A stretch of 64,000 nucleotides of DNA. Origin: an uncultured Methanosarcinaceae archaeon. GTDB lineage: Archaea; Halobacteriota; Methanosarcinia; Methanosarcinales; Methanosarcinaceae. The notes beneath the pieces are model-generated. The model did no database searches. It worked only from the letters and a program-made list of their open reading frames with translations, and was not told the origin of the DNA. The position numbers and the translations under genes were made by a program. Of this stretch, positions 1 to 64,000 are shown one piece after another. Numbering within the stretch: position 1 is the stretch's first letter; each line of letters opens with the position of its first letter. The stretch is taken from assembly GCA_963727895.1 (NCBI GenBank), contig CAVSHT010000005.1, positions 256,001 to 320,000 of the forward strand, given 5' to 3'.

Positions 1-577
1 ACTGTTTAAGCGGGCAGTGCTGGCATCCGTGGTTGCAAATTACTTTGATTTCGGGATTATGGGATTTGATGCCAGTGAAGACAAGTTTGAAGCCGCTTTT
101 CTGAAATACTTCGAACAGGGACTTGATGTTGACGATACACCTAAAATGCTAGGGCTTTTGCAGGATGTTGTTTACCTTGCAGATAATTGCGGAGAGATCC
201 TATTTGATGTATTCGTTTTTGAAATTATCAAGAAATTGGGTGGGAGAATCACACTTGTAGTCAGGGGTGGACCTATTCTTACAGATGTCACTATGGCAGA
301 GGTAAAAGAGTTTGAAATTGACAAAAAGGTAGATAGAGTCCTGACGACCGGCTCAAATTCCGTGGGAGTCCTTATTGAAGAAGCGCCGGCTGAACTGATT
401 CAAGCTATGAAGGATGCAACTCTTATTATCAGCAAAGGAATGGCAAATTACGAAACTCTCTCCGAACATAACTTTGGACCTATTGCTTATATGCTTCTTA
501 CTAAATGTGAGTGTGTTGCTGAAGATCTGGGACTTGAAAAGGGTCTATCCGTTGCAAAACTGATGAACTATCCCTGA
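1..577 (+). CDS. DUF89/ARMT1-like damage-control phosphatase (5' end probably outside window)
   Basis: YLADNCGEILFD, VRGGPILTDVT, IISKGMANYETL motifs. Confidence 0.85.
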   Translation, partial: LFKRAVLASVVANYFDFGIMGFDASEDKFEAAFLKYFEQGLDVDDTPKMLGLLQDVVYLADNCGEILFDVFVFEIIKKLGGRITLVVRGGPILTDVTMAEVKEFEIDKKVDRVLTTGSNSVGVLIEEAPAELIQAMKDATLIISKGMANYETLSEHNFGPIAYMLLTKCECVAEDLGLEKGLSVAKLMNYP

Positions 578-766
578 GTTTTTCATTGAAATATTTTCGG
601 AAGCTTCTTATCTCTCAGGCTCACTAATGGAAATATGGTTATGGATAGCATAAAAAAATTGATGCATGTAGTAAAGTGCTAATATCACAACAGATAATAT
701 ATTTAATACTAAATTCAAACCAACAAAATTAAAAAATATAAAATGAATTGTGAGGAGAGCTAAAAG

Positions 767-955
767 ATGTGTGAACTCAATGTGTTCCTGCTTCGTGGAA
801 ATGAACGTGAAAGAATTATGGATTCTGTAGTAAGGATTCTAGTTGACGGTGATTCAATTCAGCTTACCGGGATTCTTGGAGATCAAATGACTGTTGAAGG
901 CTCAATAAGGGAAGTTAATTTTTCAAGTGGAGAAGCCCTTATCCTTGCAAATTAA
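767..955 (+). CDS. CooT-family small nickel-binding protein
   Basis: 62 aa, starts MCELNVFL; GAGGAG RBS upstream; T-rich tract after stop. Confidence 0.75.
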   Translation: MCELNVFLLRGNERERIMDSVVRILVDGDSIQLTGILGDQMTVEGSIREVNFSSGEALILAN

Positions 956-1495
956 AAACTTTTTCTTTTTGCCTGTTCTTTTATATATGAGGTTTCTTCT
1001 ATCTTTCCTTATCTTTTCTAAGATTTTCTAGCTTTTTATCTCCTTTGTTCTATTGTTTTTCTCAATTAACTTTCTTTGAGATTAAAACTGTTTTTAATAC
1101 TCATTTTTGGTAAATAACAAGTAGAAAAAGGATTTGTAAGCTCTGAATTTCGTAATTTCTCTTTTATTCTCTGTAATTAATAAGATCTCCCCGGGAAAAG
1201 CATTTATCTGACCTTATCTATACTCAATATGATCTAAGATACAATTTCAAACTTATGTTAAAATATTCAAATTATATACATTGATACGATGTATTTGGTC
1301 ACATATCGGAATGTTGTAACAAACCTGCAAAATCTATTAAAAATATATTGTATTTGAATATACTTTAAGCTTATACCTATACTCTGATTGTAATCCTGCT
1401 TTCTGGAATTATAATATCCGGAAATATTTTAAATTTTCAGTGATTTAGGCTATATATCAAGTTGGGTAAAATTTCATTAAAAAGGTAGGATATAA

Positions 1496-2516
1496 ATGGT
1501 TAAAGCAAAAATCGCAGTAAATGGTTATGGAACCATAGGAAAAAGAGTTGCAGATGCTGTACAAGCTCAGGATGATATGGAAGTAATCGGAATTTCCAAA
1601 ACAAAGCCGAACTATGAAGCTGCAGTGGCTCACCAGATAGGATACGATATCTATGCTCCTGCTGCAAATCTAGGAGTTTTTGAGAAAGCAGGAATACCTG
1701 CAGCCGGAACAATTGAAGAAATGGTCGAAAAGGCTGATCTTGTTGTGGACTGTACACCAGGAGGAATTGGAGAAGGAAATAAGCCACTTTATGAAAAGGC
1801 TGGAGTAAAGGCAATCTGGCAGGGCGGCGAAGATCATTCACTTGCAGGTTTTTCATTTAATGCAATTTGTAACTACGAGCAGGCTGTGGGTCGTGACCTG
1901 GTAAGGGTTGTCTCATGTAACACTACAGCACTTTGCAGGGCTATTTACCCGATAGACAAGGAATTGGGGGTAAACAAGGTCAGGGTAGTTCTTGCAAGGA
2001 GGGCAACAGATCCCAATGATATAAAGAAAGGGCCAATTAATGCAATCGTACCCGATCCTATCAAGCTTCCGTCCCACCACGGACCTGATGTAAAAAGTGT
2101 GCTTCCGCAGATTACTAATATTACAAGTGCAGCCCTGAAAATTCCGACAACTCTAATGCACGTACATACAGTGAATATAGAAGTCAACAAAGATTGCACT
2201 GCAGAAGATATTAAAAACATCTTTGGTTCACAGCCAAGAATCCGTTTCGTAGGACAGGGAATTACTTCAACAGCCGAAATAATTGAATTCGCGCAGAGAT
2301 ATGAAGCGTCCCAGAAATGATATGTGGGAGAACTGTATATGGCCTGACTCCATAACTGTACAGGACAAGGAGTTTTATTTCTTCCAGGCTGTTCACCAAG
2401 AGTCTATTGTAGTTCCAGAAAACGTGGACGCTATACGGGCTATGATGGAATTGGAAAGCGACGGCGCAAAATCAATTGAGAAAACAAATAAAGCTATTGG
2501 CCTATATAATAAGTAA
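1496..2516 (+). pseudogene. gap: Archaeal type II glyceraldehyde-3-phosphate dehydrogenase with a single +1 frameshift near 2292
   Basis: NGYGTIGKRVADA and catalytic VVSCNTT; C-terminus ([13 protein letters not shown]...[17 protein letters not shown]) continues in another frame to 2516. Confidence 0.9.
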
Positions 2517-3074
2517 GGCTATAGGACTGTAAATATACAAAGTTTGATCTTTTGAGAGGGCTCCGGGTTGAAAAATATTGATCAACATCTGGAGTCCTGG
2601 TTCAAATAAAAAATGAGATAGTATAAAGAGATATAGTGAGAAGACTTTAAAAAATATATTAAGTAACTATCAAGATTTGCAGATCTTGACAGACACCATT
2701 TAATGAATTAATGACAAGAAGCATTACCTTTGTCACATGACATAAATAAACTGGGCATACTGAATAATAGTATAAGTAAATTTCCTTTTTAAAAAATATA
2801 TAATCAGTTGTATTATGTAAAGTGGATCCTTTTGTCAGATACCACCTTAGACTCTCCCCACTCAACAAAGACGGTTACAATTTTAACTTTCACCAATAGT
2901 TATAGATATCATATTAAGCATTTACTATTACTAAAAGAACAAGTCGTAACTTCGATTCGATTTATACTGGCATAGGATACTATGAATTGAATTTACTTAT
3001 TAATATTGATGACTAACTCTAAGTATCTAATATCTTCTTAAATTATTTGCTGATCAATAAGTTGAAATCAAATT

Positions 3075-3436
3075 TTAGCAGGTAACGTGGAACATTGCAA
3101 TTACTTTTCCTTTGCTTCTGTTCCAGAGTTTTATTGCTTTTTGAGTGGGAAGAAGTTTTGCTTTGCAGTCTTTCTCGTCAAAAAACTTTCGGGCTTTTTT
3201 GAAAGTTCAACATACCCAGTCTGGCCAGTGCCGATAATTATTTTCTCTGCTCCCTTTTCATAGATATATTTTGCCTCTGCAAGCGAAATTTTATGGGATG
3301 TCCCATAGACTTTTTTAGAAAGCTTTTTCCTGCGTTTTTCAATCTGCCCACTCATACGTATAAGAATATCATGCTCAAACGGCTTATTTTTGACTATGAT
3401 TGAGCCAAAACTGGTTGAGTTTATTTTTGGTTTCAT
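3075..3436 (-). pseudogene. Mth938-like domain protein, frameshifted in an A-run near 3195-3200
   Basis: MKPKINSTSFGSI...IIIGTGQTG; second frame gives LLPTQKAIKLWN...VIAMFHVTC-stop. Confidence 0.8.
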
Positions 3437-3459
3437 GGTTTTCTCCATCTCTCTTATAG

Positions 3460-3848
3460 TTACCTCTTTCACTAGTAGATACTTCCTGTTTCCACGCTTG
3501 AAAGATTTCAAGCAATTTCATAGGTATTTCGGATATGACCTTAACTTTTCCTTCATATATCTCTCCGTTTGTCCCATCCAGACTGATTATGTCTCCTCCA
3601 TGAAACTCCTTTTCCCCTATTCTGCATTTCCTATTACTAGGATAAATCTTAAGGTGCTGACAGTTGACAATACAGAGACTTTCCCATCTGGCGGGCTAAC
3701 CGGCTGTATGGGTATTTCTGGCACCTTTTGCGATCAGGGAAGCCTGCAGATATATGGATTTCCGAGATGTCGTCAGGCGAGGGAGTTTCCCGAACTAGGA
3801 TTACAGCTTTTGTATTATAAGAGGCATAGCTTTTTGCTTTCTCACTGC
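3460..3848 (-). pseudogene. 3' remnant of a PPDK-like gene (PEP-utilising enzyme mobile domain); not in ORF track
   Basis: Manual translation across frameshifts: VILVRETPSPDDI...ARQMGK...IVNC...GDIISLDGTNGEIYEGKV. Confidence 0.75.
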
Positions 3849-3853
3849 TGAAT

Positions 3854-4162
3854 GTGATAGCTAACCTGCAAGGAGCCGACTTACAAGAAGCTGACCTGCA
3901 AGGAGCTAATCTTCAAGGAGCTAATCTTCAAGGAGCTAACCTTATCGAAACAAAGCTTAAAGGAGCTAACCTTATCGAAACAAAGCTTAAAGGAGCTAAC
4001 CTTATCGAAACAAAGCTTAAAGAAGCTAAGCTTTAGGAAGCTTACAGTTTATCACTTGACCTGCTTTCAAAAGTGAAAACACTCTATGATATAAAATTAA
4101 ACGAAGATATCTTAATACTATTAAAAGAAAAGTATTCCGCTCTTTTTGAGGTACCTGAGTAA
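3854..4162 (+). pseudogene. Pentapeptide-repeat protein fragment with in-frame TAG at 4034-4036
   Basis: A(N/D)LQG and ANLIETKLKG repeats; frame continues past TAG as EAYSLSLDLLSKVKTLYDIKLNEDILILLKEKYSALFEVPE-stop. Confidence 0.7.
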
Positions 4163-4575
4163 AAATATTAAGGACGCAAATTTAGGTCTCTTAAGTTTAG
4201 CTCTTCAATCTTAGTGTGAACTTTAATCCAAAATAAATTAAATATAAAATAGATTAGAAAGAATAAGAAAATTCATTGGATTACATTCGCAACTCTTAAC
4301 ATTTCTGAAGTCATGGATATTTAAGATTGCAAGTATTCTTCTAGTAACCGGATATACACAATCTGGTTTCCAATAGTAGCTTTGTCATCTTTGGCTCATC
4401 CAGCAACTCAGCCATTGAAGACATTTCGGAAAAATTACTGTATTATCACTCATACAGTCCATATTGATGACACAACTGGTACCATGAGCTCTACTAAAAT
4501 ATATCCAAACGACCTTTGGAAATTTGACATTTCTTGAACATTTAATATAAAGAATAGTAAGGAAGTTAGTAAATT

Positions 4576-5595
4576 ATGACAAATAGAATAGAAGAATTAC
4601 TGGATGCTCTGAGAGTTCCTCCCAGCAAGAAGATCAACCTGATAAAAGACTATGATCCTGGTTTCACCGGTAAATGGGTAAAAAAAGAAGAAGCTGAAGA
4701 AACTCTGGCTGAAGGCATCCAGATCCTGTCTGAGATGCAAGACAAGCTCTGGGCCCAAGACCAATATGCTCTGTTAATAATTTTTCAGGCTCTAGATGCA
4801 GCAGGCAAGGACAGCACCATCAAGCATGTAATGTCAGGTGTCAACCCACAGGGAGTCGATGTCCACAGTTTCAAGGTTCCTTCAGGTGAAGAACAGGATC
4901 ACGATTATCTGTGGCGCCATTTCAAGGTCCTGCCTGCTCGTGGTCGCATTGGAATTTTTAATCGTTCTTACTATGAAGAAGTCCTTGCCGTTCGCGTGCA
5001 TCCAGAGTTCATCGCTGGTGAGAAGCTTCCCTCATACCTGAAGGACAAAAATATTTGGAACCGGCGCTTTGAGGAGATCAATAACTTCGAGAAGTATCTG
5101 TTTGACAACGGCATTATTGTAGTAAAATTCTTCCTTTATGTGTCTAAAGAGGCACAAAAAGAGCGTTTCCTAGAGCGGGCACTGGAACCAGAGAAGAACT
5201 GGAAGTTCTCTGCAGCCGATATGAAAGAGCGAGCTTTTTGGGACGATTATATAGCGGCCTATGAAGACATGTTCAATCATACGAGTACTGAGTGGGCTCC
5301 CTGGTACATCGTGCCTGCTGATCATAAGTGGTTTACCCGGCTGGCTGTGGCGGGTGTGCTCTACAACAAGATGAAAAAACTCAATCTAGCATATCCTACT
5401 GTCAGCGAGACACAGAAACAAGCTTTGATTGAGGCTAAGGAGGAGCTTGAATACGAAAATGGTGGTATGAAGGATAAAATCGTCATAAAGGCCGAAGCGA
5501 AGGCTGCCGCCGATTTAAAAAATCTAGCTGCAAACAAAGAAGTCACCAAGAAAGAAACTAAGAAAAACAAGAAGAAAAACAAGAAGAACAAGTAA
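4576..5595 (+). CDS. ppk2: Polyphosphate kinase 2 family (class III-like) with Lys-rich C-terminal tail
   Basis: QALDAAGKDSTIKHV Walker A, GIFNRSYYEEVL, APWYIVPADHKWF. Confidence 0.92.
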   Translation: MTNRIEELLDALRVPPSKKINLIKDYDPGFTGKWVKKEEAEETLAEGIQILSEMQDKLWAQDQYALLIIFQALDAAGKDSTIKHVMSGVNPQGVDVHSFKVPSGEEQDHDYLWRHFKVLPARGRIGIFNRSYYEEVLAVRVHPEFIAGEKLPSYLKDKNIWNRRFEEINNFEKYLFDNGIIVVKFFLYVSKEAQKERFLERALEPEKNWKFSAADMKERAFWDDYIAAYEDMFNHTSTEWAPWYIVPADHKWFTRLAVAGVLYNKMKKLNLAYPTVSETQKQALIEAKEELEYENGGMKDKIVIKAEAKAAADLKNLAANKEVTKKETKKNKKKNKKNK

Positions 5596-5700
5596 TTCCT
5601 TTCCGGAAATTAGAGCTACTCATGACCAGAAGAAATCAAAACTCCACACTTTTCTAACCAAAGAAGAATAACGTTCTTCCTGTTCTATAAAATTAAATCA

Positions 5701-5725
5701 CTGGATCCGGCTTAGACGGATCCAG
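5701..5725. terminator. Hairpin between convergent ppk2 and glycosyltransferase genes
   Basis: CTGGATCCG-N7-CGGATCCAG perfect 9-bp stem. Confidence 0.4.
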
Positions 5726-5871
5726 ATGTCAAATCTGAATTTTTCTTTGATTTTTAGGAATAGAATGATCCCTTTAAGAGCATTTAATCAATGTTACAAA
5801 ATTGTGTAGGGAATTATAATCATAAAAGTTTTCCCATAAGTAATATGCTAAAAAGGAATTAACTCTCTATT

Positions 5872-7035
5872 TTATTTTATATCAGTTACTTTTTCATACA
5901 CCTTGAGAGTTTTTTCAGCTATTGTTTTCCAGTTATACTGCTTTTTAAGAAGGTAGTTACCTTTTTCCCCCATTCGATTATGCCTAAGTCCTTCAAGGAC
6001 ATAATTGAGGCCCCAAGCAATAGAAGATGGCTCTTTATGAGCAATAACCCCTGTCCTGAAATTTTCCACAAGTGCGACTGCATCGCTTGCAACTACAGGT
6101 TTTTTTGCGTCCCAGGCTTCAAGCACCACAATTCCAAAGGGTTCGTTCCGGCTGGGCACACATACAAGATCACAGGCGTTAAACCAGTTTATTACAGTAT
6201 TATCTGAAGCATATCCAAGGAAATTACAGGAATTTCCAATGCCAAGTTTTTTTGCCCGATATTTGCAATAGGAACGCATTTTTCCTTTTCCGATAAGTAC
6301 AAACTGGGCATCTCTTTTTTTCAGGACTTTTGCAGCTGCTTCCACAAGCAAGTCAGGTCCTTTCTGATATTCCATCCTTCCCGTGAACAGAACTACTGGA
6401 AGACGTGGATGGATTCCATAGTGCCTTTTCACATCTTCAGGGTTGATTTTTCTTTTTATTTTTCCAACATTCATGCCATTAGGAATTTCCCAGAGCTTGT
6501 AATCGGGAATTTTATAGATGCGCTTGACTTCTTTCTTCAATAAGGTAGAAGTAATGATAACAGCCGAAGATTCATAGCCTCCGAGCCACTCTCTATGTGA
6601 AATTTCCTTTGCTTCCCACCAATTTCCATGCTGATTTCCATTACGTCCCCATTCAGTACTATGGAAAGTTAGTACAAAAGGCAATCCAAACTGGGCTTTT
6701 ATTCTGCAAAGAACATTTACAGGGTGCCAGTCATGGCCATGTAGAACGTCAAATTCGCCTGCGCTTTTTCTCACTTCAAGGAACCGGCAATACATCGCAT
6801 CACACATCCGGTTCATCTGTTCTATTATTCCCTCATTTTGATCGCAGGCAATCTTGTGATAATGGACTCCGTTTATTATTTCATTTTTATCTTCGCGGTC
6901 TCGTGTAAAAAGGTGGACTTCATGTCCCTCTGCTGCAAGAGCATCAGAGAGTTCAGATACATGGGGTGAAATTCCTCCTACACGTATCGAATACAAACTT
7001 TCCCAGGTAAACATTCCTATTCTGATCTTTTTCAT
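5872..7035 (-). CDS. Glycosyltransferase family 4 (glycogen synthase-like)
   Basis: HGHDWH, PSRNEPFGIVVLEAW; ATG at 7035 preceded by AGGGGAGG. Confidence 0.9.
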   Translation of the reverse strand: MKKIRIGMFTWESLYSIRVGGISPHVSELSDALAAEGHEVHLFTRDREDKNEIINGVHYHKIACDQNEGIIEQMNRMCDAMYCRFLEVRKSAGEFDVLHGHDWHPVNVLCRIKAQFGLPFVLTFHSTEWGRNGNQHGNWWEAKEISHREWLGGYESSAVIITSTLLKKEVKRIYKIPDYKLWEIPNGMNVGKIKRKINPEDVKRHYGIHPRLPVVLFTGRMEYQKGPDLLVEAAAKVLKKRDAQFVLIGKGKMRSYCKYRAKKLGIGNSCNFLGYASDNTVINWFNACDLVCVPSRNEPFGIVVLEAWDAKKPVVASDAVALVENFRTGVIAHKEPSSIAWGLNYVLEGLRHNRMGEKGNYLLKKQYNWKTIAEKTLKVYEKVTDIK

Positions 7036-7184
7036 AGTCCCTCCCCTTTTGTCAGAATGAGACATGAGGAACTAAGTTACGAATTACAGTCCCCCTTGCC
7101 TGCATATATTGTTATTTTTTAGAAACTTGTAATATATTCAGAGGTACCAAATTTAACACTACTTTTAGTATTTTATGACTAAAT

Positions 7185-8139
7185 TTAACTTTTGTTGATT
7201 GCATTTAAGCATTCACGTGCTTCTTTGATTAGATAATTTTTATGACTACCTATGATGAATGCGTGCTGAACGAAGCAATCCTATACTCACAAAAAAAGGC
7301 AAAACTTTAGTAATATTGGTGAAATCCTTTTCGTCTTTGCTATATTCACTAGAGAAAGCTTTCTATGTATGGTTCGGCTCTCCAGTCTCCTCCTTTATGC
7401 CGTTCGAATTCGTTCTTAAGTTCTGCAGTAAGGATTCCCAAGATCTCTTACAGGATGGGCCTGCGAACCAGGAGCTTTCAAAATCAATTGCATAAGGGCT
7501 TACCTTTACAGAATATATAATTCGAAGGAGTAGCATCCCTGTGAACCATGCAGCCACATTCTCTGTCAAGCCACGAACTGTACCACCATTTTCCAAGCAG
7601 TTTATTAAAAGTCTTCCTGGTATCACGATCCAAGTTTTAGATGATCCAGGACTTCATGGTAGTTTCTGAATTCATTTTCCTTATTGTAGGAGGATTTTGT
7701 ATTATCGTGAAGCTGTCGAAGCATATGTGCAATGGCAGCAAGCCGTTCATTAAGCTTTTCTTCATGCTTTATGTACCAGCCCAAAGGTTTCCCAGGTATA
7801 TATTCAGTTACAAGGACGCAGTGGAATTTTTTATTGACTGCAAGAGGTTTTGCAACATTTATTATGGAAGCTACTCTTCTCTAGGTTCCTATATTCTTTC
7901 ATCATGCCTTTATAAGGATTATAATTTCTCAGTTGCCCAGTTGGTTCTGCAAAGAACTTTGCCACTACGCTGTAGTGTTCGCCCTTGAAATGATACTTGC
8001 AGACAGTATGGGATGAATTGGATTTCAAAAACATCAACCAAACAATGTTTATTCTTAAGCCTATCCTTACAACTTTCTCAACAAGCCAGTCCCTGAAGGG
8101 ATCTCCAGGACTTAAAGTATTTACATAGTGATATGCCAC
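7185..8139 (-). pseudogene. Aminoglycoside-phosphotransferase/kinase-like gene with multiple frameshifts
   Basis: Fragments VVAKFFAEP, LVTEYIPGKPL, HRDATPSNYIF (HxDxxxxN), DFES, DLGILTAEL spread over three frames. Confidence 0.8.
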
Positions 8140-8654
8140 CTTAGACTCTCCCCCACTCAATAAAAATGACCACTGTTTCAATTTTGGACAATAGTTGTCT
8201 GTTTAATTTTAAAAATTTTGCGATTTATAATAAGAAAACAATAATTTTTGATATTATGTACTGGTATTGGATGTATGAGGTTGAATTTATTTATTGATAC
8301 TGGTGACTAATTATAAGTGTCTATTATCCTTTCAAATGTAGATAAATATTGATTGGAGACTGAGAGCTTATCTGAAAAGTGAGTATTGATTTTGGCATTA
8401 ACCATATCTAGATTAAATATGCAACCTTTTTAATATAAGTTACTTTATAGTATTATATGCCATACTATTTCCAATAGTTCTATATAGCGAAACATATATT
8501 TTTATATTGATTTCAGAGTTTAAACCCTAACAATGTTATATTTTTTGATTATAAAAGTCAACTGTGGGATGATAGTACTTCAAATTCAATTATAAAATTG
8601 GCTGAAATTTATAAAATATAAAAATTGTAGTCGAATATGGCATTAAGAGGGATA

Positions 8655-8777
8655 AAATGACAGAAGAAATTAAGATAGCAGAGGAAATCAGTGTACTCAA
8701 ATCAAATTCTTCAAGTTTTTCAATATTTGATTTGAGTACACTGATTTCCTCTGCTATCTTAATTTCTTCTGTCATTT
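8655..8777. repeat. Perfect 53-bp-arm inverted repeat (17-bp spacer) made by inverted duplication
   Basis: 8655-8707 is the exact reverse complement of 8725-8777; spacer 8708-8724 is the reverse complement of 8778-8794. Confidence 0.95.
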
Positions 8778-9063
8778 ATTGAAAAACTTGAAGAGATTGT
8801 AGATAAGGTAAATACTACAAAAGGAAATAAAAAAAGTCTTATAAAGAAAGCAAAGGAAAACAAACTTTTACCAAAGAAAGAACTAAAAAAGTTATCTACT
8901 GAAATTGGAAATTTTAACAAAATTGCAATAGATAAAGCTTTGATAAAAAAGCTAAATATAAGTTGATAAGGTTAGAACTCGAAATGGCACTCAATGAATA
9001 TACCGCGTTACAAAATGAATATGCGAAAACTTATTCTGAAATTGAGAGTCAAATTATCAATTA
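8657..9063 (+). pseudogene. Small Lys/Glu-rich hypothetical gene disrupted by a 70-bp inverted insertion
   Basis: GAGGGA RBS + ATG; removing 8708-8777 restores MTEEIKIAEEISVLKSNIEKLEEIVDKVN... Confidence 0.55.
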
Positions 9064-9234
9064 AACTTGAGATAAAAACACAAGTAAAATCAAAAAATAT
9101 ATGTCATTGCTAGTAAATGTATGAATAATGCTGAGATGTACTGTGTAGTGACGGGATTTTACCTCTAAACAAACGTCATAGAATGCTGAAATATATCACA
9201 GACCCCTTAGACTACCAGTATCCGGGGGGAAGGC

Positions 9235-11820
9235 ATGGAAACTGAATTAAAGTTCTTGGTACTGGATGAAGTAGACACTAAAGATTTTGAAAAACTATCT
9301 CAACTGGGAAGTTATTCCCTTTCCGAATCTTCAGTACAGCTTATTGAAGACACTTTTTTGGACACAAAAAAACTTGCTTTAATGGCTGAGGGTTATTTTC
9401 TACGGCTTCGGAAAGAGATGGAAAAAGAAGGACAATTCTTGACTCTCAAAAGCCTGGGGGGATTCGAAGATGGGGTACACAAGAGAGAAGAATATATCAG
9501 TTTCCTACCAGAAGGGGCTTCGGTATTTGAATATCCTGATGCCAGAATCAAGAATATGATTTTAGAACTTAGCTCGGGATTTAATCTACTTCCACTTCTG
9601 AAGCTCAAACAAAAAAGGATTTTACGCCAGGTGAAACTTGGGGAGAAAGATATAGCTGAATTTTCTCTAGACAACGTGAACCTTAAAAGTGGAAAGAAAG
9701 AAAAACTCTATAACGAAATTGAAATTGAATTAAAGACTGACGGAACCCATCCAGATTTGCAGGTTATTTCGGAATACCTGCTAGAAAATTACCAGCTTGT
9801 AAAAGATCCTTTTTCTAAATTTGAGAGAGCTCTTCTCTTCAAAGATAATCTGCCGGAAAAAACTCTTTTGAGCTTCAGGGAAAGAGCTTTTTGTTTGCAG
9901 CTTGCAGACCAGGAAGATATATATGGAAAACAGGCCAAAATTCTCCTTTCACTTGAAAATGGCTTAAATACGGCAGAAGTGAGCCTTTTCCTAAAAGTTC
10001 CTGAGCAAGAAATCGAGACTTTGTACTCTCTATTTGAAAAAGAAAGACTTTCCGTTTTTCCCTTTATATCTAAAAATTACGGGCTAAAAGAATTTCATTT
10101 CTATGCTGGACGCTACGCTCTGGGCAAAAAACCGGAAAATATTAACTTCAAAGAATGGACCCTTGAGACCCTTTTTGATCTCTATGGAGCAGATGAAAAG
10201 AAGGCAGAAAAAACTCGGAATAATGCACTTATACTTTTTGACGGACTTTTTTCTTATCACAGGTTAGGGCAGAAAGAGAGAAAAATACTAGGCTTTGCAG
10301 CTCTTCTCCAAGAGATCGGAAGCTTAGTTTTCCCAGAAGATAAATCCAGGATTGGTAAGGAAATTCTCCTGACCCATCCTCTAAAAGAATTAGAACTCTA
10401 CGAACTCAAGATGCTTGCTTTCATCATGGAGCTTCAGTCTCCCAAAATCGAAATAAAGAACCTTTCTTCATTTTTTGAAGAATCAAATATCATGTTACCT
10501 CCAGAAATCAAAAACAAAGCTCTTATTCTCGCTTCTTTTCTCCAGATCGCAGAAACTCTTGAAAACGGCAGCTGTAGACTCCTGCCAGATAGGATCAGGC
10601 AGGTAGAAGGAGCAGTTGAAGTAGAGATTTTTGGGCAGGATGCGGAAAAAGCAGTAAAAAGGGCAGAAAAGAGAGACGAGCTATGGGAGTATCTTTTTGG
10701 TACCAAACTCTCCTTCATATCTAAGAAAAAGATAGATGAAGCCGAAATAATTGAAAAGAGAATAGAGGAAATTAATGGAGAAAATGAAAAAAAGAACGAA
10801 AACAAAAAAGAGAATGAAAACCTGAAATTTGTAGTTAGACCTGAAGATTCAATGGCTATAGTAGCTCAGAGGGTTTTTTCCCGACAATTTGCTAGAATGC
10901 TTGCTCATGAGAAAGGAACTCGAAAGGGAAAAAGTATAGAAGACCTGCATGATATGAGGGTTGCAATTCGCAGGATGAGAGCTGCTGCAAAGGTTTTTGA
11001 AGAATACTTGGATTCTAAAAAGCTTAAACCTTACTTGGAAGGACTAAAAACTACTCTTTCGGCACTCAGTGATGTAAGAGACCTAGATGTCTTTCGGGAG
11101 AAAGCTGAAGAATATCTTAAAAAATTACCTACTGAAAATGAACATGATCTTGATCCCCTGTTTACAGTGCTTGCTGAAGAGAGGAAAAAAGCCCGTAAAA
11201 ACATGACCACTTATCTGAAAAGTGAAAGATACGCCAATTTCAAAAAGGACTTCTCAGACGTTCTTGCTGTTTCTGAATCTTGGGCTCTGCCCACAACAAC
11301 TACAAAACACGATGCTCTGCCACATAGAGTAAGAAATGTGCTTCCTTCTATCCTCTATGCCCGTTTCGCAGACATCGGTGCCTATTCCGAATGGGTAGAA
11401 GGGCCACATGTCTCTATAGAGAGGTTGCATAGGTTGAGAATTGCATCCAAAGGACTACGCTATACATTTGAGTTCTTTGGAGAAGTGTTAGGAAAGGAAG
11501 TAGATATAATGATCAAAGAAGTCACAGCTTTGCAGGATCATCTTGGAGACTTGCACGACGCTGTGGTTGCAGTAGACTTAATGGAGTCATATCTGCAAAC
11601 TGGAGACTGGAACCTTTCAGAAGGAAAAAAATATTCTGAAGAAAAGGAAGTTTCTGAAGGTCTTAAGGGAGTAGAAGCCTACAAGACATACAGGGAAGAA
11701 GAACTCCAGACATTACTCGATACTTTTCCGGAAGCCTGGGCAAAAGTTCAGAGTAATGAATTTAGAAAGAGAATTGAAAACGCAATAACAAATTTGTATC
11801 AAGAAACAACATCTTTATGA
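9235..11820 (+). CDS. CYTH + degenerate Ppx/GppA HD-like + CHAD domain protein (polyphosphate-associated)
   Basis: ETELKF (ExExK); AALLQEIG; CHAD motifs LHDMRVAIRRMRA, LHRLRIASKGLRY, LQDHLGDLHD. Confidence 0.88.
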   Translation: METELKFLVLDEVDTKDFEKLSQLGSYSLSESSVQLIEDTFLDTKKLALMAEGYFLRLRKEMEKEGQFLTLKSLGGFEDGVHKREEYISFLPEGASVFEYPDARIKNMILELSSGFNLLPLLKLKQKRILRQVKLGEKDIAEFSLDNVNLKSGKKEKLYNEIEIELKTDGTHPDLQVISEYLLENYQLVKDPFSKFERALLFKDNLPEKTLLSFRERAFCLQLADQEDIYGKQAKILLSLENGLNTAEVSLFLKVPEQEIETLYSLFEKERLSVFPFISKNYGLKEFHFYAGRYALGKKPENINFKEWTLETLFDLYGADEKKAEKTRNNALILFDGLFSYHRLGQKERKILGFAALLQEIGSLVFPEDKSRIGKEILLTHPLKELELYELKMLAFIMELQSPKIEIKNLSSFFEESNIMLPPEIKNKALILASFLQIAETLENGSCRLLPDRIRQVEGAVEVEIFGQDAEKAVKRAEKRDELWEYLFGTKLSFISKKKIDEAEIIEKRIEEINGENEKKNENKKENENLKFVVRPEDSMAIVAQRVFSRQFARMLAHEKGTRKGKSIEDLHDMRVAIRRMRAAAKVFEEYLDSKKLKPYLEGLKTTLSALSDVRDLDVFREKAEEYLKKLPTENEHDLDPLFTVLAEERKKARKNMTTYLKSERYANFKKDFSDVLAVSESWALPTTTTKHDALPHRVRNVLPSILYARFADIGAYSEWVEGPHVSIERLHRLRIASKGLRYTFEFFGEVLGKEVDIMIKEVTALQDHLGDLHDAVVAVDLMESYLQTGDWNLSEGKKYSEEKEVSEGLKGVEAYKTYREEELQTLLDTFPEAWAKVQSNEFRKRIENAITNLYQETTSL

Positions 11821-11872
11821 AGGAATGTATAAGTTATTTAGCCTGAAAATCCACTTGTTCTATCCTTTTAAT

Positions 11873-12612
11873 GGCATTGATACTTAAACATAGTTATATA
11901 CTATTAGAAAGTATATTTCTTCATGAACTGCCCCAGATGCAATAGTTCCAGTCACAAAAAGAACGGTATAGTTGGCGGGCGTCAACGGTACAAATGCTCT
12001 GATTGTGGCTATAACTATACAGTAGAGCTAAAATCAACTGATTTTTCCGCTTCTGTAAAAAGACAGGCTTTACAACTCTATCTTGAAGGATTGGGCTTTC
12101 GTTCAATAGGAAGATTTTTAGGGGTAAGTCATGTTTCTGTCCAAAAATGGATCAAGAAATTTGGTCAGGAGTTAGAGAACCTAAAAAGTGAAAGTGAGAT
12201 ATCTATTGTTGAAATGGATGAGATGCACACTTACATCGGTAACAAAAAAAATATTGCTGGATCTGGATTGCTGTTGATAGAGTTGGGAAAAAGTTTATCA
12301 ACTGCTCTTTTGGCAGCAGAGGAACGGAAACTGGAAAACTACTCTGGGAAAAAGTGAAGAAAAAATAGATTGGAGAAGTGATGACCGATCACTGGAGGGC
12401 ATATGCAGAGTTTCTTCCAGAAAAGATCCATACTCAATCAAAAGCAGAAACGTATACTGTTGAAGGATATTACAGCATATTGAGGCATTTCCTGGCAAGG
12501 TTGAGAAGAAAGACAAAGTGTTATACGAAGAGTCTTGAAATGCTAAAGTACTCGGTTATTCTATTGATGAAATAAAGAAATAAAGAGTTAATTATGTTTA
12601 GTTAACAATACC
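11873..12612 (+). mobile_element. IS1-family element, copy 1 (defective: TAG 12366, TAA 12573; no TSD)
   Basis: TIRs GGCATTGATAC / GTTAACAATACC; InsA zinc ribbon CPRC..CSDC; A8 slippery site; InsB TDHWRAY. Confidence 0.95.
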
Positions 12613-12646
12613 GTTTTCTGATATACAGTGGAATAAGCAAATAAAA

Positions 12647-13093
12647 ATGCAAAAACAAAATGTTGCTATTGGTTTTTATAAAGAAATAACAGAAATTGAA
12701 AACATTATTCGCCCAATTGCGAAATATTATGAAAGTAATCATGTAACAGTGGGTTCACCTACTTTGTTAGATTCGGTAATTCATGATACAAAAGTTAATT
12801 TAAACAAATTTAATTCATTCTATGATGAGAATGGTTTGTATTTTCATTTCCGAAAGGAAATTTATATTTTTGAAACAGATATAGTTAAAAGTATTTTAAT
12901 ATTTTATACAAACTTGCTTCAGGCAGACAAAGAGTATAAAATTTATATAACTTGTCTATATGGAATTAATTCTAAAAAAGGCCCAGATATTGATACTGCT
13001 TGGAATATCCAAGATGATTTCGTTAAGCATTTACTTATTTCTAATAAAGAAGCTTCGAATTTGATAAGTCTGCTTGAAAAATATGTTAAATGA
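12647..13093 (+). CDS. Hypothetical protein, very AT-rich, possibly 5'-truncated by IS1
   Basis: 148-codon ORF next to IS1 end; no recognised motif. Confidence 0.5.
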   Translation: MQKQNVAIGFYKEITEIENIIRPIAKYYESNHVTVGSPTLLDSVIHDTKVNLNKFNSFYDENGLYFHFRKEIYIFETDIVKSILIFYTNLLQADKEYKIYITCLYGINSKKGPDIDTAWNIQDDFVKHLLISNKEASNLISLLEKYVK

Positions 13094-13590
13094 TGTAACC
13101 AAGATTCAGGTTTGTCATCAAATAAGTATATTAAATTTATTGATCTTAGTCTTAAAATGGTTCAGTCTTGCAGAATGAACCTGTAAAGTGATAAGTGACA
13201 CTACTTTTTAAATTTTTATTAATTTTGATTTTCTTCTAAATATTGAGGATTTCTACAGGGCCTATAATAATGAGAGAATAATCAGAATCAATATTATCAG
13301 ATACAATTCTTGAAGACCTGGAGATCAATAGGGATATGCTTCTCATACTGTTTGATATCAGATATTGAAGATACTTATCTCAAGACGAGTTTAGAAAGAT
13401 AGCAAACAGCTCTTCTCTTCCAAAAAATGGAATAAAAATGATTTCACAGAAATTATAATATATAATTGTGAAGAATATAGTTCCGTAAATTATTTTTGAG
13501 GAACCTTTTGTGATTATAAATCAGGAATAGGCAAAATATCTAAAATTATGTAGAATGTGAGTAGAAGGAAGATTAAAGTAGGTACAAAAA

Positions 13591-16140
13591 ATGGGGACAG
13601 AATTCGATCCTGAAAATATAATTGGACTTTCTGGAGAAGAGGCTTCTGAAATACTCAAAAAAGAAGGTTATAATGAATTACCTTCACAAAAGAAACAGAG
13701 CCTTTTTTCCATCTTACTGAATGTTCTTAAAGAACCTATGCTGCTCCTTCTTTTAGGCGCAGGTCTGATTTATTTGATTTTAGGGGAAGTAAAAGACGCT
13801 CTGATACTGCTATTGTTTGTTTTTGTGGTTATGGGTATAACGTTTAACCAGGAGCGAAAGACTGAGAGAGCATTAGAGGCTTTGAGGGATCTTTCAAGTC
13901 CAAGAGCTCTTGTAATAAGAGATGGAAAACAGAAGAGAATTCCAGGACGAGAAGTCGTTAAAGGCGACATTATGATATTAAGGGAAGGAGATCGTATCCC
14001 AGCAGATGGTGTTGTCCTTTTCTGTACAAATCTTCTGGTAGATGAATCTCTCCTTACAGGTGAATCCCTTGCAGTTCGAAAATCCGAATCTAATGGCATA
14101 ATTCAGGCTTTAAGTCTCGAACAGCCCGGAGGAGACGATACTCCATTTGTATATTCAGGGGCAATGGTGATTCAGGGACAGGGAGTAGCTCAGGCAATCT
14201 CTACAGGTATACACACCGAAATGGGAAAAATCGGAAAAGCTCTGGGGACAATTGCTGAAGAAGAGTCTCTGCTTAAGAAAGAAACTGCCTTAATTATAAA
14301 GAATTTTGCTATTTTTGGAGGAATATTATGCTTACTTGTTGTGGTAGTTTACGGATTAACAAAAGGAGATTGGCTGCATGGATTGTTAGCAGGACTGAGT
14401 TTAAGCATGGCTCTTCTTCCGGAAGAATTCTCAGTCGTTTTACTTGTATTCCTGAGCATGGGTGCCTGGCGCCTATCTAAAAGAAATGTTCTGGTGCGGC
14501 GTATGCCCGCTATTGAGACTCTTGGTTCTTCAACTGTGCTATGTGTGGATAAAACAGGGACTTTGACACAGAACAGGATGATTTTAAGCACTCTGTATTC
14601 AGGAAACGAGTATTGTGAGATTAATAAAAGTGAATGCCTTTTTGAGAACTTCCGTGAACTGCTTGAATTTGGATATCTGGCAAGTTTGCAGGATCCTTTT
14701 GATCCACTTGAGAAAGAGATCAAAAAAAGCACTAAAAAATTCCTTCCAGACCATGAAGACATACATCGTGAATGGAAACTTGTCCGAGAGTACCCTCTTT
14801 CTAAAAACCTACTTGCGATTTCAAATGTATGGGAATCAAATGATTCCCGTAAATATGTTATCGCTGTAAAAGGTGCTCCTGAAGCTATTATTGATTTATG
14901 TCATCTAAATGAGTCCGAGAAAAATGAATTACAGTTTCATATTCAGGAAATGGCAAATAAAGGTTTGAGACTTCTTGGCGTAGCTAAAGCAAGCTTTCAG
15001 GAAGATTCATTGCCTGAACAACAGCATGATTTTGAATTTGAATTTATAGGATTGCTTGGTTTTGTTGATCCTGTTCGTCCATCGGTTGCCCAATCAGTAA
15101 AAGAATGCTATGCTGCAGGTATAAGGGTAATCATGATTACAGGAGATTATCCAGGCACAGCCCAGCATATCGCAAGACAGATCGGTTTAAAAAATACTGA
15201 TAAATATATTGCTGGTCCTGAGCTTGCCAGTATGGATCAAAAGGAGCTTACAGAAAAAATTAAAACAACAAATATATTCGCTCGAGTAATACCTGAACAA
15301 AAACTTGCAATTGTAAATGCTTTGAAATCAAATGGAGAAGTTGTTGCGATGACAGGAGACGGTGTTAACGATGCCCCTGCCCTAAAATCCGCCCATATCG
15401 GAATTGCAATGGGAGAAAGGGGCACTGATGTAGCTCGTGAGTCCGCATCGATTGTCCTCTTAAACGATGATTTCTTTTCTATAGTTGCAGCCGTCAGGCT
15501 TGGGAGGAGGATTTTCGAAAATCTCAAGAAAGCAATAGGTTATATATTTTCAGTCCACCTGCCTATTGCAGGACTTGCGGTTTTTCCGATATTATTTAAT
15601 TTACCTCTTGTCCTTTTGCCTGCTCACATAGCATTTCTGGAATTGATAATTGATCCTGCCTGTTCAACAGTCTTTGAGGCTGAACCTGAAGAGAAAAATA
15701 TAATGAACAGACCACCTCGAAATTTACAGGAAAGAATGTTCGGAAGAAAAAACCTGGTCCTTAGTCTGGTACAGGGGATAAGCATGCTTGTAGGAGTAAT
15801 TGCTGTTTTCCTGTATGCATTACATATGGGCAAAGGCGAAGTAGATGCGCGTACACTTACATTTGCCACACTAGTAATTTCCAACCTTACTTTAATCGTA
15901 GCAAATCTTTCCTGGTCACAGAGCATAATAAAAACACTGTTTTCTGAGAACAAGGCTTTAAGATATGTGCTTGCAGGATCACTTTCAGGTTTATTTCTGG
16001 TTCTTTATTTTCCAGCTTTGAGAAGCTTATTCCGTTTCTCATTACTGCACGGTGACGATCTGATTATCGTATTCGTTGTGGGAACTCTAAGTATTGTATG
16101 GCTCAGATTACTTAAAAGCACGATATACAATAATATTTAA
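13591..16140 (+). CDS. Cation-translocating P-type ATPase (type II, Ca2+-like)
   Basis: TGES, PEE, DKTGTLT, KGAPE, MITGD, TGDGVNDAPAL. Confidence 0.95.
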   Translation: MGTEFDPENIIGLSGEEASEILKKEGYNELPSQKKQSLFSILLNVLKEPMLLLLLGAGLIYLILGEVKDALILLLFVFVVMGITFNQERKTERALEALRDLSSPRALVIRDGKQKRIPGREVVKGDIMILREGDRIPADGVVLFCTNLLVDESLLTGESLAVRKSESNGIIQALSLEQPGGDDTPFVYSGAMVIQGQGVAQAISTGIHTEMGKIGKALGTIAEEESLLKKETALIIKNFAIFGGILCLLVVVVYGLTKGDWLHGLLAGLSLSMALLPEEFSVVLLVFLSMGAWRLSKRNVLVRRMPAIETLGSSTVLCVDKTGTLTQNRMILSTLYSGNEYCEINKSECLFENFRELLEFGYLASLQDPFDPLEKEIKKSTKKFLPDHEDIHREWKLVREYPLSKNLLAISNVWESNDSRKYVIAVKGAPEAIIDLCHLNESEKNELQFHIQEMANKGLRLLGVAKASFQEDSLPEQQHDFEFEFIGLLGFVDPVRPSVAQSVKECYAAGIRVIMITGDYPGTAQHIARQIGLKNTDKYIAGPELASMDQKELTEKIKTTNIFARVIPEQKLAIVNALKSNGEVVAMTGDGVNDAPALKSAHIGIAMGERGTDVARESASIVLLNDDFFSIVAAVRLGRRIFENLKKAIGYIFSVHLPIAGLAVFPILFNLPLVLLPAHIAFLELIIDPACSTVFEAEPEEKNIMNRPPRNLQERMFGRKNLVLSLVQGISMLVGVIAVFLYALHMGKGEVDARTLTFATLVISNLTLIVANLSWSQSIIKTLFSENKALRYVLAGSLSGLFLVLYFPALRSLFRFSLLHGDDLIIVFVVGTLSIVWLRLLKSTIYNNI

Positions 16141-16190
16141 CGTTTTTTGGTAATATATCACTTTATAAAACTTATTTTTTGGCTACTAAA

Positions 16191-16230
16191 AATAAGCTTA
16201 AATCGGCTTTAATAAGCTTAAATCGGCTTT
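16191..16230. repeat. 20-bp perfect tandem duplication
   Basis: (AATAAGCTTAAATCGGCTTT)x2. Confidence 0.9.
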
Positions 16231-16521
16231 GTATAAATTTTCTAAAATCTATTTTTCCCAAAGCGTTATAAAAAGGACTATTAAAATTGCTCCTAGTTTT
16301 TTGTGGGAACAAAAAATAAGAAGTATTTTTATAATTTTATTTTTAGAGGCCATCCCCAACAACTTTATTCTCTAAATCATAAAATTTTCAGTATTACTTT
16401 CATTATCTGAAGCTCAAGTGATGATTGCAAATTCAAGACCTAAATAAGCTATTTTGAGTTTTGGGATCAGCTCTTATAATTATTTGGGCAAAAACAGAAA
16501 TTAGAGCATTTTTACAAAGCC
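16225..16521. mobile_element. Putative MITE with GGCTTTGTA(T/A)AAAT TIRs containing a nested MITE
   Basis: GGCTTTGTATAAAT ... ATTTTTACAAAGCC; right ~40 bp similar to 41255-41293. Confidence 0.55.
16346..16473. mobile_element. ~128-bp MITE (GAGCC/TATCCCAAAA family), homologous to 51816-51945
   Basis: Imperfect TIRs GAGGCCATCCCCAA / TTTTGGGATCAGCTC flanked by TTA; internal blocks AAAACTCAAAAT, GCTTATT, AGAATAAAGT shared with 51816 copy. Confidence 0.7.
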
Positions 16522-16595
16522 TTTTCTTCTACAAGAAATGTTCAATTTAGGTGATTATTTGGGTAAAGATAAAATCATCGACACTTTACTTTTAT

Positions 16596-16925
16596 TTAGC
16601 AAAATTGTGCCCAGTATCGATAAGCTTTGAGGTAACTTCTCCATAGTACGAAATCATTCCATTCTTCAAGATCTATTTCTCCTGCTCTCAAATAAAGCTT
16701 ATTCTGAAAAGCTGAAAAATCCATCTTATATTTTTGTTTCATTGTGACTATCTTTTTTCCATAGTAGTCAGTTTTTATTTCAGCTTTATTATGAACAAAT
16801 CCCTGTAAAACTTTTTGTTCTTCTTGATATATGCTGATTTTGGCCATGCTATCTAGAGGCTCTAACAGTTTCCCAGAAATTTTTATGGATTGACTGTATT
16901 CAACAATATCTCCCAAGATTACCAC
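16596..16925 (-). CDS. Hypothetical protein (antitoxin-like C-terminus possible)
   Basis: 109-codon ORF ending KYKMDFSAF...EEWNDFVLW. Confidence 0.5.
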   Translation of the reverse strand: MVILGDIVEYSQSIKISGKLLEPLDSMAKISIYQEEQKVLQGFVHNKAEIKTDYYGKKIVTMKQKYKMDFSAFQNKLYLRAGEIDLEEWNDFVLWRSYLKAYRYWAQFC

Positions 16926-17584
16926 CTATTATTGCTCTATCCGACCCATTTTTATGTATTTGTGTGCTTGCTCATTTTTAAGTAAAACTTATTGAAGGTT
17001 CAAAAAAGATAGAAACTAGAAAATCTTCCTTATTTATACCAACATAAGTATATTTCATACACTGTAGTTTACTAAGGTTATGTCTCCAAAAATTTATAAA
17101 GTTTGTGGAAAATTTAGAGAGTTTCGTGGAAAATGTGACAATCTGATTATATTGGAAAAAATAATATCCGAACTATTTTGTGATTTAATGTAAAAACATG
17201 GATGAACACAATAAATGAACAACATGCATTAAATTAAAGATAAAAGTTATTACCTGAGAAAAATTGACTTAATTACAAAATTAAAAAATAGAAATAGACA
17301 TAGTGGATTATGTACTATTACTCCTTTCTTTTCAGTCTAATGAAGCTAGTATAGATAGGTTTTCTACAAAGACTAATTCGATTGTTCCTGATTCTTTTGA
17401 TATTAGATAGAAACCAAGTTATTTTAACAATTTTGATATTACAAATCAATTAAATAACAATAAAATCTATATCCTAACAACTCGGGTTCAATAAAGCCAG
17501 AAATTAATAAAACCAGAGAGAACTAAATTTATTCTCTTCTCAGTTTTTCTTATTGCAATCTTTATTTTACTCTATATTTTTTCG

Positions 17585-18709
17585 TTATTTCCTTGTTCGC
17601 AAGTTTTTCTTTCTTTCAGTTTCTCTTTTCTCTTTTTGTTGACCCAGATTTTTCGTTATTATTTCGCTTGTTGGCTTTTTCTTTGTCCAGACGCTTTCTC
17701 TCATTTTTGGCTTCTCTTCTTCCGTTTTTTCTCCATCATCTTCATCAAAATTAAATCCAAGTTTAGAGTTTACGGAAGCTCTAGCTTTTTTAACATCTAT
17801 ATTATCCGGATTGAGCCTAATGGCTCTTTCAAGGGCTCCAAGGGCTTCTTCATTCTTTTCCATGTGAGAAAGAGCCATTCCCTTACAGTACCAGGCTTCA
17901 GATGAATCAGGCTTTATAGAAATTGCTTTGCTGCAGAACTCAAGGGCTTTTCTGGATTTGCCTAGTTTGAGATGGACAAAACCTTTTCCTATCCAGGTTT
18001 TTGCATTGTTGGGATTTATTTTGAGGGCGGCATCATAAGCTATCATAGCTTCCACAGGCCTGTTAAGGCTATAAAGGGCAAAGGCTTTATCCTCCAGGGC
18101 CCTTGAAAGATTTGGGTTAAGCTTAATAGAAGTTTCATAAGCTTTGATTGCTTCTTCATACTTACCCATATCTGCAAAGACAAAACCTTTGGAGTGCCAA
18201 GCACTTGCGAGTTTAGGATTTATAGAAAGGGCTTTCTCAGAGGCTGCAAGAGCTTTTTCATGCTTATTCAGCCTGCAAAGTACTGATGTTCTAAGATTCC
18301 AGGCTTTATCATTATCAGGCTGAATTTCAAGCAGCCTGTCAAAAGTTTGAATGGCAGCTTCATCTCTGTTGAGTCGTAGGAGAACAAAACTTTTTTCATA
18401 AAGATAACGAGGGTTTTCAGAATCAATCTCAAGTGCTTTTTCAAAGTTGTTCAAAGATTCCTTATACATTTTATGCTTCAATAAAACCGAGGCTTTTCCA
18501 GCCCATGCAGATGCATTATCAGGATTTTCTTCAATAACTTTTTCATAACGTTTGAGAGATTTATTCAGGCGGTCATAGGCGGTCTCAATGACTTCCTTGG
18601 TCTTGCTTCTTTTATCTTTTTTTCCGGTCCCATCTAGCTTGCTTTTCTTGTTTTTTCTGCCTAAGTTTTCTGTTTGTCTGTGTCTATTTTCTTTGAGATC
18701 TTTTGCCAT
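17585..18709 (-). CDS. Tetratricopeptide-repeat protein with Lys-rich termini
   Basis: Repeated 34-aa units (AW..KG..L..Y.EA....AL.INP). Confidence 0.9.
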   Translation of the reverse strand: MAKDLKENRHRQTENLGRKNKKSKLDGTGKKDKRSKTKEVIETAYDRLNKSLKRYEKVIEENPDNASAWAGKASVLLKHKMYKESLNNFEKALEIDSENPRYLYEKSFVLLRLNRDEAAIQTFDRLLEIQPDNDKAWNLRTSVLCRLNKHEKALAASEKALSINPKLASAWHSKGFVFADMGKYEEAIKAYETSIKLNPNLSRALEDKAFALYSLNRPVEAMIAYDAALKINPNNAKTWIGKGFVHLKLGKSRKALEFCSKAISIKPDSSEAWYCKGMALSHMEKNEEALGALERAIRLNPDNIDVKKARASVNSKLGFNFDEDDGEKTEEEKPKMRESVWTKKKPTSEIITKNLGQQKEKRETERKKNLRTRK

Positions 18710-19116
18710 AGTATCAGTCCATGTAACCAGGTTTAGAGTAATGATTATTTATAAAGAGAATTCAATACACTCCCCTCACTCTATATAGTATTATACTCTC
18801 TAGAGAATCTTATTTCAAACTCTGTTCTTTTATTTCAAGCTGATCCTGTTAATTCAAGTTCAAAGTGCTAAATTTTAAAGTGCTGAATTGATCTGATTTT
18901 ATTAGTATAAAGAGGAGACATGAATCTAGTTTAATGGTAAATTCAAGAGTCCCTATAGAGTATTCTATATTTTTATAGAAAATCCCTCTATTTTCATTTA
19001 TATCTCATTTGACTTGAGGGATATAATTATCTCTCAAATTTGTCATTGACAAATAAGATGAAAAAGACTGGTTAGAAGTTACCTTATTGTAACACTTTAC
19101 CATATGGCAGTGGAGG

Positions 19117-20193
19117 TTGTTTAATTTGGAAAAAACAAAAATACTGGAAAACGTTTTCAATATCCTTCTTCTCTTTATACCGCTAAGCTTGTTTGCAGAA
19201 TATATGAATTTTTCTCCTATAGTCATTTTTATTCTAGCTTCACTTGCGATCATACCTCTTGCTAAATTTATCGGTAAATCAACAGAGGAAATTTCAGGGT
19301 ATACAGGTCCAGCGTTGGGTGGGTTATTAAATGCTACCTTCGGGAACGCAACAGAATTAATCATAAGCATTTTTTCTCTGCAAGCAGGACTTACTGAAAT
19401 GGTAAAAGCATCTATTACAGGTTCCATTATTGGAAATCTGCTTTTGATTTTGGGAACGGCGTTTTTCTTTGGAGGTCTCGGTAAAGATGAACAGGAGTTT
19501 AATACGATAGCAGCAAGGACAAGTGCCTCCACTCTGATTCTTGCAACTGCCGCTATTGTCATGCCAGCCGTTTTCGTTCTGACTTCCGAAAATCCTTCTG
19601 CTATAACTATCGAAACGTTGAGCATAGCAGTTTCAGTTATTATGGCAGTGTCTTATATTGCGAGTTTACTTTTCTCGCTTCATACCCACAAGCATTTATA
19701 TACTGCCGATACTACTGAGTGCAGTTCCAATAATTGGAGCGTCAAAAAATCTGTTGTGGTGCTTCTTGTATCAACCAGTGCAGTTGCTGTTATGAGTGAA
19801 ATTCTGGTTGGCTCAATAGAACCACTGGCTCAAAGCCTTGGCTGGACTGAGCTATTTATTGGCATGATTTTCATAGCAATTATTGGAAACGCTGCAGAAC
19901 ATGTATCAGCTATCACAATCGCCATTAAAGGGCGAATGGACCTAGCACTTCAAATAGCAATTGGATCTACAACTCAAGTAGCTATGTTTGTCGTGCCTGT
20001 CCTGGTGTTTACAAGTTATTTCTTCAAGACACCAATGAACCTAATTTTCAATACTTTTGAAATTGCTGCTATAGTCTCTGCTGTCATAATGGTTAAATCC
20101 ATTATCGAAGACGGTAAAAGTAATTGGTTTGAAGGATTACAACTTCTAGGGACATATGGAATAATGATTGTCGTCTCATTCCTTCATCCATAA
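19117..20193 (+). CDS. cax: Calcium/proton exchanger (CAX/ChaA)
   Basis: GGLLNATFGNATE and IIGNAAEH repeats. Confidence 0.93.
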   Translation: MFNLEKTKILENVFNILLLFIPLSLFAEYMNFSPIVIFILASLAIIPLAKFIGKSTEEISGYTGPALGGLLNATFGNATELIISIFSLQAGLTEMVKASITGSIIGNLLLILGTAFFFGGLGKDEQEFNTIAARTSASTLILATAAIVMPAVFVLTSENPSAITIETLSIAVSVIMAVSYIASLLFSLHTHKHLYTADTTECSSNNWSVKKSVVVLLVSTSAVAVMSEILVGSIEPLAQSLGWTELFIGMIFIAIIGNAAEHVSAITIAIKGRMDLALQIAIGSTTQVAMFVVPVLVFTSYFFKTPMNLIFNTFEIAAIVSAVIMVKSIIEDGKSNWFEGLQLLGTYGIMIVVSFLHP

Positions 20194-20241
20194 ATTTAAA
20201 ATAAAATTAAATTATGACAATGTTAAATTATGATAATGTTC

Positions 20242-20426
20242 TTTATTACTATGGGAGTGCAGAGGGTCACGAATACCCCATCCTTTAGAGGCTGTCCGAC
20301 AATTATTGGTAGTAATAAAAAAGCGCTAAAAAGAAAGCAAATAAGACCTTTAAATCAAAAAAGAGAGAATTCTTTGATTACCGAAGGTAATTGTCGGACA
20401 GCCTCTTTAGGGTGGGGTGGCCTCAC
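20242..20426. repeat. IS200/IS605-end-like hairpin element, copy A, interrupted by IS1182-type MITE
   Basis: TTTATTACTATGGGAGTGCAGAGGGTCACGAATACCCCATCC-TTTA-[insert]-TTTA-GGGTGGGGTGGCCTCAC. Confidence 0.7.
20288..20405. mobile_element. 118-bp MITE with IS1182-type TIRs, 4-bp TSD TTTA
   Basis: Perfect TIR GAGGCTGTCCGACAATTA / TAATTGTCGGACAGCCTC; near-identical to 29425-29541; same TIR ends the IS1182 remnant at 46984. Confidence 0.9.
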
Positions 20427-20447
20427 GTAATTTGGTTTTTATTTTGT

Positions 20448-20522
20448 ACATAATATTCTTTAACATAATATTCTTTAACATAATATTCTTTAACATAATA
20501 TTCTTTAACATAATATTCTTTA
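20448..20522. repeat. 15-bp tandem repeat x5
   Basis: (ACATAATATTCTTTA)x5. Confidence 0.95.
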
Positions 20523-20687
20523 TTTTGTTTCAACAATTGAAAAGAATATTTATTGAAACAAATTCTTTACTATCAGGCGTAAAGAAAAAGTTTGATTATA
20601 AGCTCATCCTCAAATCTTTTTTCTTCTAAAATCCATAAAAATTTCAGATCCATATTCAATGAAAAGAAACTTGAGTAATCTTTCAAA

Positions 20688-20739
20688 TATTACCTAAAAA
20701 GTAATACTCCAACTATTACCTAAAAAGTAATACTCCAAC
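20688..20739. repeat. 26-bp tandem duplication
   Basis: (TATTACCTAAAAAGTAATACTCCAAC)x2. Confidence 0.9.
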
Positions 20740-20767
20740 TTTTCTTTTCATATTTATATGAAATTAT

Positions 20768-21507
20768 GGCATTGTTACTTAACTATATCTAGTTCTTTAT
20801 TTATGTATTTCATCAATAGAATAACCGAGTACTTTAGCATTTCAAGACTCTTCGTATAACACTTTGTCTTTCTTCTCAACCTTGCTAGAAAATGCCTCAA
20901 TATGCTGTTATATCCCTCAACTGTAAATGTTTCTGCTTTGGATTGAGTATGAATCGTTTCAGGAAGAAACTCTGCATATGCCCTCCAGTGATCGGTCATC
21001 ACTTCTCCAATCTCTTTTTTCTTCAATTTTGCCCAGAGTAGTTTTCCAGTTTCCGTTCCTCTGCTACCAAAAGAGCAGTTGATGAACTTTTTCCCAACTC
21101 TATCAACAGCAATCCAGATCCAACAATATTTTTTTTGTTACCGATGTAAGTGTGCATCTCATCCATTTCAACAATAGATATCTCATTTTCACTTTTTAGG
21201 TTCTCTAACTCCTGACCAAATTTCTTTATCCATTTTTGGACAGAGACATGACTTACCCCTAAAATTCTTCCTATTGAGCGAAAGCCCAATCCTTCAAGAT
21301 AAAGTTGTAAAGCCTGTCTTTTAACAGAGGCGGAAAAAGCAGTTGATTTTAGCTCTACTGTATAGTTATATCCACAATCAGAGCATTTGTACCGTTGACG
21401 CCCGCCAACTATACCATTCTTTTTGTGACTGGAACTATTACATTTTGGGCAGTTCATGAAGAAATATATGTTATAAGCATATATATCTATTTTTAATTAC
21501 CAATGCC
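20768..21507 (-). mobile_element. IS1-family element, copy 2 (insA/insB apparently intact; no clear TSD)
   Basis: TIRs; insA 21457-21023; A8 -1 frameshift site; insB open to 20775. Confidence 0.95.
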
Positions 21508-21815
21508 TAAATTTTTAAGCGAAAAAATATTTATAATTAAAGAAATTGTTCTTTTAAATTTAAAAATAAATATAATTAATTAGTATATAAATTTAGAACA
21601 AAATCGAAAGATAAATAATAGTCTTCTATAATTTTTATAAGCATTTACACAAAAGAATCTAATAGTTTTATATTATAATTCAATAAATATAATATCATTT
21701 GTTTATATTTATTGAACTCTATATTAAAAAACATTTACAGTTACAATTTCTACTCTAAAATCTCTACCTACAAACTGATTTATTTGAGGTTTTAAAAGCA
21801 AAACTGAGGCATAAG

Positions 21816-22667
21816 ATGGTAACAAAATATATTCAGTACATATTAGAAAACTGGACAAAAATAAGATTTTACATTATAGTCTTCACTTTTTTGCTTGTAC
21901 TGGATATATTTAGTTGTTATATTCTAGTGCATTCCAGTTCTTCTCTTTCATGGCCGAATAATACTGTCTATGTTGTTACAGATGGAAGAGGAAATTTTAA
22001 TTGTAATGGAAATAATGACCAGGTAGAAATAAACAAAGCTCTTGAATATGTCGCAGAAAATCCTCAGTTCACAACCGTTCACCTGAAAGGTCCAAACACA
22101 TACATTCTTTCCGATACTATTCTAATTGGAAATAATACCACCCTTGAAGGTGACCCTACAGCCGTAATAAAGCTTAAAGATAAAGCGGATTGGCCAGCTG
22201 CTAAACCTCTGATAACACAGATTAACAAAACCGGAGCCTATGGAATTACTATAAAAGGATTTGAAATCAATGGAAATCATGATAATAATTTAGATAGACC
22301 AAAGGGATACGGATATTACAATATGATCCATTTTCTCAATTCTACAGATATTCAAGTCCATGATATGTATATGCACGATGGGCATGGGGAAGGATTAAAA
22401 GTAGACAATAGTTACAATATTCAGTTTTATAATAATAGTATATATAAAACGGGGCACAATGGTCTTTTTGATGAAAATTGCCAGAATGTAGATGTCTGGA
22501 ACAACACAATAACTGTCAGGACTGACAGTGGTTTTAGAAATAGAAACTCAAACCATGTAAAAATTCATGATAATAATATAACTTCCTTTTCTGACTGGAG
22601 TGCAGGTGGCGCTGGAATTCTGATTGAGAAAACAACAGGCATTGTTAACGACATTGAAGTATATAAT
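21816..22667 (+). pseudogene. Right-handed beta-helix (disaggregatase-related) surface protein, 3' part lost at an IS1 fragment
   Basis: VYVVTDGRGNFNCNGNNDQVEINKAL...VHLKGPNTY; paralogous to N-terminus of 28752-26083; sequence becomes IS1 at 22668. Confidence 0.85.
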
Positions 22668-23010
22668 ATTTCAACAATAGATATCTCATTTTCACTTTTT
22701 AGGTCCTCTAACTCCTGACCAAATTTCTTTATCCATCTTTGGACAGAAACATGACTCACCCCTAAAAATCTTCCTATTGAACGAAAGCCCAATCCTTCAA
22801 GGTAAAGTTGTAAAGCCTGTATTTTAACAGAAGCGGAAAAAGCAGTTGATTTTAGCTCTACTGTATAGTTATATCCACAATCATGACATTTGTAGCGTTG
22901 ACGCCCACCAACTATACCATTATTTTTGTGACTGGAACTATTGCATCTGGGGCAGTTCATGAAGAAATATACTTTCTAATAGTATATAACTATGTTTAAG
23001 TATCAATGAC
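22668..23010 (-). mobile_element. IS1-family element, copy 3 (left half only)
   Basis: Left TIR GTCATTGATAC at 23010; insA up to ISIVE; insB and right TIR absent. Confidence 0.93.
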
Positions 23011-23218
23011 AAAAATAGATCTCCATGAGACACCTCTACATGTATTGATTTTTCAAATACGTTATCATACTTAAATGGACTATTCCTCAAGTACATAGTA
23101 TAAAATTAGAAAAGGCCAAGCTAGCATGTTTTAATTTTGTAATTTTTTAAGTTATAAATATAAAAAGTCAAAACATCTGAAAAGAAAATAAATATGAAAG
23201 TTAACTGAATTTATTTTC

Positions 23219-24310
23219 TTACCAGACGCTGTTATTTTTTAAAGTTGCCAAAACATTTGTAAATTCATTACTAAATCTGCATTTCTCAAAGTCTGGAGAA
23301 TTCAAGATATTTCTCTTTATTTCCTGCAGTCCAATCAAGAGATTTATGTCATCAGTATACTCAAATCCTTCATCAGATGCGGTGAGATTTTCTGAAAGAA
23401 TTTCAAGAAGCTGAGGATCAAGGTCATTTGTAATATAAGTGTCCAGAATCAGAAGATCTGAAATTCTCTTATAGAAATCAATGAGTTCCTGGTAACTGGG
23501 TATAGGATAGGCTTTTGCCATCTGTTTTTGTCTGTTCAGGTAAATTAGATAACGTGAGATTATGCTTATAATGTTTTCAGTAATCTCTTTTTTAGGGAAT
23601 GCTATTGGGAATCTTTTCAGCATTTGTGAATTAAGGCTAACAGTATCACGTGCTCTATTATGATTCAATACCTCAGGAAATGCCCTTGATATTGAAGAAT
23701 TGAGTACAGCAGTAACATAATGATAGAGTGTAGGGTCTCCAAGAACTACTCCTACTCCATTTGCAAAGACGTGTTTTCCAGTCATGTCGTAAAAAGCATG
23801 CAAACGGGAGTCACTGGTGACTATTATTTTTGGTGTATTTACATAATGCAGGAAACTTTCGTTCTCAAATCGGTAATCGGCAGAAATAAGTTCCTGTTTT
23901 TCAACTTCGGATTGCTGTCTAATTTCCATTAGCTGTTTATAAGCTACGGGAAACTTTGCTTTTAGTTCCTCTGGCTGAAATATTCTGTATTCTTTCCTTA
24001 TGCTGTTATCGAGAATTTCATAAGGTAACATAAACTGATACTGAGTTGACTGTACTGCAAATTCATTTGAAAATGAGCCGTCTACATAAGGATACATTAG
24101 TTCTTTTTCTATGCTTATCTGTTCTATGCTTGCACTCATCGAGTCCCTGCGAATGCAGGATGTATCTGTGCAGCTATCTCTAGAAAGGCCAGCTTTTTGC
24201 AAAAAATCATTTTTGGGGGGTACACCTTCAAAGACTTCTATTGAGATATCTTCAAGGGTTCGATTGATCTTGCTCAGCCTTTCTACAATATAGGCCTTAT
24301 TCCATAACAT
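23219..24310 (-). CDS. Stand-alone TaqI-like C-terminal specificity domain protein (no methyltransferase motifs seen)
   Basis: YPVAY-like KFPVAYKQL, PKIIV, YVTAVLNSS, LKRFPI segments typical of type IIG/methyltransferase C-termini. Confidence 0.6.
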   Translation of the reverse strand: MLWNKAYIVERLSKINRTLEDISIEVFEGVPPKNDFLQKAGLSRDSCTDTSCIRRDSMSASIEQISIEKELMYPYVDGSFSNEFAVQSTQYQFMLPYEILDNSIRKEYRIFQPEELKAKFPVAYKQLMEIRQQSEVEKQELISADYRFENESFLHYVNTPKIIVTSDSRLHAFYDMTGKHVFANGVGVVLGDPTLYHYVTAVLNSSISRAFPEVLNHNRARDTVSLNSQMLKRFPIAFPKKEITENIISIISRYLIYLNRQKQMAKAYPIPSYQELIDFYKRISDLLILDTYITNDLDPQLLEILSENLTASDEGFEYTDDINLLIGLQEIKRNILNSPDFEKCRFSNEFTNVLATLKNNSVW

Positions 24311-24599
24311 ATATTCACTTCTTTTTTATATATAGGAAATTCTGGGTAAAATAATTTCTTTGTCGGTTGGATGCTCAAAAATTATTTTTTAATTTTTAGA
24401 GGAATCTTATTTTAACACCTAAGAATTACCATATCAAATACTTTGAATCTACCTCTTAATATAATAATGTATCTATAATAGCGGTTAACAATTAAAAAAG
24501 GATATTTATATAAACGATCAATAAGAGTCGATGATATTAATTAAATAATTTCTCCCATACAAAATGAGTTTTTTGGAGATTAAAGAAAAAATGTGAGGT

Positions 24600-25888
24600 T
24601 TACAAACTAGAAATGACTTTTAATGTCATTCTTGCATTTTCCAGCATATTATAGTCGTTATTAAAATAAATGTAAACCTTTTTAGGTCCCAATATACAGA
24701 TTTTCCTGATGGTTTCGCTAATTTCTGCCTGGGAATAGTTATAACTGTACCATTCTTCTCTCCCATGCATCCGCATATAACAGTTTTCCGGAGAATATAT
24801 GGTTTATGTAATCCGTTGAGTCTATAGACACAAGGATCACTTTTTTCATATACATGCTTCATCATTTCCAAGAAGTTTTTCATTCCTGATATAGAAAGCA
24901 AAACCTTTCTCCAAGTTTTGCAGCTTCTGCAAACCTGAATACCCTTGAAACATCATCGAATTTGAGAGGACACTTGAAATAGGTAAAAATCAACTAGATG
25001 ATCCATTGGCCTGAAAAGTTTCAGAAAACTTCCAGGATCTCAAGGGAACTTTCATGAAGCTGATGCCAGTGAGTTATAGACCTGTGGACCTTTATGCTTC
25101 ACCTGAGTTTTTTTCTTTTCTGTTCCAGCCTTCAACTTGGTCATACGACGGAAATCTATAATTGGTATTGTTAACTAAACATAGTTAACTCTTTATTTCT
25201 GTATTTCATCAATAGAATAACCTAGTACTTTAGCATTTCAAGACTTTTTTATAACACTTTGTCTTTCTTCTCAATCTTGCCAGAAAATGCTTCAATATGC
25301 TGTTATATCCTTCAACAGTATACGTTTTTGCTTTGGATTGAGTATGGATCTTTTCTGGAAGAAACTCTGCATATGCCCTCCAGTGATCTGTCATCACTTC
25401 TCCAATCTCTTTTTTCTTCAATTTTTCCCAGAGTAGTTTTCCAGTTTCTGTTCCTCTGCTACCAAAAGAGCAGTTGATAAACTTTTTCCCAACTCTATCA
25501 ACAGCAATCCAGATCCAGCAATATTTTTTTTGTTACCGATGTAAGTGTGCATCTTTGGACAGAAACATGACTTACCCCTAAAACTCTTCCTATTGAACGA
25601 AAGCCCAATCCTTCAACATAGAGTTGTAAAGCCTGTCTTTTTACAGAAGCGGAAAAAGCAGTTGATTTTAGCTCTACTGTATAGTTATATCCACAATCAT
25701 GGCATTTGTAGCGTTGACGCCCACCAACTATACCGTTCTTTTTGTGACTGGAACTATTGCATCTGGGGCAGTTAATGAAGAAATAGAGGTTCTCATAATA
25801 AATAACTATAGTTAATTAGCAAAGCCCTATAATTTTCTTTTTATTCCAATCATAGTACCACCCCACTTGTGCCTACAAAATAATCCAT
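24600..25888 (-). pseudogene. DUF72-family gene interrupted by IS1 copy 4 and frameshifted
   Basis: MDYFVGTSG..YDW at 25888; YRFP, IKVHRSITH, KVYIYFNNDYNMLENAR on the other side of the IS. Confidence 0.8.
25164..25826 (-). mobile_element. IS1-family element, copy 4 (internal deletion ~70 bp, ATG->ATT), perfect 8-bp TSD
   Basis: CTATAATT at 25156-25163 and 25827-25834; TIRs GGTATTGTTAAC / GCAAAGCC. Confidence 0.95.
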
Positions 25889-25943
25889 ACAGTTCTCTAA
25901 TATAATAATACCAGATCTATTCTCATTTCATGATTAGAAAGTT

Positions 25944-25975
25944 AGGCAGTTCACATCCTTATCAATGAACTGCCT
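25944..25975. terminator. Hairpin downstream of PKD surface-protein gene
   Basis: AGGCAGTTCA-N12-TGAACTGCCT. Confidence 0.4.
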
Positions 25976-26082
25976 CCCATTCTTGCTTTTCTAGTTGTTT
26001 ATCATTAAAGCAAGCAACTAGAGCTCCCAATAATTTACTGTAGACAACTTACCTCATTTATTGGTTTTTATGACTGACAAGA

Positions 26083-28752
26083 TCACCTTGCAACCAGTAC
26101 TATCTTGCTTGCTGTACTTGATTTCCCGCTATTAGTTGCAGTTAATTTCACAGTAAAAATTCCTATTGTTTTATATGTATGACTTGGGTTTGACTCAGTG
26201 GTTGTCGGACTATTGTCTCCAAAGTCCCACTTTAATGAAGTTGTATTTGTGGATGTATCTGTGAACTTAACTGTGAGAGGAACATGCCCAATCTGAGGTA
26301 CTGCTGTAAAACTTGCTGTTGGCAACCCAGTTATTGCAGTGACAGTTATTGCCTTACTTATAGTATTGGTACCATCTGTATTGCTTACAGTCAGATTAGT
26401 TATGTAATTCCCTGCAGTATTATAGGTGTGTGTTGAATTTGTATCGGTAGATGTGGAACCATCACCAAATTCCCAGTTCCATTTATTTGGATCGTTACTG
26501 GATGTATCATTAAACTGAACCATGAGCGATCCAATCTGTGTTGCAGTAAAGTTTGCAACTGGGGGTGTTGGTACACGGTTTACTGTAATATTCATTGATT
26601 TTACACCGCTTGAACCGTCACTATTTTTTGCAACCAGTGTAACCTTGTAAACACCGACTCCGCTGAATGTATGTTCAGGATTCTTAACTGTTGATGTTTG
26701 ACTATCTCCAAAATTCCATTCCCACTTAGTTGGACTATTAGTGGATGTATCAGTAAACTTCACATTAAGAGGAGTTGTTCCTTCTGTCGTATTTGCAGTA
26801 AAGTTTGCAACTGGTGGCGTTGGTGCACGGTTTACAGTTATATTTATAGATTTAATATTGCTTGAACCGTCACCATTTACTGCAATAAGAGTAACATTGT
26901 AAACACCTACTTCATTAAATGTGTGTTCAGGATTCTGAACTGTAGATGTCTGACTATCTCCAAAATTCCAGTTCCATTTAGTTGGTTTGTTGGTGGATGT
27001 GTCAGTAAATTTCACAGTAAGAGGAGTTGTTCCTTCAGTCTTGTCTGCAGTGAAGCTTGCAACCGGTGGTGTCAGCATACTGTTGACGGTGATAACCATT
27101 AACCTTGCATCACTTGAAACGCCAGCGTTTGTTGCAACTAAGGTAACATTGTATGTTCCTTCCTTACTGAATACATGTACAGGATTTTGCTCGGTTGAAT
27201 TGGTTCCATCTCCAAAGTTCCATTCCCATTTGACTGGATTATTTGTAGACATATCAGTAAACTTAACAGTAAGGGCTGCAGTAAAGTATGCATCTGGGGA
27301 TTTTAATTCTGATTTCGAAGCATAGACAGTATTTCCATCTGGACCTATGTTAATCCTATTTCCATTAGGGTCTGGTTCATTAGAATAATCCGATAAAGGA
27401 TCTCCGGCATCGATACATGGAGAACTTATACTGTCATTTTCCCAACTACTTTCATTCCAACGTCCTGTTTTTGATTTTAAATGATAATCATGATTGTTTC
27501 TGTCTGCATACTGTGGATCTGCCAATATATCTGTAGCTGACGCGCTTACATTTGAATAATCGCTTCCAGAATTATTATATAAACAGTTATTATTTAAAAC
27601 AAAAGAGTGCGTATTTGTGAGTAAATTTGATATGCCAGATCCATTTCCTCCGGCTGATGAATTTTGAGTGTTTGTTATAATGTTATTTTTTACTGTAATT
27701 ACATATCCAGAGCCATCCAAAGATGAAGAAGAATACACATTTTTTTGTGCAATGGCAGATCCATAAGCTCCATCAATCACATTATTTTCAATAGTAGCAT
27801 TGAATCCATCGGACACGATTCCCCCTATTTCGTTACGGTTGGAGGCAATCCCGGTATCATAAATCTTGTTATGGTGAACGTGGACATTTGTCGAGGAATT
27901 TACATAAGATCCTGATCCAAAAATCCAGATTCCAGAAAGCATAGTCCTGTATATCGTGTTATTATATACTTCAATATTGTCCATTTTATAATCTGTTCCT
28001 GCTTTCTGAATTTCGATTCCTGCACCTCCAGAACCTTCAGATGTGATATTATTGTTGTAAAAAGTCACATTATTTGTGTTGTAAACTCTTAGTCCACTGT
28101 TTATTCTGCATATTATCTTATTGTTGTAAGCCTCAACATCTGAACATTTAATGGTTGATAGAACATCATGTCCGAGTAAATGTGCCCCATTGTCATGGAA
28201 TTTTATGTTAGAACTCCTATTAACTCTTAGACCATCTCCATGGCTATTAGTCATGTACATATTACTTACATCAATATTTTGACAATTACTCAAGTAAATA
28301 AAATTGTAGTAACTTTTTCCACTAGTAACGTCATCGTTTCCTTCGCGGTTTCCATCAATAGTAAAATTTTTGATAGTAATATTATGGTTTCCATCGCTAT
28401 TCATTTGTGTAATTAAAGGCTTGTCTACCGGCCAACCTGCATGATCAGCTAGTTTAATTACGGAATTGGGGTCGCCTTCAAGAGTGGTATTATTACCAAT
28501 TAGAAGTGTATCATTAACAACATATGTGAATGGCCCTTTAAGGAAAACAGTTGTATATTCGGGATTAGTTGCCACAAACTCTAGGGCCTGATTTATCTGT
28601 ACGTTATCATTTGTTCCAGTACAATTAAAATCACCATTACCATTCCCAGAAACGTATACTATCGGTGCATATGTTGTACACATAACAGTAGGAATGTTCA
28701 TTAGTATGAATAGACATACAAGAAAAGAAAACAAAAGCTTTCGACTTTTCAT
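26083..28752 (-). CDS. Secreted/cell-surface protein: signal peptide, beta-helix domain, five PKD domains
   Basis: MKSRKLLFSFLVCLF signal; SPCIDAGDP linker; five W.FGD PKD motifs. Confidence 0.93.
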   Translation of the reverse strand: MKSRKLLFSFLVCLFILMNIPTVMCTTYAPIVYVSGNGNGDFNCTGTNDNVQINQALEFVATNPEYTTVFLKGPFTYVVNDTLLIGNNTTLEGDPNSVIKLADHAGWPVDKPLITQMNSDGNHNITIKNFTIDGNREGNDDVTSGKSYYNFIYLSNCQNIDVSNMYMTNSHGDGLRVNRSSNIKFHDNGAHLLGHDVLSTIKCSDVEAYNNKIICRINSGLRVYNTNNVTFYNNNITSEGSGGAGIEIQKAGTDYKMDNIEVYNNTIYRTMLSGIWIFGSGSYVNSSTNVHVHHNKIYDTGIASNRNEIGGIVSDGFNATIENNVIDGAYGSAIAQKNVYSSSSLDGSGYVITVKNNIITNTQNSSAGGNGSGISNLLTNTHSFVLNNNCLYNNSGSDYSNVSASATDILADPQYADRNNHDYHLKSKTGRWNESSWENDSISSPCIDAGDPLSDYSNEPDPNGNRINIGPDGNTVYASKSELKSPDAYFTAALTVKFTDMSTNNPVKWEWNFGDGTNSTEQNPVHVFSKEGTYNVTLVATNAGVSSDARLMVITVNSMLTPPVASFTADKTEGTTPLTVKFTDTSTNKPTKWNWNFGDSQTSTVQNPEHTFNEVGVYNVTLIAVNGDGSSNIKSINITVNRAPTPPVANFTANTTEGTTPLNVKFTDTSTNSPTKWEWNFGDSQTSTVKNPEHTFSGVGVYKVTLVAKNSDGSSGVKSMNITVNRVPTPPVANFTATQIGSLMVQFNDTSSNDPNKWNWEFGDGSTSTDTNSTHTYNTAGNYITNLTVSNTDGTNTISKAITVTAITGLPTASFTAVPQIGHVPLTVKFTDTSTNTTSLKWDFGDNSPTTTESNPSHTYKTIGIFTVKLTATNSGKSSTASKIVLVAR

Positions 28753-29378
28753 TTATTTACCTCTGTTATTGATTATTTGATGTAAAAAATATTTGGAATA
28801 TGTTGGGTTACTTAGTTTACAATCAATAATGTCTCAATAGGGGGCATAATTTCTTAAATATATTAAACTGTAATGTGGGTTTTAAGTTAGTTTCTGTGAT
28901 ATTGTAAATTTGAACTAAGAGCACATTCCAAAAATCAAAATCTGTTTTTGAACTTTGTTTTTCGATAATCAATCAAGTTCATAGTCCTGAAACTAATATT
29001 CTGAAACCTCTTGACGATAAAGAACAAAGGTGGTTTCTGGAAGGTCAGATAGGATAACTCTTCATGAATATCACTGCAATGTGAAAGAAAAAATGCCCTC
29101 AAACAATATAAAAATTTTGATTTAGTGCTAAAAACAAAATTGAATTGATTTGAGGGATAAATCAAAAAATGTTAATAAACAAAATCAAAATCTTGGAAGG
29201 TTGGGTTTATACTTTCAATCCATAAAGTTAAAAAAGTAATAGCCAATGTTGAGACCAACTCCTATAATAATAGTCAACATTTTCAATCATATTATGTATC
29301 ATATGAATATTTTCCTAACCACAAATAATATTATAATTTTATTAGAAAATCATGACTTAAAGTATGTTTTCAATTTTC

Positions 29379-29588
29379 TTTATTACTATGGGAGCGCAGA
29401 GGGTCACGAATACCCTGACCTTTAGAGGCTGTCCGACAATTTATTGGTAGTAATAAAAAAGCGCTAAAAAGAAAGCAAATAAGACCTTTAAATATAAAAA
29501 GAGAATTCTTTGATTACCGAAGGTAATTGTCGGACAGCCTCTTTAGGTCGGGGATGAAATGAACCCTCTGCACTCCCATAGTAATAAA
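29379..29588. repeat. Palindromic IS200/IS605-end-like element, copy B, interrupted by IS1182-type MITE
   Basis: 26-bp arms TTTATTACTATGGGAGCGCAGAGGGT / ACCCTCTGCACTCCCATAGTAATAAA (1 mismatch) around CCCTGACC-TTTA-GGTCGGGG. Confidence 0.8.
29425..29541. mobile_element. 117-bp MITE with IS1182-type TIRs, TSD TTTA
   Basis: GAGGCTGTCCGACAATT ... AATTGTCGGACAGCCTC; TTTA at 29421-29424 and 29542-29545. Confidence 0.9.
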
Positions 29589-30002
29589 CTTTATTTGAGA
29601 TTTAATATCAAATAAAACATAAAAATTAGAGGTTTGATACTTATTAGGACTTATTAAGGAGTTATATGCCAAAAAATACCATATATCTTTTTTCGATTTT
29701 TCGATTTATAGAAGAAATTAAAAAATGGCTGAAAGGTAGTGTATCAAATGTTCTGTAAATCCAAAGTCAAATTTTTAGATACTGAGCATAATTCAGTTCT
29801 TTTAACATTGAATTCTCAAGCTAGCAACTAAGTATGATTTATAATTTATAATTTTGTATATATATATTGAAACAATACTAATAATCAGATTGACAGAATA
29901 ATTAAATGAAAAATTAGTAAGAAAAAATCATAAAATTAAGGTTTCAACATTATTTTTTTAGATCTATTCTTTTAGATACTCTAAGAGTTTATTTATCTTC
30001 TT

Positions 30003-30161
30003 TTATTCATTCTTCAGTTTCATTGGCTCTCCACAACAGTCAATATCCCCGACACATCCTATACTGCAGCTATCGCCTTTGCACTCATTTATCACTTTAA
30101 ATTCAAGCCCGCATCTCTCACAAACAAGAGTTTGACCATCCCTCAGTTCTCTATAGTTCAT
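30003..30161 (-). CDS. 52-aa desulforedoxin-like Cys-rich protein (not in ORF track)
   Basis: MNYRELRDGQTLVCERCGLEFKVINECKGDSCSIGCVGDIDCCGEPMKLKNE; CxxC...CCGxxM; GAGGTGA RBS. Confidence 0.75.
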   Translation of the reverse strand: MNYRELRDGQTLVCERCGLEFKVINECKGDSCSIGCVGDIDCCGEPMKLKNE

Positions 30162-30349
30162 TCCATATCACCTCACAATACAATATAGAAAAAGTATGTA
30201 ATTCAGGTTCAAATTACTTATGAAACAATAATTTTGAAGAGTAATTTTAAAGATTGACTGATTTGTGAGCTTAATACAAATAGAAAGATTAAGGGACAGA
30301 AAGAATATATAAATTCGTGAACAGGGCTCTAAGCCGAAATAAGGGCATA

Positions 30350-31765
30350 TCAAAGTTTTTCTTCGTGGCTCTTCCTTGCAACACAACTTTCAAGTGATGC
30401 ACTTGAAACAGCTTTTGCAACCGCAGGTACTACACGCTTGTCCAACGGATCAGGAATTATATGATCTTCTGAAAGCTCTCTGATTGTTATAACCTCTGCA
30501 AGCGCGTGAGCTGCAGCCGTTTCCATTTCAGATGTTATTTTCCTTGCACAGGTACTGAGAGCTCCTTTGAAAACTCCCGGGAAACTTAGGCAGTTATTAA
30601 GCTGGTTTGGAAAATCCGATCGTCCTGTAGCAACAACCCTTGCCCCTGCACGTTTTGCAGTATCGGGCATTATCTCAGGCAAAGGATTAGCCATGGCTAT
30701 TACAATTGCATCTTTTGCCATAGAACGAATCATGTTCTCAGTAACTATGCCTCCTACTGAGACTCCAATAAAGAGGTCAGCTCCTTGTAAGGCATTTTCG
30801 AGTCCTCCATTCAGTTTTTCAGGGTTTGTAAGCCTGGCAATTTCCTTTTTTATAGAGTTCATACCATTTTTTCGACCTTCATATACCAATCCTTTGCTGT
30901 CGCTAGTAATAATTTTTGCAGGATCAGCTCCCTCTCTGATTAAGAACCGAAAAATTGCAACTCCTGCAGCTCCAATTCCTGAAATTACTATTTTGAGGTA
31001 TTTTAATTCTTTATTAACAATATTAAGAATCTTGAGAAGTCCCGCAAAAAGTACAATAGCTGTTCCATGCTGATCGTCATGCATAACTGGCAAATCCAGT
31101 TCTTCACGCAGCCTGGATTCAATTTCAAAGCATCGCGGGGCACTGATATCTTCAAGGTTAATGCCCCCAAAAACAGGGGCAAGATGTTTTACCGCTTTTA
31201 TGATTTCTTCAGTTTCCTGAGTATCAAGGCAGATGGGGAAAGCATCAATACCTGCAAATTCCTTAAAAATAATTGCTTTTCCTTCCATTACAGGCAGAGC
31301 AGCATAAGGTCCTATATTCCCAAGTCCAAGAACTGCTGACCCATCGGTGATGACAGCTACAGTATTTCTCTTCAGAGTATAGAGATAGACAAGTTCCTGG
31401 TCCTCGCTTATTTTCCTGCACGGCTCGGCAACCCCTGGGGTATAAGCAACGCTGAGATCGTGTATTGTTTGAAGGGGGACTTTACTTGCAACTTCCAGTA
31501 CACCCCCAAAATTTCTGTGCATGGCAAGTGATTCCCTGTATAAAGACTGGTGTGCCTCACTTTCGTTCTCCGGGTCTTTTTTATGGTTTTTTTCAGGCTG
31601 TTTTTCCTGATTTCTTCCGGAATGTTTTTCTAGGTTCTTTCCTGGAGACTTTAAAAGATCCTCTACAGAATCTTTTTTCATGTTTTCCGCCAGACCTGAA
31701 ACAGACTTTATTTCTTTGATCTCAACACCCCCTAAAAATTGAACATTCCCTGTAATATTTAGCAT
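30350..31765 (-). CDS. NAD(P)-dependent malic enzyme (start uncertain, perhaps ATG 31681)
   Basis: AYTPGVAEPC, TDGSAVLGLGNIG, HDDQHGTA, GIGAAG, ATGRSDFPNQ. Confidence 0.92.
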   Translation of the reverse strand: MLNITGNVQFLGGVEIKEIKSVSGLAENMKKDSVEDLLKSPGKNLEKHSGRNQEKQPEKNHKKDPENESEAHQSLYRESLAMHRNFGGVLEVASKVPLQTIHDLSVAYTPGVAEPCRKISEDQELVYLYTLKRNTVAVITDGSAVLGLGNIGPYAALPVMEGKAIIFKEFAGIDAFPICLDTQETEEIIKAVKHLAPVFGGINLEDISAPRCFEIESRLREELDLPVMHDDQHGTAIVLFAGLLKILNIVNKELKYLKIVISGIGAAGVAIFRFLIREGADPAKIITSDSKGLVYEGRKNGMNSIKKEIARLTNPEKLNGGLENALQGADLFIGVSVGGIVTENMIRSMAKDAIVIAMANPLPEIMPDTAKRAGARVVATGRSDFPNQLNNCLSFPGVFKGALSTCARKITSEMETAAAHALAEVITIRELSEDHIIPDPLDKRVVPAVAKAVSSASLESCVARKSHEEKL

Positions 31766-31915
31766 TAAGAGCGAATTCTTAACCAGAATAAGCTCTAAGA
31801 TAAAAAATTCTTGTGTCAGTAATGTTGTGCTAATAATATTTTCTCAAGCCGTAAATAAACTCACTGGTCTATAATTAAAGAAGTGGTTCACTTGAGAGTA
31901 AATAATCCTAAATTT

Positions 31916-32655
31916 GGTATTGTTAACTAAACATAGTTAACTCTTTATTTCTGTATTTCATCAATAGAATAACCTAGTACTTTAGCATTTCAAGACTCTT
32001 CGTATAACACTTTGTCTTTCTTCTCAACCTTGCCAAAAAGTGCCTCAATATGCTGTTATATCCTTCAACAGTATACGTTTCTGCTTTGGATTGAGTATGG
32101 ATCTTTTCTGGAAGAAACTCTGCATATGCCTTCCAGTGATCAGTCATCACTTCTCCAATCTCTTTTTTCTTCAATTTTTCCCAGAGTAGTTTTCCAGTTT
32201 CCGTTCCTCTGCTACCAAAAGAGCAGTTGATAAACTTTTTCCCAACTCTATCAACAGCAATCCAGATCCAGCAATATTTTTTTTGTTACCGATGTAAGTG
32301 TGCATCTCATCCATTTCAACAATAGATATCTCATTTTCACTCTTTAGAGCCTCTAACTCTTGACCAAATTTCTTTATCCATTTTTGGACAGAAACGTGAC
32401 TTACCCCTAAAACTCTTCCTATTGAGCGAAAACCCAATCCTTCAAGATAGAGTTGTAAAGCCTGTCTTTTTACAGAAGCGGAAAAAGCAGTTGATTTTAG
32501 CTCTACTGTATAGTTATAGCTACAATCAGAGCATTTGTACCATTGACGCCCACCAACTATACCATTCTTTTTGTGACTGGAACTATTACATTTTGGGCAG
32601 TTCATGAAGAAATATATGTTATAAGCATACATGTCTATTTTTGTGTACCAATACC
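31916..32655 (-). mobile_element. IS1-family element, copy 5 (in-frame TAG near end of insB)
   Basis: TIRs GGTATTGGTAC / GGTATTGTTAAC; flanks CTAAATTT / AAAAATTT. Confidence 0.95.
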
Positions 32656-32799
32656 AAAAATTTTTATCACTAACATTTCTCCCGACTTAGAATAAGTTTC
32701 TATGGATGTGTAACCAGAGAATATAAAATCGGCAATAATTATTTACTTTGTACTCCATTATAGCAGAAATAATATATCTGTTCAAAAGAATATTTATCT

Positions 32800-33195
32800 A
32801 TGCAAATTAAAGGAATAGCTCGTGATACTCTTGGTTTTATTCTGGAGGCGAGCAAGTCAATGGCTCCCAATGAATTTGCAGGACTTCTGCAGGAAAAAGA
32901 CGGAATTATCACTGAAGTCCTCATATTGCCTGGCACGGAATCCAGTGATACGAATGCGGTTTTCAGGCTTTATATGATGCCAAACATCAAAGCTACAGGT
33001 TCAATCCATAGCCATCCAGGCCCAAACCGTAGTCCTTCAAAAGCTGATCTACGCCTCTTTTCGAATACAGGAAATTATCATATCATAGTTGGCTATCCCT
33101 ATGATGAGCAAAGCTGGACATGCTATGATAGAGAAGGAAAGATAAGGGAGCTCCCAGTACTTGATGTGGAATTTGAAGATTATGAAGAGCTTTGA
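32800..33195 (+). CDS. JAMM/MPN+ metalloprotease
   Basis: E...HSHPGPNRSPSKAD (H-S-H-x7-S-x2-D). Confidence 0.9.
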   Translation: MQIKGIARDTLGFILEASKSMAPNEFAGLLQEKDGIITEVLILPGTESSDTNAVFRLYMMPNIKATGSIHSHPGPNRSPSKADLRLFSNTGNYHIIVGYPYDEQSWTCYDREGKIRELPVLDVEFEDYEEL

Positions 33196-33328
33196 CCAAA
33201 AATCAATCTGTAAAAATTCATCCTAAACCAGAAAGAGTTAAAATCTTACTGGAAAAACTTTATAGAAATCCTTTATTTTTAGATAAAGAATTTCTATATT
33301 TTTTTGTTCATATTACATTATCAGTCAT

Positions 33329-33831
33329 CTAATTTGTTCTCTCTTTTATAGATCTACCTGAGTATTTTCTATAACCCCATTCAATAGAAAAGCAGAAAAA
33401 AATTGTGATTAAAAATAATTCTAGAGTTAGTTTAAAACTAACAAATTCATAATAAAGTAACAATCCAAAGAATATCAAGCTACTTAGAAGTGAAATCCAG
33501 ATTATCCAGCTTTTTGCTCCAGTTTCTTTCAAGAGCCGTAGATGGGAAGTATTAACAGCTATATAAATGATAAGCAGAGAAGTACTTGCGAGTAAACCAA
33601 TTCCATCCAGAGGAAGGAAATTAGCCAGGAGTATGACAAGACCAGATGTAATAAAAAGTCCTTCTGTTCCTCTTTTCCAGATTTTCCTATCAATAAATAA
33701 GGGCAAACGTCCTTCTTTTGCAAGTAAATAACTTATATTTACCCCGCCATAAAGAGAGGCATTTATTGCAGAATAAGTTGAAATTAGGGCAGCAAGAGCC
33801 ATAATTTTGAAACCTATAACTCCTAAAAAAG
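33329..33831 (-). pseudogene. 3' remnant of APC-family permease truncated by IS1 copy 6
   Basis: ISTYSAINASLYGG..LAKEGRLP; frame runs into IS1 TIR at 33832. Confidence 0.8.
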
Positions 33832-34079
33832 GGCTTTGATAATTAACTATAGTTATTTATTATGAGAACCTATATTTCTTCATGAACTGCTCCAGATGCA
33901 ATAGTTCCAGTCACAAAAAGAACGGTATAGTTGGTGGGCGTCAATGGTACAAATGCTCTGATTGTGGCTATAACTATACAGTAGAGCTAAAATCAACTGC
34001 TTTTTCCGCTTCTGTAAAAAGACAGGCTTTACAACTCTATCTTGAAGGATTGGGCTTTCGCTCAATAGGACGATTTTAG
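33832..34079 (+). mobile_element. IS1-family element, copy 6 (5' fragment ending at IS110 end)
   Basis: Left TIR GGCTTTGATAATT; insA to RSIGRF. Confidence 0.93.
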
Positions 34080-34892
34080 CATGAAAGTACATGAGGAGAT
34101 TATCCTCACGTGCTCTCTTGATCCTTTTTCCCCATAATCGCAAATATTCCACTAATTATTTTAATCCATTCATCAACCTAAAAAATCTCAGTTTCAATAA
34201 TCTTTCTCTTTTGGATTTCTCCCTTTTGATATCCGGTTTCATCTTCGTCCATCTCATCGTTTGTAATAAGATGCCATAGTATCGTTGCAATTTTCCTTGC
34301 TAAGGCAATAATTGCTTTTGCATTTCCAATCGACTTCTTTTTTCTGTTAAAAAACTCTTTTAACCTGCTATTCTTCTTTCTTGCTGCTGCTTGAGCAATC
34401 TGTGTCAGAATCCACCTTGCTACTTTTGATCCCCTCTTTGTGATTCTGCCGTTATAGTATTTATCTGTAGATTGATACACATTAGGAACTAGACCAAGCC
34501 AAGAAGCAAGCTTATTTCCAGAAGAAAAATCCTTAAAGTTGCCTATTTCAGCAAGTAAAATTGCCGCACCAAGTTCCCCTATACCTGGAACTGACATTAA
34601 AATCTCCATTTCTCGCTTATGATTTCGAGAAGCATAATTGAAAATTTCTGTTTCTAAAGCTTCGAGTTCATCATCAAGACTTTTTATGAGTTTCAGACAG
34701 ATCTGAAGTCTGAATGCAGCACTTTGAGAAATTTCTCGATCAAAAATTTCTCTTATCTGAGCAGCTTTTTTCCGAACATTTGGAGAGAGGCTTGCAATAA
34801 TCTGATCAACACTCTTACCTGAAGAGATTCCTAATAAGATCATTCTGCCATTCTTGCCAAAAACGTCTGTCAGCACATTATTCAGGTGTAGC

Positions 34893-34972
34893 ATTTCAGA
34901 TGCAAGAATTGAATTTCAGATGCAAGAATTGAATTTCAGATGCAAGAATTGAATTTCAGATGCAAGAATTGA
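34893..34972. repeat. 20-bp tandem repeat x4 inside IS110 recombinase gene
   Basis: (ATTTCAGATGCAAGAATTGA)x4. Confidence 0.95.
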
Positions 34973-35409
34973 GTGAGCTTTATTTTTTAAATCTGTTCTT
35001 TTTTGTACAAGTGTTAACCGAAGTCGAACATATGATCTAAAATCTATATGATCCTTTGGAAAAACTCTTGATGGCTGAATCATATTATTAAGTGCAAGTT
35101 GTGCAATGACTTCTGAGTCAATCTTATCTGTTTTTTATGGGTAAATACCTTCATATCTCGCGCATTTCCAACTATCACAGTTAGATGCTTTATCAATGAA
35201 TCATGAATCGGAACCCAAAAGTCGCTGGTTGATTCACATGCAACAACATCACATTTTTCTGATATTACCCAATTTTTAAGGGCTAAAATTCCTTCATCAT
35301 CTCTGTTGAAACGTTGCTGTTGTTTTTCACCAGATCTGCTGAAAATTGTAGCAATGAAAAAGAGTTTGTGAATGTCTAAACCACAAGCTTTGTTTATGAC
35401 TTAAATCAA

Positions 35410-35600
35410 ATTAGATCGCCAAATTTATTTGGGCAGTGGAATTGCCTAAAAGGCCAATTTAGCATCCGTGATCAAAGTCACACTTGAGCCTTCGATGGCA
35501 ATTCACTGATTAGTTTTAGAACGGTTTTGAATAACCAAAATCAAGACAACCTTACTGCCCAAGGTAATGAGGGCTTAATAGTCAAAAAAAAGAACGGAGA
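35410..35600 (-). ncRNA. Candidate bridge/seek RNA in the IS110 non-coding end
   Basis: Nested stems TTGGGCAGT/ACTGCCCAA (35429-35437, 35554-35562), GAATTGCC/GGCAATTC (35439-35446, 35497-35504), GTGA/TCAC, TGATT/AATCA. Confidence 0.6.
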
Positions 35601-35963
35601 GTACTTTCATTAGTTGTGCTTGTTATTCGAAGAAAAGCATGTGCGTTTTAGGAAAAGGTTGTCCAATTATACTTATTTCAGATTTTTTAATTTTTTCGGC
35701 ATTTTCAGAACTCATATCGAGTTGATTTATTGTCTTATTCTTCGAGTGTTCAATCTCTCCTGTAGTAGCTTGTTTTAAATTCTCCTGATCTATTTTTATT
35801 AATCTCCCCCCATTTGAAATCCGAAAATAAGGATTCTAAAGATATACGAATTATATATTATCGGCTTTGTAGAAATGTTTTTTTAACAGCATTTTTGTCA
35901 TCACGTTAATACTTTCACCTAACTTCCTCAAGCCTTTTTTATATGTTTATCTTATTTTAATTA

Positions 35964-37066
35964 ATGTCTGCCTCCAATTTGAAAATAAACGCTCTGGAAA
36001 GGAGAATTATCTTTCACGCGGATATGGACAGTTTTTTTGCGTCAGTTGAGGCAAGAGAAAAGCCAGAAATTAAAGGGCTACCTGTAATTATAGGTTCTGA
36101 CCCTAAAGGAGGCTCAGGAAGAGGAGTTGTAAGTACCTGCTCATACGAGGCGAGAAAATACGGGATTCATTCTGCAATGCCGATTTCACAGGCTTACAGG
36201 CTCTGTCCTGATGCGGTTTTTTACCTGTAAATATGAAACTCTATTCGGGCGTTTCAGTAAAAATAATGGAGATTTTAAAGGGATTTGCAGACAAGTTCCA
36301 GCAGGTAAGTGTGGATGAAGCTTATCTCGCACCAGGGCCCGAAATTAGAAATTTTGAAGAGGCTGCCCTTTAAGCCCTCAGAATCAAGGACGAAGTACAA
36401 AAACAGGAAGGAATTACCTGTTCGACAGAAGTCGGGCCAAATAAGCTTATTGCAAAAATTGCATCTGGATTTCAGAAGCCTGACGGACTTACCGTTGTCA
36501 GGTCTGGAGATGTAAAAGAATTTCTTTTTCCACTGTCGGTTTCAAAAATTCCTGGAATCGGAGAAAAAACGGCTGAAAATCTTAAATCAATGGGAATTAC
36601 CAGGATAGAATAACTTGCAAACTGTGATGTGCAACTGCTTTCGGAAAAATTCGGAAAAATGGGGTTTCACATGAAGCAGCTTGCAAATGGACTTGATTTT
36701 GGAGAAGTTCTGGAAAATGAAAATATAAAATCTATTAGCAGGCACACAACTTTTTCTGAAGATACAAATGATCCTATAAGAATTATCGGGTCTCTTGAAT
36801 TACTTGTAGAAAGTGTACATGATTCCTTGTTGAAAAACCGATTCCTTTTCAAAACCAAAACCCTAACTGTGCGTTTTGAAGATTTCTCTACCTATACACG
36901 CTCAAAAACGATCCAAATATGGACTTCAGACCTCTTTGTGATCAAAAGAACAGCCATACAGCTTCTTTCAGAATTTATTGGAGGTCGAAAACTAAGGCTT
37001 GTAGGTATAGGCGTCACCAAACTCCGTGAGAGAGACAAAAAGCAAACTCTAATCACAGATTTCTAA
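35964..37066 (+). pseudogene. dinB: DNA polymerase IV
   Basis: [33 protein letters not shown]; frameshift in T-run 36217-36222, TAA at 36371 and 36611. Confidence 0.93.
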
Positions 37067-37229
37067 CACAAGCCTTTTCAAAAAAGGCTTGAGCGAAAAC
37101 CCCAATGACAACTCCAATGACTGTGGCGTGATAAACCGGCGCAACGGTTTTGATCAAACAATGAAACGGTTGCAGGTTAATTGTTACAGTCCAATGTTTG
37201 TGGATAAACTGACAGACTATATTTTTATA

Positions 37230-38291
37230 ATGGAAAACCAATTAAGTTTGATGAAAAAGAATGTAAAGATAGCGCTGGCCCTTCTTATAATTTTAGTCCT
37301 AACCGTGGTTATTGTTTATGCTACACTTCCATATTTAAATTATATTTTTGGGGGACTTATTCTTTTTGTTATATTTCGATCTCTTTATCATTTTCTTGTA
37401 AGAAGAGTTAGGCTTCCTAAGCAGTTTGCAGCCGGACTTGTGATAGTAATTTCTATCTTTGTTGTATTAATTCCTTTGTATTTTCTTTTAAGCGTGATCG
37501 TCAGCGAAATCACGCAACTTTTAGTTGATCGGGCCTCAATTACTACGTCTATTCAAGCCGGAGGCCACATTTTAATGGAACTTCTTTTAAGGCTGAATAT
37601 TCCTGCAGATGTATTCCAGACAAAAATAGACGAAAAAGCAATGGAAATTGCCTCACAGGCTGTTAATTACACAAGCCTGTTCATTGTGGGCTCAATCCAG
37701 AGCCTGAGCCAGCAGTCCATTGGTCTATTGATAATGTACTTTTTGCTATACTATCTTTTTACTGAGGAAGATTCGAACTTTATGCGCCAGATTTCTGTTG
37801 CAGTCCCTTTCAATGAAGAAAATACAGCTACTCTTCTTGATGAATTCCGAAGAATTGTTCGGACAACTCTTATCGCCAGCGGGGCAGTTGCTCTTGTCCA
37901 GGGTGGAATCCTGACAATAGTATTCCTTGTTTTTGATATTCAGGGAGCTTTTCTCTGGGGTTCTATTGCGGCAATTCTTTCTTTTTTGCCGGTTGTCGGA
38001 GCACCTCTTGTCTGGGTTCCTGCAATCTTTGTCCAGCTTATTCAGAAAGACTATACTGCAGCAATAGCTATTCTTGCAGCCGGGCTTTTTATAAGTGTTA
38101 TTGACAACTTTCTCAGACCCATTATCCAGAAAAGAGTTGGAGAAATTCATCCTTTTCTATCCCTGCTTGGGGTTGTTATAGGAGTATCTCTTTTTGGGCT
38201 GCTAGGAATTGTTATAGGTCCTCTTTTGCTCTCCTACTTTGTTCTGACCGTCCAGATGTTTTCCAGAGAATACCTTTCTGAAAAGGAGTGA
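37230..38291 (+). CDS. AI-2E family transporter
   Basis: LPVVGAPLVWVP, IDNFLRP, GVSLFGLLGIVIGP. Confidence 0.9.
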   Translation: MENQLSLMKKNVKIALALLIILVLTVVIVYATLPYLNYIFGGLILFVIFRSLYHFLVRRVRLPKQFAAGLVIVISIFVVLIPLYFLLSVIVSEITQLLVDRASITTSIQAGGHILMELLLRLNIPADVFQTKIDEKAMEIASQAVNYTSLFIVGSIQSLSQQSIGLLIMYFLLYYLFTEEDSNFMRQISVAVPFNEENTATLLDEFRRIVRTTLIASGAVALVQGGILTIVFLVFDIQGAFLWGSIAAILSFLPVVGAPLVWVPAIFVQLIQKDYTAAIAILAAGLFISVIDNFLRPIIQKRVGEIHPFLSLLGVVIGVSLFGLLGIVIGPLLLSYFVLTVQMFSREYLSEKE

Positions 38292-38295
38292 AAAT

Positions 38296-39204
38296 TTGCA
38301 GATCGAAATACTCGGGTGTGAGTCTTTTGGGGCAAGATCCCTTTCCTTCATTGTAAAAACAGATGAACGGACAATCCTAATTGATCCAGGGGTTGCTCTT
38401 ACGCGTTTACGTTCGGGCCTGCTTCCCCATCCAAGAGAAGTTGCTGCTGCTTTCAGGATAAGAGAAAAAATTCTATCTGCATTTGGACAGGCTACTGATG
38501 TTGTTATCAGTCATTATCACGGGGACCATATGCCAATGAAGGCTGAAGATCCTTATCAACTGCCAATGGAAGCTCTTCCCACCCTTGACGGGATAAATTT
38601 CTGGTGTAAAGGATCAGAAAAAATCTCTTCTCTATCTTTAAAGCGGAGGAATGAGCTTTCAAAGTTTCTTGATTTTTCTCTTCCGGCTTCAGAAGGCATG
38701 AAATCTGGTATTATGGAGTTTTCGTCTCCTGTTTCACATGGAGCAAAGGAAAAAGGCTTTGGGACTGTTATGATGACCTGGATCTGCGAAGGAGATGAGG
38801 TCTTTGTCCATGCTTCAGATATCCAGCTTCTGGACATGGAAGCTGTTCTTAAGGTGCTTGCCTGGAAGCCTACAATTGTTTTTGCCTCAGGTCCTCCGAT
38901 TTATCTATCACACCGTATACCTGATGTAGAAAAAGAAGCTTTGAAAAATGCTTTAGTCCTTGCCAGGAATGTGGATACCTTGACTCTGGACCACCATCTT
39001 CTCAGATCTTTTGAAGGATACAGATGGTTAAAAGAGCTGAATGGAACGGTTAACAACCGAGTACTCTGCGCTGCAGAATTTATGGGAAGATCTCCTGATC
39101 TTCTTGAGGCTCAGAGAAAAAATCTTTATGAAAAAACGCCAGTAACACCAGATTGGCATGAAGCTTATGCAAAGGGTAAAGCAGGTTTTGAAGAATTTCT
39201 CTGA
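38296..39204 (+). CDS. Metallo-beta-lactamase-fold hydrolase (UPF0282-like)
   Basis: ESFGARS, IDPGVAL, SHYHGDH, DHHLLRS. Confidence 0.88.
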   Translation: MQIEILGCESFGARSLSFIVKTDERTILIDPGVALTRLRSGLLPHPREVAAAFRIREKILSAFGQATDVVISHYHGDHMPMKAEDPYQLPMEALPTLDGINFWCKGSEKISSLSLKRRNELSKFLDFSLPASEGMKSGIMEFSSPVSHGAKEKGFGTVMMTWICEGDEVFVHASDIQLLDMEAVLKVLAWKPTIVFASGPPIYLSHRIPDVEKEALKNALVLARNVDTLTLDHHLLRSFEGYRWLKELNGTVNNRVLCAAEFMGRSPDLLEAQRKNLYEKTPVTPDWHEAYAKGKAGFEEFL

Positions 39205-39318
39205 CAAAACGGCTGGAAGAAATTACCAGACCGATACTGTAACATCTCCTGTAACAGGGCTTAACAGGTAACTTTTGAAGTCTCATTTAATGGGGTCAGA
39301 ACTCGCTGGTATAATTGT

Positions 39319-40113
39319 CTATGTTTTATGTATCTGTTCTGAACGCTGTTCGTAATAATCATAAAGTTCTTTTCCCCAGGCAATGGCTCCAGGTTCAAAG
39401 CAAATAATATGCTTCCTGTCAAAAACTGTATTTTTCGGGAAAAGAGCCATTGCCATAAAATTATCTGCTGCCACAATGGCAGGAATTCGTTCACATTCTT
39501 TACATACAAAAAATTTAGCATTTTCTTTTTTAAGGTATTTTTCGGTTTGTTCCCTATAATCTTCAATCCATCTTTTCAGGACGGGTTCCGGGAGAACGAG
39601 CGATATAGGTATTCCTTTTTCGGCGATTTCCAGGTAAAAAGAAGGGAAAAGAGGATGGAAATATGGAATTGCAGCCTCAAGCTTTTTTGCCATCTGAACA
39701 TTTTTTACGTACTCAGGAATCATTTCAAACATATGATCCACTGCAGGTTCGATGATATTGCAGTGTCCAAGCTCGTTAATTCTTAGCAGGAGAAAAGATG
39801 GAATCTCATTTGTTTCTCGGTCTGCCCAGTAATCTGCATTTTCTTCGAGTACAGAAAGAGTATCCAGGAGAGGTTTCATTTTATCAACCACAACTCTACC
39901 AATCTCGCTCAGTTTATAGAAGTTTTTTTCTTGGATTACCATATGCTGCTCTTTGAGTTTTTTTACTTGAGGCTGAACTGAGGTTGCACTGGCGTTAAGG
40001 GCTTTTTTTAATGTCTCGATATCTTTTGGCCCTTCAAGTAGAAGAAGTAAAACATTCTTTCTCTTTTCGGATAGAAGAATTAGAGAGAGTAGAGTATTTT
40101 CCATATCATGCAC
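39319..40113 (-). CDS. Winged-helix transcriptional regulator with DUF1724-type C-terminus
   Basis: LSEKRKNVLLLLLEGPK HTH; AIAWGKELYDYY. Confidence 0.88.
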   Translation of the reverse strand: MHDMENTLLSLILLSEKRKNVLLLLLEGPKDIETLKKALNASATSVQPQVKKLKEQHMVIQEKNFYKLSEIGRVVVDKMKPLLDTLSVLEENADYWADRETNEIPSFLLLRINELGHCNIIEPAVDHMFEMIPEYVKNVQMAKKLEAAIPYFHPLFPSFYLEIAEKGIPISLVLPEPVLKRWIEDYREQTEKYLKKENAKFFVCKECERIPAIVAADNFMAMALFPKNTVFDRKHIICFEPGAIAWGKELYDYYEQRSEQIHKT

Positions 40114-40690
40114 CTTACCAGCTGCCTGCAGATTTGTATTTTAGTGAAATTATGTATATGCAGGCAAGATTTACAGTAAAGAATTCTTTAAACAAAAGCT
40201 GAAGTATATCCATTTATATTGTGAAAACTTGAAAATTAATCGTTGATATATTTATCTCTAAAATTTATAAATACAGGGCATTTTTCATTAAATTATCTGT
40301 TTTAAATGTAATTTTGTTCCTGCATAAATTTCAATTCCTAAACTTAATTTCAAAATGCATAAAATCCCCTGAAAAATACCAATTTGTTCCTTCCTCTCCA
40401 TAAGATAATAAAAACTTAATATCTTTAATAAGTTGCGTTGAAAATTATAACCTGCTTTTATTGAACTAAATGAGATAACCTTTTTTTACATATTTAATTT
40501 TCAGATTATTAAAGCTGGCATAGATAGGTTTTCTTCAACTCCGCAAATATTGCAGGTTTTAGAGTAAGTTTAAACTAAGCAGAACGAAAATAATATTAAA
40601 CAAATCTAGACATAGACAATTTGCAAGCTTAATATTTAAGCTAAATCTCTTCTAAAAAAGGACAAAAATCAAGAAATTTAAAAAAGAACT

Positions 40691-40876
40691 TTAGAAAGAT
40701 GCGTCAACGTAATCAACTGGCCTTTTAAAAACAGCCGCTACTGTGCCATCTTCATCTATATCGTCTGAAAACTTGATAAGTTCCCAGCCTTCAGTTCCCA
40801 GGCTGTTAAGATCTTCTTTTGTCTTCGACCATTCACTAAATCTTATTTCTTTAACATCATATTCCCAGATGGTCAC
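40691..40876 (-). CDS. DUF4177-like small protein
   Basis: WEY...LNSLGTEGWELI...VFKRP; GGAGATGA RBS. Confidence 0.75.
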   Translation of the reverse strand: MTIWEYDVKEIRFSEWSKTKEDLNSLGTEGWELIKFSDDIDEDGTVAAVFKRPVDYVDASF

Positions 40877-41166
40877 TCTAATTCATCTCCAGTAAATTTG
40901 GGTACGATTAACTTATATATTAAGTTGGAACATCTGCTATATGTACCTTTTTAAAAAATAGATTTGAGCTGAAATCAAGTTTAATTGATTTTAAAAATGT
41001 TTATAAATTGACCCAAATCAACTTTAGAATTGACCTCAAACTTACATTCAGAATTGACCTTAAATCAACTCTGGAATTAAGCCGATATTCAAGGTCTTAT
41101 ATGTAAGGAATAAATTAAAAAGAATAAGCTGTTGAGAGCTAATTTCTTTAAAAAAGGTCATACTTC

Positions 41167-41293
41167 GGCTTATTTAGAAATAAACCAAATCCAAACCCGT
41201 TTTCAAATTAGCTCCAAACTCAGCAAGTTTTTAAGCGAACTTAAATTTCAAATTTTTGGGTAAAAACAGAAATTATAGGATTTTTACAAAGCC
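41167..41293. mobile_element. Degenerate MITE related to 16225-16521
   Basis: GGCTTATTTAGAAAT ... GGGTAAAAACAGAAATTATAGGATTTTTACAAAGCC. Confidence 0.45.
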
Positions 41294-41341
41294 TAGATCT
41301 CAACAAGTTTTTAACTAACCCAAATTTCAATAAGCTGAAAC

Positions 41342-42451
41342 TTAAATTTCAATAAGTTCATACTCACGACTTCCAAAGCCTATTTCTTCTCCGTATTTGA
41401 GCTGGTGGGTTCCATCGATCATTGGCCATGCCCCTCTGAATTTATCTGCTCCAGCTTCGTGATTGCATTGAAGAGAGGAGTTAATAAGCCCCTTTTGCTT
41501 ATTTACAAGATCATAGCTTGCCTGATCAAGAGCGATAGGGTCTTTTGAAGCTAAAATTCCGATATCCGGAACAATAGGAGCATCACTCCAGGGTACACAG
41601 TCACAATCAGGCGTGATTTTAACCAGGAAATTTATATAACCAACTTTTCCTTCTTTTCCTTTTACTGCCCCATATGCATATTCAGTAAGACATTCAAGGA
41701 AGTTCGGAATATCGTGTTCCCAATCTATAGTTATAGCACCTGCTGGGCAAACTTCCATACACTGCCCACAGCTTATGCAAATATTGGGCTCAATCATTGA
41801 AACTTCTCCGAGAAGTGAAGAAGCTCCTACAGGACAGATTTTAACGCATTTCTGGCAGCCTATGCACTTCTCCTCAATGACATGCGGGCTTGTACTGAAA
41901 TGCTGATCTTTCTTTCCAGCTGCAGGAGCACAGCCCATAGCGAGATTTTTGATAGCTCCTCCAAAACCTGCTACTATGTGCCCTTTGAAATGGGACATCA
42001 CAATCATAGAGTCAGCAGCAGCAATGTCAGACCCGATTTTTACGGACTTGAAGTGCTTCTGCCCAATGTCTACATCCGCAGCGTTCTGGCTCTTTAAACC
42101 GTCCGATATGATTAACGGTGCTCTGACTACAGAATAATCAAAACCGTGTTCTATTGCCGTTGTGAGGTGGTCAACTGCATTATGCCTGCTGCCTGAGTAA
42201 AGAGTATTAGTGTCCGTAACAAACGGTTTTGCTCCTGCTGCCCTAATCTTTTCTACAACCTGCCGCACAAAAACTGGATTTATATATCCGTCATTCCCGT
42301 ACTCTCCAAAATGGATCTTAATTGCAGTCAGATCGCCTTCTCCAAAGAGTTCAGCAAAACCTGCTTTGTCAAAAAGCTTCTGAATCTTGCTGATTGTGTT
42401 TTCCTCTGGATTTCTTGCTCTTAGATTTGCAAAATAAACTTCGCTTGCCAT
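41342..42451 (-). CDS. DUF362 iron-sulfur protein with 2x[4Fe-4S] ferredoxin insert
   Basis: KIHFGE, SHFKGH, GGAIKNLAMGC, two CxxCxxCxxxCP, PDCDC. Confidence 0.92.
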   Translation of the reverse strand: MASEVYFANLRARNPEENTISKIQKLFDKAGFAELFGEGDLTAIKIHFGEYGNDGYINPVFVRQVVEKIRAAGAKPFVTDTNTLYSGSRHNAVDHLTTAIEHGFDYSVVRAPLIISDGLKSQNAADVDIGQKHFKSVKIGSDIAAADSMIVMSHFKGHIVAGFGGAIKNLAMGCAPAAGKKDQHFSTSPHVIEEKCIGCQKCVKICPVGASSLLGEVSMIEPNICISCGQCMEVCPAGAITIDWEHDIPNFLECLTEYAYGAVKGKEGKVGYINFLVKITPDCDCVPWSDAPIVPDIGILASKDPIALDQASYDLVNKQKGLINSSLQCNHEAGADKFRGAWPMIDGTHQLKYGEEIGFGSREYELIEI

Positions 42452-42712
42452 ATAAGTGCCTCCTAAGTCTGGATAGTGTTTTATCCACGAAAACTATGGA
42501 GTTAAAAAAGTGTTATTCATTTTTAGGCATTGCGCTATTTGAAGAGAACGAAAAAAGTCAGGTAGATATTGTTATTTTATTTTTTGAAATGAAACGCATT
42601 TTTATGATATTTACTTATATATTTTCAGGTTCTAAGATTATACCATGAATTTTACTTCCAAAAAGTATAATTTCCCAAAATGTATTAATCTCTACTTTTA
42701 AATGGTAAAAAG

Positions 42713-45569
42713 GTGGTTATTCTGGATTATTTTCCCCTCGATCTACAAATCTCAAAAATGCCTGAAAGTACTCCCAATCATTACCATGCTGCAATTCTGG
42801 AAAATGGAGAAATTACAGCAACCCATGATTTTGAACTGAGTAGAGACTTGAAGCTTCTTCAGATGCTCAGGCAGATTGAGGAAAAGGTCACAACTCTCAA
42901 ATCCCAGTATGAAGAAACAATCCACACTGAATTTGGGGAAATGCTTTACCATACTGTATTTTCAGAAGAACTTGGAGAGTATTTCAATAAACGTTTCATT
43001 GAAGCTCAGGACAACAATCATGGATTCAGAATTTCCCTTCGGTTTGCTGATAATGTACCAGAAATTGCAGCTTTGCCATGGGAGTATCTGCATAATGGAG
43101 AAGACTTTTTAGTTTGTAGAAGAAACATTTTGCTCTCAAGACTCCCTCCTGAAGCAAAGAAAACAGAGACTCAACCCCTTAATTCTGTTCTCCGAATGCT
43201 CGTAATTATTTCAGGTCCCGATGATCCCAGAGTTTCACCCTTGAATACGGAAAAAGAGCAGGAAATTATTCTAGAAGCCGTGGACAAGCTTCAGAGAAAA
43301 CAGAAGATAAAGGTTGATTTTACAGAAGATGCAACTTTTGAAAATGTTCAGGGTTACCTGAACGAACAGCAATACCACATTGTACATTTTACCGGACATG
43401 GAATAAGCATAAACGGCAAAGGACATCTTGTATTTGAAACCGAAGACAGGAAAGTCAGGCTCATAGACAATAAAACTCTTGCAGACCTTTTTTCAGACAT
43501 GGGCATAAGGCTTGTCGTGCTTAGCTCCTGCGAGTCAGCTAAAGGCTCGGACAAAGAAGCTTTCGGAGATCTTGCCATGCTTTCTAAAAGGAGAATCCCT
43601 GCTGTAGTGGCAATGCAGTATTCGGTACTTGATGACGTGGCAATTAAGTTTGCTTATACTTTTTACAGCACAATTGCAAGCGGAAAACCTGTTGACCTCG
43701 CTCTTAAAGAAGCAAGGATCATGATGAAATACTCGGAAAAAAGCAACGGTCTGGACTTTGCAACCCCAGTGTTGTACCTATCGGATTGCAACTGCGTCCG
43801 GATAGGAGATATAATACCAGAAACTGCGGAATTCGTAAACAAACCCATGATGCTGCCGGATTTGCAGATAATGAAAAAGGGATTCGTCGCCAGGAGACAA
43901 GAGCTTCGACTTCTGGAAAAAGGCTTCAAATCCGATATAAAGAGAGCTGCTATAATTCATGGTTTTGGAGGCATGGGGAAAACAGTCCTTGCAACTCGAC
44001 TTGCGCTAAAGATGAATGAATATTTTGACGGAATTTTAGGGATGAAGTGCACTTCAACCACTCGCCCGGAAGATATCCCGAACAAAATTAACAACTTCCT
44101 GATGATGAAAGGGATTTTCAACTTAAACCAGATCCTCAACCAGCCCGCACTCCTTGAAATTAAAACCTCCTATCTGGTGAACATATTAAACCAGCTACGT
44201 TTCCTGATAATTCTAGATAATTTTGAAGATTGCCTGAACGAAGACCGGGAAGATATTGAAAATCCAGAACTCAAAGCATTTATTCAACAACTTCTGAATG
44301 ACACTTACACAGGCACAAAGTTCATTATAACAATCCGTTATGATTTTGACCCACTGGAAGGTCGGCTCTCGGAAGGTATAGAGCACATTTCCCTTCCCGA
44401 ACTGCATTTCCCGCAGACCAACTGGCTGATGAATAACTACAAAGAACTTGCAGATCTTGAAATTCCGAAAAAACGGCAGATATACGATTTTATAGGGGGG
44501 CATCCATGGACAGTTGGACAATTTGCTAAACTTGCTTCAGTTCAGGGCGTTGACAGTTTGATGCTTGACTTAAAACCCCTGAAAAAAGAACTTATCGAGT
44601 TTACCCTGCTGGACAAATCTTTTTCAAAAATGGATGCTGACGCTAAAAAACTTCTTATCTGCGCCTCAATTTACGAAGAAGCTATTTCTATAGAAGCACT
44701 ATCATGGATTGTGGGAGACGATGAAGAAGCAAGCCCTTCAATCTTAGAACCTCTTCAAAAGCTCATCCAGTGGGGTCTGATCTCAAAAGAGCAGGAATAT
44801 GATGAAACAGTTTACAACGAACACACAATAGTAAGGGATTTCGCACATGAAAAACTTGAAGAAGAAGGATTTGACAAAAAGAAACTCCTTCTCAGAGCTG
44901 CAAGATACTATGAGAATTTAGTTCCCCAAACCAAAAGTATCTGGGATTATCTAAAAGCACGCGACTATTACTTCCAGGCAGAAGATTGGGAAAGTGCAAA
45001 TGAAGTTGTAGAAAATACTTCAGACCTCCTGATCCGCTGGGGACACATTGAACTTGCAATGAATCTTTCAAATGAATCAATCAACACGACATCAGGTGCT
45101 ACAAAATTAAATTGTGAGGGTACTATGGCGAATATTTTCTATAATCTCGGAGACTTAAACACATCATTAAATATATATAATAACATCAAATATAAATATG
45201 AGGAAATGGGGGATATAGGGGGGTTGCAATAACACTGCACCAGATAGGAAATGTTCATTAACCAGATAGGAAATGTTCAAAATGTTCATTAACCAGATAG
45301 GAAATGTTCATTATCTTCAGGGCAACTACGAAGAAGCAGTGAACTTATACAATCAGTCACTGAAAATTGAAGAAGAGCTGGGAAACAAAAGCGAAACTGC
45401 ACAAACATTGCACCAGATTGGAAGAATGGATGAAGAAAATGAAGAATATGCTTTATTACTTAGTTGCTTTTTCAATCTTTGAAGGAATAAATTCACCAAA
45501 TAGAAAGATAGCTGAGAGTTCAATTAATCGATTAAGAGAAAAGCTTGGTGAAGAAGAATTTGAAAATTT
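42713..45569 (+). pseudogene. CHAT (caspase-like) + STAND/NB-ARC-like NTPase + TPR protein; TPR region frameshifted and cut by IS1
   Basis: LPWEYL, HFTGHG, LSSCES, AVVAMQ; GFGGMGKT, LIILDNFE, GGHPW; TPR fragments HQIGNVHYLQGNYEEA in other frames. Confidence 0.9.
45239..45313. repeat. 22-bp triplication with nested 9-bp duplication in a TPR unit
   Basis: ACCAGATAGGAAATGTTCATTA x3, middle unit with extra AAATGTTCA. Confidence 0.9.
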
Positions 45570-46324
45570 GGCATTGATACTTAAACATAGTTATATACTA
45601 TTAGAAAGTATATTTCTTAGAAAGTATATTTCTTCATTAACTGCCCCAGATGCAATAGTTCTAATCACAAAAAGAACGGTATAGTTGGCGGGCGTCAACG
45701 CTATAAATGCCATGATTGTGGATATAACTATACAGTAGAGCTAAAATCAACTGCTTTTTCCGCTTCTGTAAAAAGACAGGCTTTACAACTTTACTTTGAA
45801 GGATTGGGCTTTCGCTCAATAGGACGATTTTTAGGGGTGAGTCATGTTTCTGTCCAAAGATGGATCAAGAAATTTGGTCAGGAGTTAGAGGACCTAAAAA
45901 GTGAAAATGAGATATCTATTGTTAAAATGGATGAGATGCACACTTACATCGGTAACAAAAAAAATATTGCTGGATCTGGATTGCTATTGATAGAGTTGGG
46001 AAAAAGTTCATCAACTGCTCTTTTGGTGGTAGAGGAACGGAAACTGGAAAACTACTCTGGGAAAAATTGAAGAAAAAAGAGATTGGAGAAGTGATGACAG
46101 ATCACTGGAGAGCATATGCAGAGTTTATTCCAGAAAAGATCCATACTCAATCAAAAGCAGAAACATTTACAGTTGAGGGATATAACAGCATATTGAGGCA
46201 TTTTCTAGCAAGATTGAGAAGAAAGACAAAGTGTTATAAAAAAGTCTTGAAATGCTAAAGTACTCGGTTATTCTATTGATGAAATACAGAAATAAAGAAC
46301 TAGATATATTTAAGTAACAATACC
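45570..46324 (+). mobile_element. IS1-family element, copy 7 (ATG->ATT, 16-bp duplication, no TSD)
   Basis: TIRs GGCATTGATAC / GTAACAATACC; (TTAGAAAGTATATTTC)x2 at 45601-45632. Confidence 0.95.
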
Positions 46325-46334
46325 AAATCTATTA

Positions 46335-46524
46335 CATTGGTCATCGGTTAAGGAATTTTCTTGCCTGAAAGCTATCGATTTTGCACTAGAAACCTGTCTT
46401 AAATCTTGGTTTATCTACATGAAATCGATATCCCGTTCCAGCTCATAATCTATTAACATATTTAACAAATGTTAAAGAAATTGACGCAATTTGTCACGAT
46501 TCCTCGCTTAACCGAAGACGCATG
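46335..46524. mobile_element. 190-bp MITE with 18-bp imperfect TIRs flanked by TA, inserted in IS1182 transposase
   Basis: CATTGGTCATCGGTTAAG ... CTTAACCGAAGACGCATG (15/18 match). Confidence 0.75.
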
Positions 46525-46984
46525 TAAAGGAATTGAATGTAAAAAATGTGGATTCAGCAAAAATTGTACAAAAAGAATAGATGGTATCAGGCATTTAAAA
46601 ATAGCTGAATTTTCAAAAGAAAGAAAGCAATTAGCCGATAAAATGGAAACAGAAGAAGCTAAAAGAATATATGGGCAAAGAAAGCAGGTAGTAGAACCTG
46701 CAATTGGAAATTATAAAGAGAATTTAAGGTTTAGAGAATTTTTAACAAGAGGATTGAAATCAATCAGAAACGAATTTAATTTAGTGTGTACTGCAGCTAA
46801 CTTAAGGAAATATGGATTTATTCAAACAAAAACGAGATCAATGGAACGAAAAATATAAATAAAGGGAACTTTTCCCGTTAAGAATTGAACAATAGAAATA
46901 GAAAACGATTTCATAAAGAAAAAAGTTCCCATCTAACAGCAGACAATTTTATTTCATTACTGATAGTAATTGTCGGACAGCCTG
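46525..46984 (+). mobile_element. IS1182-family transposase 3' remnant plus right TIR
   Basis: C..C....CT, YGQRKQVVEPAIGNYK, FLTRGLKS..EFNLVCTAANLRK; TAATTGTCGGACAGCCTG at 46967-46984. Confidence 0.85.
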
Positions 46985-47027
46985 TAAAGTAAGGGGTATT
47001 TGTGACCCTCTGCACTCCCATTGTAAT
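46985..47027 (-). repeat. Left half of the IS200/IS605-end-like hairpin element, copy C
   Basis: Reverse complement ATTACAATGGGAGTGCAGAGGGTCACAAATACCCCTTAC-TTTA abuts the IS1182 TIR. Confidence 0.8.
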
Positions 47028-47122
47028 CAAAATTAAACTGTTGGTGTATAACATAAACAAAAAAGTTATAGAAAGAATTTGCATTAAATTAACTATTTCT
47101 ACAGAGCCCTTTCAAGTAAGAT

Positions 47123-48295
47123 TTATATAAGATAAGACTTGAGAGGCGGGAAGCCATTAAAACAGATAGAACTGTAACTTTGGGTATAGGCACCTGTAGT
47201 AAAGATATATATGCGGTTTCCCTCTCGCATTGTGTGAGGAAAAGAGTACTTGTGGTGTTCATATAGAATATCCATGCTGTCGCATGTGGGTCCTGCAAGG
47301 ATAACTTCTTCGGCACAACCTTTTTTATCACAGAAAATGGGATATTTAATGCACTCATCAAGGGTTTCTATAAGACCTCCAAATTTTCCAATATCAAGAT
47401 ATACCCATTTGTACTGGTTAAACCTGGCTTTTTTGGAGATCATCACAACTTCACTTACGATTATACCTGCATCAGCTACCAGAGATCTTCCAGGTTCTAT
47501 AATGATTTCAGGTAGCTCCTCTCCGAAGTCCTCATGTAAAAAGCGCCGTATTTCTCCGGCATAAGTCTCAAGATCATGAGCCTGCGCCTGGTATTTTGCA
47601 GGAAAACCACCACCAAGATTAATCATTTTCAGATTTATGCCTTTTTCAGCTACTGCTTCAAAAAGATATTTACATTTGGAAATAGCATTATCCCACTGAC
47701 CAATGTCCCTTTGTTGGGATCCAACGTGAAAAGAAAGCCCATAAGGCTCAAGTCCCAATTTTTCAGCTTTCAGAATGAGTTTAAATATTAAATCAGGATG
47801 AGAACCGAATTTCTTTGAAAGTGGCCAGTCGGCGCCGTCGCTTTCAGTAAGGACACGGAAAAACACTCTTGAGCCCGGGGCTCTTCTTGCTAATTTTTTC
47901 AGATCACTATCAGAATCAGTAACGTAAAGTCTCACTCCTTTTTCATATGCATATTGTATATCTTTCTCTTTTTTGATAGTGTTACCGTAACTGATCCTTT
48001 CGGGTTCTACCCCAAGCCTGAGAAGCTGATCAAGTTCATATACTGTTGCCACATCAAAATTTGAGCCTTTATTTTTCAGGGTAAGTACTACTTCGTCCAT
48101 AGGATTAGCCTTTACAGCATAGTGAATTTTTGCAAAGGGCATATTCTCCACTAGCTCTTCATAGCTTTGCTCTATTTTCTGGAGGTCGATGATCAAAAAT
48201 GGGGTTTCTTTATCCCGAGAAAACTTTTTAATTCTATTAAACTCATCTCTTGAAACAAAATCCTCCAGTGGAAACACATAATGCTCTTTTCTCAT
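47123..48295 (-). CDS. Fold-type III PLP decarboxylase (ornithine decarboxylase-like)
   Basis: YAVKAN, FHVGSQ, NLGGGF, EPGR, GPTCDSMD, GAYT. Confidence 0.93.
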   Translation of the reverse strand: MRKEHYVFPLEDFVSRDEFNRIKKFSRDKETPFLIIDLQKIEQSYEELVENMPFAKIHYAVKANPMDEVVLTLKNKGSNFDVATVYELDQLLRLGVEPERISYGNTIKKEKDIQYAYEKGVRLYVTDSDSDLKKLARRAPGSRVFFRVLTESDGADWPLSKKFGSHPDLIFKLILKAEKLGLEPYGLSFHVGSQQRDIGQWDNAISKCKYLFEAVAEKGINLKMINLGGGFPAKYQAQAHDLETYAGEIRRFLHEDFGEELPEIIIEPGRSLVADAGIIVSEVVMISKKARFNQYKWVYLDIGKFGGLIETLDECIKYPIFCDKKGCAEEVILAGPTCDSMDILYEHHKYSFPHTMREGNRIYIFTTGAYTQSYSSICFNGFPPLKSYLI

Positions 48296-48812
48296 GATGA
48301 CTCCCTTCTAAAATCACAACTAATGACTTATTATCTATAAACGTACTATTTAATAATTTTTAATATGAATCATATTTGTAATGATTATTATGATTTAAAT
48401 CAATTATTTTGGAAATAAGCGAATGAAAGCGAGTTAAATAGGATTTTGTATATATAAAACTAATTATTGGTGAATATCAAGACACAAAACTAACTGAAAT
48501 CAATAAATATTTAACATAAATAGTCATATTATAAAAATAAACATAATTAACCTTCTTTTTTTCATTAAAGACCTCAAAAACCCATTTATCTGAATAGAAG
48601 AATCAAGAAAACATATATAATCTCAAAAGACGAATAAAAAATTTTTACCATTATAAAAATATATTAAGGGTTTTAAATTAAACAAAAACAGAATTAAAAA
48701 TGAAAAGGTTCTAAAATCCATTCACATATATATTTCTGAAAAATAAGCTGCTTTAAGCCATTTTTCGTATAATTCCAGACCTGTAGTCTCGAAAATAATT
48801 TTAAGGTATAAT

Positions 48813-50093
48813 TCAGAGACTTTTTGCTCTGGTTCTGAATAATACGATGAGTATCCCAATTCCGGTAAGCACAAAACCATAAGTTATGACCTCCAGACTC
48901 AGGTGAGAAAAAAGAACCGCGGTAGAAATAATGCTAAGAAAAGGAAGTAAAGGAAAACGACCAATATTTAGAGGAACTTTAAAAGGACGAATTTTTTCAG
49001 GATCAACATAACGGAGCTTTATCAGAGAAAGGTTGATCATAAAAAAAACAATAAAAATCATAAAATTAGCAATGTTTGCTACAATTTCAATATATTTTAG
49101 CAGCATAAACAGAGTAGAAAGACAAGCAACCCCTAAAATTGCGACCCAGGGAGTACGATAATGTGGATGTAGTCGAGATAGACTTTTTGGAAGTGATCCT
49201 GAGCATGCCATACCATAAACAATCCTTGACCCTCCAAGCATAACTACCAGTACGGTGTTCATCGTAGAAAAAAGAGCAATCCAGGACATGAGGACAAAAG
49301 CCTTATTTCCCAAAGAAACAGCTGCGACATCTGCAAGTGGAGCTCCTGAAAGTCCAAGAACCCGAAAATCAAGTACACTTACAGAAGTTATTGCCACGCA
49401 TATGTACAGGAAAACAGTAAAAAAAATAGCGGTAAATAGGGCTTTTGGAATTGTTTTTTCGGCTTCTTTTGTTTCCTGGGATAATCGCACAATATCTTCA
49501 AAACCGAGAAATGCAAAAAAAATCAGAGTAGAAGCCTCAAGTATTCCTCTCATACTTGGAGTTTCAAGATAATTTACCTTTCCAATGTAAGGGAGACCTA
49601 TGTAAATGACAATCAAAAGTCCAAATATTTCTATAAAGCTTATCAAAATAGCTAGCCATGCAGATTCCTTGATTCCATGAATCATGATAAGACTGAGAAC
49701 AATAAACAGGCCTATTATCGTTGTTAAACCTTTAACTCCGAACAGGTTACTGAAATACCTCTCAAATCCTAAAGCAACCGCTGAACTCGTTATTACCACA
49801 TAATAGACAACAAGTAGCCCCACAAGAAAACCAGTACGTTCACCAAAAGCTTTTTTTACAAACTCGTACTCTGCGCCTGCTCTTGGATACATAGAAGCAA
49901 GTTCCATATAACTAAAGGCAGAAAGTGCAGCTGTAATTCCGGCAAACAAAAAAGAAAACCAGACCATATTTCCTGCGAGCCCTGCTGCTTTTCCCATTAG
50001 CACGTAAATTCCGGCCCCAAGAATATTGCCAATTCCTACCAGAGTAATCTCTAGTAAGCTCAGTTCTTTTTTTAGTTCAGGCTTCTCAATCAT
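48813..50093 (-). CDS. APC-family amino acid permease
   Basis: GNILGAGIY, ELASMYPRAG, FFAFLGFE, RPFKVP. Confidence 0.92.
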   Translation of the reverse strand: MIEKPELKKELSLLEITLVGIGNILGAGIYVLMGKAAGLAGNMVWFSFLFAGITAALSAFSYMELASMYPRAGAEYEFVKKAFGERTGFLVGLLVVYYVVITSSAVALGFERYFSNLFGVKGLTTIIGLFIVLSLIMIHGIKESAWLAILISFIEIFGLLIVIYIGLPYIGKVNYLETPSMRGILEASTLIFFAFLGFEDIVRLSQETKEAEKTIPKALFTAIFFTVFLYICVAITSVSVLDFRVLGLSGAPLADVAAVSLGNKAFVLMSWIALFSTMNTVLVVMLGGSRIVYGMACSGSLPKSLSRLHPHYRTPWVAILGVACLSTLFMLLKYIEIVANIANFMIFIVFFMINLSLIKLRYVDPEKIRPFKVPLNIGRFPLLPFLSIISTAVLFSHLSLEVITYGFVLTGIGILIVLFRTRAKSL

Positions 50094-50542
50094 AAAAAAA
50101 TCCCTTGAACAAGCTTGAAATTAATTACAAAATAATTAAACAACTGGACTTCAGGCCTATTAGAAGTATATTATGAAGGAAAATGAAAATTTTCAATTAA
50201 GCTCTCAGAATAACCCCATTTACAGAATGCTTTAATCCCCAATAAAATGCTTAGTTTCCTAACTACGTTTAACTCAATAAATTAGATACTACCGGGAATT
50301 TCTACAGAAATTATGTTTATAGTTGGAGTTTATGTTATTATTCTGCAGAAAATTATATTTCTAACTTTTCATAAAAAGAAAAATTTAGGAAAATAAACTA
50401 CATTTAAAAGTTATTCGCTATGTAATTCTTCAGATTGCTGCTAAAAAATACTAGTAACTTTTCAAGATACTAGCTCTATCAGCATTAAAAAAACCTACAA
50501 GCAGGCTTAAACAGTGTTTTTCAGGTTTGAATTTATAGATTT

Positions 50543-51730
50543 TTAGGTTGTGTTTTTCATTTTTTGAGCAAGATCTAGTCCAATTTCCTCAACCTTTTTC
50601 AAATCTTCTTCCCTGGGCTTACCCTTTACCTGAAGCGTCCCTACAATTTCCATCTTAGAAGGAACCAGCATTTCCCCTGCCTGTTTCAGAGCACCCCCGC
50701 CCCAACCAAATGACCCAAGTAGCACCCCATACTTTGCAGGAGGATTGAGGGCCTTTACAAGATAAGTCCCGTAGAGGGCAAGAGGATGCATGCCTGCAAG
50801 GATAGTAGGGGCTCCAATGATGACAGCACGGGAATCAACCAGTTCTCTTGCAATATCTCCTGTATCTGCAACTTCAAGGTCAAAGATTCTTACATCTACA
50901 CCTTCTTTCATTAAGGTCTCTGCAATTGTCCTTATCATCATTTTTGTAGAACCCCACATACTTACATAGACAATAAGAGCTTTATATTCAGTTTCCCCTG
51001 CAGTCCATTTCGCATAGGGTTCTAGTACACGCTGTGGGTTTTTGTAAATAGGACCATGACTTGGTGCAATGATTTCAATATTAAGATCTTTTATCTTCGC
51101 AAGAGCCTTTGCCCCCATTTTGGCAAAAGGCATCATGATTTCCCCATAATAACGTTTTGCAAGAGGAATGATGTCTTCCAGATCTTCATCATAAACACCC
51201 TGGGCTGTGTGAGCTCCAAAGAAATCACATGAGAACAGAACCCTCTCTTCTGGCAAGTATGTGAACATTGTCTCGGGCCAATGAAGCCAGGGAGCTTCAA
51301 TAAAAAGCAGAGTTTTTTCCCCCAGTTCCAAGACATCTCCATCGGCAACAACTTTAATCCTGGAGACTGGCAGATCATGGTAAAGACTTGCCATTTTTAC
51401 ACCTCTCTCCGTCGTAACAAGCACCGAGTTAGGAGCCCTGTCCATAATATACTGAATCGCATTCGAATGGTCAGGCTCTGCGTGATTCATAATAAGGTAG
51501 TCAAGTTTTTCCAGGTTTGAAACTAGGTTTATCTTTTCCTCAAACTCTTCTTCAAAACCAGGGTTAATGGTATCAATAAGAGCTGTTTTTTCGTTTCCTT
51601 TTACAAGATAAGAGTTGTAACTTGTCCCCTGAGTAAGCGGAACCAAAGCGTCAAACATTCTACGGCTCCAGTCTTTTGCTCCAACCCAAAACACATCTCT
51701 GGCAATTTCAGGAACATTGTAAAGATCCAT
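50543..51730 (-). CDS. fprA: Flavodiiron protein (A-type flavoprotein)
   Basis: GTSYNSYL, HAEPDH, HWPE, SCDFFG, PSHGP, YVSMWGST, GSFGWGGG. Confidence 0.93.
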   Translation of the reverse strand: MDLYNVPEIARDVFWVGAKDWSRRMFDALVPLTQGTSYNSYLVKGNEKTALIDTINPGFEEEFEEKINLVSNLEKLDYLIMNHAEPDHSNAIQYIMDRAPNSVLVTTERGVKMASLYHDLPVSRIKVVADGDVLELGEKTLLFIEAPWLHWPETMFTYLPEERVLFSCDFFGAHTAQGVYDEDLEDIIPLAKRYYGEIMMPFAKMGAKALAKIKDLNIEIIAPSHGPIYKNPQRVLEPYAKWTAGETEYKALIVYVSMWGSTKMMIRTIAETLMKEGVDVRIFDLEVADTGDIARELVDSRAVIIGAPTILAGMHPLALYGTYLVKALNPPAKYGVLLGSFGWGGGALKQAGEMLVPSKMEIVGTLQVKGKPREEDLKKVEEIGLDLAQKMKNTT

Positions 51731-51815
51731 ATTTTTCCTCCATTTTCCATAATATGTTTGGAAAGCATATCTACATTTTTGGCTGCTTCCATAAATTTAA
51801 TAACTATTTATTAAT

Positions 51816-51945
51816 GAGCCTATCCTAAAACTCAAAATTTGCTTATTAGGCATTCAATTTCATATATTCAACCAAGCTTTTGATTGTGAAAACAATTCCG
51901 AAAATTCCCAACAATTAAGAATAAAGTAGCTTTTGGGATAGGCTC
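51816..51945. mobile_element. 130-bp MITE, 15-bp TIR, TSD TAAT
   Basis: GAGCCTATCCTAAAA ... TTTTGGGATAGGCTC; sits at centre of TAACTATTTATTA / TAATAAATAGTTA palindrome. Confidence 0.85.
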
Positions 51946-51979
51946 TAATAAATAGTTATTAAATAAGATTAGATTTTTT

Positions 51980-52719
51980 GTCATTGATACTTAAACATAG
52001 TTATATACTATTAGAAAGTATATTTCTTCATGAACTGCCCCAGATGCAATAGTTCTAATCACAAAAAGAACTGTATAGTTGGTGGTCGTCAACGCTACAA
52101 ATGTCATGATTGTGGCTATAACTATACAGTAGAGCTAAAATCAACTGCTTTTTCCGCTTCTGTAAAAAGACAGGCTTTACAACTCTATCTTGAAGGATTG
52201 GGCTTTCGTTCAATAGGAAGAGTTTTAGGGGTAAGTCACGTTTCTGTCCAAAAATGGATCAAGAAATTTGGTCAGGAGTGAGAGAACCTAAAAAGTGAAA
52301 GTGAGATATCTATTGTTAAAATGGATGAGATGCACACTTACATCGGTAACAAAAAAAATATTGCTGGATCTGGATTGCTGTTGATAGAGTTGGGAAAAAG
52401 TTCATCAACTGCTCTTTTGATAGCAGAGGAACGGAAACTGGAAAACTACTCTGGGAAAAATTGAAGAAAAAAGAGATTGGAGAAGTGATGACCGATCACT
52501 GGAGGGCATATGCAGAGGTTCTTCCAGAAAAGAGTCATACTCAATCAAAAGCAGAAACATTTACAGTTGAGGGATATAACAGCATATTGAGGCATTTCCT
52601 GGCAAGATTGAGAAGAAAGACAAAGTGTTATAAAAAAAGTCTTGAAATGCTAAAGTACTCGGTTATTCTATTGATGAAATACAGAAATAAAGAACTAGAT
52701 ATAGTTAAGTAACAATGCC
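51980..52719 (+). mobile_element. IS1-family element, copy 8 (TGA in insA at 52279)
   Basis: TIRs; TSD GATTTTTT / GATTTTTC (7/8). Confidence 0.95.
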
Positions 52720-53018
52720 GATTTTTCTATTTTCTTATCCACAAATATCATAAAAGTTGCTTTATAATCTTTAAGTTATGGAGCAGGAACCTCACTCTTG
52801 ATTATAATAAAAAAGTAACTTAGAATGCTTATTCAGAAAAAAGTAACTTAGAATACATGTATAAAATTTTGAATTATTGACTATATTATAAAAATTACAT
52901 CTATATAAATAAACACTATGGACTTTAACAGTCAAATTATAAGTACTTTTAATTAAATAATAATCTCTTAATTTAATTAATTAACTTATTGATTAAATAA
53001 TCACTGGGGGAGTGATAT

Positions 53019-53174
53019 ATGGCAGACTTGATAGGACTTGCTGTGATCTTTCTAATATTGGCATTTGTTGCGTATATACTGGGTGCACGTGGAGTTGCTG
53101 GTTTCTCTATGGAGATTGCAAAGTGGCTTGTTATAATTTTTATTATACTTGCAATCATATCGTTCTTCTTATGA
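53019..53174 (+). CDS. DUF1328/UPF0391 small membrane protein (51 aa, not in ORF track)
   Basis: [64 protein letters not shown]. Confidence 0.88.
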
Positions 53175-54373
53175 AGACAGACTCTACAAAATGAACGCTG
53201 GTTTTAAAATAGGCCAAATAAATTGGGACATAAAAGTCAGAGTGACAGACGTATTTTATAAGAAACAATAGACCTAAATAGGTTTATTATTCCTTGTACT
53301 TCTATTTTTACTTTTAAGTGATTTTTAAATTCTATTTATAATTTGATTTTGATTTAAGTCAAGAATTCGTTATTTCATAGAGAACCTGCTTTTCCTGACT
53401 GAATAAAAGAAATTTGGATTATCCGGAATGGGTGAATCAATTTTCTGATCATAACGAGCTTCTTTGAAGCTCATTTATTGAATTTGGAGCTTTTTATTAT
53501 CTTAGAGGTGTTCCGAATTAAAAACTATAGAAGCAAAGTGCTTGCATTCATAGAGCTCTATAACAAAGACATTTCAAATCGATTTTTTTCAGACAGCCAT
53601 TTAGCCTCATTATGATAATTCAGAAATGATTCCAAAAAGCTTTTATATCAAGTTGGGATACTACCCCATAGAAATCTAGGGAAAACTTTGAACAATATTT
53701 GAAAAGTTTATACTATTCAAGTTTCAGAAATTGAATATACTGAAATTTGCTTTGCCACCGATGTGTAGCTAAGATCACAACTCGGACTTAACCAAGACCT
53801 AGCCTGCGATCCAATAGAGGTTCTTCCAGATTAAAACCCAAATCCGGCATAAGATATCCAACCCAACCAAAAATAACCTGATATCCAACTTCGAGCCCGT
53901 TAACCAATCAGAGTTAACCCATACTCAACCTGGAATTGACCTCCGGGATTAAGTCAAAGATTTAGCTCTGATCCCCCAAAGGTCGTAATAAATCATGCAG
54001 CTTATCAAGAAACCCACGATAGACCTTGTCTTGAAAGCTTATCAAGGAGCAGCCAGACAGGAAGTCAAGCAAAAAGACCGATATACAGATAAATTTAAAA
54101 CTCACAGCTACTTATGGAAATTTGAAACAGCAAACTTTGAAACCCAAAACCCTAAAATGAGATTTTCTATTTTATCAAGCACTCTTATTAATACCTTTAA
54201 GGTTGAAAAATCAGGCTTAGTTTTCCTGCAAACTGCAAGTAAGGACCTTTTAGATTTTAATCTGCAACTGCCTGAGAACTTTATACAGGTAGCCGCTGGC
54301 CAGGCAACCGAATATTGTTCCTGTCCATTGACCTCGGAAGTCGGATACTAACCCAAATAAAACGGGTGTAAAC

Positions 54374-55927
54374 ATGTCAGTTAACGACTCGGTCAACCGG
54401 ATAGTATCAGGTTCCGGTGTAATACTTGCAGGAACCTTTATCGGAATGCTTCTCGACATTATTACTAAAAAAGTACTTACATCACATCTTTCGCCAGCCG
54501 ACTTTGGAACATATGCCCTTGCACTTACAGTAATATCAATTACAGGCGCAGTCGCAACTCTTGGCCTCAACGAGGGAGTTCCGAGATACATTGCGTTTTT
54601 CATGGGTAGACACGAAGAACAGAAAGTACCCGAATTAATACTTTCAGCCATTATTATGGGCTTGATTGCGAGTTTACTTTCAACTCTGATTTCACCTGTT
54701 CTTTTCCATAGTCTGGCTGGAAATGGCTTTGATGCACATGGCAAAATCTTATATGTAGTGAAGATTCTGATCTTTGCCGTTCCTTTTACCATACTTCTAA
54801 ACCTAGCAGTAGCTATATACAGAGGATTCGATCGCACAAACGTCAACATGTATTTCTACAACATAATAAGACCAGTGTCTTTGCTCGTATTTGCTTCCTT
54901 TTCGGTATTCATTGGAGCTTCCCTGAAAAAAGTTGTATTTGCAGACCTGTTTTCAATGGTCTTTACTTTCGGAATAATGTTAATGTACTTCATAAAGAAG
55001 CCTCCAATAAAAAGAACAGTCAAGCAGAAAAGGAAAATTAAATTTAGTGAACCAACCAGGCAGTTAATAAGATATTCATTCCCGCTTTTGATAACTTCAA
55101 CTCTGCTCAATATCATGAGCTGGATAGACACAATAATGCTTGGTTACTTTAAGTCGCCTGAAATAGTTGGGATTTACAATGCAGTATATCCTCTTGTAGG
55201 CTTTCTGTCTCTGGTAATATCTTCAATGGGCTTTGTATATGTCCCTGTTACATCCAGGCTCTGGGGCCAAAACAATACGGAATCTATTGGTTCTATCTAT
55301 GCGGTAATGACTAAATGGTGCTTCTTGCTAACTTTCCCTCTCTTTGCACTGATATTCGTGTATCCTGAGCACTTTATCACTAAACTCTATGGAGCTCAAT
55401 ATGTAAGTGGTGCAACAACCTTGCGTATCCTTGCTCTGGGATTCATAGCAAACTCATACTTCGGATTTAATTATCACACTCTGTTAGCTTCTGGAGATTC
55501 TGATTTCCTTATGAAATGCTCAGTAACAAGTGCTGGCATTAATGCTGTTCTCAATTTCATGCTAATACCTCAGTATGGTATGGTAGGTGCAGCTATAGGA
55601 ACTGCAGTATCCTTTTCATCTATTGAAGTTCTTATGACTTTGAGAGCCTGGAAAAAGCAGAATATGCATCCTTTCACTTCTCTGTACAGGAAACTGACCG
55701 TTATTGTTTCCTTTTTGATGGTATTCATGCTTGCAGCCAGGAATGCGCATCTGCTTACTGGAGCTAACTGGGAGTATGCAACCTTTATAGTCGGATATTT
55801 TCTGATTATATACCGAACAAGAATACTGGATAGCAGTGAAATGGAGATGATAGGTGAAATCAGGAAGAATATCAGGTATAATATTAGTCTCCACATTCCT
55901 GAATCGCTTAAAACCCTTACAGCATAA
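54374..55927 (+). CDS. Polysaccharide flippase (Wzx/MOP family)
   Basis: LSPADFGTY, LGLNEGVPRYI, WIDTIMLGYF, VGIYN, LIPQYGMVGAA. Confidence 0.92.
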   Translation: MSVNDSVNRIVSGSGVILAGTFIGMLLDIITKKVLTSHLSPADFGTYALALTVISITGAVATLGLNEGVPRYIAFFMGRHEEQKVPELILSAIIMGLIASLLSTLISPVLFHSLAGNGFDAHGKILYVVKILIFAVPFTILLNLAVAIYRGFDRTNVNMYFYNIIRPVSLLVFASFSVFIGASLKKVVFADLFSMVFTFGIMLMYFIKKPPIKRTVKQKRKIKFSEPTRQLIRYSFPLLITSTLLNIMSWIDTIMLGYFKSPEIVGIYNAVYPLVGFLSLVISSMGFVYVPVTSRLWGQNNTESIGSIYAVMTKWCFLLTFPLFALIFVYPEHFITKLYGAQYVSGATTLRILALGFIANSYFGFNYHTLLASGDSDFLMKCSVTSAGINAVLNFMLIPQYGMVGAAIGTAVSFSSIEVLMTLRAWKKQNMHPFTSLYRKLTVIVSFLMVFMLAARNAHLLTGANWEYATFIVGYFLIIYRTRILDSSEMEMIGEIRKNIRYNISLHIPESLKTLTA

Positions 55928-55947
55928 TTTGATTCCTTGAAGAGAAA

Positions 55948-56010
55948 GCCGGTAATCCTTTGTTGAAATTGCCGGCAACTTTATTTTTATTTTATTTATT
56001 TTATTTATAC
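55948..56010 (+). terminator. Hairpin plus T-rich tract after flippase
   Basis: GCCGGTAAT...ATTGCCGGC followed by TTTATTTTT repeats. Confidence 0.5.
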
Positions 56011-56147
56011 CAATTTATTTCAATTTAGAGGATTTTTTCAGTTTATCGAATGCTTGTTTTTCTTTTGTACTCTATTCTGTGTAGAAAAAGAAAAGTCTGC
56101 ACAAGTTTAATAAAAAGTATTTAATAAAAGTGCAATATATAATACAT

Positions 56148-56215
56148 TGGGAAATATGAGCAGTGGGAAATATGAGCAGTGGGAAATATGAGCAGTGGGA
56201 AATATGAGCAGTGGG
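56148..56215. repeat. 16-bp tandem repeat x4 over the YihY start region
   Basis: (TGGGAAATATGAGCAG)x4. Confidence 0.95.
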
Positions 56216-57034
56216 TACTTAAGTAATCTTATTAGCAAAACGATAAATAAATGGCTAGAAGACGACGCAATGACCTACAGCGCTGCATTGGCGTTTTACT
56301 TTATGTTGAGTCTTCCTCCTCTCCTATTATTGTCTGTCTCCATTGGCAGTATTTTTCTAAAGTCAAAAAGTCTTCAGGAAACGATACTCAGTCATCTGGA
56401 TGGAGTCATAGATGAAGTAACTAGAAATATGATAATTTTGCTTTTCGAACGTATTCCAGAAATCAGCTCATTATCAATAAGCGCATTAATAGGTCTTATT
56501 TTATTGCTCTGGAGTGCAAGTAATATTTTCAGGCAGTTGAAGAATTTCCTTGAGAAAGCATGGGATGTCAAATCTGTTGAAACAAATAATGTAAAAGACT
56601 TTGTAAATGATGCCATAGCGTCTTTTGTTATTGTAATTTTGTTTGGGGGGCTACTTGTAATGAGCATATTTATTGAAGGATTTCTTTATGCTGCTTCAAA
56701 CGTATTCCAGCAGATTCTACCGTTTTCTCCTGTAATTGCTGATTATACAGGTCCAATAGCCAGCTTCCTAATTCTTGTTATATTTTTTATACTTGTATAC
56801 AAAGTGCTTCCCACTAAGAGTTTTGATATTAAATCGGTTTTTGTGGGAGCTCTCGTAACAGCAATTCTTGTAACAATAGGAAAATACGCAATTGTGCTTT
56901 TTATTTCATATAGTAACCCTACAAATGTGTATGGAGCGATAGGATCTATTATAGGATTATTTCTTCTGTTTTACTATTCCTCAATAATGATTACACTTGG
57001 AGCAGAATTTACTAAAATTTATGCTGAGTCATAG
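56195..57034 (+). CDS. YihY/virulence factor BrkB family membrane protein
   Basis: SAALAFYFMLSLPP, YKVLP, YGAIGSII, LGAEF. Confidence 0.9.
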   Translation: MGNMSSGYLSNLISKTINKWLEDDAMTYSAALAFYFMLSLPPLLLLSVSIGSIFLKSKSLQETILSHLDGVIDEVTRNMIILLFERIPEISSLSISALIGLILLLWSASNIFRQLKNFLEKAWDVKSVETNNVKDFVNDAIASFVIVILFGGLLVMSIFIEGFLYAASNVFQQILPFSPVIADYTGPIASFLILVIFFILVYKVLPTKSFDIKSVFVGALVTAILVTIGKYAIVLFISYSNPTNVYGAIGSIIGLFLLFYYSSIMITLGAEFTKIYAES

Positions 57035-57224
57035 AGTATTGACTTCTGTATAAGAAATGTTCAAACTTTGTTTAAGTTTTTTGTTTTACTTCATATCTAT
57101 TGCTATTCGTTTTCTGCAGAATCACGCTATAAAGTTACTATTGGGATGAAAAATAATCCTTAAAATCTTACATAATTATCTTTATCGGGAATATTCTTAT
57201 ATTATTAAAGTAAAAAAAGAAAGG

Positions 57225-57248
57225 CGTTATGTATCCGACAACATAACA
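57225..57248. promoter_or_regulatory. ModE-type operator upstream of mod remnant
   Basis: CGTTATGT-N8-ACATAACA dyad 43 bp before modA remnant. Confidence 0.65.
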
Positions 57249-57290
57249 TTTCATTCGTGACCCAATATATCTATCTTGAGAGGAAGTAGT

Positions 57291-57422
57291 ATGAGAAAAA
57301 TGGTTTATGCTGGAGACATAAAACAGGTTCTTTTAGATGTTGAAAGAAAAGAGGTTGATGCAAGGTTTGCATATAATATAAAAGATGCAGAGACAAAAAA
57401 CTATGCAAAAGTAAGGATTTAG
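57291..57422 (+). pseudogene. modA: Internally deleted molybdate-binding protein remnant
   Basis: MRK fused to MVYAGDIKQVLLDVERKEVDARF (ModA internal motif); directly upstream of modB. Confidence 0.7.
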
Positions 57423-57448
57423 ATTGCCATCTAAGTGACAAGAATTAG

Positions 57449-58132
57449 ATGATCTCTATGTTAGACCAAATCTGGTTTCCTTTATCCAATACTCTTAGGA
57501 TAGCTACCATAGCATCTGTCCTCGTGCTTTGCAGTGGTGTAGTAATCGCTTATATATTCGCAAGGTATGATTTTTGGGGAAAAGAGCTTGCAGAACTGCT
57601 GGTAACACTTCCCTTGATTCTTCCGCCCACTGTTACTGGATATATTTTGATTATGTTTGTAGGAAGAAATGGACTTCTTGGTCATTTTATTTACAAGATT
57701 TTGGGGACCGGGATCCTGTTTACCTGGCAGGCTGCAGTCATTGCGACTTATACAGTTTCTCTTCCTCTTATGGTAAGAGCTGCTCAAGCAGCTATTGAAG
57801 CAGTAGATAGAGAACTTGAATATGCAGCTTATATTCTTGGAAGAAGTGAAATTGAAACTGCTTTTTTAGTAACATTGCCTCTTGCAAGAAAAGGAATATT
57901 GGCAGGACTGGTACTAAGTTTTGCAAGAGCAGTAGGAGAATTTGGAGCAACCCTTATGCTGGCAGGGAATATCCCAGGAAAAACAAATACCATGTCTACT
58001 TCAATATATAGTGCTTTCCAAGAAGGTAATGATAACTTTGCTCAAACACTGGTTCTAATCCTTATTTTTATGTCAATGCTATTCATTGCCATTACTGAAA
58101 AAATTGCAGGTAAAAACAAATTTGAGGTTTAA
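57449..58132 (+). CDS. modB: Molybdate ABC transporter permease
   Basis: LPLILPPTVTGY, FARAVGEFGATLMLAGNIPGKT. Confidence 0.93.
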   Translation: MISMLDQIWFPLSNTLRIATIASVLVLCSGVVIAYIFARYDFWGKELAELLVTLPLILPPTVTGYILIMFVGRNGLLGHFIYKILGTGILFTWQAAVIATYTVSLPLMVRAAQAAIEAVDRELEYAAYILGRSEIETAFLVTLPLARKGILAGLVLSFARAVGEFGATLMLAGNIPGKTNTMSTSIYSAFQEGNDNFAQTLVLILIFMSMLFIAITEKIAGKNKFEV

Positions 58133-58440
58133 TTATGGTTTACTTATAATATATGATTTAACTTATTTAATACCTAATCTAACCTATTTTCTTCATTTTT
58201 GATTTGATTTGATACTATTCCCCCATTTTATTCTACTATTTATTTCTTATATCTTCTTTTCTTCCTTTCTTATGCACTTCTTTTTATTTACTCCTATTTC
58301 TAATTGTTCAGAAAAAGCTTTAAAATTGATTGAGAGTTAATAATAACGATTATATTACAATAAAAAATTCGTATGAATAATAAAATAAAATAAAATAAAA
58401 TAAAATAAAATAAATTCTCATGAGAAATGGAGATGATACA

Positions 58441-58740
58441 TTGATAGAAAATCCATTACAGGTTATTGTGGATCAGGATCCTGAATTCTTTACTCTGCTT
58501 GAAAATACACGTGAACTTGCTTTTGTGGAAGGTGGTATCCCTCTCAAATATAAGTTCCTGCTTGCAATGGCCCTTGATGCAGCTAATGGTTCGATTAACG
58601 GAGTAAAGTTCCTTGCAATTCAGGCAATGCAAGAAGGGGCAACAAAGGAAGAAATAATGCAGGCAATAAGAATAGCTCAGTATGTTTTTGGAGTTGGAAG
58701 CGTATACACTGCTTCAGAAGCCTTTAAAGATATTTTGTAA
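58441..58740 (+). CDS. Carboxymuconolactone decarboxylase/AhpD-like protein
   Basis: IPLKYKFLLAMALDA, AMQEGATKEEI; GGAGATGA before TTG 58441. Confidence 0.85.
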   Translation: MIENPLQVIVDQDPEFFTLLENTRELAFVEGGIPLKYKFLLAMALDAANGSINGVKFLAIQAMQEGATKEEIMQAIRIAQYVFGVGSVYTASEAFKDIL

Positions 58741-58920
58741 TACGATCATAAGGTGATTATTTTGCTTTGCGAAGGCTAAATAATTTCATCTTATCATTAT
58801 TTATCTCTCATAAATATCTTTTTTTCTATATTCCTGTTTTGTTCTCTTTATTATACATCAATATTCCATCTCTGAAACAATTCTCTTAATTATTGAATTG
58901 ATGCTATTTTCTTTTTAATC

Positions 58921-59215
58921 TTACTCAAGTGGTAAACAACCATCGATTACTATTGACTTTGTAATTGTAGAGTTCTCCCTGAAAGGTGCAATCTTCAATA
59001 TTCAGGAGAATCAAAACAATTCTTTAATTGCTCCATAGTCTCAAATTCAATCAGGATTATTCTCTCAGGTTTCCGGTTACCAAATAAGGAAACGATATTA
59101 TCTCCCCTGGCCAGATATTTGTCTGCGTGCTTTTTTATAATTTATGGGACTTTCTCTACATATCTTAGAGTTCATGGTTCATAATCGTAATTTGAATAAT
59201 CATATAAACGGACAT
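58921..59215 (-). pseudogene. DUF1330-family gene with stops and frameshifts (not in ORF track)
   Basis: MSVYMIIQITI...YLARGD...PERIILIEFETME...CFDSPEY..IAPFR. Confidence 0.75.
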
Positions 59216-59328
59216 TTTTCTCCTTCCAATACTTTTACTATTTATTGAAATTGCTATCTACAAAACGTATTACTGAACTTAACAAATATTTATGGTTATG
59301 AAATGGAAAAGTTCTAAGTAATAATAAG

Positions 59329-60068
59329 GGCATTGGTAATTAAAAATAGGTATATATGCTTATAACATATATTTCTTCATGAACTGCCCAAAATGTAATA
59401 GTTCCAGTCACAAAAAGAATGGTATAGTTGGCGGGCGTCAACGGTACAAATGCTCTGATTGTGGATATAACTATACAGTAGAGCTAAAATCAACTGCTTT
59501 TTCCGCCTCTGTCAAAAAACAGGCTTTACAACTCTATCTTGAAGGATTGGGCTTTCGTTCAATAGGAAGAGTTTTAGGGGTGAGTCATGTTTCTGTCCAA
59601 AGATGGATCAAGAAATTTGGTCAGGAGTTAGAGGACCTAAAAAGTGAAAATGAGATATCTATTGTTGAAATGGATGAGATGCACACTTACATCGGTAACA
59701 TAAAAAATATTGCTGGATCTGGATTGCTGTTGATAGAGTTGGGAAAAAGTTCATCAACTGCTCTTTTGATAGCAGAGGAACGGAAACTGGAAAACTACTC
59801 TGGGAAAAATTGAAGAAAAAAGAGATTGGAGAAGTGATGACAGATCACTGGAGAGCATATGCAGAGTTTATTCCTGAAACGATTCATACTCAATCCAAAG
59901 CAGAAACATTTACAGTTGAAGGATATAACAGCATATTGAGGCACTTTTTAGCAAGATTGAGAAGAAAAACAAAGTGTTATACGAAGAGTCTTGAAATGCT
60001 AAAGTACTCGGTTATTCTATTGATGAAATAAAGAAATAAAGAGTTAAATATGTTTAGTTAACAATACC
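59329..60068 (+). mobile_element. IS1-family element, copy 9 (slippery A8 broken, TAA at 60029)
   Basis: TIRs; TSD ATAATAAG / ATAATACG (7/8); AACATAAAAAAT instead of AACAAAAAAAAT. Confidence 0.95.
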
Positions 60069-60413
60069 ATAATACGAAATGCATATAATTATTAAAGAGT
60101 CAACCGAATAAATAAAATTAACTATTTCAATGTTTTATCAGGATAGCAAGACTGTGGTAAACCTTATCCTTAATCTGATTTATCAAAGGAAAATGATGGA
60201 CTTATTGAAAATGAATTCTGAATTCTCTGGAGAGGTCTGACTAAAAATTAGTTTTTATCGCATTTATGATTGAGTAGTCAATCATATATACAAGATGAAT
60301 TAATCAATCATATAGGAAGTAATAACCAATTAATCTAAAAAATAAGCAATTGATAAAATACAATAAGTCTCTATTAGAAAGATAGAACATTTAAAGAGCC
60401 CAGGAGAATAAAA

Positions 60414-61616
60414 ATGCTTTATAGAAAAATGCCAAAGAATGGAGACGAACTTTCAATACTCGGATTTGGGTGCATGCGGCTCCCAGTGAAAGATGACGGT
60501 ACAATAGATAAAGAAAGAGCTACCCAGCAAGTTCGCTATGCAATTGATAATGGAGTAAATTATATCGATACTGCCTGGCCATATCACATGGGAGAAAGTG
60601 AGCCTTTCCTTGGCAGAGCCCTTGCCGATGGATACAGAGAAAAGGTTAAACTTGCTACGAAACTTCCGTCATGGCTCATAGAAAGTCGTGGAGATATGGA
60701 TAAATTCCTTAATGTTCAGTTAGACAGACTTAAGACGGACCATATTGATTATTATCTGGTCCATGGGATTGCAGGAGAAGTATGGAATAAGCTTGAGCCT
60801 CTTGGTATAATTGATTTCCTTGACAAAGCAAAAGCTGATGGACGTATTACTAATGCAGGTTTTTCTTTCCATGGGTCAGTTGAGGATTTTAAGCGGATTG
60901 TCGATGCATATCCCTGGGCTTTCTGTCAAATTCAGTATAATTTCATGGATGAAAAGCAACAGGCAGGAACTGAAGGGCTTGAGTATGCCACTTCAAAAGA
61001 ATTGGGTGTGATCATAATGGAGCCTCTGCTTGGAGGCAATCTGGCCAGTCCGGTACCTCCTGAAGTACAGGAAATATGGGACGGAGCTGAAGTAAAAAGA
61101 ACCCCTGCAGAATGGGCTTTTCGCTGGGTGTGGAATCATCCGGAGGTAACAGTAGTACTTTCAGGAATGAATGAAGAATCACAGATTGAAGAAAACCTGA
61201 AAATTGCGGATGAAGCTTATCCGAATTCTCTGACTGAAAACGAAATACAGATTGTTAGTAAAGTTGAGCAGAAATATCGTCAGCTCATGAAAATTGGCTG
61301 TACAGGTTGTCGGTACTGTATGCCCTGTCCTTCAGGAGTTAATATTCCTGAATGCTTCAGTATTTACAATAACTTGCATATGTTTGGTAATGCAGATAGC
61401 TCCAAATTTACATATGCGGTCAGAATGAGCGGTGTATTCACAAACAGTGAGCCTGGAGGATTTGCTTCCCAATGCATTGAATGTGGTCAATGTGTAGAGA
61501 AATGTCCTCAGGGTTTAAAAATACCTGATCTACTAAAAGCTGTGGTAGAAGAATTGGAGGGACCTGACCTGGAGAACAGGATGAATATGGCTAAACAACT
61601 TTTTAAGAAAAAGTGA
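60414..61616 (+). CDS. Aldo/keto reductase with C-terminal 4Fe-4S domain
   Basis: LGFGCMRLP, IDTAWPY, IMEPLLGG, CTGCRYCMPCP, CIECGQCVEKCP. Confidence 0.93.
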   Translation: MLYRKMPKNGDELSILGFGCMRLPVKDDGTIDKERATQQVRYAIDNGVNYIDTAWPYHMGESEPFLGRALADGYREKVKLATKLPSWLIESRGDMDKFLNVQLDRLKTDHIDYYLVHGIAGEVWNKLEPLGIIDFLDKAKADGRITNAGFSFHGSVEDFKRIVDAYPWAFCQIQYNFMDEKQQAGTEGLEYATSKELGVIIMEPLLGGNLASPVPPEVQEIWDGAEVKRTPAEWAFRWVWNHPEVTVVLSGMNEESQIEENLKIADEAYPNSLTENEIQIVSKVEQKYRQLMKIGCTGCRYCMPCPSGVNIPECFSIYNNLHMFGNADSSKFTYAVRMSGVFTNSEPGGFASQCIECGQCVEKCPQGLKIPDLLKAVVEELEGPDLENRMNMAKQLFKKK

Positions 61617-61891
61617 TTATGATATTCCACAAACTGGTTTATACCCTCAATAACTTAGTCAATAAAGAAGTTTTCACAGCAGTTTTGGTTCTAATCGATC
61701 AAGTCTGATATATTTGTAATTTCATTTAGCCTGATCAATTTTTTAATATTAAAAATAGAGGAAAGTAGGGATTGCACAAAAATATACCTTTGATAGCTTA
61801 ATTATTTTAGAGACTATGTGAATTAAAGGTGACATGACTAATAGATAAATAAAGTAAGGAAAACAGCACAGAAAACTTTATGTTTCTTATT

Positions 61892-62008
61892 TAGGACTTA
61901 CGCACATATGCTGTGACTCAAGCACAGTAGACTTCATTAGAAGTATTTTACTTTTTGAAAGTTGGGATTTTACTGCTATCGTTTTTGAATTCAAGTGCGT
62001 AAGTCCTA
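61892..62008. mobile_element. 117-bp MITE with perfect 14-bp TIR
   Basis: TAGGACTTACGCAC ... GTGCGTAAGTCCTA. Confidence 0.85.
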
Positions 62009-62410
62009 TATTGTATAGGGCTAGCATCCTGCCAAATGCTCGTTTTTAGGGGTTTGGGCAGCGTTTTTTTCACAGGGTTATTTTTAGACTTTCCTTTGTC
62101 CTGTGTATGCAATACAAAATTGCCAATTTTAATATAAAAGGATTGCGGTAGTTTTTAAAAGATATTATCGGTAAAAGGAATCCTATTACTTATGAAAATA
62201 TCAAGTTATTTGTTTCAAGTTAATGGAGTTTGTTATTTCAGGAAATTTCAACACATCTCTTCAATTTTAATAAAACTCGATTTGAATTTTCATGATCTTT
62301 AATAATTGAAACCACATTTTTGTTTTTACTCACTGTTTTTAACTCTTGTATATTATTTTTATACTTGTATATACTTTAAATTTATTAAGCATGAATATAA
62401 ATAGTGATCG

Positions 62411-64000
62411 GTGAGTTTTTTGGAATATTCTTCTCTCGATTTTCAGATTGCCCGATCCCCCGAAACTCCTTCCTATATCTATCGTGCCTCACTTCTGAAG
62501 GACGCAAATATCGAAGCCAGCAATGATTTCGAACTCAGAAACGATGATCTGAAACTCTTTCAAATGCTCAAAAGTATAGAGGAAAAAGTTACTGAAATTC
62601 CTGAAAAGCCAGAGAGTCAAAAGGAAAAAGCAAAGACACTGGAAGAGAAGGATATAGAAGAACCACACATAGAATTTGGGAAAATGCTTTACAGCAGAGT
62701 ATTTTCTGGTCAAGTCGGTGAATATTTCAACAAATCCTTAAATGAAATTCAAGAAGATGGCGGTGGACTCCGGATTTCACTCAGGTTTGGTGACGACGTT
62801 CCAGAAATCGCAGCGCTGCCCTGGGAATATCTTCACGATGATGAAGATTTTCTTATTCGAAGAAGAAACATCCTGATTTCAAGACTGCCGGCAGGCGTGA
62901 AGAAGAAAAAGCTTGAACCTCTTGACTCTGTACTCAGAATGCTGGTAATAATTTCCGGTCCAGATGACCCAAGAATTTCACCTTTGAACACGGAAAAAGA
63001 ACAGGAAATTATTCTTGAAGCTGTGGACAAACTTCAAAGAGACCCGAAAATAAAAGTGGACTTTACCGAGGATGCAACCTTTGAAAACGTCGAGGGCTAC
63101 CTTAACGAACAAGACTACCATATTATTCATTTTACAGGTCACGGGATCAGTATAAATGGTAAAGGTCATCTTGTTTTTGAAAACGAAGACCAGAAAGCAA
63201 GGCTTATTGATAACAAAACCTTTTCTGACCTTTTTTCCTAAAGAGGTGTCAGGCTAGTTGTTCTCAGTTCCTGCGAATCAGCCAAAGGTTCTAATAAAGA
63301 AGCTTTTGGTGATTTGGCCAGTATGCTTTCCAAGAGAGGGATTCCTGCTGTAGTAGCAATGCAATATTCGGTAATTGATGATGTTGCCACAAAGTTTGCG
63401 TACAATTTTTACAGAGCAATTGCAAGTGGGAAACCTGTTGATATTGCTTTAAATGAAGCCAGAATCGTAATGAAAAATTTGGAAAACGGCAATGGGCTTG
63501 ACTTTGCAACTCCTGTACTTTATCTTTCAGATTATAACTGTGTTAATATAGGAAATTTAAAACCGGAACCTTCTGAATTTGTTTTCAAACCCATGATGAT
63601 GCCGGATTTGCAGGTAATGGAGAAAGGATTTATTGCCAGAAGAAAAGAATTGAGGCTTCTTGAAAAAGGCTTCAAGTCCGACGTAAAACGCGCTGCAATC
63701 ATTCACGGTTTTGGAGGAATTGGAAAAACCGTACTTGCAACTCGATTTGCGTTGAAAATGGGCTATTACTTCGAAGGCACTCTAGGGATAAAATTTACTT
63801 CCACCACCAGACCGGAAGATGTCCTGAACAAATTCAACAGTTTTTTGCTGATGAAAGGAAGGCATGAACTGAACCAGATCCTAATCCAACAGGTTCCCCT
63901 TGAAGTTAAAACTACTTTACTGGTAGCAATCTTGAATCAAATAAGACTCCTGGTCATTTTCGATAACTTTGAAGATTGCCTGAACGAAGACAGGAACAAC
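62411..64000 (+). pseudogene. Second CHAT + STAND NTPase paralog, in-frame TAA at 63239-63241, runs off window
   Basis: LPWEYL, HFTGHG, then after the stop LSSCES, GFGGIGKT, LVIFDNFE; close paralog of 42713. Confidence 0.9.

Follow-up and report, generated by a model that had tools for sequence, protein, structure and literature searches.

IS1182-family elements and their MITEs in the loops of IS200/IS605-type end hairpins of a Methanosarcinaceae genome

Does a DDE transposon use the recognition hairpins of another transposon as landing sites? The question is raised by three elements in a 64,000-nt stretch of DNA from an uncultured Methanosarcinaceae archaeon (the window, to which all coordinates refer unless a contig is named). 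A preliminary description, made from the letters alone, had placed an IS1182 element and its MITEs precisely in the TTTA loop of a hairpin resembling IS200/IS605 ends. Re-reading of the three sites agrees with it on the positions: all three elements adjoin the same host motif, ATGGGAGYGCAGAGGGTCACRAATACCC..-TTTA, and TTTA stands on both sides of each MITE, as was claimed for a loop duplicated as target-site duplication in the two complete cases.

Architecture of the three window sites

The left arm of site 1 (20242-20283, + strand) belongs to an IS200-type hairpin and consists of a 5′ arm of left-end type, TTTATTACTATGGGAGTGCAGAGGGTCACGAATA, and the stem half CCCCATCC; it matches the left ends found in the gene-less derivatives of 281 bp described below. 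The first copy of the duplicated 4-nt loop, TTTA (20284-20287, +), is followed by the 118-bp MITE 1 (20288-20405, −), which has 17-nt terminal inverted repeats (GAGGCTGTCCGACAATT), starting with GAGGCTGTCCGACAATT and ending with AATTGTCGGACAGCCTC. Its left 32 nt resemble the 3′ end and its right 40 nt the 5′ end of the IS, which places the IS sense on the minus strand. After the second TTTA (20406-20409, +), the right arm (20410-20440, +) opens with GGGTGGGGTGGCC and carries the right-end-type stem half GGGTGGGG and then TGGCCTCACGTAATTTGGTTTTT, while its match to the RE1 module begins at the loop. The host at this site is a single-hairpin mini-element in which a left-end arm is combined with a right-end hairpin. 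An unfilled mini-hairpin in a relative (G046) equals the joined flanks of site 1, except for one base in the right arm.

Site 2 is a stand-alone hairpin of left-end type. Its left arm (29379-29420, +; stem half CCCTGACC) and the first TTTA (29421-29424, +) precede the 117-bp MITE 2 (29425-29541, −), which is of the same family and orientation as MITE 1, as judged by aligning it to MITE 1 and to the C4 copy. The second TTTA (29542-29545, +) leads into the right arm GGTCGGGGATGAAATGAACCCTCTGCACTCCCATAGTAATAAA (29546-29588, +; stem half GGTCGGGG), to which the left arm is fully complementary, with 8/8 stem positions paired.

At site 3, all that is left of an IS1182-family element is its 3′ 460 bp (46525-46984, +; right terminal repeat 46968-46984), which align at 88% identity to the stretch 1271-1728 of a full copy of 1728 bp. 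The ORF 46469-46858 contains the C-terminal portion of the transposase, DDE_Tnp_1_6 (match 9.5e-23). The IS end, ...AATTGTCGGACAGCCTG, terminates at 46984 and is followed by TAAA (46985-46988), the TTTA loop of the host hairpin on the minus strand, and by GTAAGGGGTATTTGTGACCCTCTGCACTCCCAT, the host motif on that strand. The left arm of this left-end-type IS200 hairpin, TTGATTACAATGGGAGTGCAGAGGGTCACAAATACCCCTTAC (46989-47030, −), has the stem CCCCTTAC; its partner arm is gone along with the 5′ part of the IS. The missing 5′ part of the IS1182 copy, 1270 bp long, is replaced by a 765-bp IS1-like element (45563-46327) and the adjoining 197-bp repeat (46328-46524). The stems thus differ between the three sites, as had been claimed.

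Identity of the inserted element and of its host

By their sequences, the three window elements are assigned to one IS1182-family DDE lineage, comprising the IS and MITEs of about 117 bp that retain just its two ends. We found no intact IS1182 copy in this genome, so activity here cannot be claimed, and a second remnant was recognized by its DUF772 match. A relative carries a full copy (L208:1406-3133) encoding a 511-aa transposase (L208:1498-3030), which scores above the cut-off of the IS1182 equivalog NF033551 (417.8 bits; cut-off 270) and has profile matches to DUF772 and DDE_Tnp_1_6. Complete IS copies measure 1716-1736 bp and bear (G/C)AGGCTGTCCGACAATT at each end, in agreement with the IS1182 family in repeats and in length, the family ranging from about 1.3 to 1.95 kb in ISfinder. 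MITE positions 2-33 are 88-91% identical to the 3′ end of the full-length IS, and positions 76-117 are 88% identical to its 5′ end. The preliminary assignment to IS1182 is therefore upheld by the full copy and the shared ends, and so is the observation that the MITE end facing the host left arm resembles the transposase 3′ end. The 117-118-bp elements qualify as MITEs in that they lack an ORF, share the ends of the IS, are flanked by a duplication and are multicopy: this genome has three of them, and as many as 48 ends were counted in a single genome among the relatives.

By its arms, the host motif is identified as one of the two subterminal hairpins, left-end or right-end, of an element of the IS200/IS605 family. 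The proposed resemblance was borne out by 11 autonomous copies of 719-726 bp in two relatives, which have the same left and right arms and a Y1 transposase gene. The 154-aa tnpA ORF is aligned over its full length by 10 of the 11 copies and by the remaining one (L197) over residues 24-154 only; it matches Y1_Tnp (2.6e-36) and the IS200/IS605 NCBIfam model NF033573 (138.4 bits, cut-off 55). The hairpins of the left (...GAATACCCCnnnC-TTTA-GnnnGGGGATGAAGTG...) and right (...GCATACCCCATCC-TTTA-GGGTGGGGTGGCC...) ends are subterminal and lie on one strand; as single-stranded DNA they are predicted to form stems capped by a 4-nt loop (z −3.2 to −3.8). With two such hairpins in the same strand orientation and no terminal inverted repeats, the element is built as expected of IS200/IS605. 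The flanks of the 11 copies are unrelated and show no duplication; the left flank ends with TTT in 10 of the 11 and the element with GATTT.

In this genome the host family is present only as 281-bp and 213-bp gene-less derivatives and as single-hairpin minis of 60-85 bp; the 281-bp derivative occurs in 57 of the 58 other genomes of the genus. The expectation that the hosts would be TnpA/TnpB elements stood in part: the window hosts are gene-less derivatives of TnpA-type IS200 elements, and TnpB elements were not recovered at the three window sites, where there was no match to an Rfam family. In relatives, MITEs also occupy hairpins that equal the right end of the TnpB copies found in this genome, and a 421-aa TnpB gene in G007 has a MITE in the loop of its left-end hairpin, 90 bp upstream.

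The alternative that the arms are long terminal inverted repeats of IS1182 itself, with no separate host, draws on the mutual inversion of the two arms and their conservation over about 35-45 nt beside the terminal repeat, bacteria included, and on one element (L210) whose two flanking 4-mers, CAAG and CTTG, are those expected of an extended inverted repeat. It is almost certainly wrong, because IS-free single-loop hairpins exist here and in relatives and because the same arms bound an autonomous tnpA element; moreover, the 4-mers beside the terminal repeat are direct, not inverted, in 41/57 elements.

Targeting census, loop duplication and independence

A genome-wide scan with the 16-nt core of the terminal repeat (at most 2 mismatches) gave 11 hits, eight of which represent six elements, every one in an IS200-type hairpin; the other three have two mismatches each and unrelated flanks, and about two such hits are expected by chance. 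All six IS1182/MITE copies of this genome thus lie in IS200-type hairpin loops, which chance does not explain, and not in unrelated flanks, as the preliminary description had anticipated for an element homing into the loop, and the count of empty against filled hairpins that it had proposed comes to about 20 against six. None of the 825 generic hairpins of this genome (8-bp stem, 4-nt loop), 31 of which have at least five G-C pairs, is occupied, while all six elements are found in the IS200-family hairpins, which number roughly 26 and in many cases have imperfect stems.

In relatives, 46 of the 54 element ends in G007 (35 without the loosest arm class) and 28 of the 31 in G023 adjoin IS200/IS605-type arms, compared with 9.5% of random 47-mers placed in these classes (2% without the loosest). 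In G007, 43/54 ends are directly beside TTTA or TAAA. The arms hit include hairpins of TnpB elements; an IS200 copy with full-length tnpA has an intact IS1182 in its right-end hairpin, inside the TTCA loop, and one derivative of the 281-bp type carries MITEs in both of its hairpins. An orthologous pair of filled and empty sites was not found, the flanks of site 2 being syntenic in 0 of the 58 other genomes searched, so that insertion is inferred from paralogous empty hairpins. Empty mini-hairpins gave six exact matches in 4/59 genomes, and composites of left arm, MITE and right arm are far commoner.

An identical 4-mer was found on both sides of 41 of the 57 complete elements, and three of four positions match in eight more. 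The duplicated 4-mers (TTTA/TAAA in 32 cases, CAAG/CTTG in six, TTCA/TGAA in two and TATA in one) track the loop variant of the hairpin hit. The flanks pair at 7/8 or more positions in 25/57 complete elements, compared with 2.4% of random positions; the stem halves are poorly paired (6/8 or fewer) in 32/57, and a few elements (L210, L014 and L020) show no duplication at all. Composites with unpaired stems or without duplication need secondary recombination or insertion into degenerate hairpins.

These data bear on the possibility that any extrudable palindrome is targeted without specialisation, with IS200/IS605 ends prevailing only because no other long GC-based palindrome is as common in an AT-rich genome and because insertions elsewhere (terminators, genes) were purged by selection. 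The duplicated 4-mer changes with the loop (TTTA, CTTG, TTCA, TAAG, CAGG), several distinct hairpin families serve as targets, a bacterial copy of the same terminal repeat lies in a GGCAGCC-TAAA-GGCTGCC hairpin, most of the 8/54 ends outside the arm classes in G007 still end in TTTA/TAAA, and IS1272 is described as hitting hairpins without sequence consensus (PMC4923244, PMC5678879). However, the generic hairpins here are unused, whereas far fewer IS200-family hairpins hold every element, CCCC/GGGG starts nearly all used stems, and flanks of the type CCCCGCAGC-WWG recur beside this terminal repeat even in Nitrospirota records, and we regard general targeting as unlikely.

A very unlikely explanation is that one or a few ancient insertions were multiplied with the host by IS200 transposition or duplication, so that the window sites would not be independent. 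A left arm with the stem CCCTGACC together with an IS or MITE is seen in several genomes, filled composites far outnumber the empty minis, and arm and MITE distances are weakly correlated (Mantel r 0.30, reached in 39/2000 permutations), which indicates that some copies are orthologous or were copied along with the host. Yet the window sites are unlike in stem sequence and right-arm type, the left-end, right-end, family-2 and TnpB-type hairpins each show a duplication matching their own loop, one gene-less derivative received two separate insertions, and the same kind of composite has both MITE orientations (13 versus 9 among 22 composites). A split hairpin, moreover, would not be expected to serve as a substrate of TnpA, to judge from IS608 TnpA. 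With at least three hairpin families used as targets, 4-mers tracking the loop variant and both orientations present, many of the insertions are independent, in line with the preliminary description. Its further claim of a constant orientation is true of this genome (6/6) and fails genus-wide, where the assignable ends divide 22 to 15.

We regard the identity of both partners, the loop-precise position, the duplication of the loop, the recurrence of the insertions and their independence as established. That this IS1182 lineage of IS and MITEs inserts at the 4-nt loop of hairpins, overwhelmingly those of IS200/IS605 ends, and duplicates the loop is in our view the highly probable account.

Possible mechanism, significance and known systems

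In this account, the transposase would select a DNA hairpin or cruciform as target, and the two transposon ends would be joined at the two loop edges, one per strand, with a 4-nt stagger; repair would then duplicate exactly the loop, TTTA in the window. In Methanosarcina-like genomes the targets are overwhelmingly the left- and right-end subterminal hairpins of IS200/IS605-family elements, with a host range that spans autonomous IS200 copies, the 281- and 213-bp gene-less derivatives, single-hairpin minis and the ends of TnpB elements. These hairpins are the sites bound by the Y1 transposase TnpA; since the insertion splits them by 0.1-1.7 kb, the host element is most likely immobilised and thereby inactivated. 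Insertions of the same orientation in both hairpins of one element would set up the deletion of its interior, and the IS might itself benefit from landing in selfish DNA. A safe haven, a route for hitch-hiking or a suppressor effect, the roles suggested in the preliminary description, may be involved.

A more far-reaching reading, which we hold to be possible but doubtful, makes this lineage a dedicated parasite of IS200/IS605 elements that reads the TnpA-binding hairpin, with its CCCC/GGGG-based stem and 4-nt loop, as the place to integrate, switches off TnpA- and TnpB-type elements and deletes their interiors by paired same-orientation insertions in Methanosarcinales and apparently several bacterial phyla. 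If true, it would constitute a natural control layer of transposon versus transposon to which the ancestors of Cas12 are subject. In bacteria, elements sharing this terminal repeat lie in loops of unrelated stems (L046), which argues for structure over IS200 specialisation.

What is new is that the insertions are loop-precise and aimed at the ends of another transposon. Published precedents exist for hairpin targeting within the IS1182 family (IS1272) and for REP targeting in other IS families, so that no textbook needs changing. The choice of targets by DNA structure is poorly understood for DDE transposases, and the present system offers dozens of natural integrations, a nucleotide-precise outcome (loop duplicated, arms kept) and a defined, easily mutated target. 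IS200/IS605 and TnpB elements are of wide interest as the roots of RNA-guided nucleases, and their recognition hairpins turn out to be hot spots for another transposon; one mobile element lives inside another and probably disables it. This bears on the decay of IS200/IS605 and TnpB elements, on the accumulation of gene-less derivatives and single-hairpin relics and on the annotation of nested repeats in archaeal genomes.

The 281-bp and 213-bp hosts, which we take to be comparable to PATEs, the gene-less IS200/IS605 derivatives, likewise keep the left- and right-end hairpins without tnpA; they differ in being notable here as targets, and the 60-85-bp single-hairpin minis are reduced further. 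The MITEs do not differ in kind from other DDE-IS-derived MITEs, with the terminal repeats of the parent IS, no ORF, a flanking duplication and tens of copies per genome in relatives, and the point of interest is their target.

IS1397 is an element that enters the loop and duplicates 3-4 bp. It belongs, with ISKpn1 and ISPsy8 (IS3), IS621, ISPpu9 and ISPpu10 (IS110) and ISRm22 (IS4), to the elements described as inserting into repeated extragenic palindromes (PMC1525189), for which the same safe-haven logic applies; the REP-targeting families named in that survey are IS3, IS110, IS4, IS256 and IS5, and IS1182 is not among them. According to PMC3333891, REPs are similar to the subterminal hairpins of IS200/IS605 and are processed by Y1 transposases. 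The REP/BIME repeats of PMC1525189 are domesticated bacterial repeats, whereas here the hits extend to functional ends, those of TnpB elements and of autonomous IS200 copies.

A close likeness is to IS1272/TnSha1 of staphylococci, which shares the transposase family and takes a hairpin, not a sequence, as its target; the model presented in PMC5678879 and PMC4923244 includes a pathway that duplicates the loop alone. As portrayed there, IS1272 inserts at the cost of the target stem-loop, which is lost partly or completely, and no duplication results. Such stem-loop replacement does not describe our elements, which leave both arms in place and, in 41 of the 57 complete cases, are flanked by two copies of the 4-nt loop. 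The targets reported for IS1272 in those accounts are terminators and assorted inverted repeats, whereas here they are the end hairpins of one transposon class in archaea.

Filled hairpins and the IS1182 element

Three IS200-type hairpin motifs in the window adjoin an IS1182 MITE (sites 1 and 2) or an IS1182 3′ remnant (site 3), and all three proved to be present in the positions and arrangement given in the preliminary description. Site 1 reads ...TTTATTACTATGGGAGTGCAGAGGGTCACGAATACCCCATCC-TTTA-MITE-TTTA-GGGTGGGGTGGCCTCACGTAATTTGG..., with the MITE at 20288-20405. At site 2, the left arm is that of site 1 except for the stem CCCTGACC and is followed by TTTA, the MITE (29425-29541), TTTA and GGTCGGGGATGAAATGAACCCTCTGCACTCCCATAGTAATAAA, the two arms being exact inverted complements. 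The loop is thus duplicated at both complete sites, as had been claimed, with TTTA on each side of the MITE. At site 3, the IS end ...AATTGTCGGACAGCCTG, whose last base is 46984, is followed by TAAA and, on the minus strand, by the same left arm. The sites are unlike in their stems and in the type of right arm. Site 1 is a mini-element in which a right-end hairpin is joined to a left-end 5′ arm, and its empty counterpart, GGTCACGAATACCCCATCC-TTTA-GGGTGGGGTGGCCGC, is found in the relative G046. In the window, five perfect copies of a 15-bp unit (ACATAATATTCTTTA, 20448-20522) stand in tandem, starting 8 bp past the right arm of site 1. When site 2 with 700-bp flanks was compared with 59 genomes of the genus, no orthologous empty site was found; the flanks map to separate contigs at 72-76% identity and therefore lack synteny.

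The ORF at 46469-46858 carries a DDE_Tnp_1_6 domain (9.5e-23), and the remnant at 46525-46984 corresponds to positions 1271-1728 of a relative's 1728-bp full-length copy (88% identity). In place of its 5′ part lie a 197-bp repeat (46328-46524), which occurs 13 times in the genome and provides the first ~20 codons of this ORF, and an IS1-like element (45563-46327), which truncates the remnant. The 765-bp IS1-like element has approximately 205 copies of at least 650 bp in the 3.67-Mb genome and ten full or partial matches in the window, including that copy. Directly upstream of it, the region 42713-45482 comprises an 839-aa ORF (42713-45232) followed by short fragment ORFs, a gene that may have been truncated by the IS cluster.

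The full-length copy (locus L208, 1406-3133) codes for a 511-aa protein with DUF772 and DDE_Tnp_1_6 domains that reaches 417.8 bits against a cut-off of 270 for the NCBIfam IS1182 equivalog, in line with the proposed family. Seven complete copies of 1716-1736 bp were found in relatives, with (G/C)AGGCTGTCCGACAATT at both ends; the first candidate in a relative had been discarded, as it was interrupted by another IS. The genome under study (3.67 Mb, 36% G+C, 19 contigs, 84% completeness) yielded no intact IS1182 copy. It has fragments only, which comprise the remnant in the window, a 5′ portion at C5:20126 and a 3′ end at C11:115253, together with three MITEs, of which two lie in the window and the third at C4:382898. 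The 5′ remnant on contig C5 is cut off by a 187-aa TnpB fragment (L001:942-1620, G000:C5:20741-21420), and the TnpB element concerned has an empty right end, ...CCCCTGAGTC-TTTA-GCTCAGGGGTAGTTCAC. Each MITE, 117-118 bp long, corresponds to the IS 3′ end over its left 32 nt and to the IS 5′ end over its right 40 nt, and therefore the end facing the host left arm is indeed the one resembling the transposase 3′ end. The named records with both MITE and arms are Methanosarcina, which would place the genome in this genus.

An IS200-type host

The host motif occurs without insert at four places in the genome under study, where it forms the left end of a 281-bp repeat whose right end bears a further hairpin of similar form, ...GCATACCCCATCC-TTTA-GGGTGGGGTGGCCGCACGCAATTTGATTTT, on the same strand. 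This repeat is present in 57 of the 58 other genomes of the genus. Matches to one end only, in two relatives, led to 720-730-bp repeats in which the left-end and right-end hairpins enclose a 154-aa ORF for a Y1 transposase (Y1_Tnp, 2.6e-36; IS200/IS605 model, 138 bits). The flanks of these copies (n = 11) are unrelated and show no target duplication; the left flank ends in TTT in 10 of them, and the element itself ends in GATTT. Folding as single-stranded DNA was performed on autonomous and better-kept copies in place of the gene-less copy on contig C4, which has degenerate stems and folds poorly (z -1.3). In the right end, an internal loop lies between an outer stem and a 9-bp inner stem that TTTA closes (z -3.78), and two left ends adopt the same kind of fold (z -3.2 and -3.5). 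The left arm from the window does not fold alone, as expected of a half-hairpin.

The host is an IS200-type member of the IS200/IS605 family, because the 720-730-bp copies have a Y1 ORF and end hairpins that fold. The resemblance to IS200/IS605 end hairpins, noted in the preliminary description, is thereby substantiated, with the same ends bounding a Y1-transposase element in relatives. We also considered that the arms might be extended terminal repeats of IS1182 itself, which was rejected in view of the empty hairpins and of the arms bounding autonomous IS200 copies. The host copies in the genome under study are gene-less derivatives, and its Y1_Tnp matches lie elsewhere, mostly beside TnpB genes. 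A search against Rfam gave no family at gathering score in the window, and on the host elements and other loci only two sub-threshold matches, judged to be chance.

A second, homologous hairpin family has the loop CTTG and comprises a 213-bp derivative and 60-bp single-hairpin minis; its arms flank the three IS1182/MITE copies outside the window. Beside one filled hairpin of this family in a relative lies a degenerate tnpA-like stretch (33% identity, tblastn) with no ORF left. Two further observations concern hairpins of these kinds. At one locus of the genome under study (L008, G000:C3:23067-23110), an IS200-type left-end arm is followed by CCCCGCTC-TTGC and then by unrelated sequence starting AGGACTCTAGACG, which may be a different element inserted at the same hairpin position. 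In empty mini-hairpins of the relative G059 (L274, L275, L276), the loop is either TTTT or 3 nt long (CCCCATCC-TTA-GGGTGGGG, in two cases); such hairpins could be excision footprints or plain variants.

Homing into hairpin loops within the genus

All six IS1182/MITE elements of the genome under study lie in loops of IS200-family hairpins. Approximately 20 hairpins of the two families are empty: four left and four right ends of the first, five left and three right ends of the second, and four minis. This census is based on module BLAST, a scan for near-perfect stems being too strict, with only 4 family members recovered. By comparison, none of 825 generic hairpins (8-bp stem, 4-nt loop) is used, a scan from which we took total hairpin counts only, since its context regex was too loose.

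Of 24 other genomes sampled from the genus, 19 contain the terminal repeat, for the most part as pairs ~100 bp apart. From the two richest complete genomes, every listed terminal-repeat end was retrieved. In G007, 46 of 54 ends lie at IS200/IS605-type arms (35 without the loosest arm class) and 43 at TTTA/TAAA; in G023, the respective numbers are 28 of 31 and, for TTTA/TAAA/CTTG/CAAG, 24 of 31. The loosest class, a regex describing left arms at TnpB-type right ends, matches 7.5% of random 47-mers, and therefore totals are reported both including and excluding it. All arm classes together capture 9.5% of random 47-mers, a proportion that falls to 2% when this class is omitted. The arm types in these genomes include the two IS200 families and hairpins identical to the right end of the TnpB copies of the genome under study (...CCCCTGAGTC-TTTA-GCTCAGGGGTAGTTCAC).

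We pooled 57 complete elements (50 of MITE size, 7 of IS size) from the genus, with a few from the same order; duplicates were removed and the mixed named-collection scan was set aside. An identical 4-mer is found on both sides in 41 of the 57, and eight more match at three of four positions. The flanking 4-mer follows the local loop (TTTA/TAAA 32, CAAG/CTTG 6, TTCA/TGAA 2, TATA 1), and in 25 of the 57 elements the octamers on the two sides can pair at ≥7 of their 8 positions, vs. 2.4% of random positions. The observed position in the loop is confirmed, the copies lying genome-wide in related rather than unrelated flanks, and the core interpretation, the targeting of IS200/IS605 end hairpins by IS1182, is supported.

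Nesting was also seen directly in three cases. In one, the TTCA loop of an IS200 right-end hairpin holds an intact IS1182, with TTCA duplicated and the host tnpA full-length. A derivative of the 281-bp type (L279:380-980, G066:C30) carries a near-identical MITE in each of its hairpins, in the same orientation and with TTTA flanking each. At locus L277 (G007:C54), a left-end hairpin has a MITE (2594-2709) in its TTTA loop, and 90 bp downstream lies an apparently intact TnpB gene (2801-4066, 421 aa), whose own right end is intact.

Independent insertion, target recognition and known systems

The preliminary description had argued for independent insertions, which is supported. Several hairpin families are filled, each with its own duplicated loop, and among 22 composites of left arm, MITE and right arm the MITE points one way in 13 and the other way in 9, a pattern other than that of one ancestral insertion copied as a unit. 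However, a comparison of arm and MITE distances leaves a weak correlation (Mantel r 0.30, reached by 39 of 2000 permutations) and filled arm variants recur; therefore, some copies are orthologous or were duplicated along with their host. Many composites combine the left arm of a left end with the right arm of a right end, their stems not pairing. Recombination between two inserts of the same orientation would delete the IS200 interior and leave such a chimera, for which the doubly filled G066 element would be the expected precursor; insertion into pre-existing minis would be a second route. The 4-mers on the two sides are unlike in a few composites (L210 in G041, L014 in G006, L020 in G015), which have flanks from two hairpins, or inverted instead of direct 4-mers, and look like products of recombination between copies. 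The rule of a constant orientation applies within the genome under study, where the IS 3′ end points towards the hairpin left arm in 6/6 elements, but it is not general, with 22 vs. 15 assignable ends genus-wide.

Recognition may be purely structural or may also read sequence, such as the CCCC/GGGG stem base and the outer stem. The unused generic hairpins and the CCCCGCAGC-WWG flanks beside the same terminal repeat in Nitrospirota records favour a contribution of sequence, whereas loop-duplicating insertions in unrelated stems of other bacteria (L046, L065, L082) favour structure alone. At these three loci, the terminal repeat occurs as MITE-like pairs within a hairpin, flanked by a duplicated 4-mer. 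The same 16-nt repeat was seen in PVC-group, Nitrospirota and Dadabacteria records (these three loci and L054, L055, L058, L059), and one Nitrospirae MAG has CCCCGCAGCTTG flanks beside it, conserved over ~35 nt. By our arithmetic, an exact 16-mer is expected by chance ~280 times in the 596-Gb collection, and single hits there are therefore without weight.

Some IS1182 members target palindromes (Siguier et al. 2015, as quoted in PMC4923244 and PMC5678879). REP sequences are targets of IS3, IS110, IS4, IS256 and IS5 family elements (PMC1525189) and resemble IS200/IS605 hairpins (PMC3333891). In the literature, we found no report of IS1182 in IS200/IS605 hairpins or in Methanosarcina, of an archaeal IS1182 lineage with MITEs, of loop-exact duplication as a regular outcome, or of IS200/TnpB end hairpins as a preferred target; ISfinder and TnPedia, which lay outside this search, may record the target preference of related entries. 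The system presented here is a clear and well-populated natural case in which the recognition hairpins of one transposon serve as the target of another, and for which safe haven, suppression and hitch-hiking are hypotheses of function.

The archaeal data fit the structure-dependent transposition model proposed for the IS1182-family element IS1272 (PMC5678879). Under this model, a palindromic target is extruded as a cruciform, whose two hairpins are attacked by the two 3′ ends of the transposon; where the attack falls at the 5′ edge of each loop, the loop alone is duplicated. IS1272 itself is described (PMC4923244, PMC5678879) as deleting the stem-loop without duplication, whereas the archaeal lineage duplicates the loop, and therefore represents a different outcome of the same principle.
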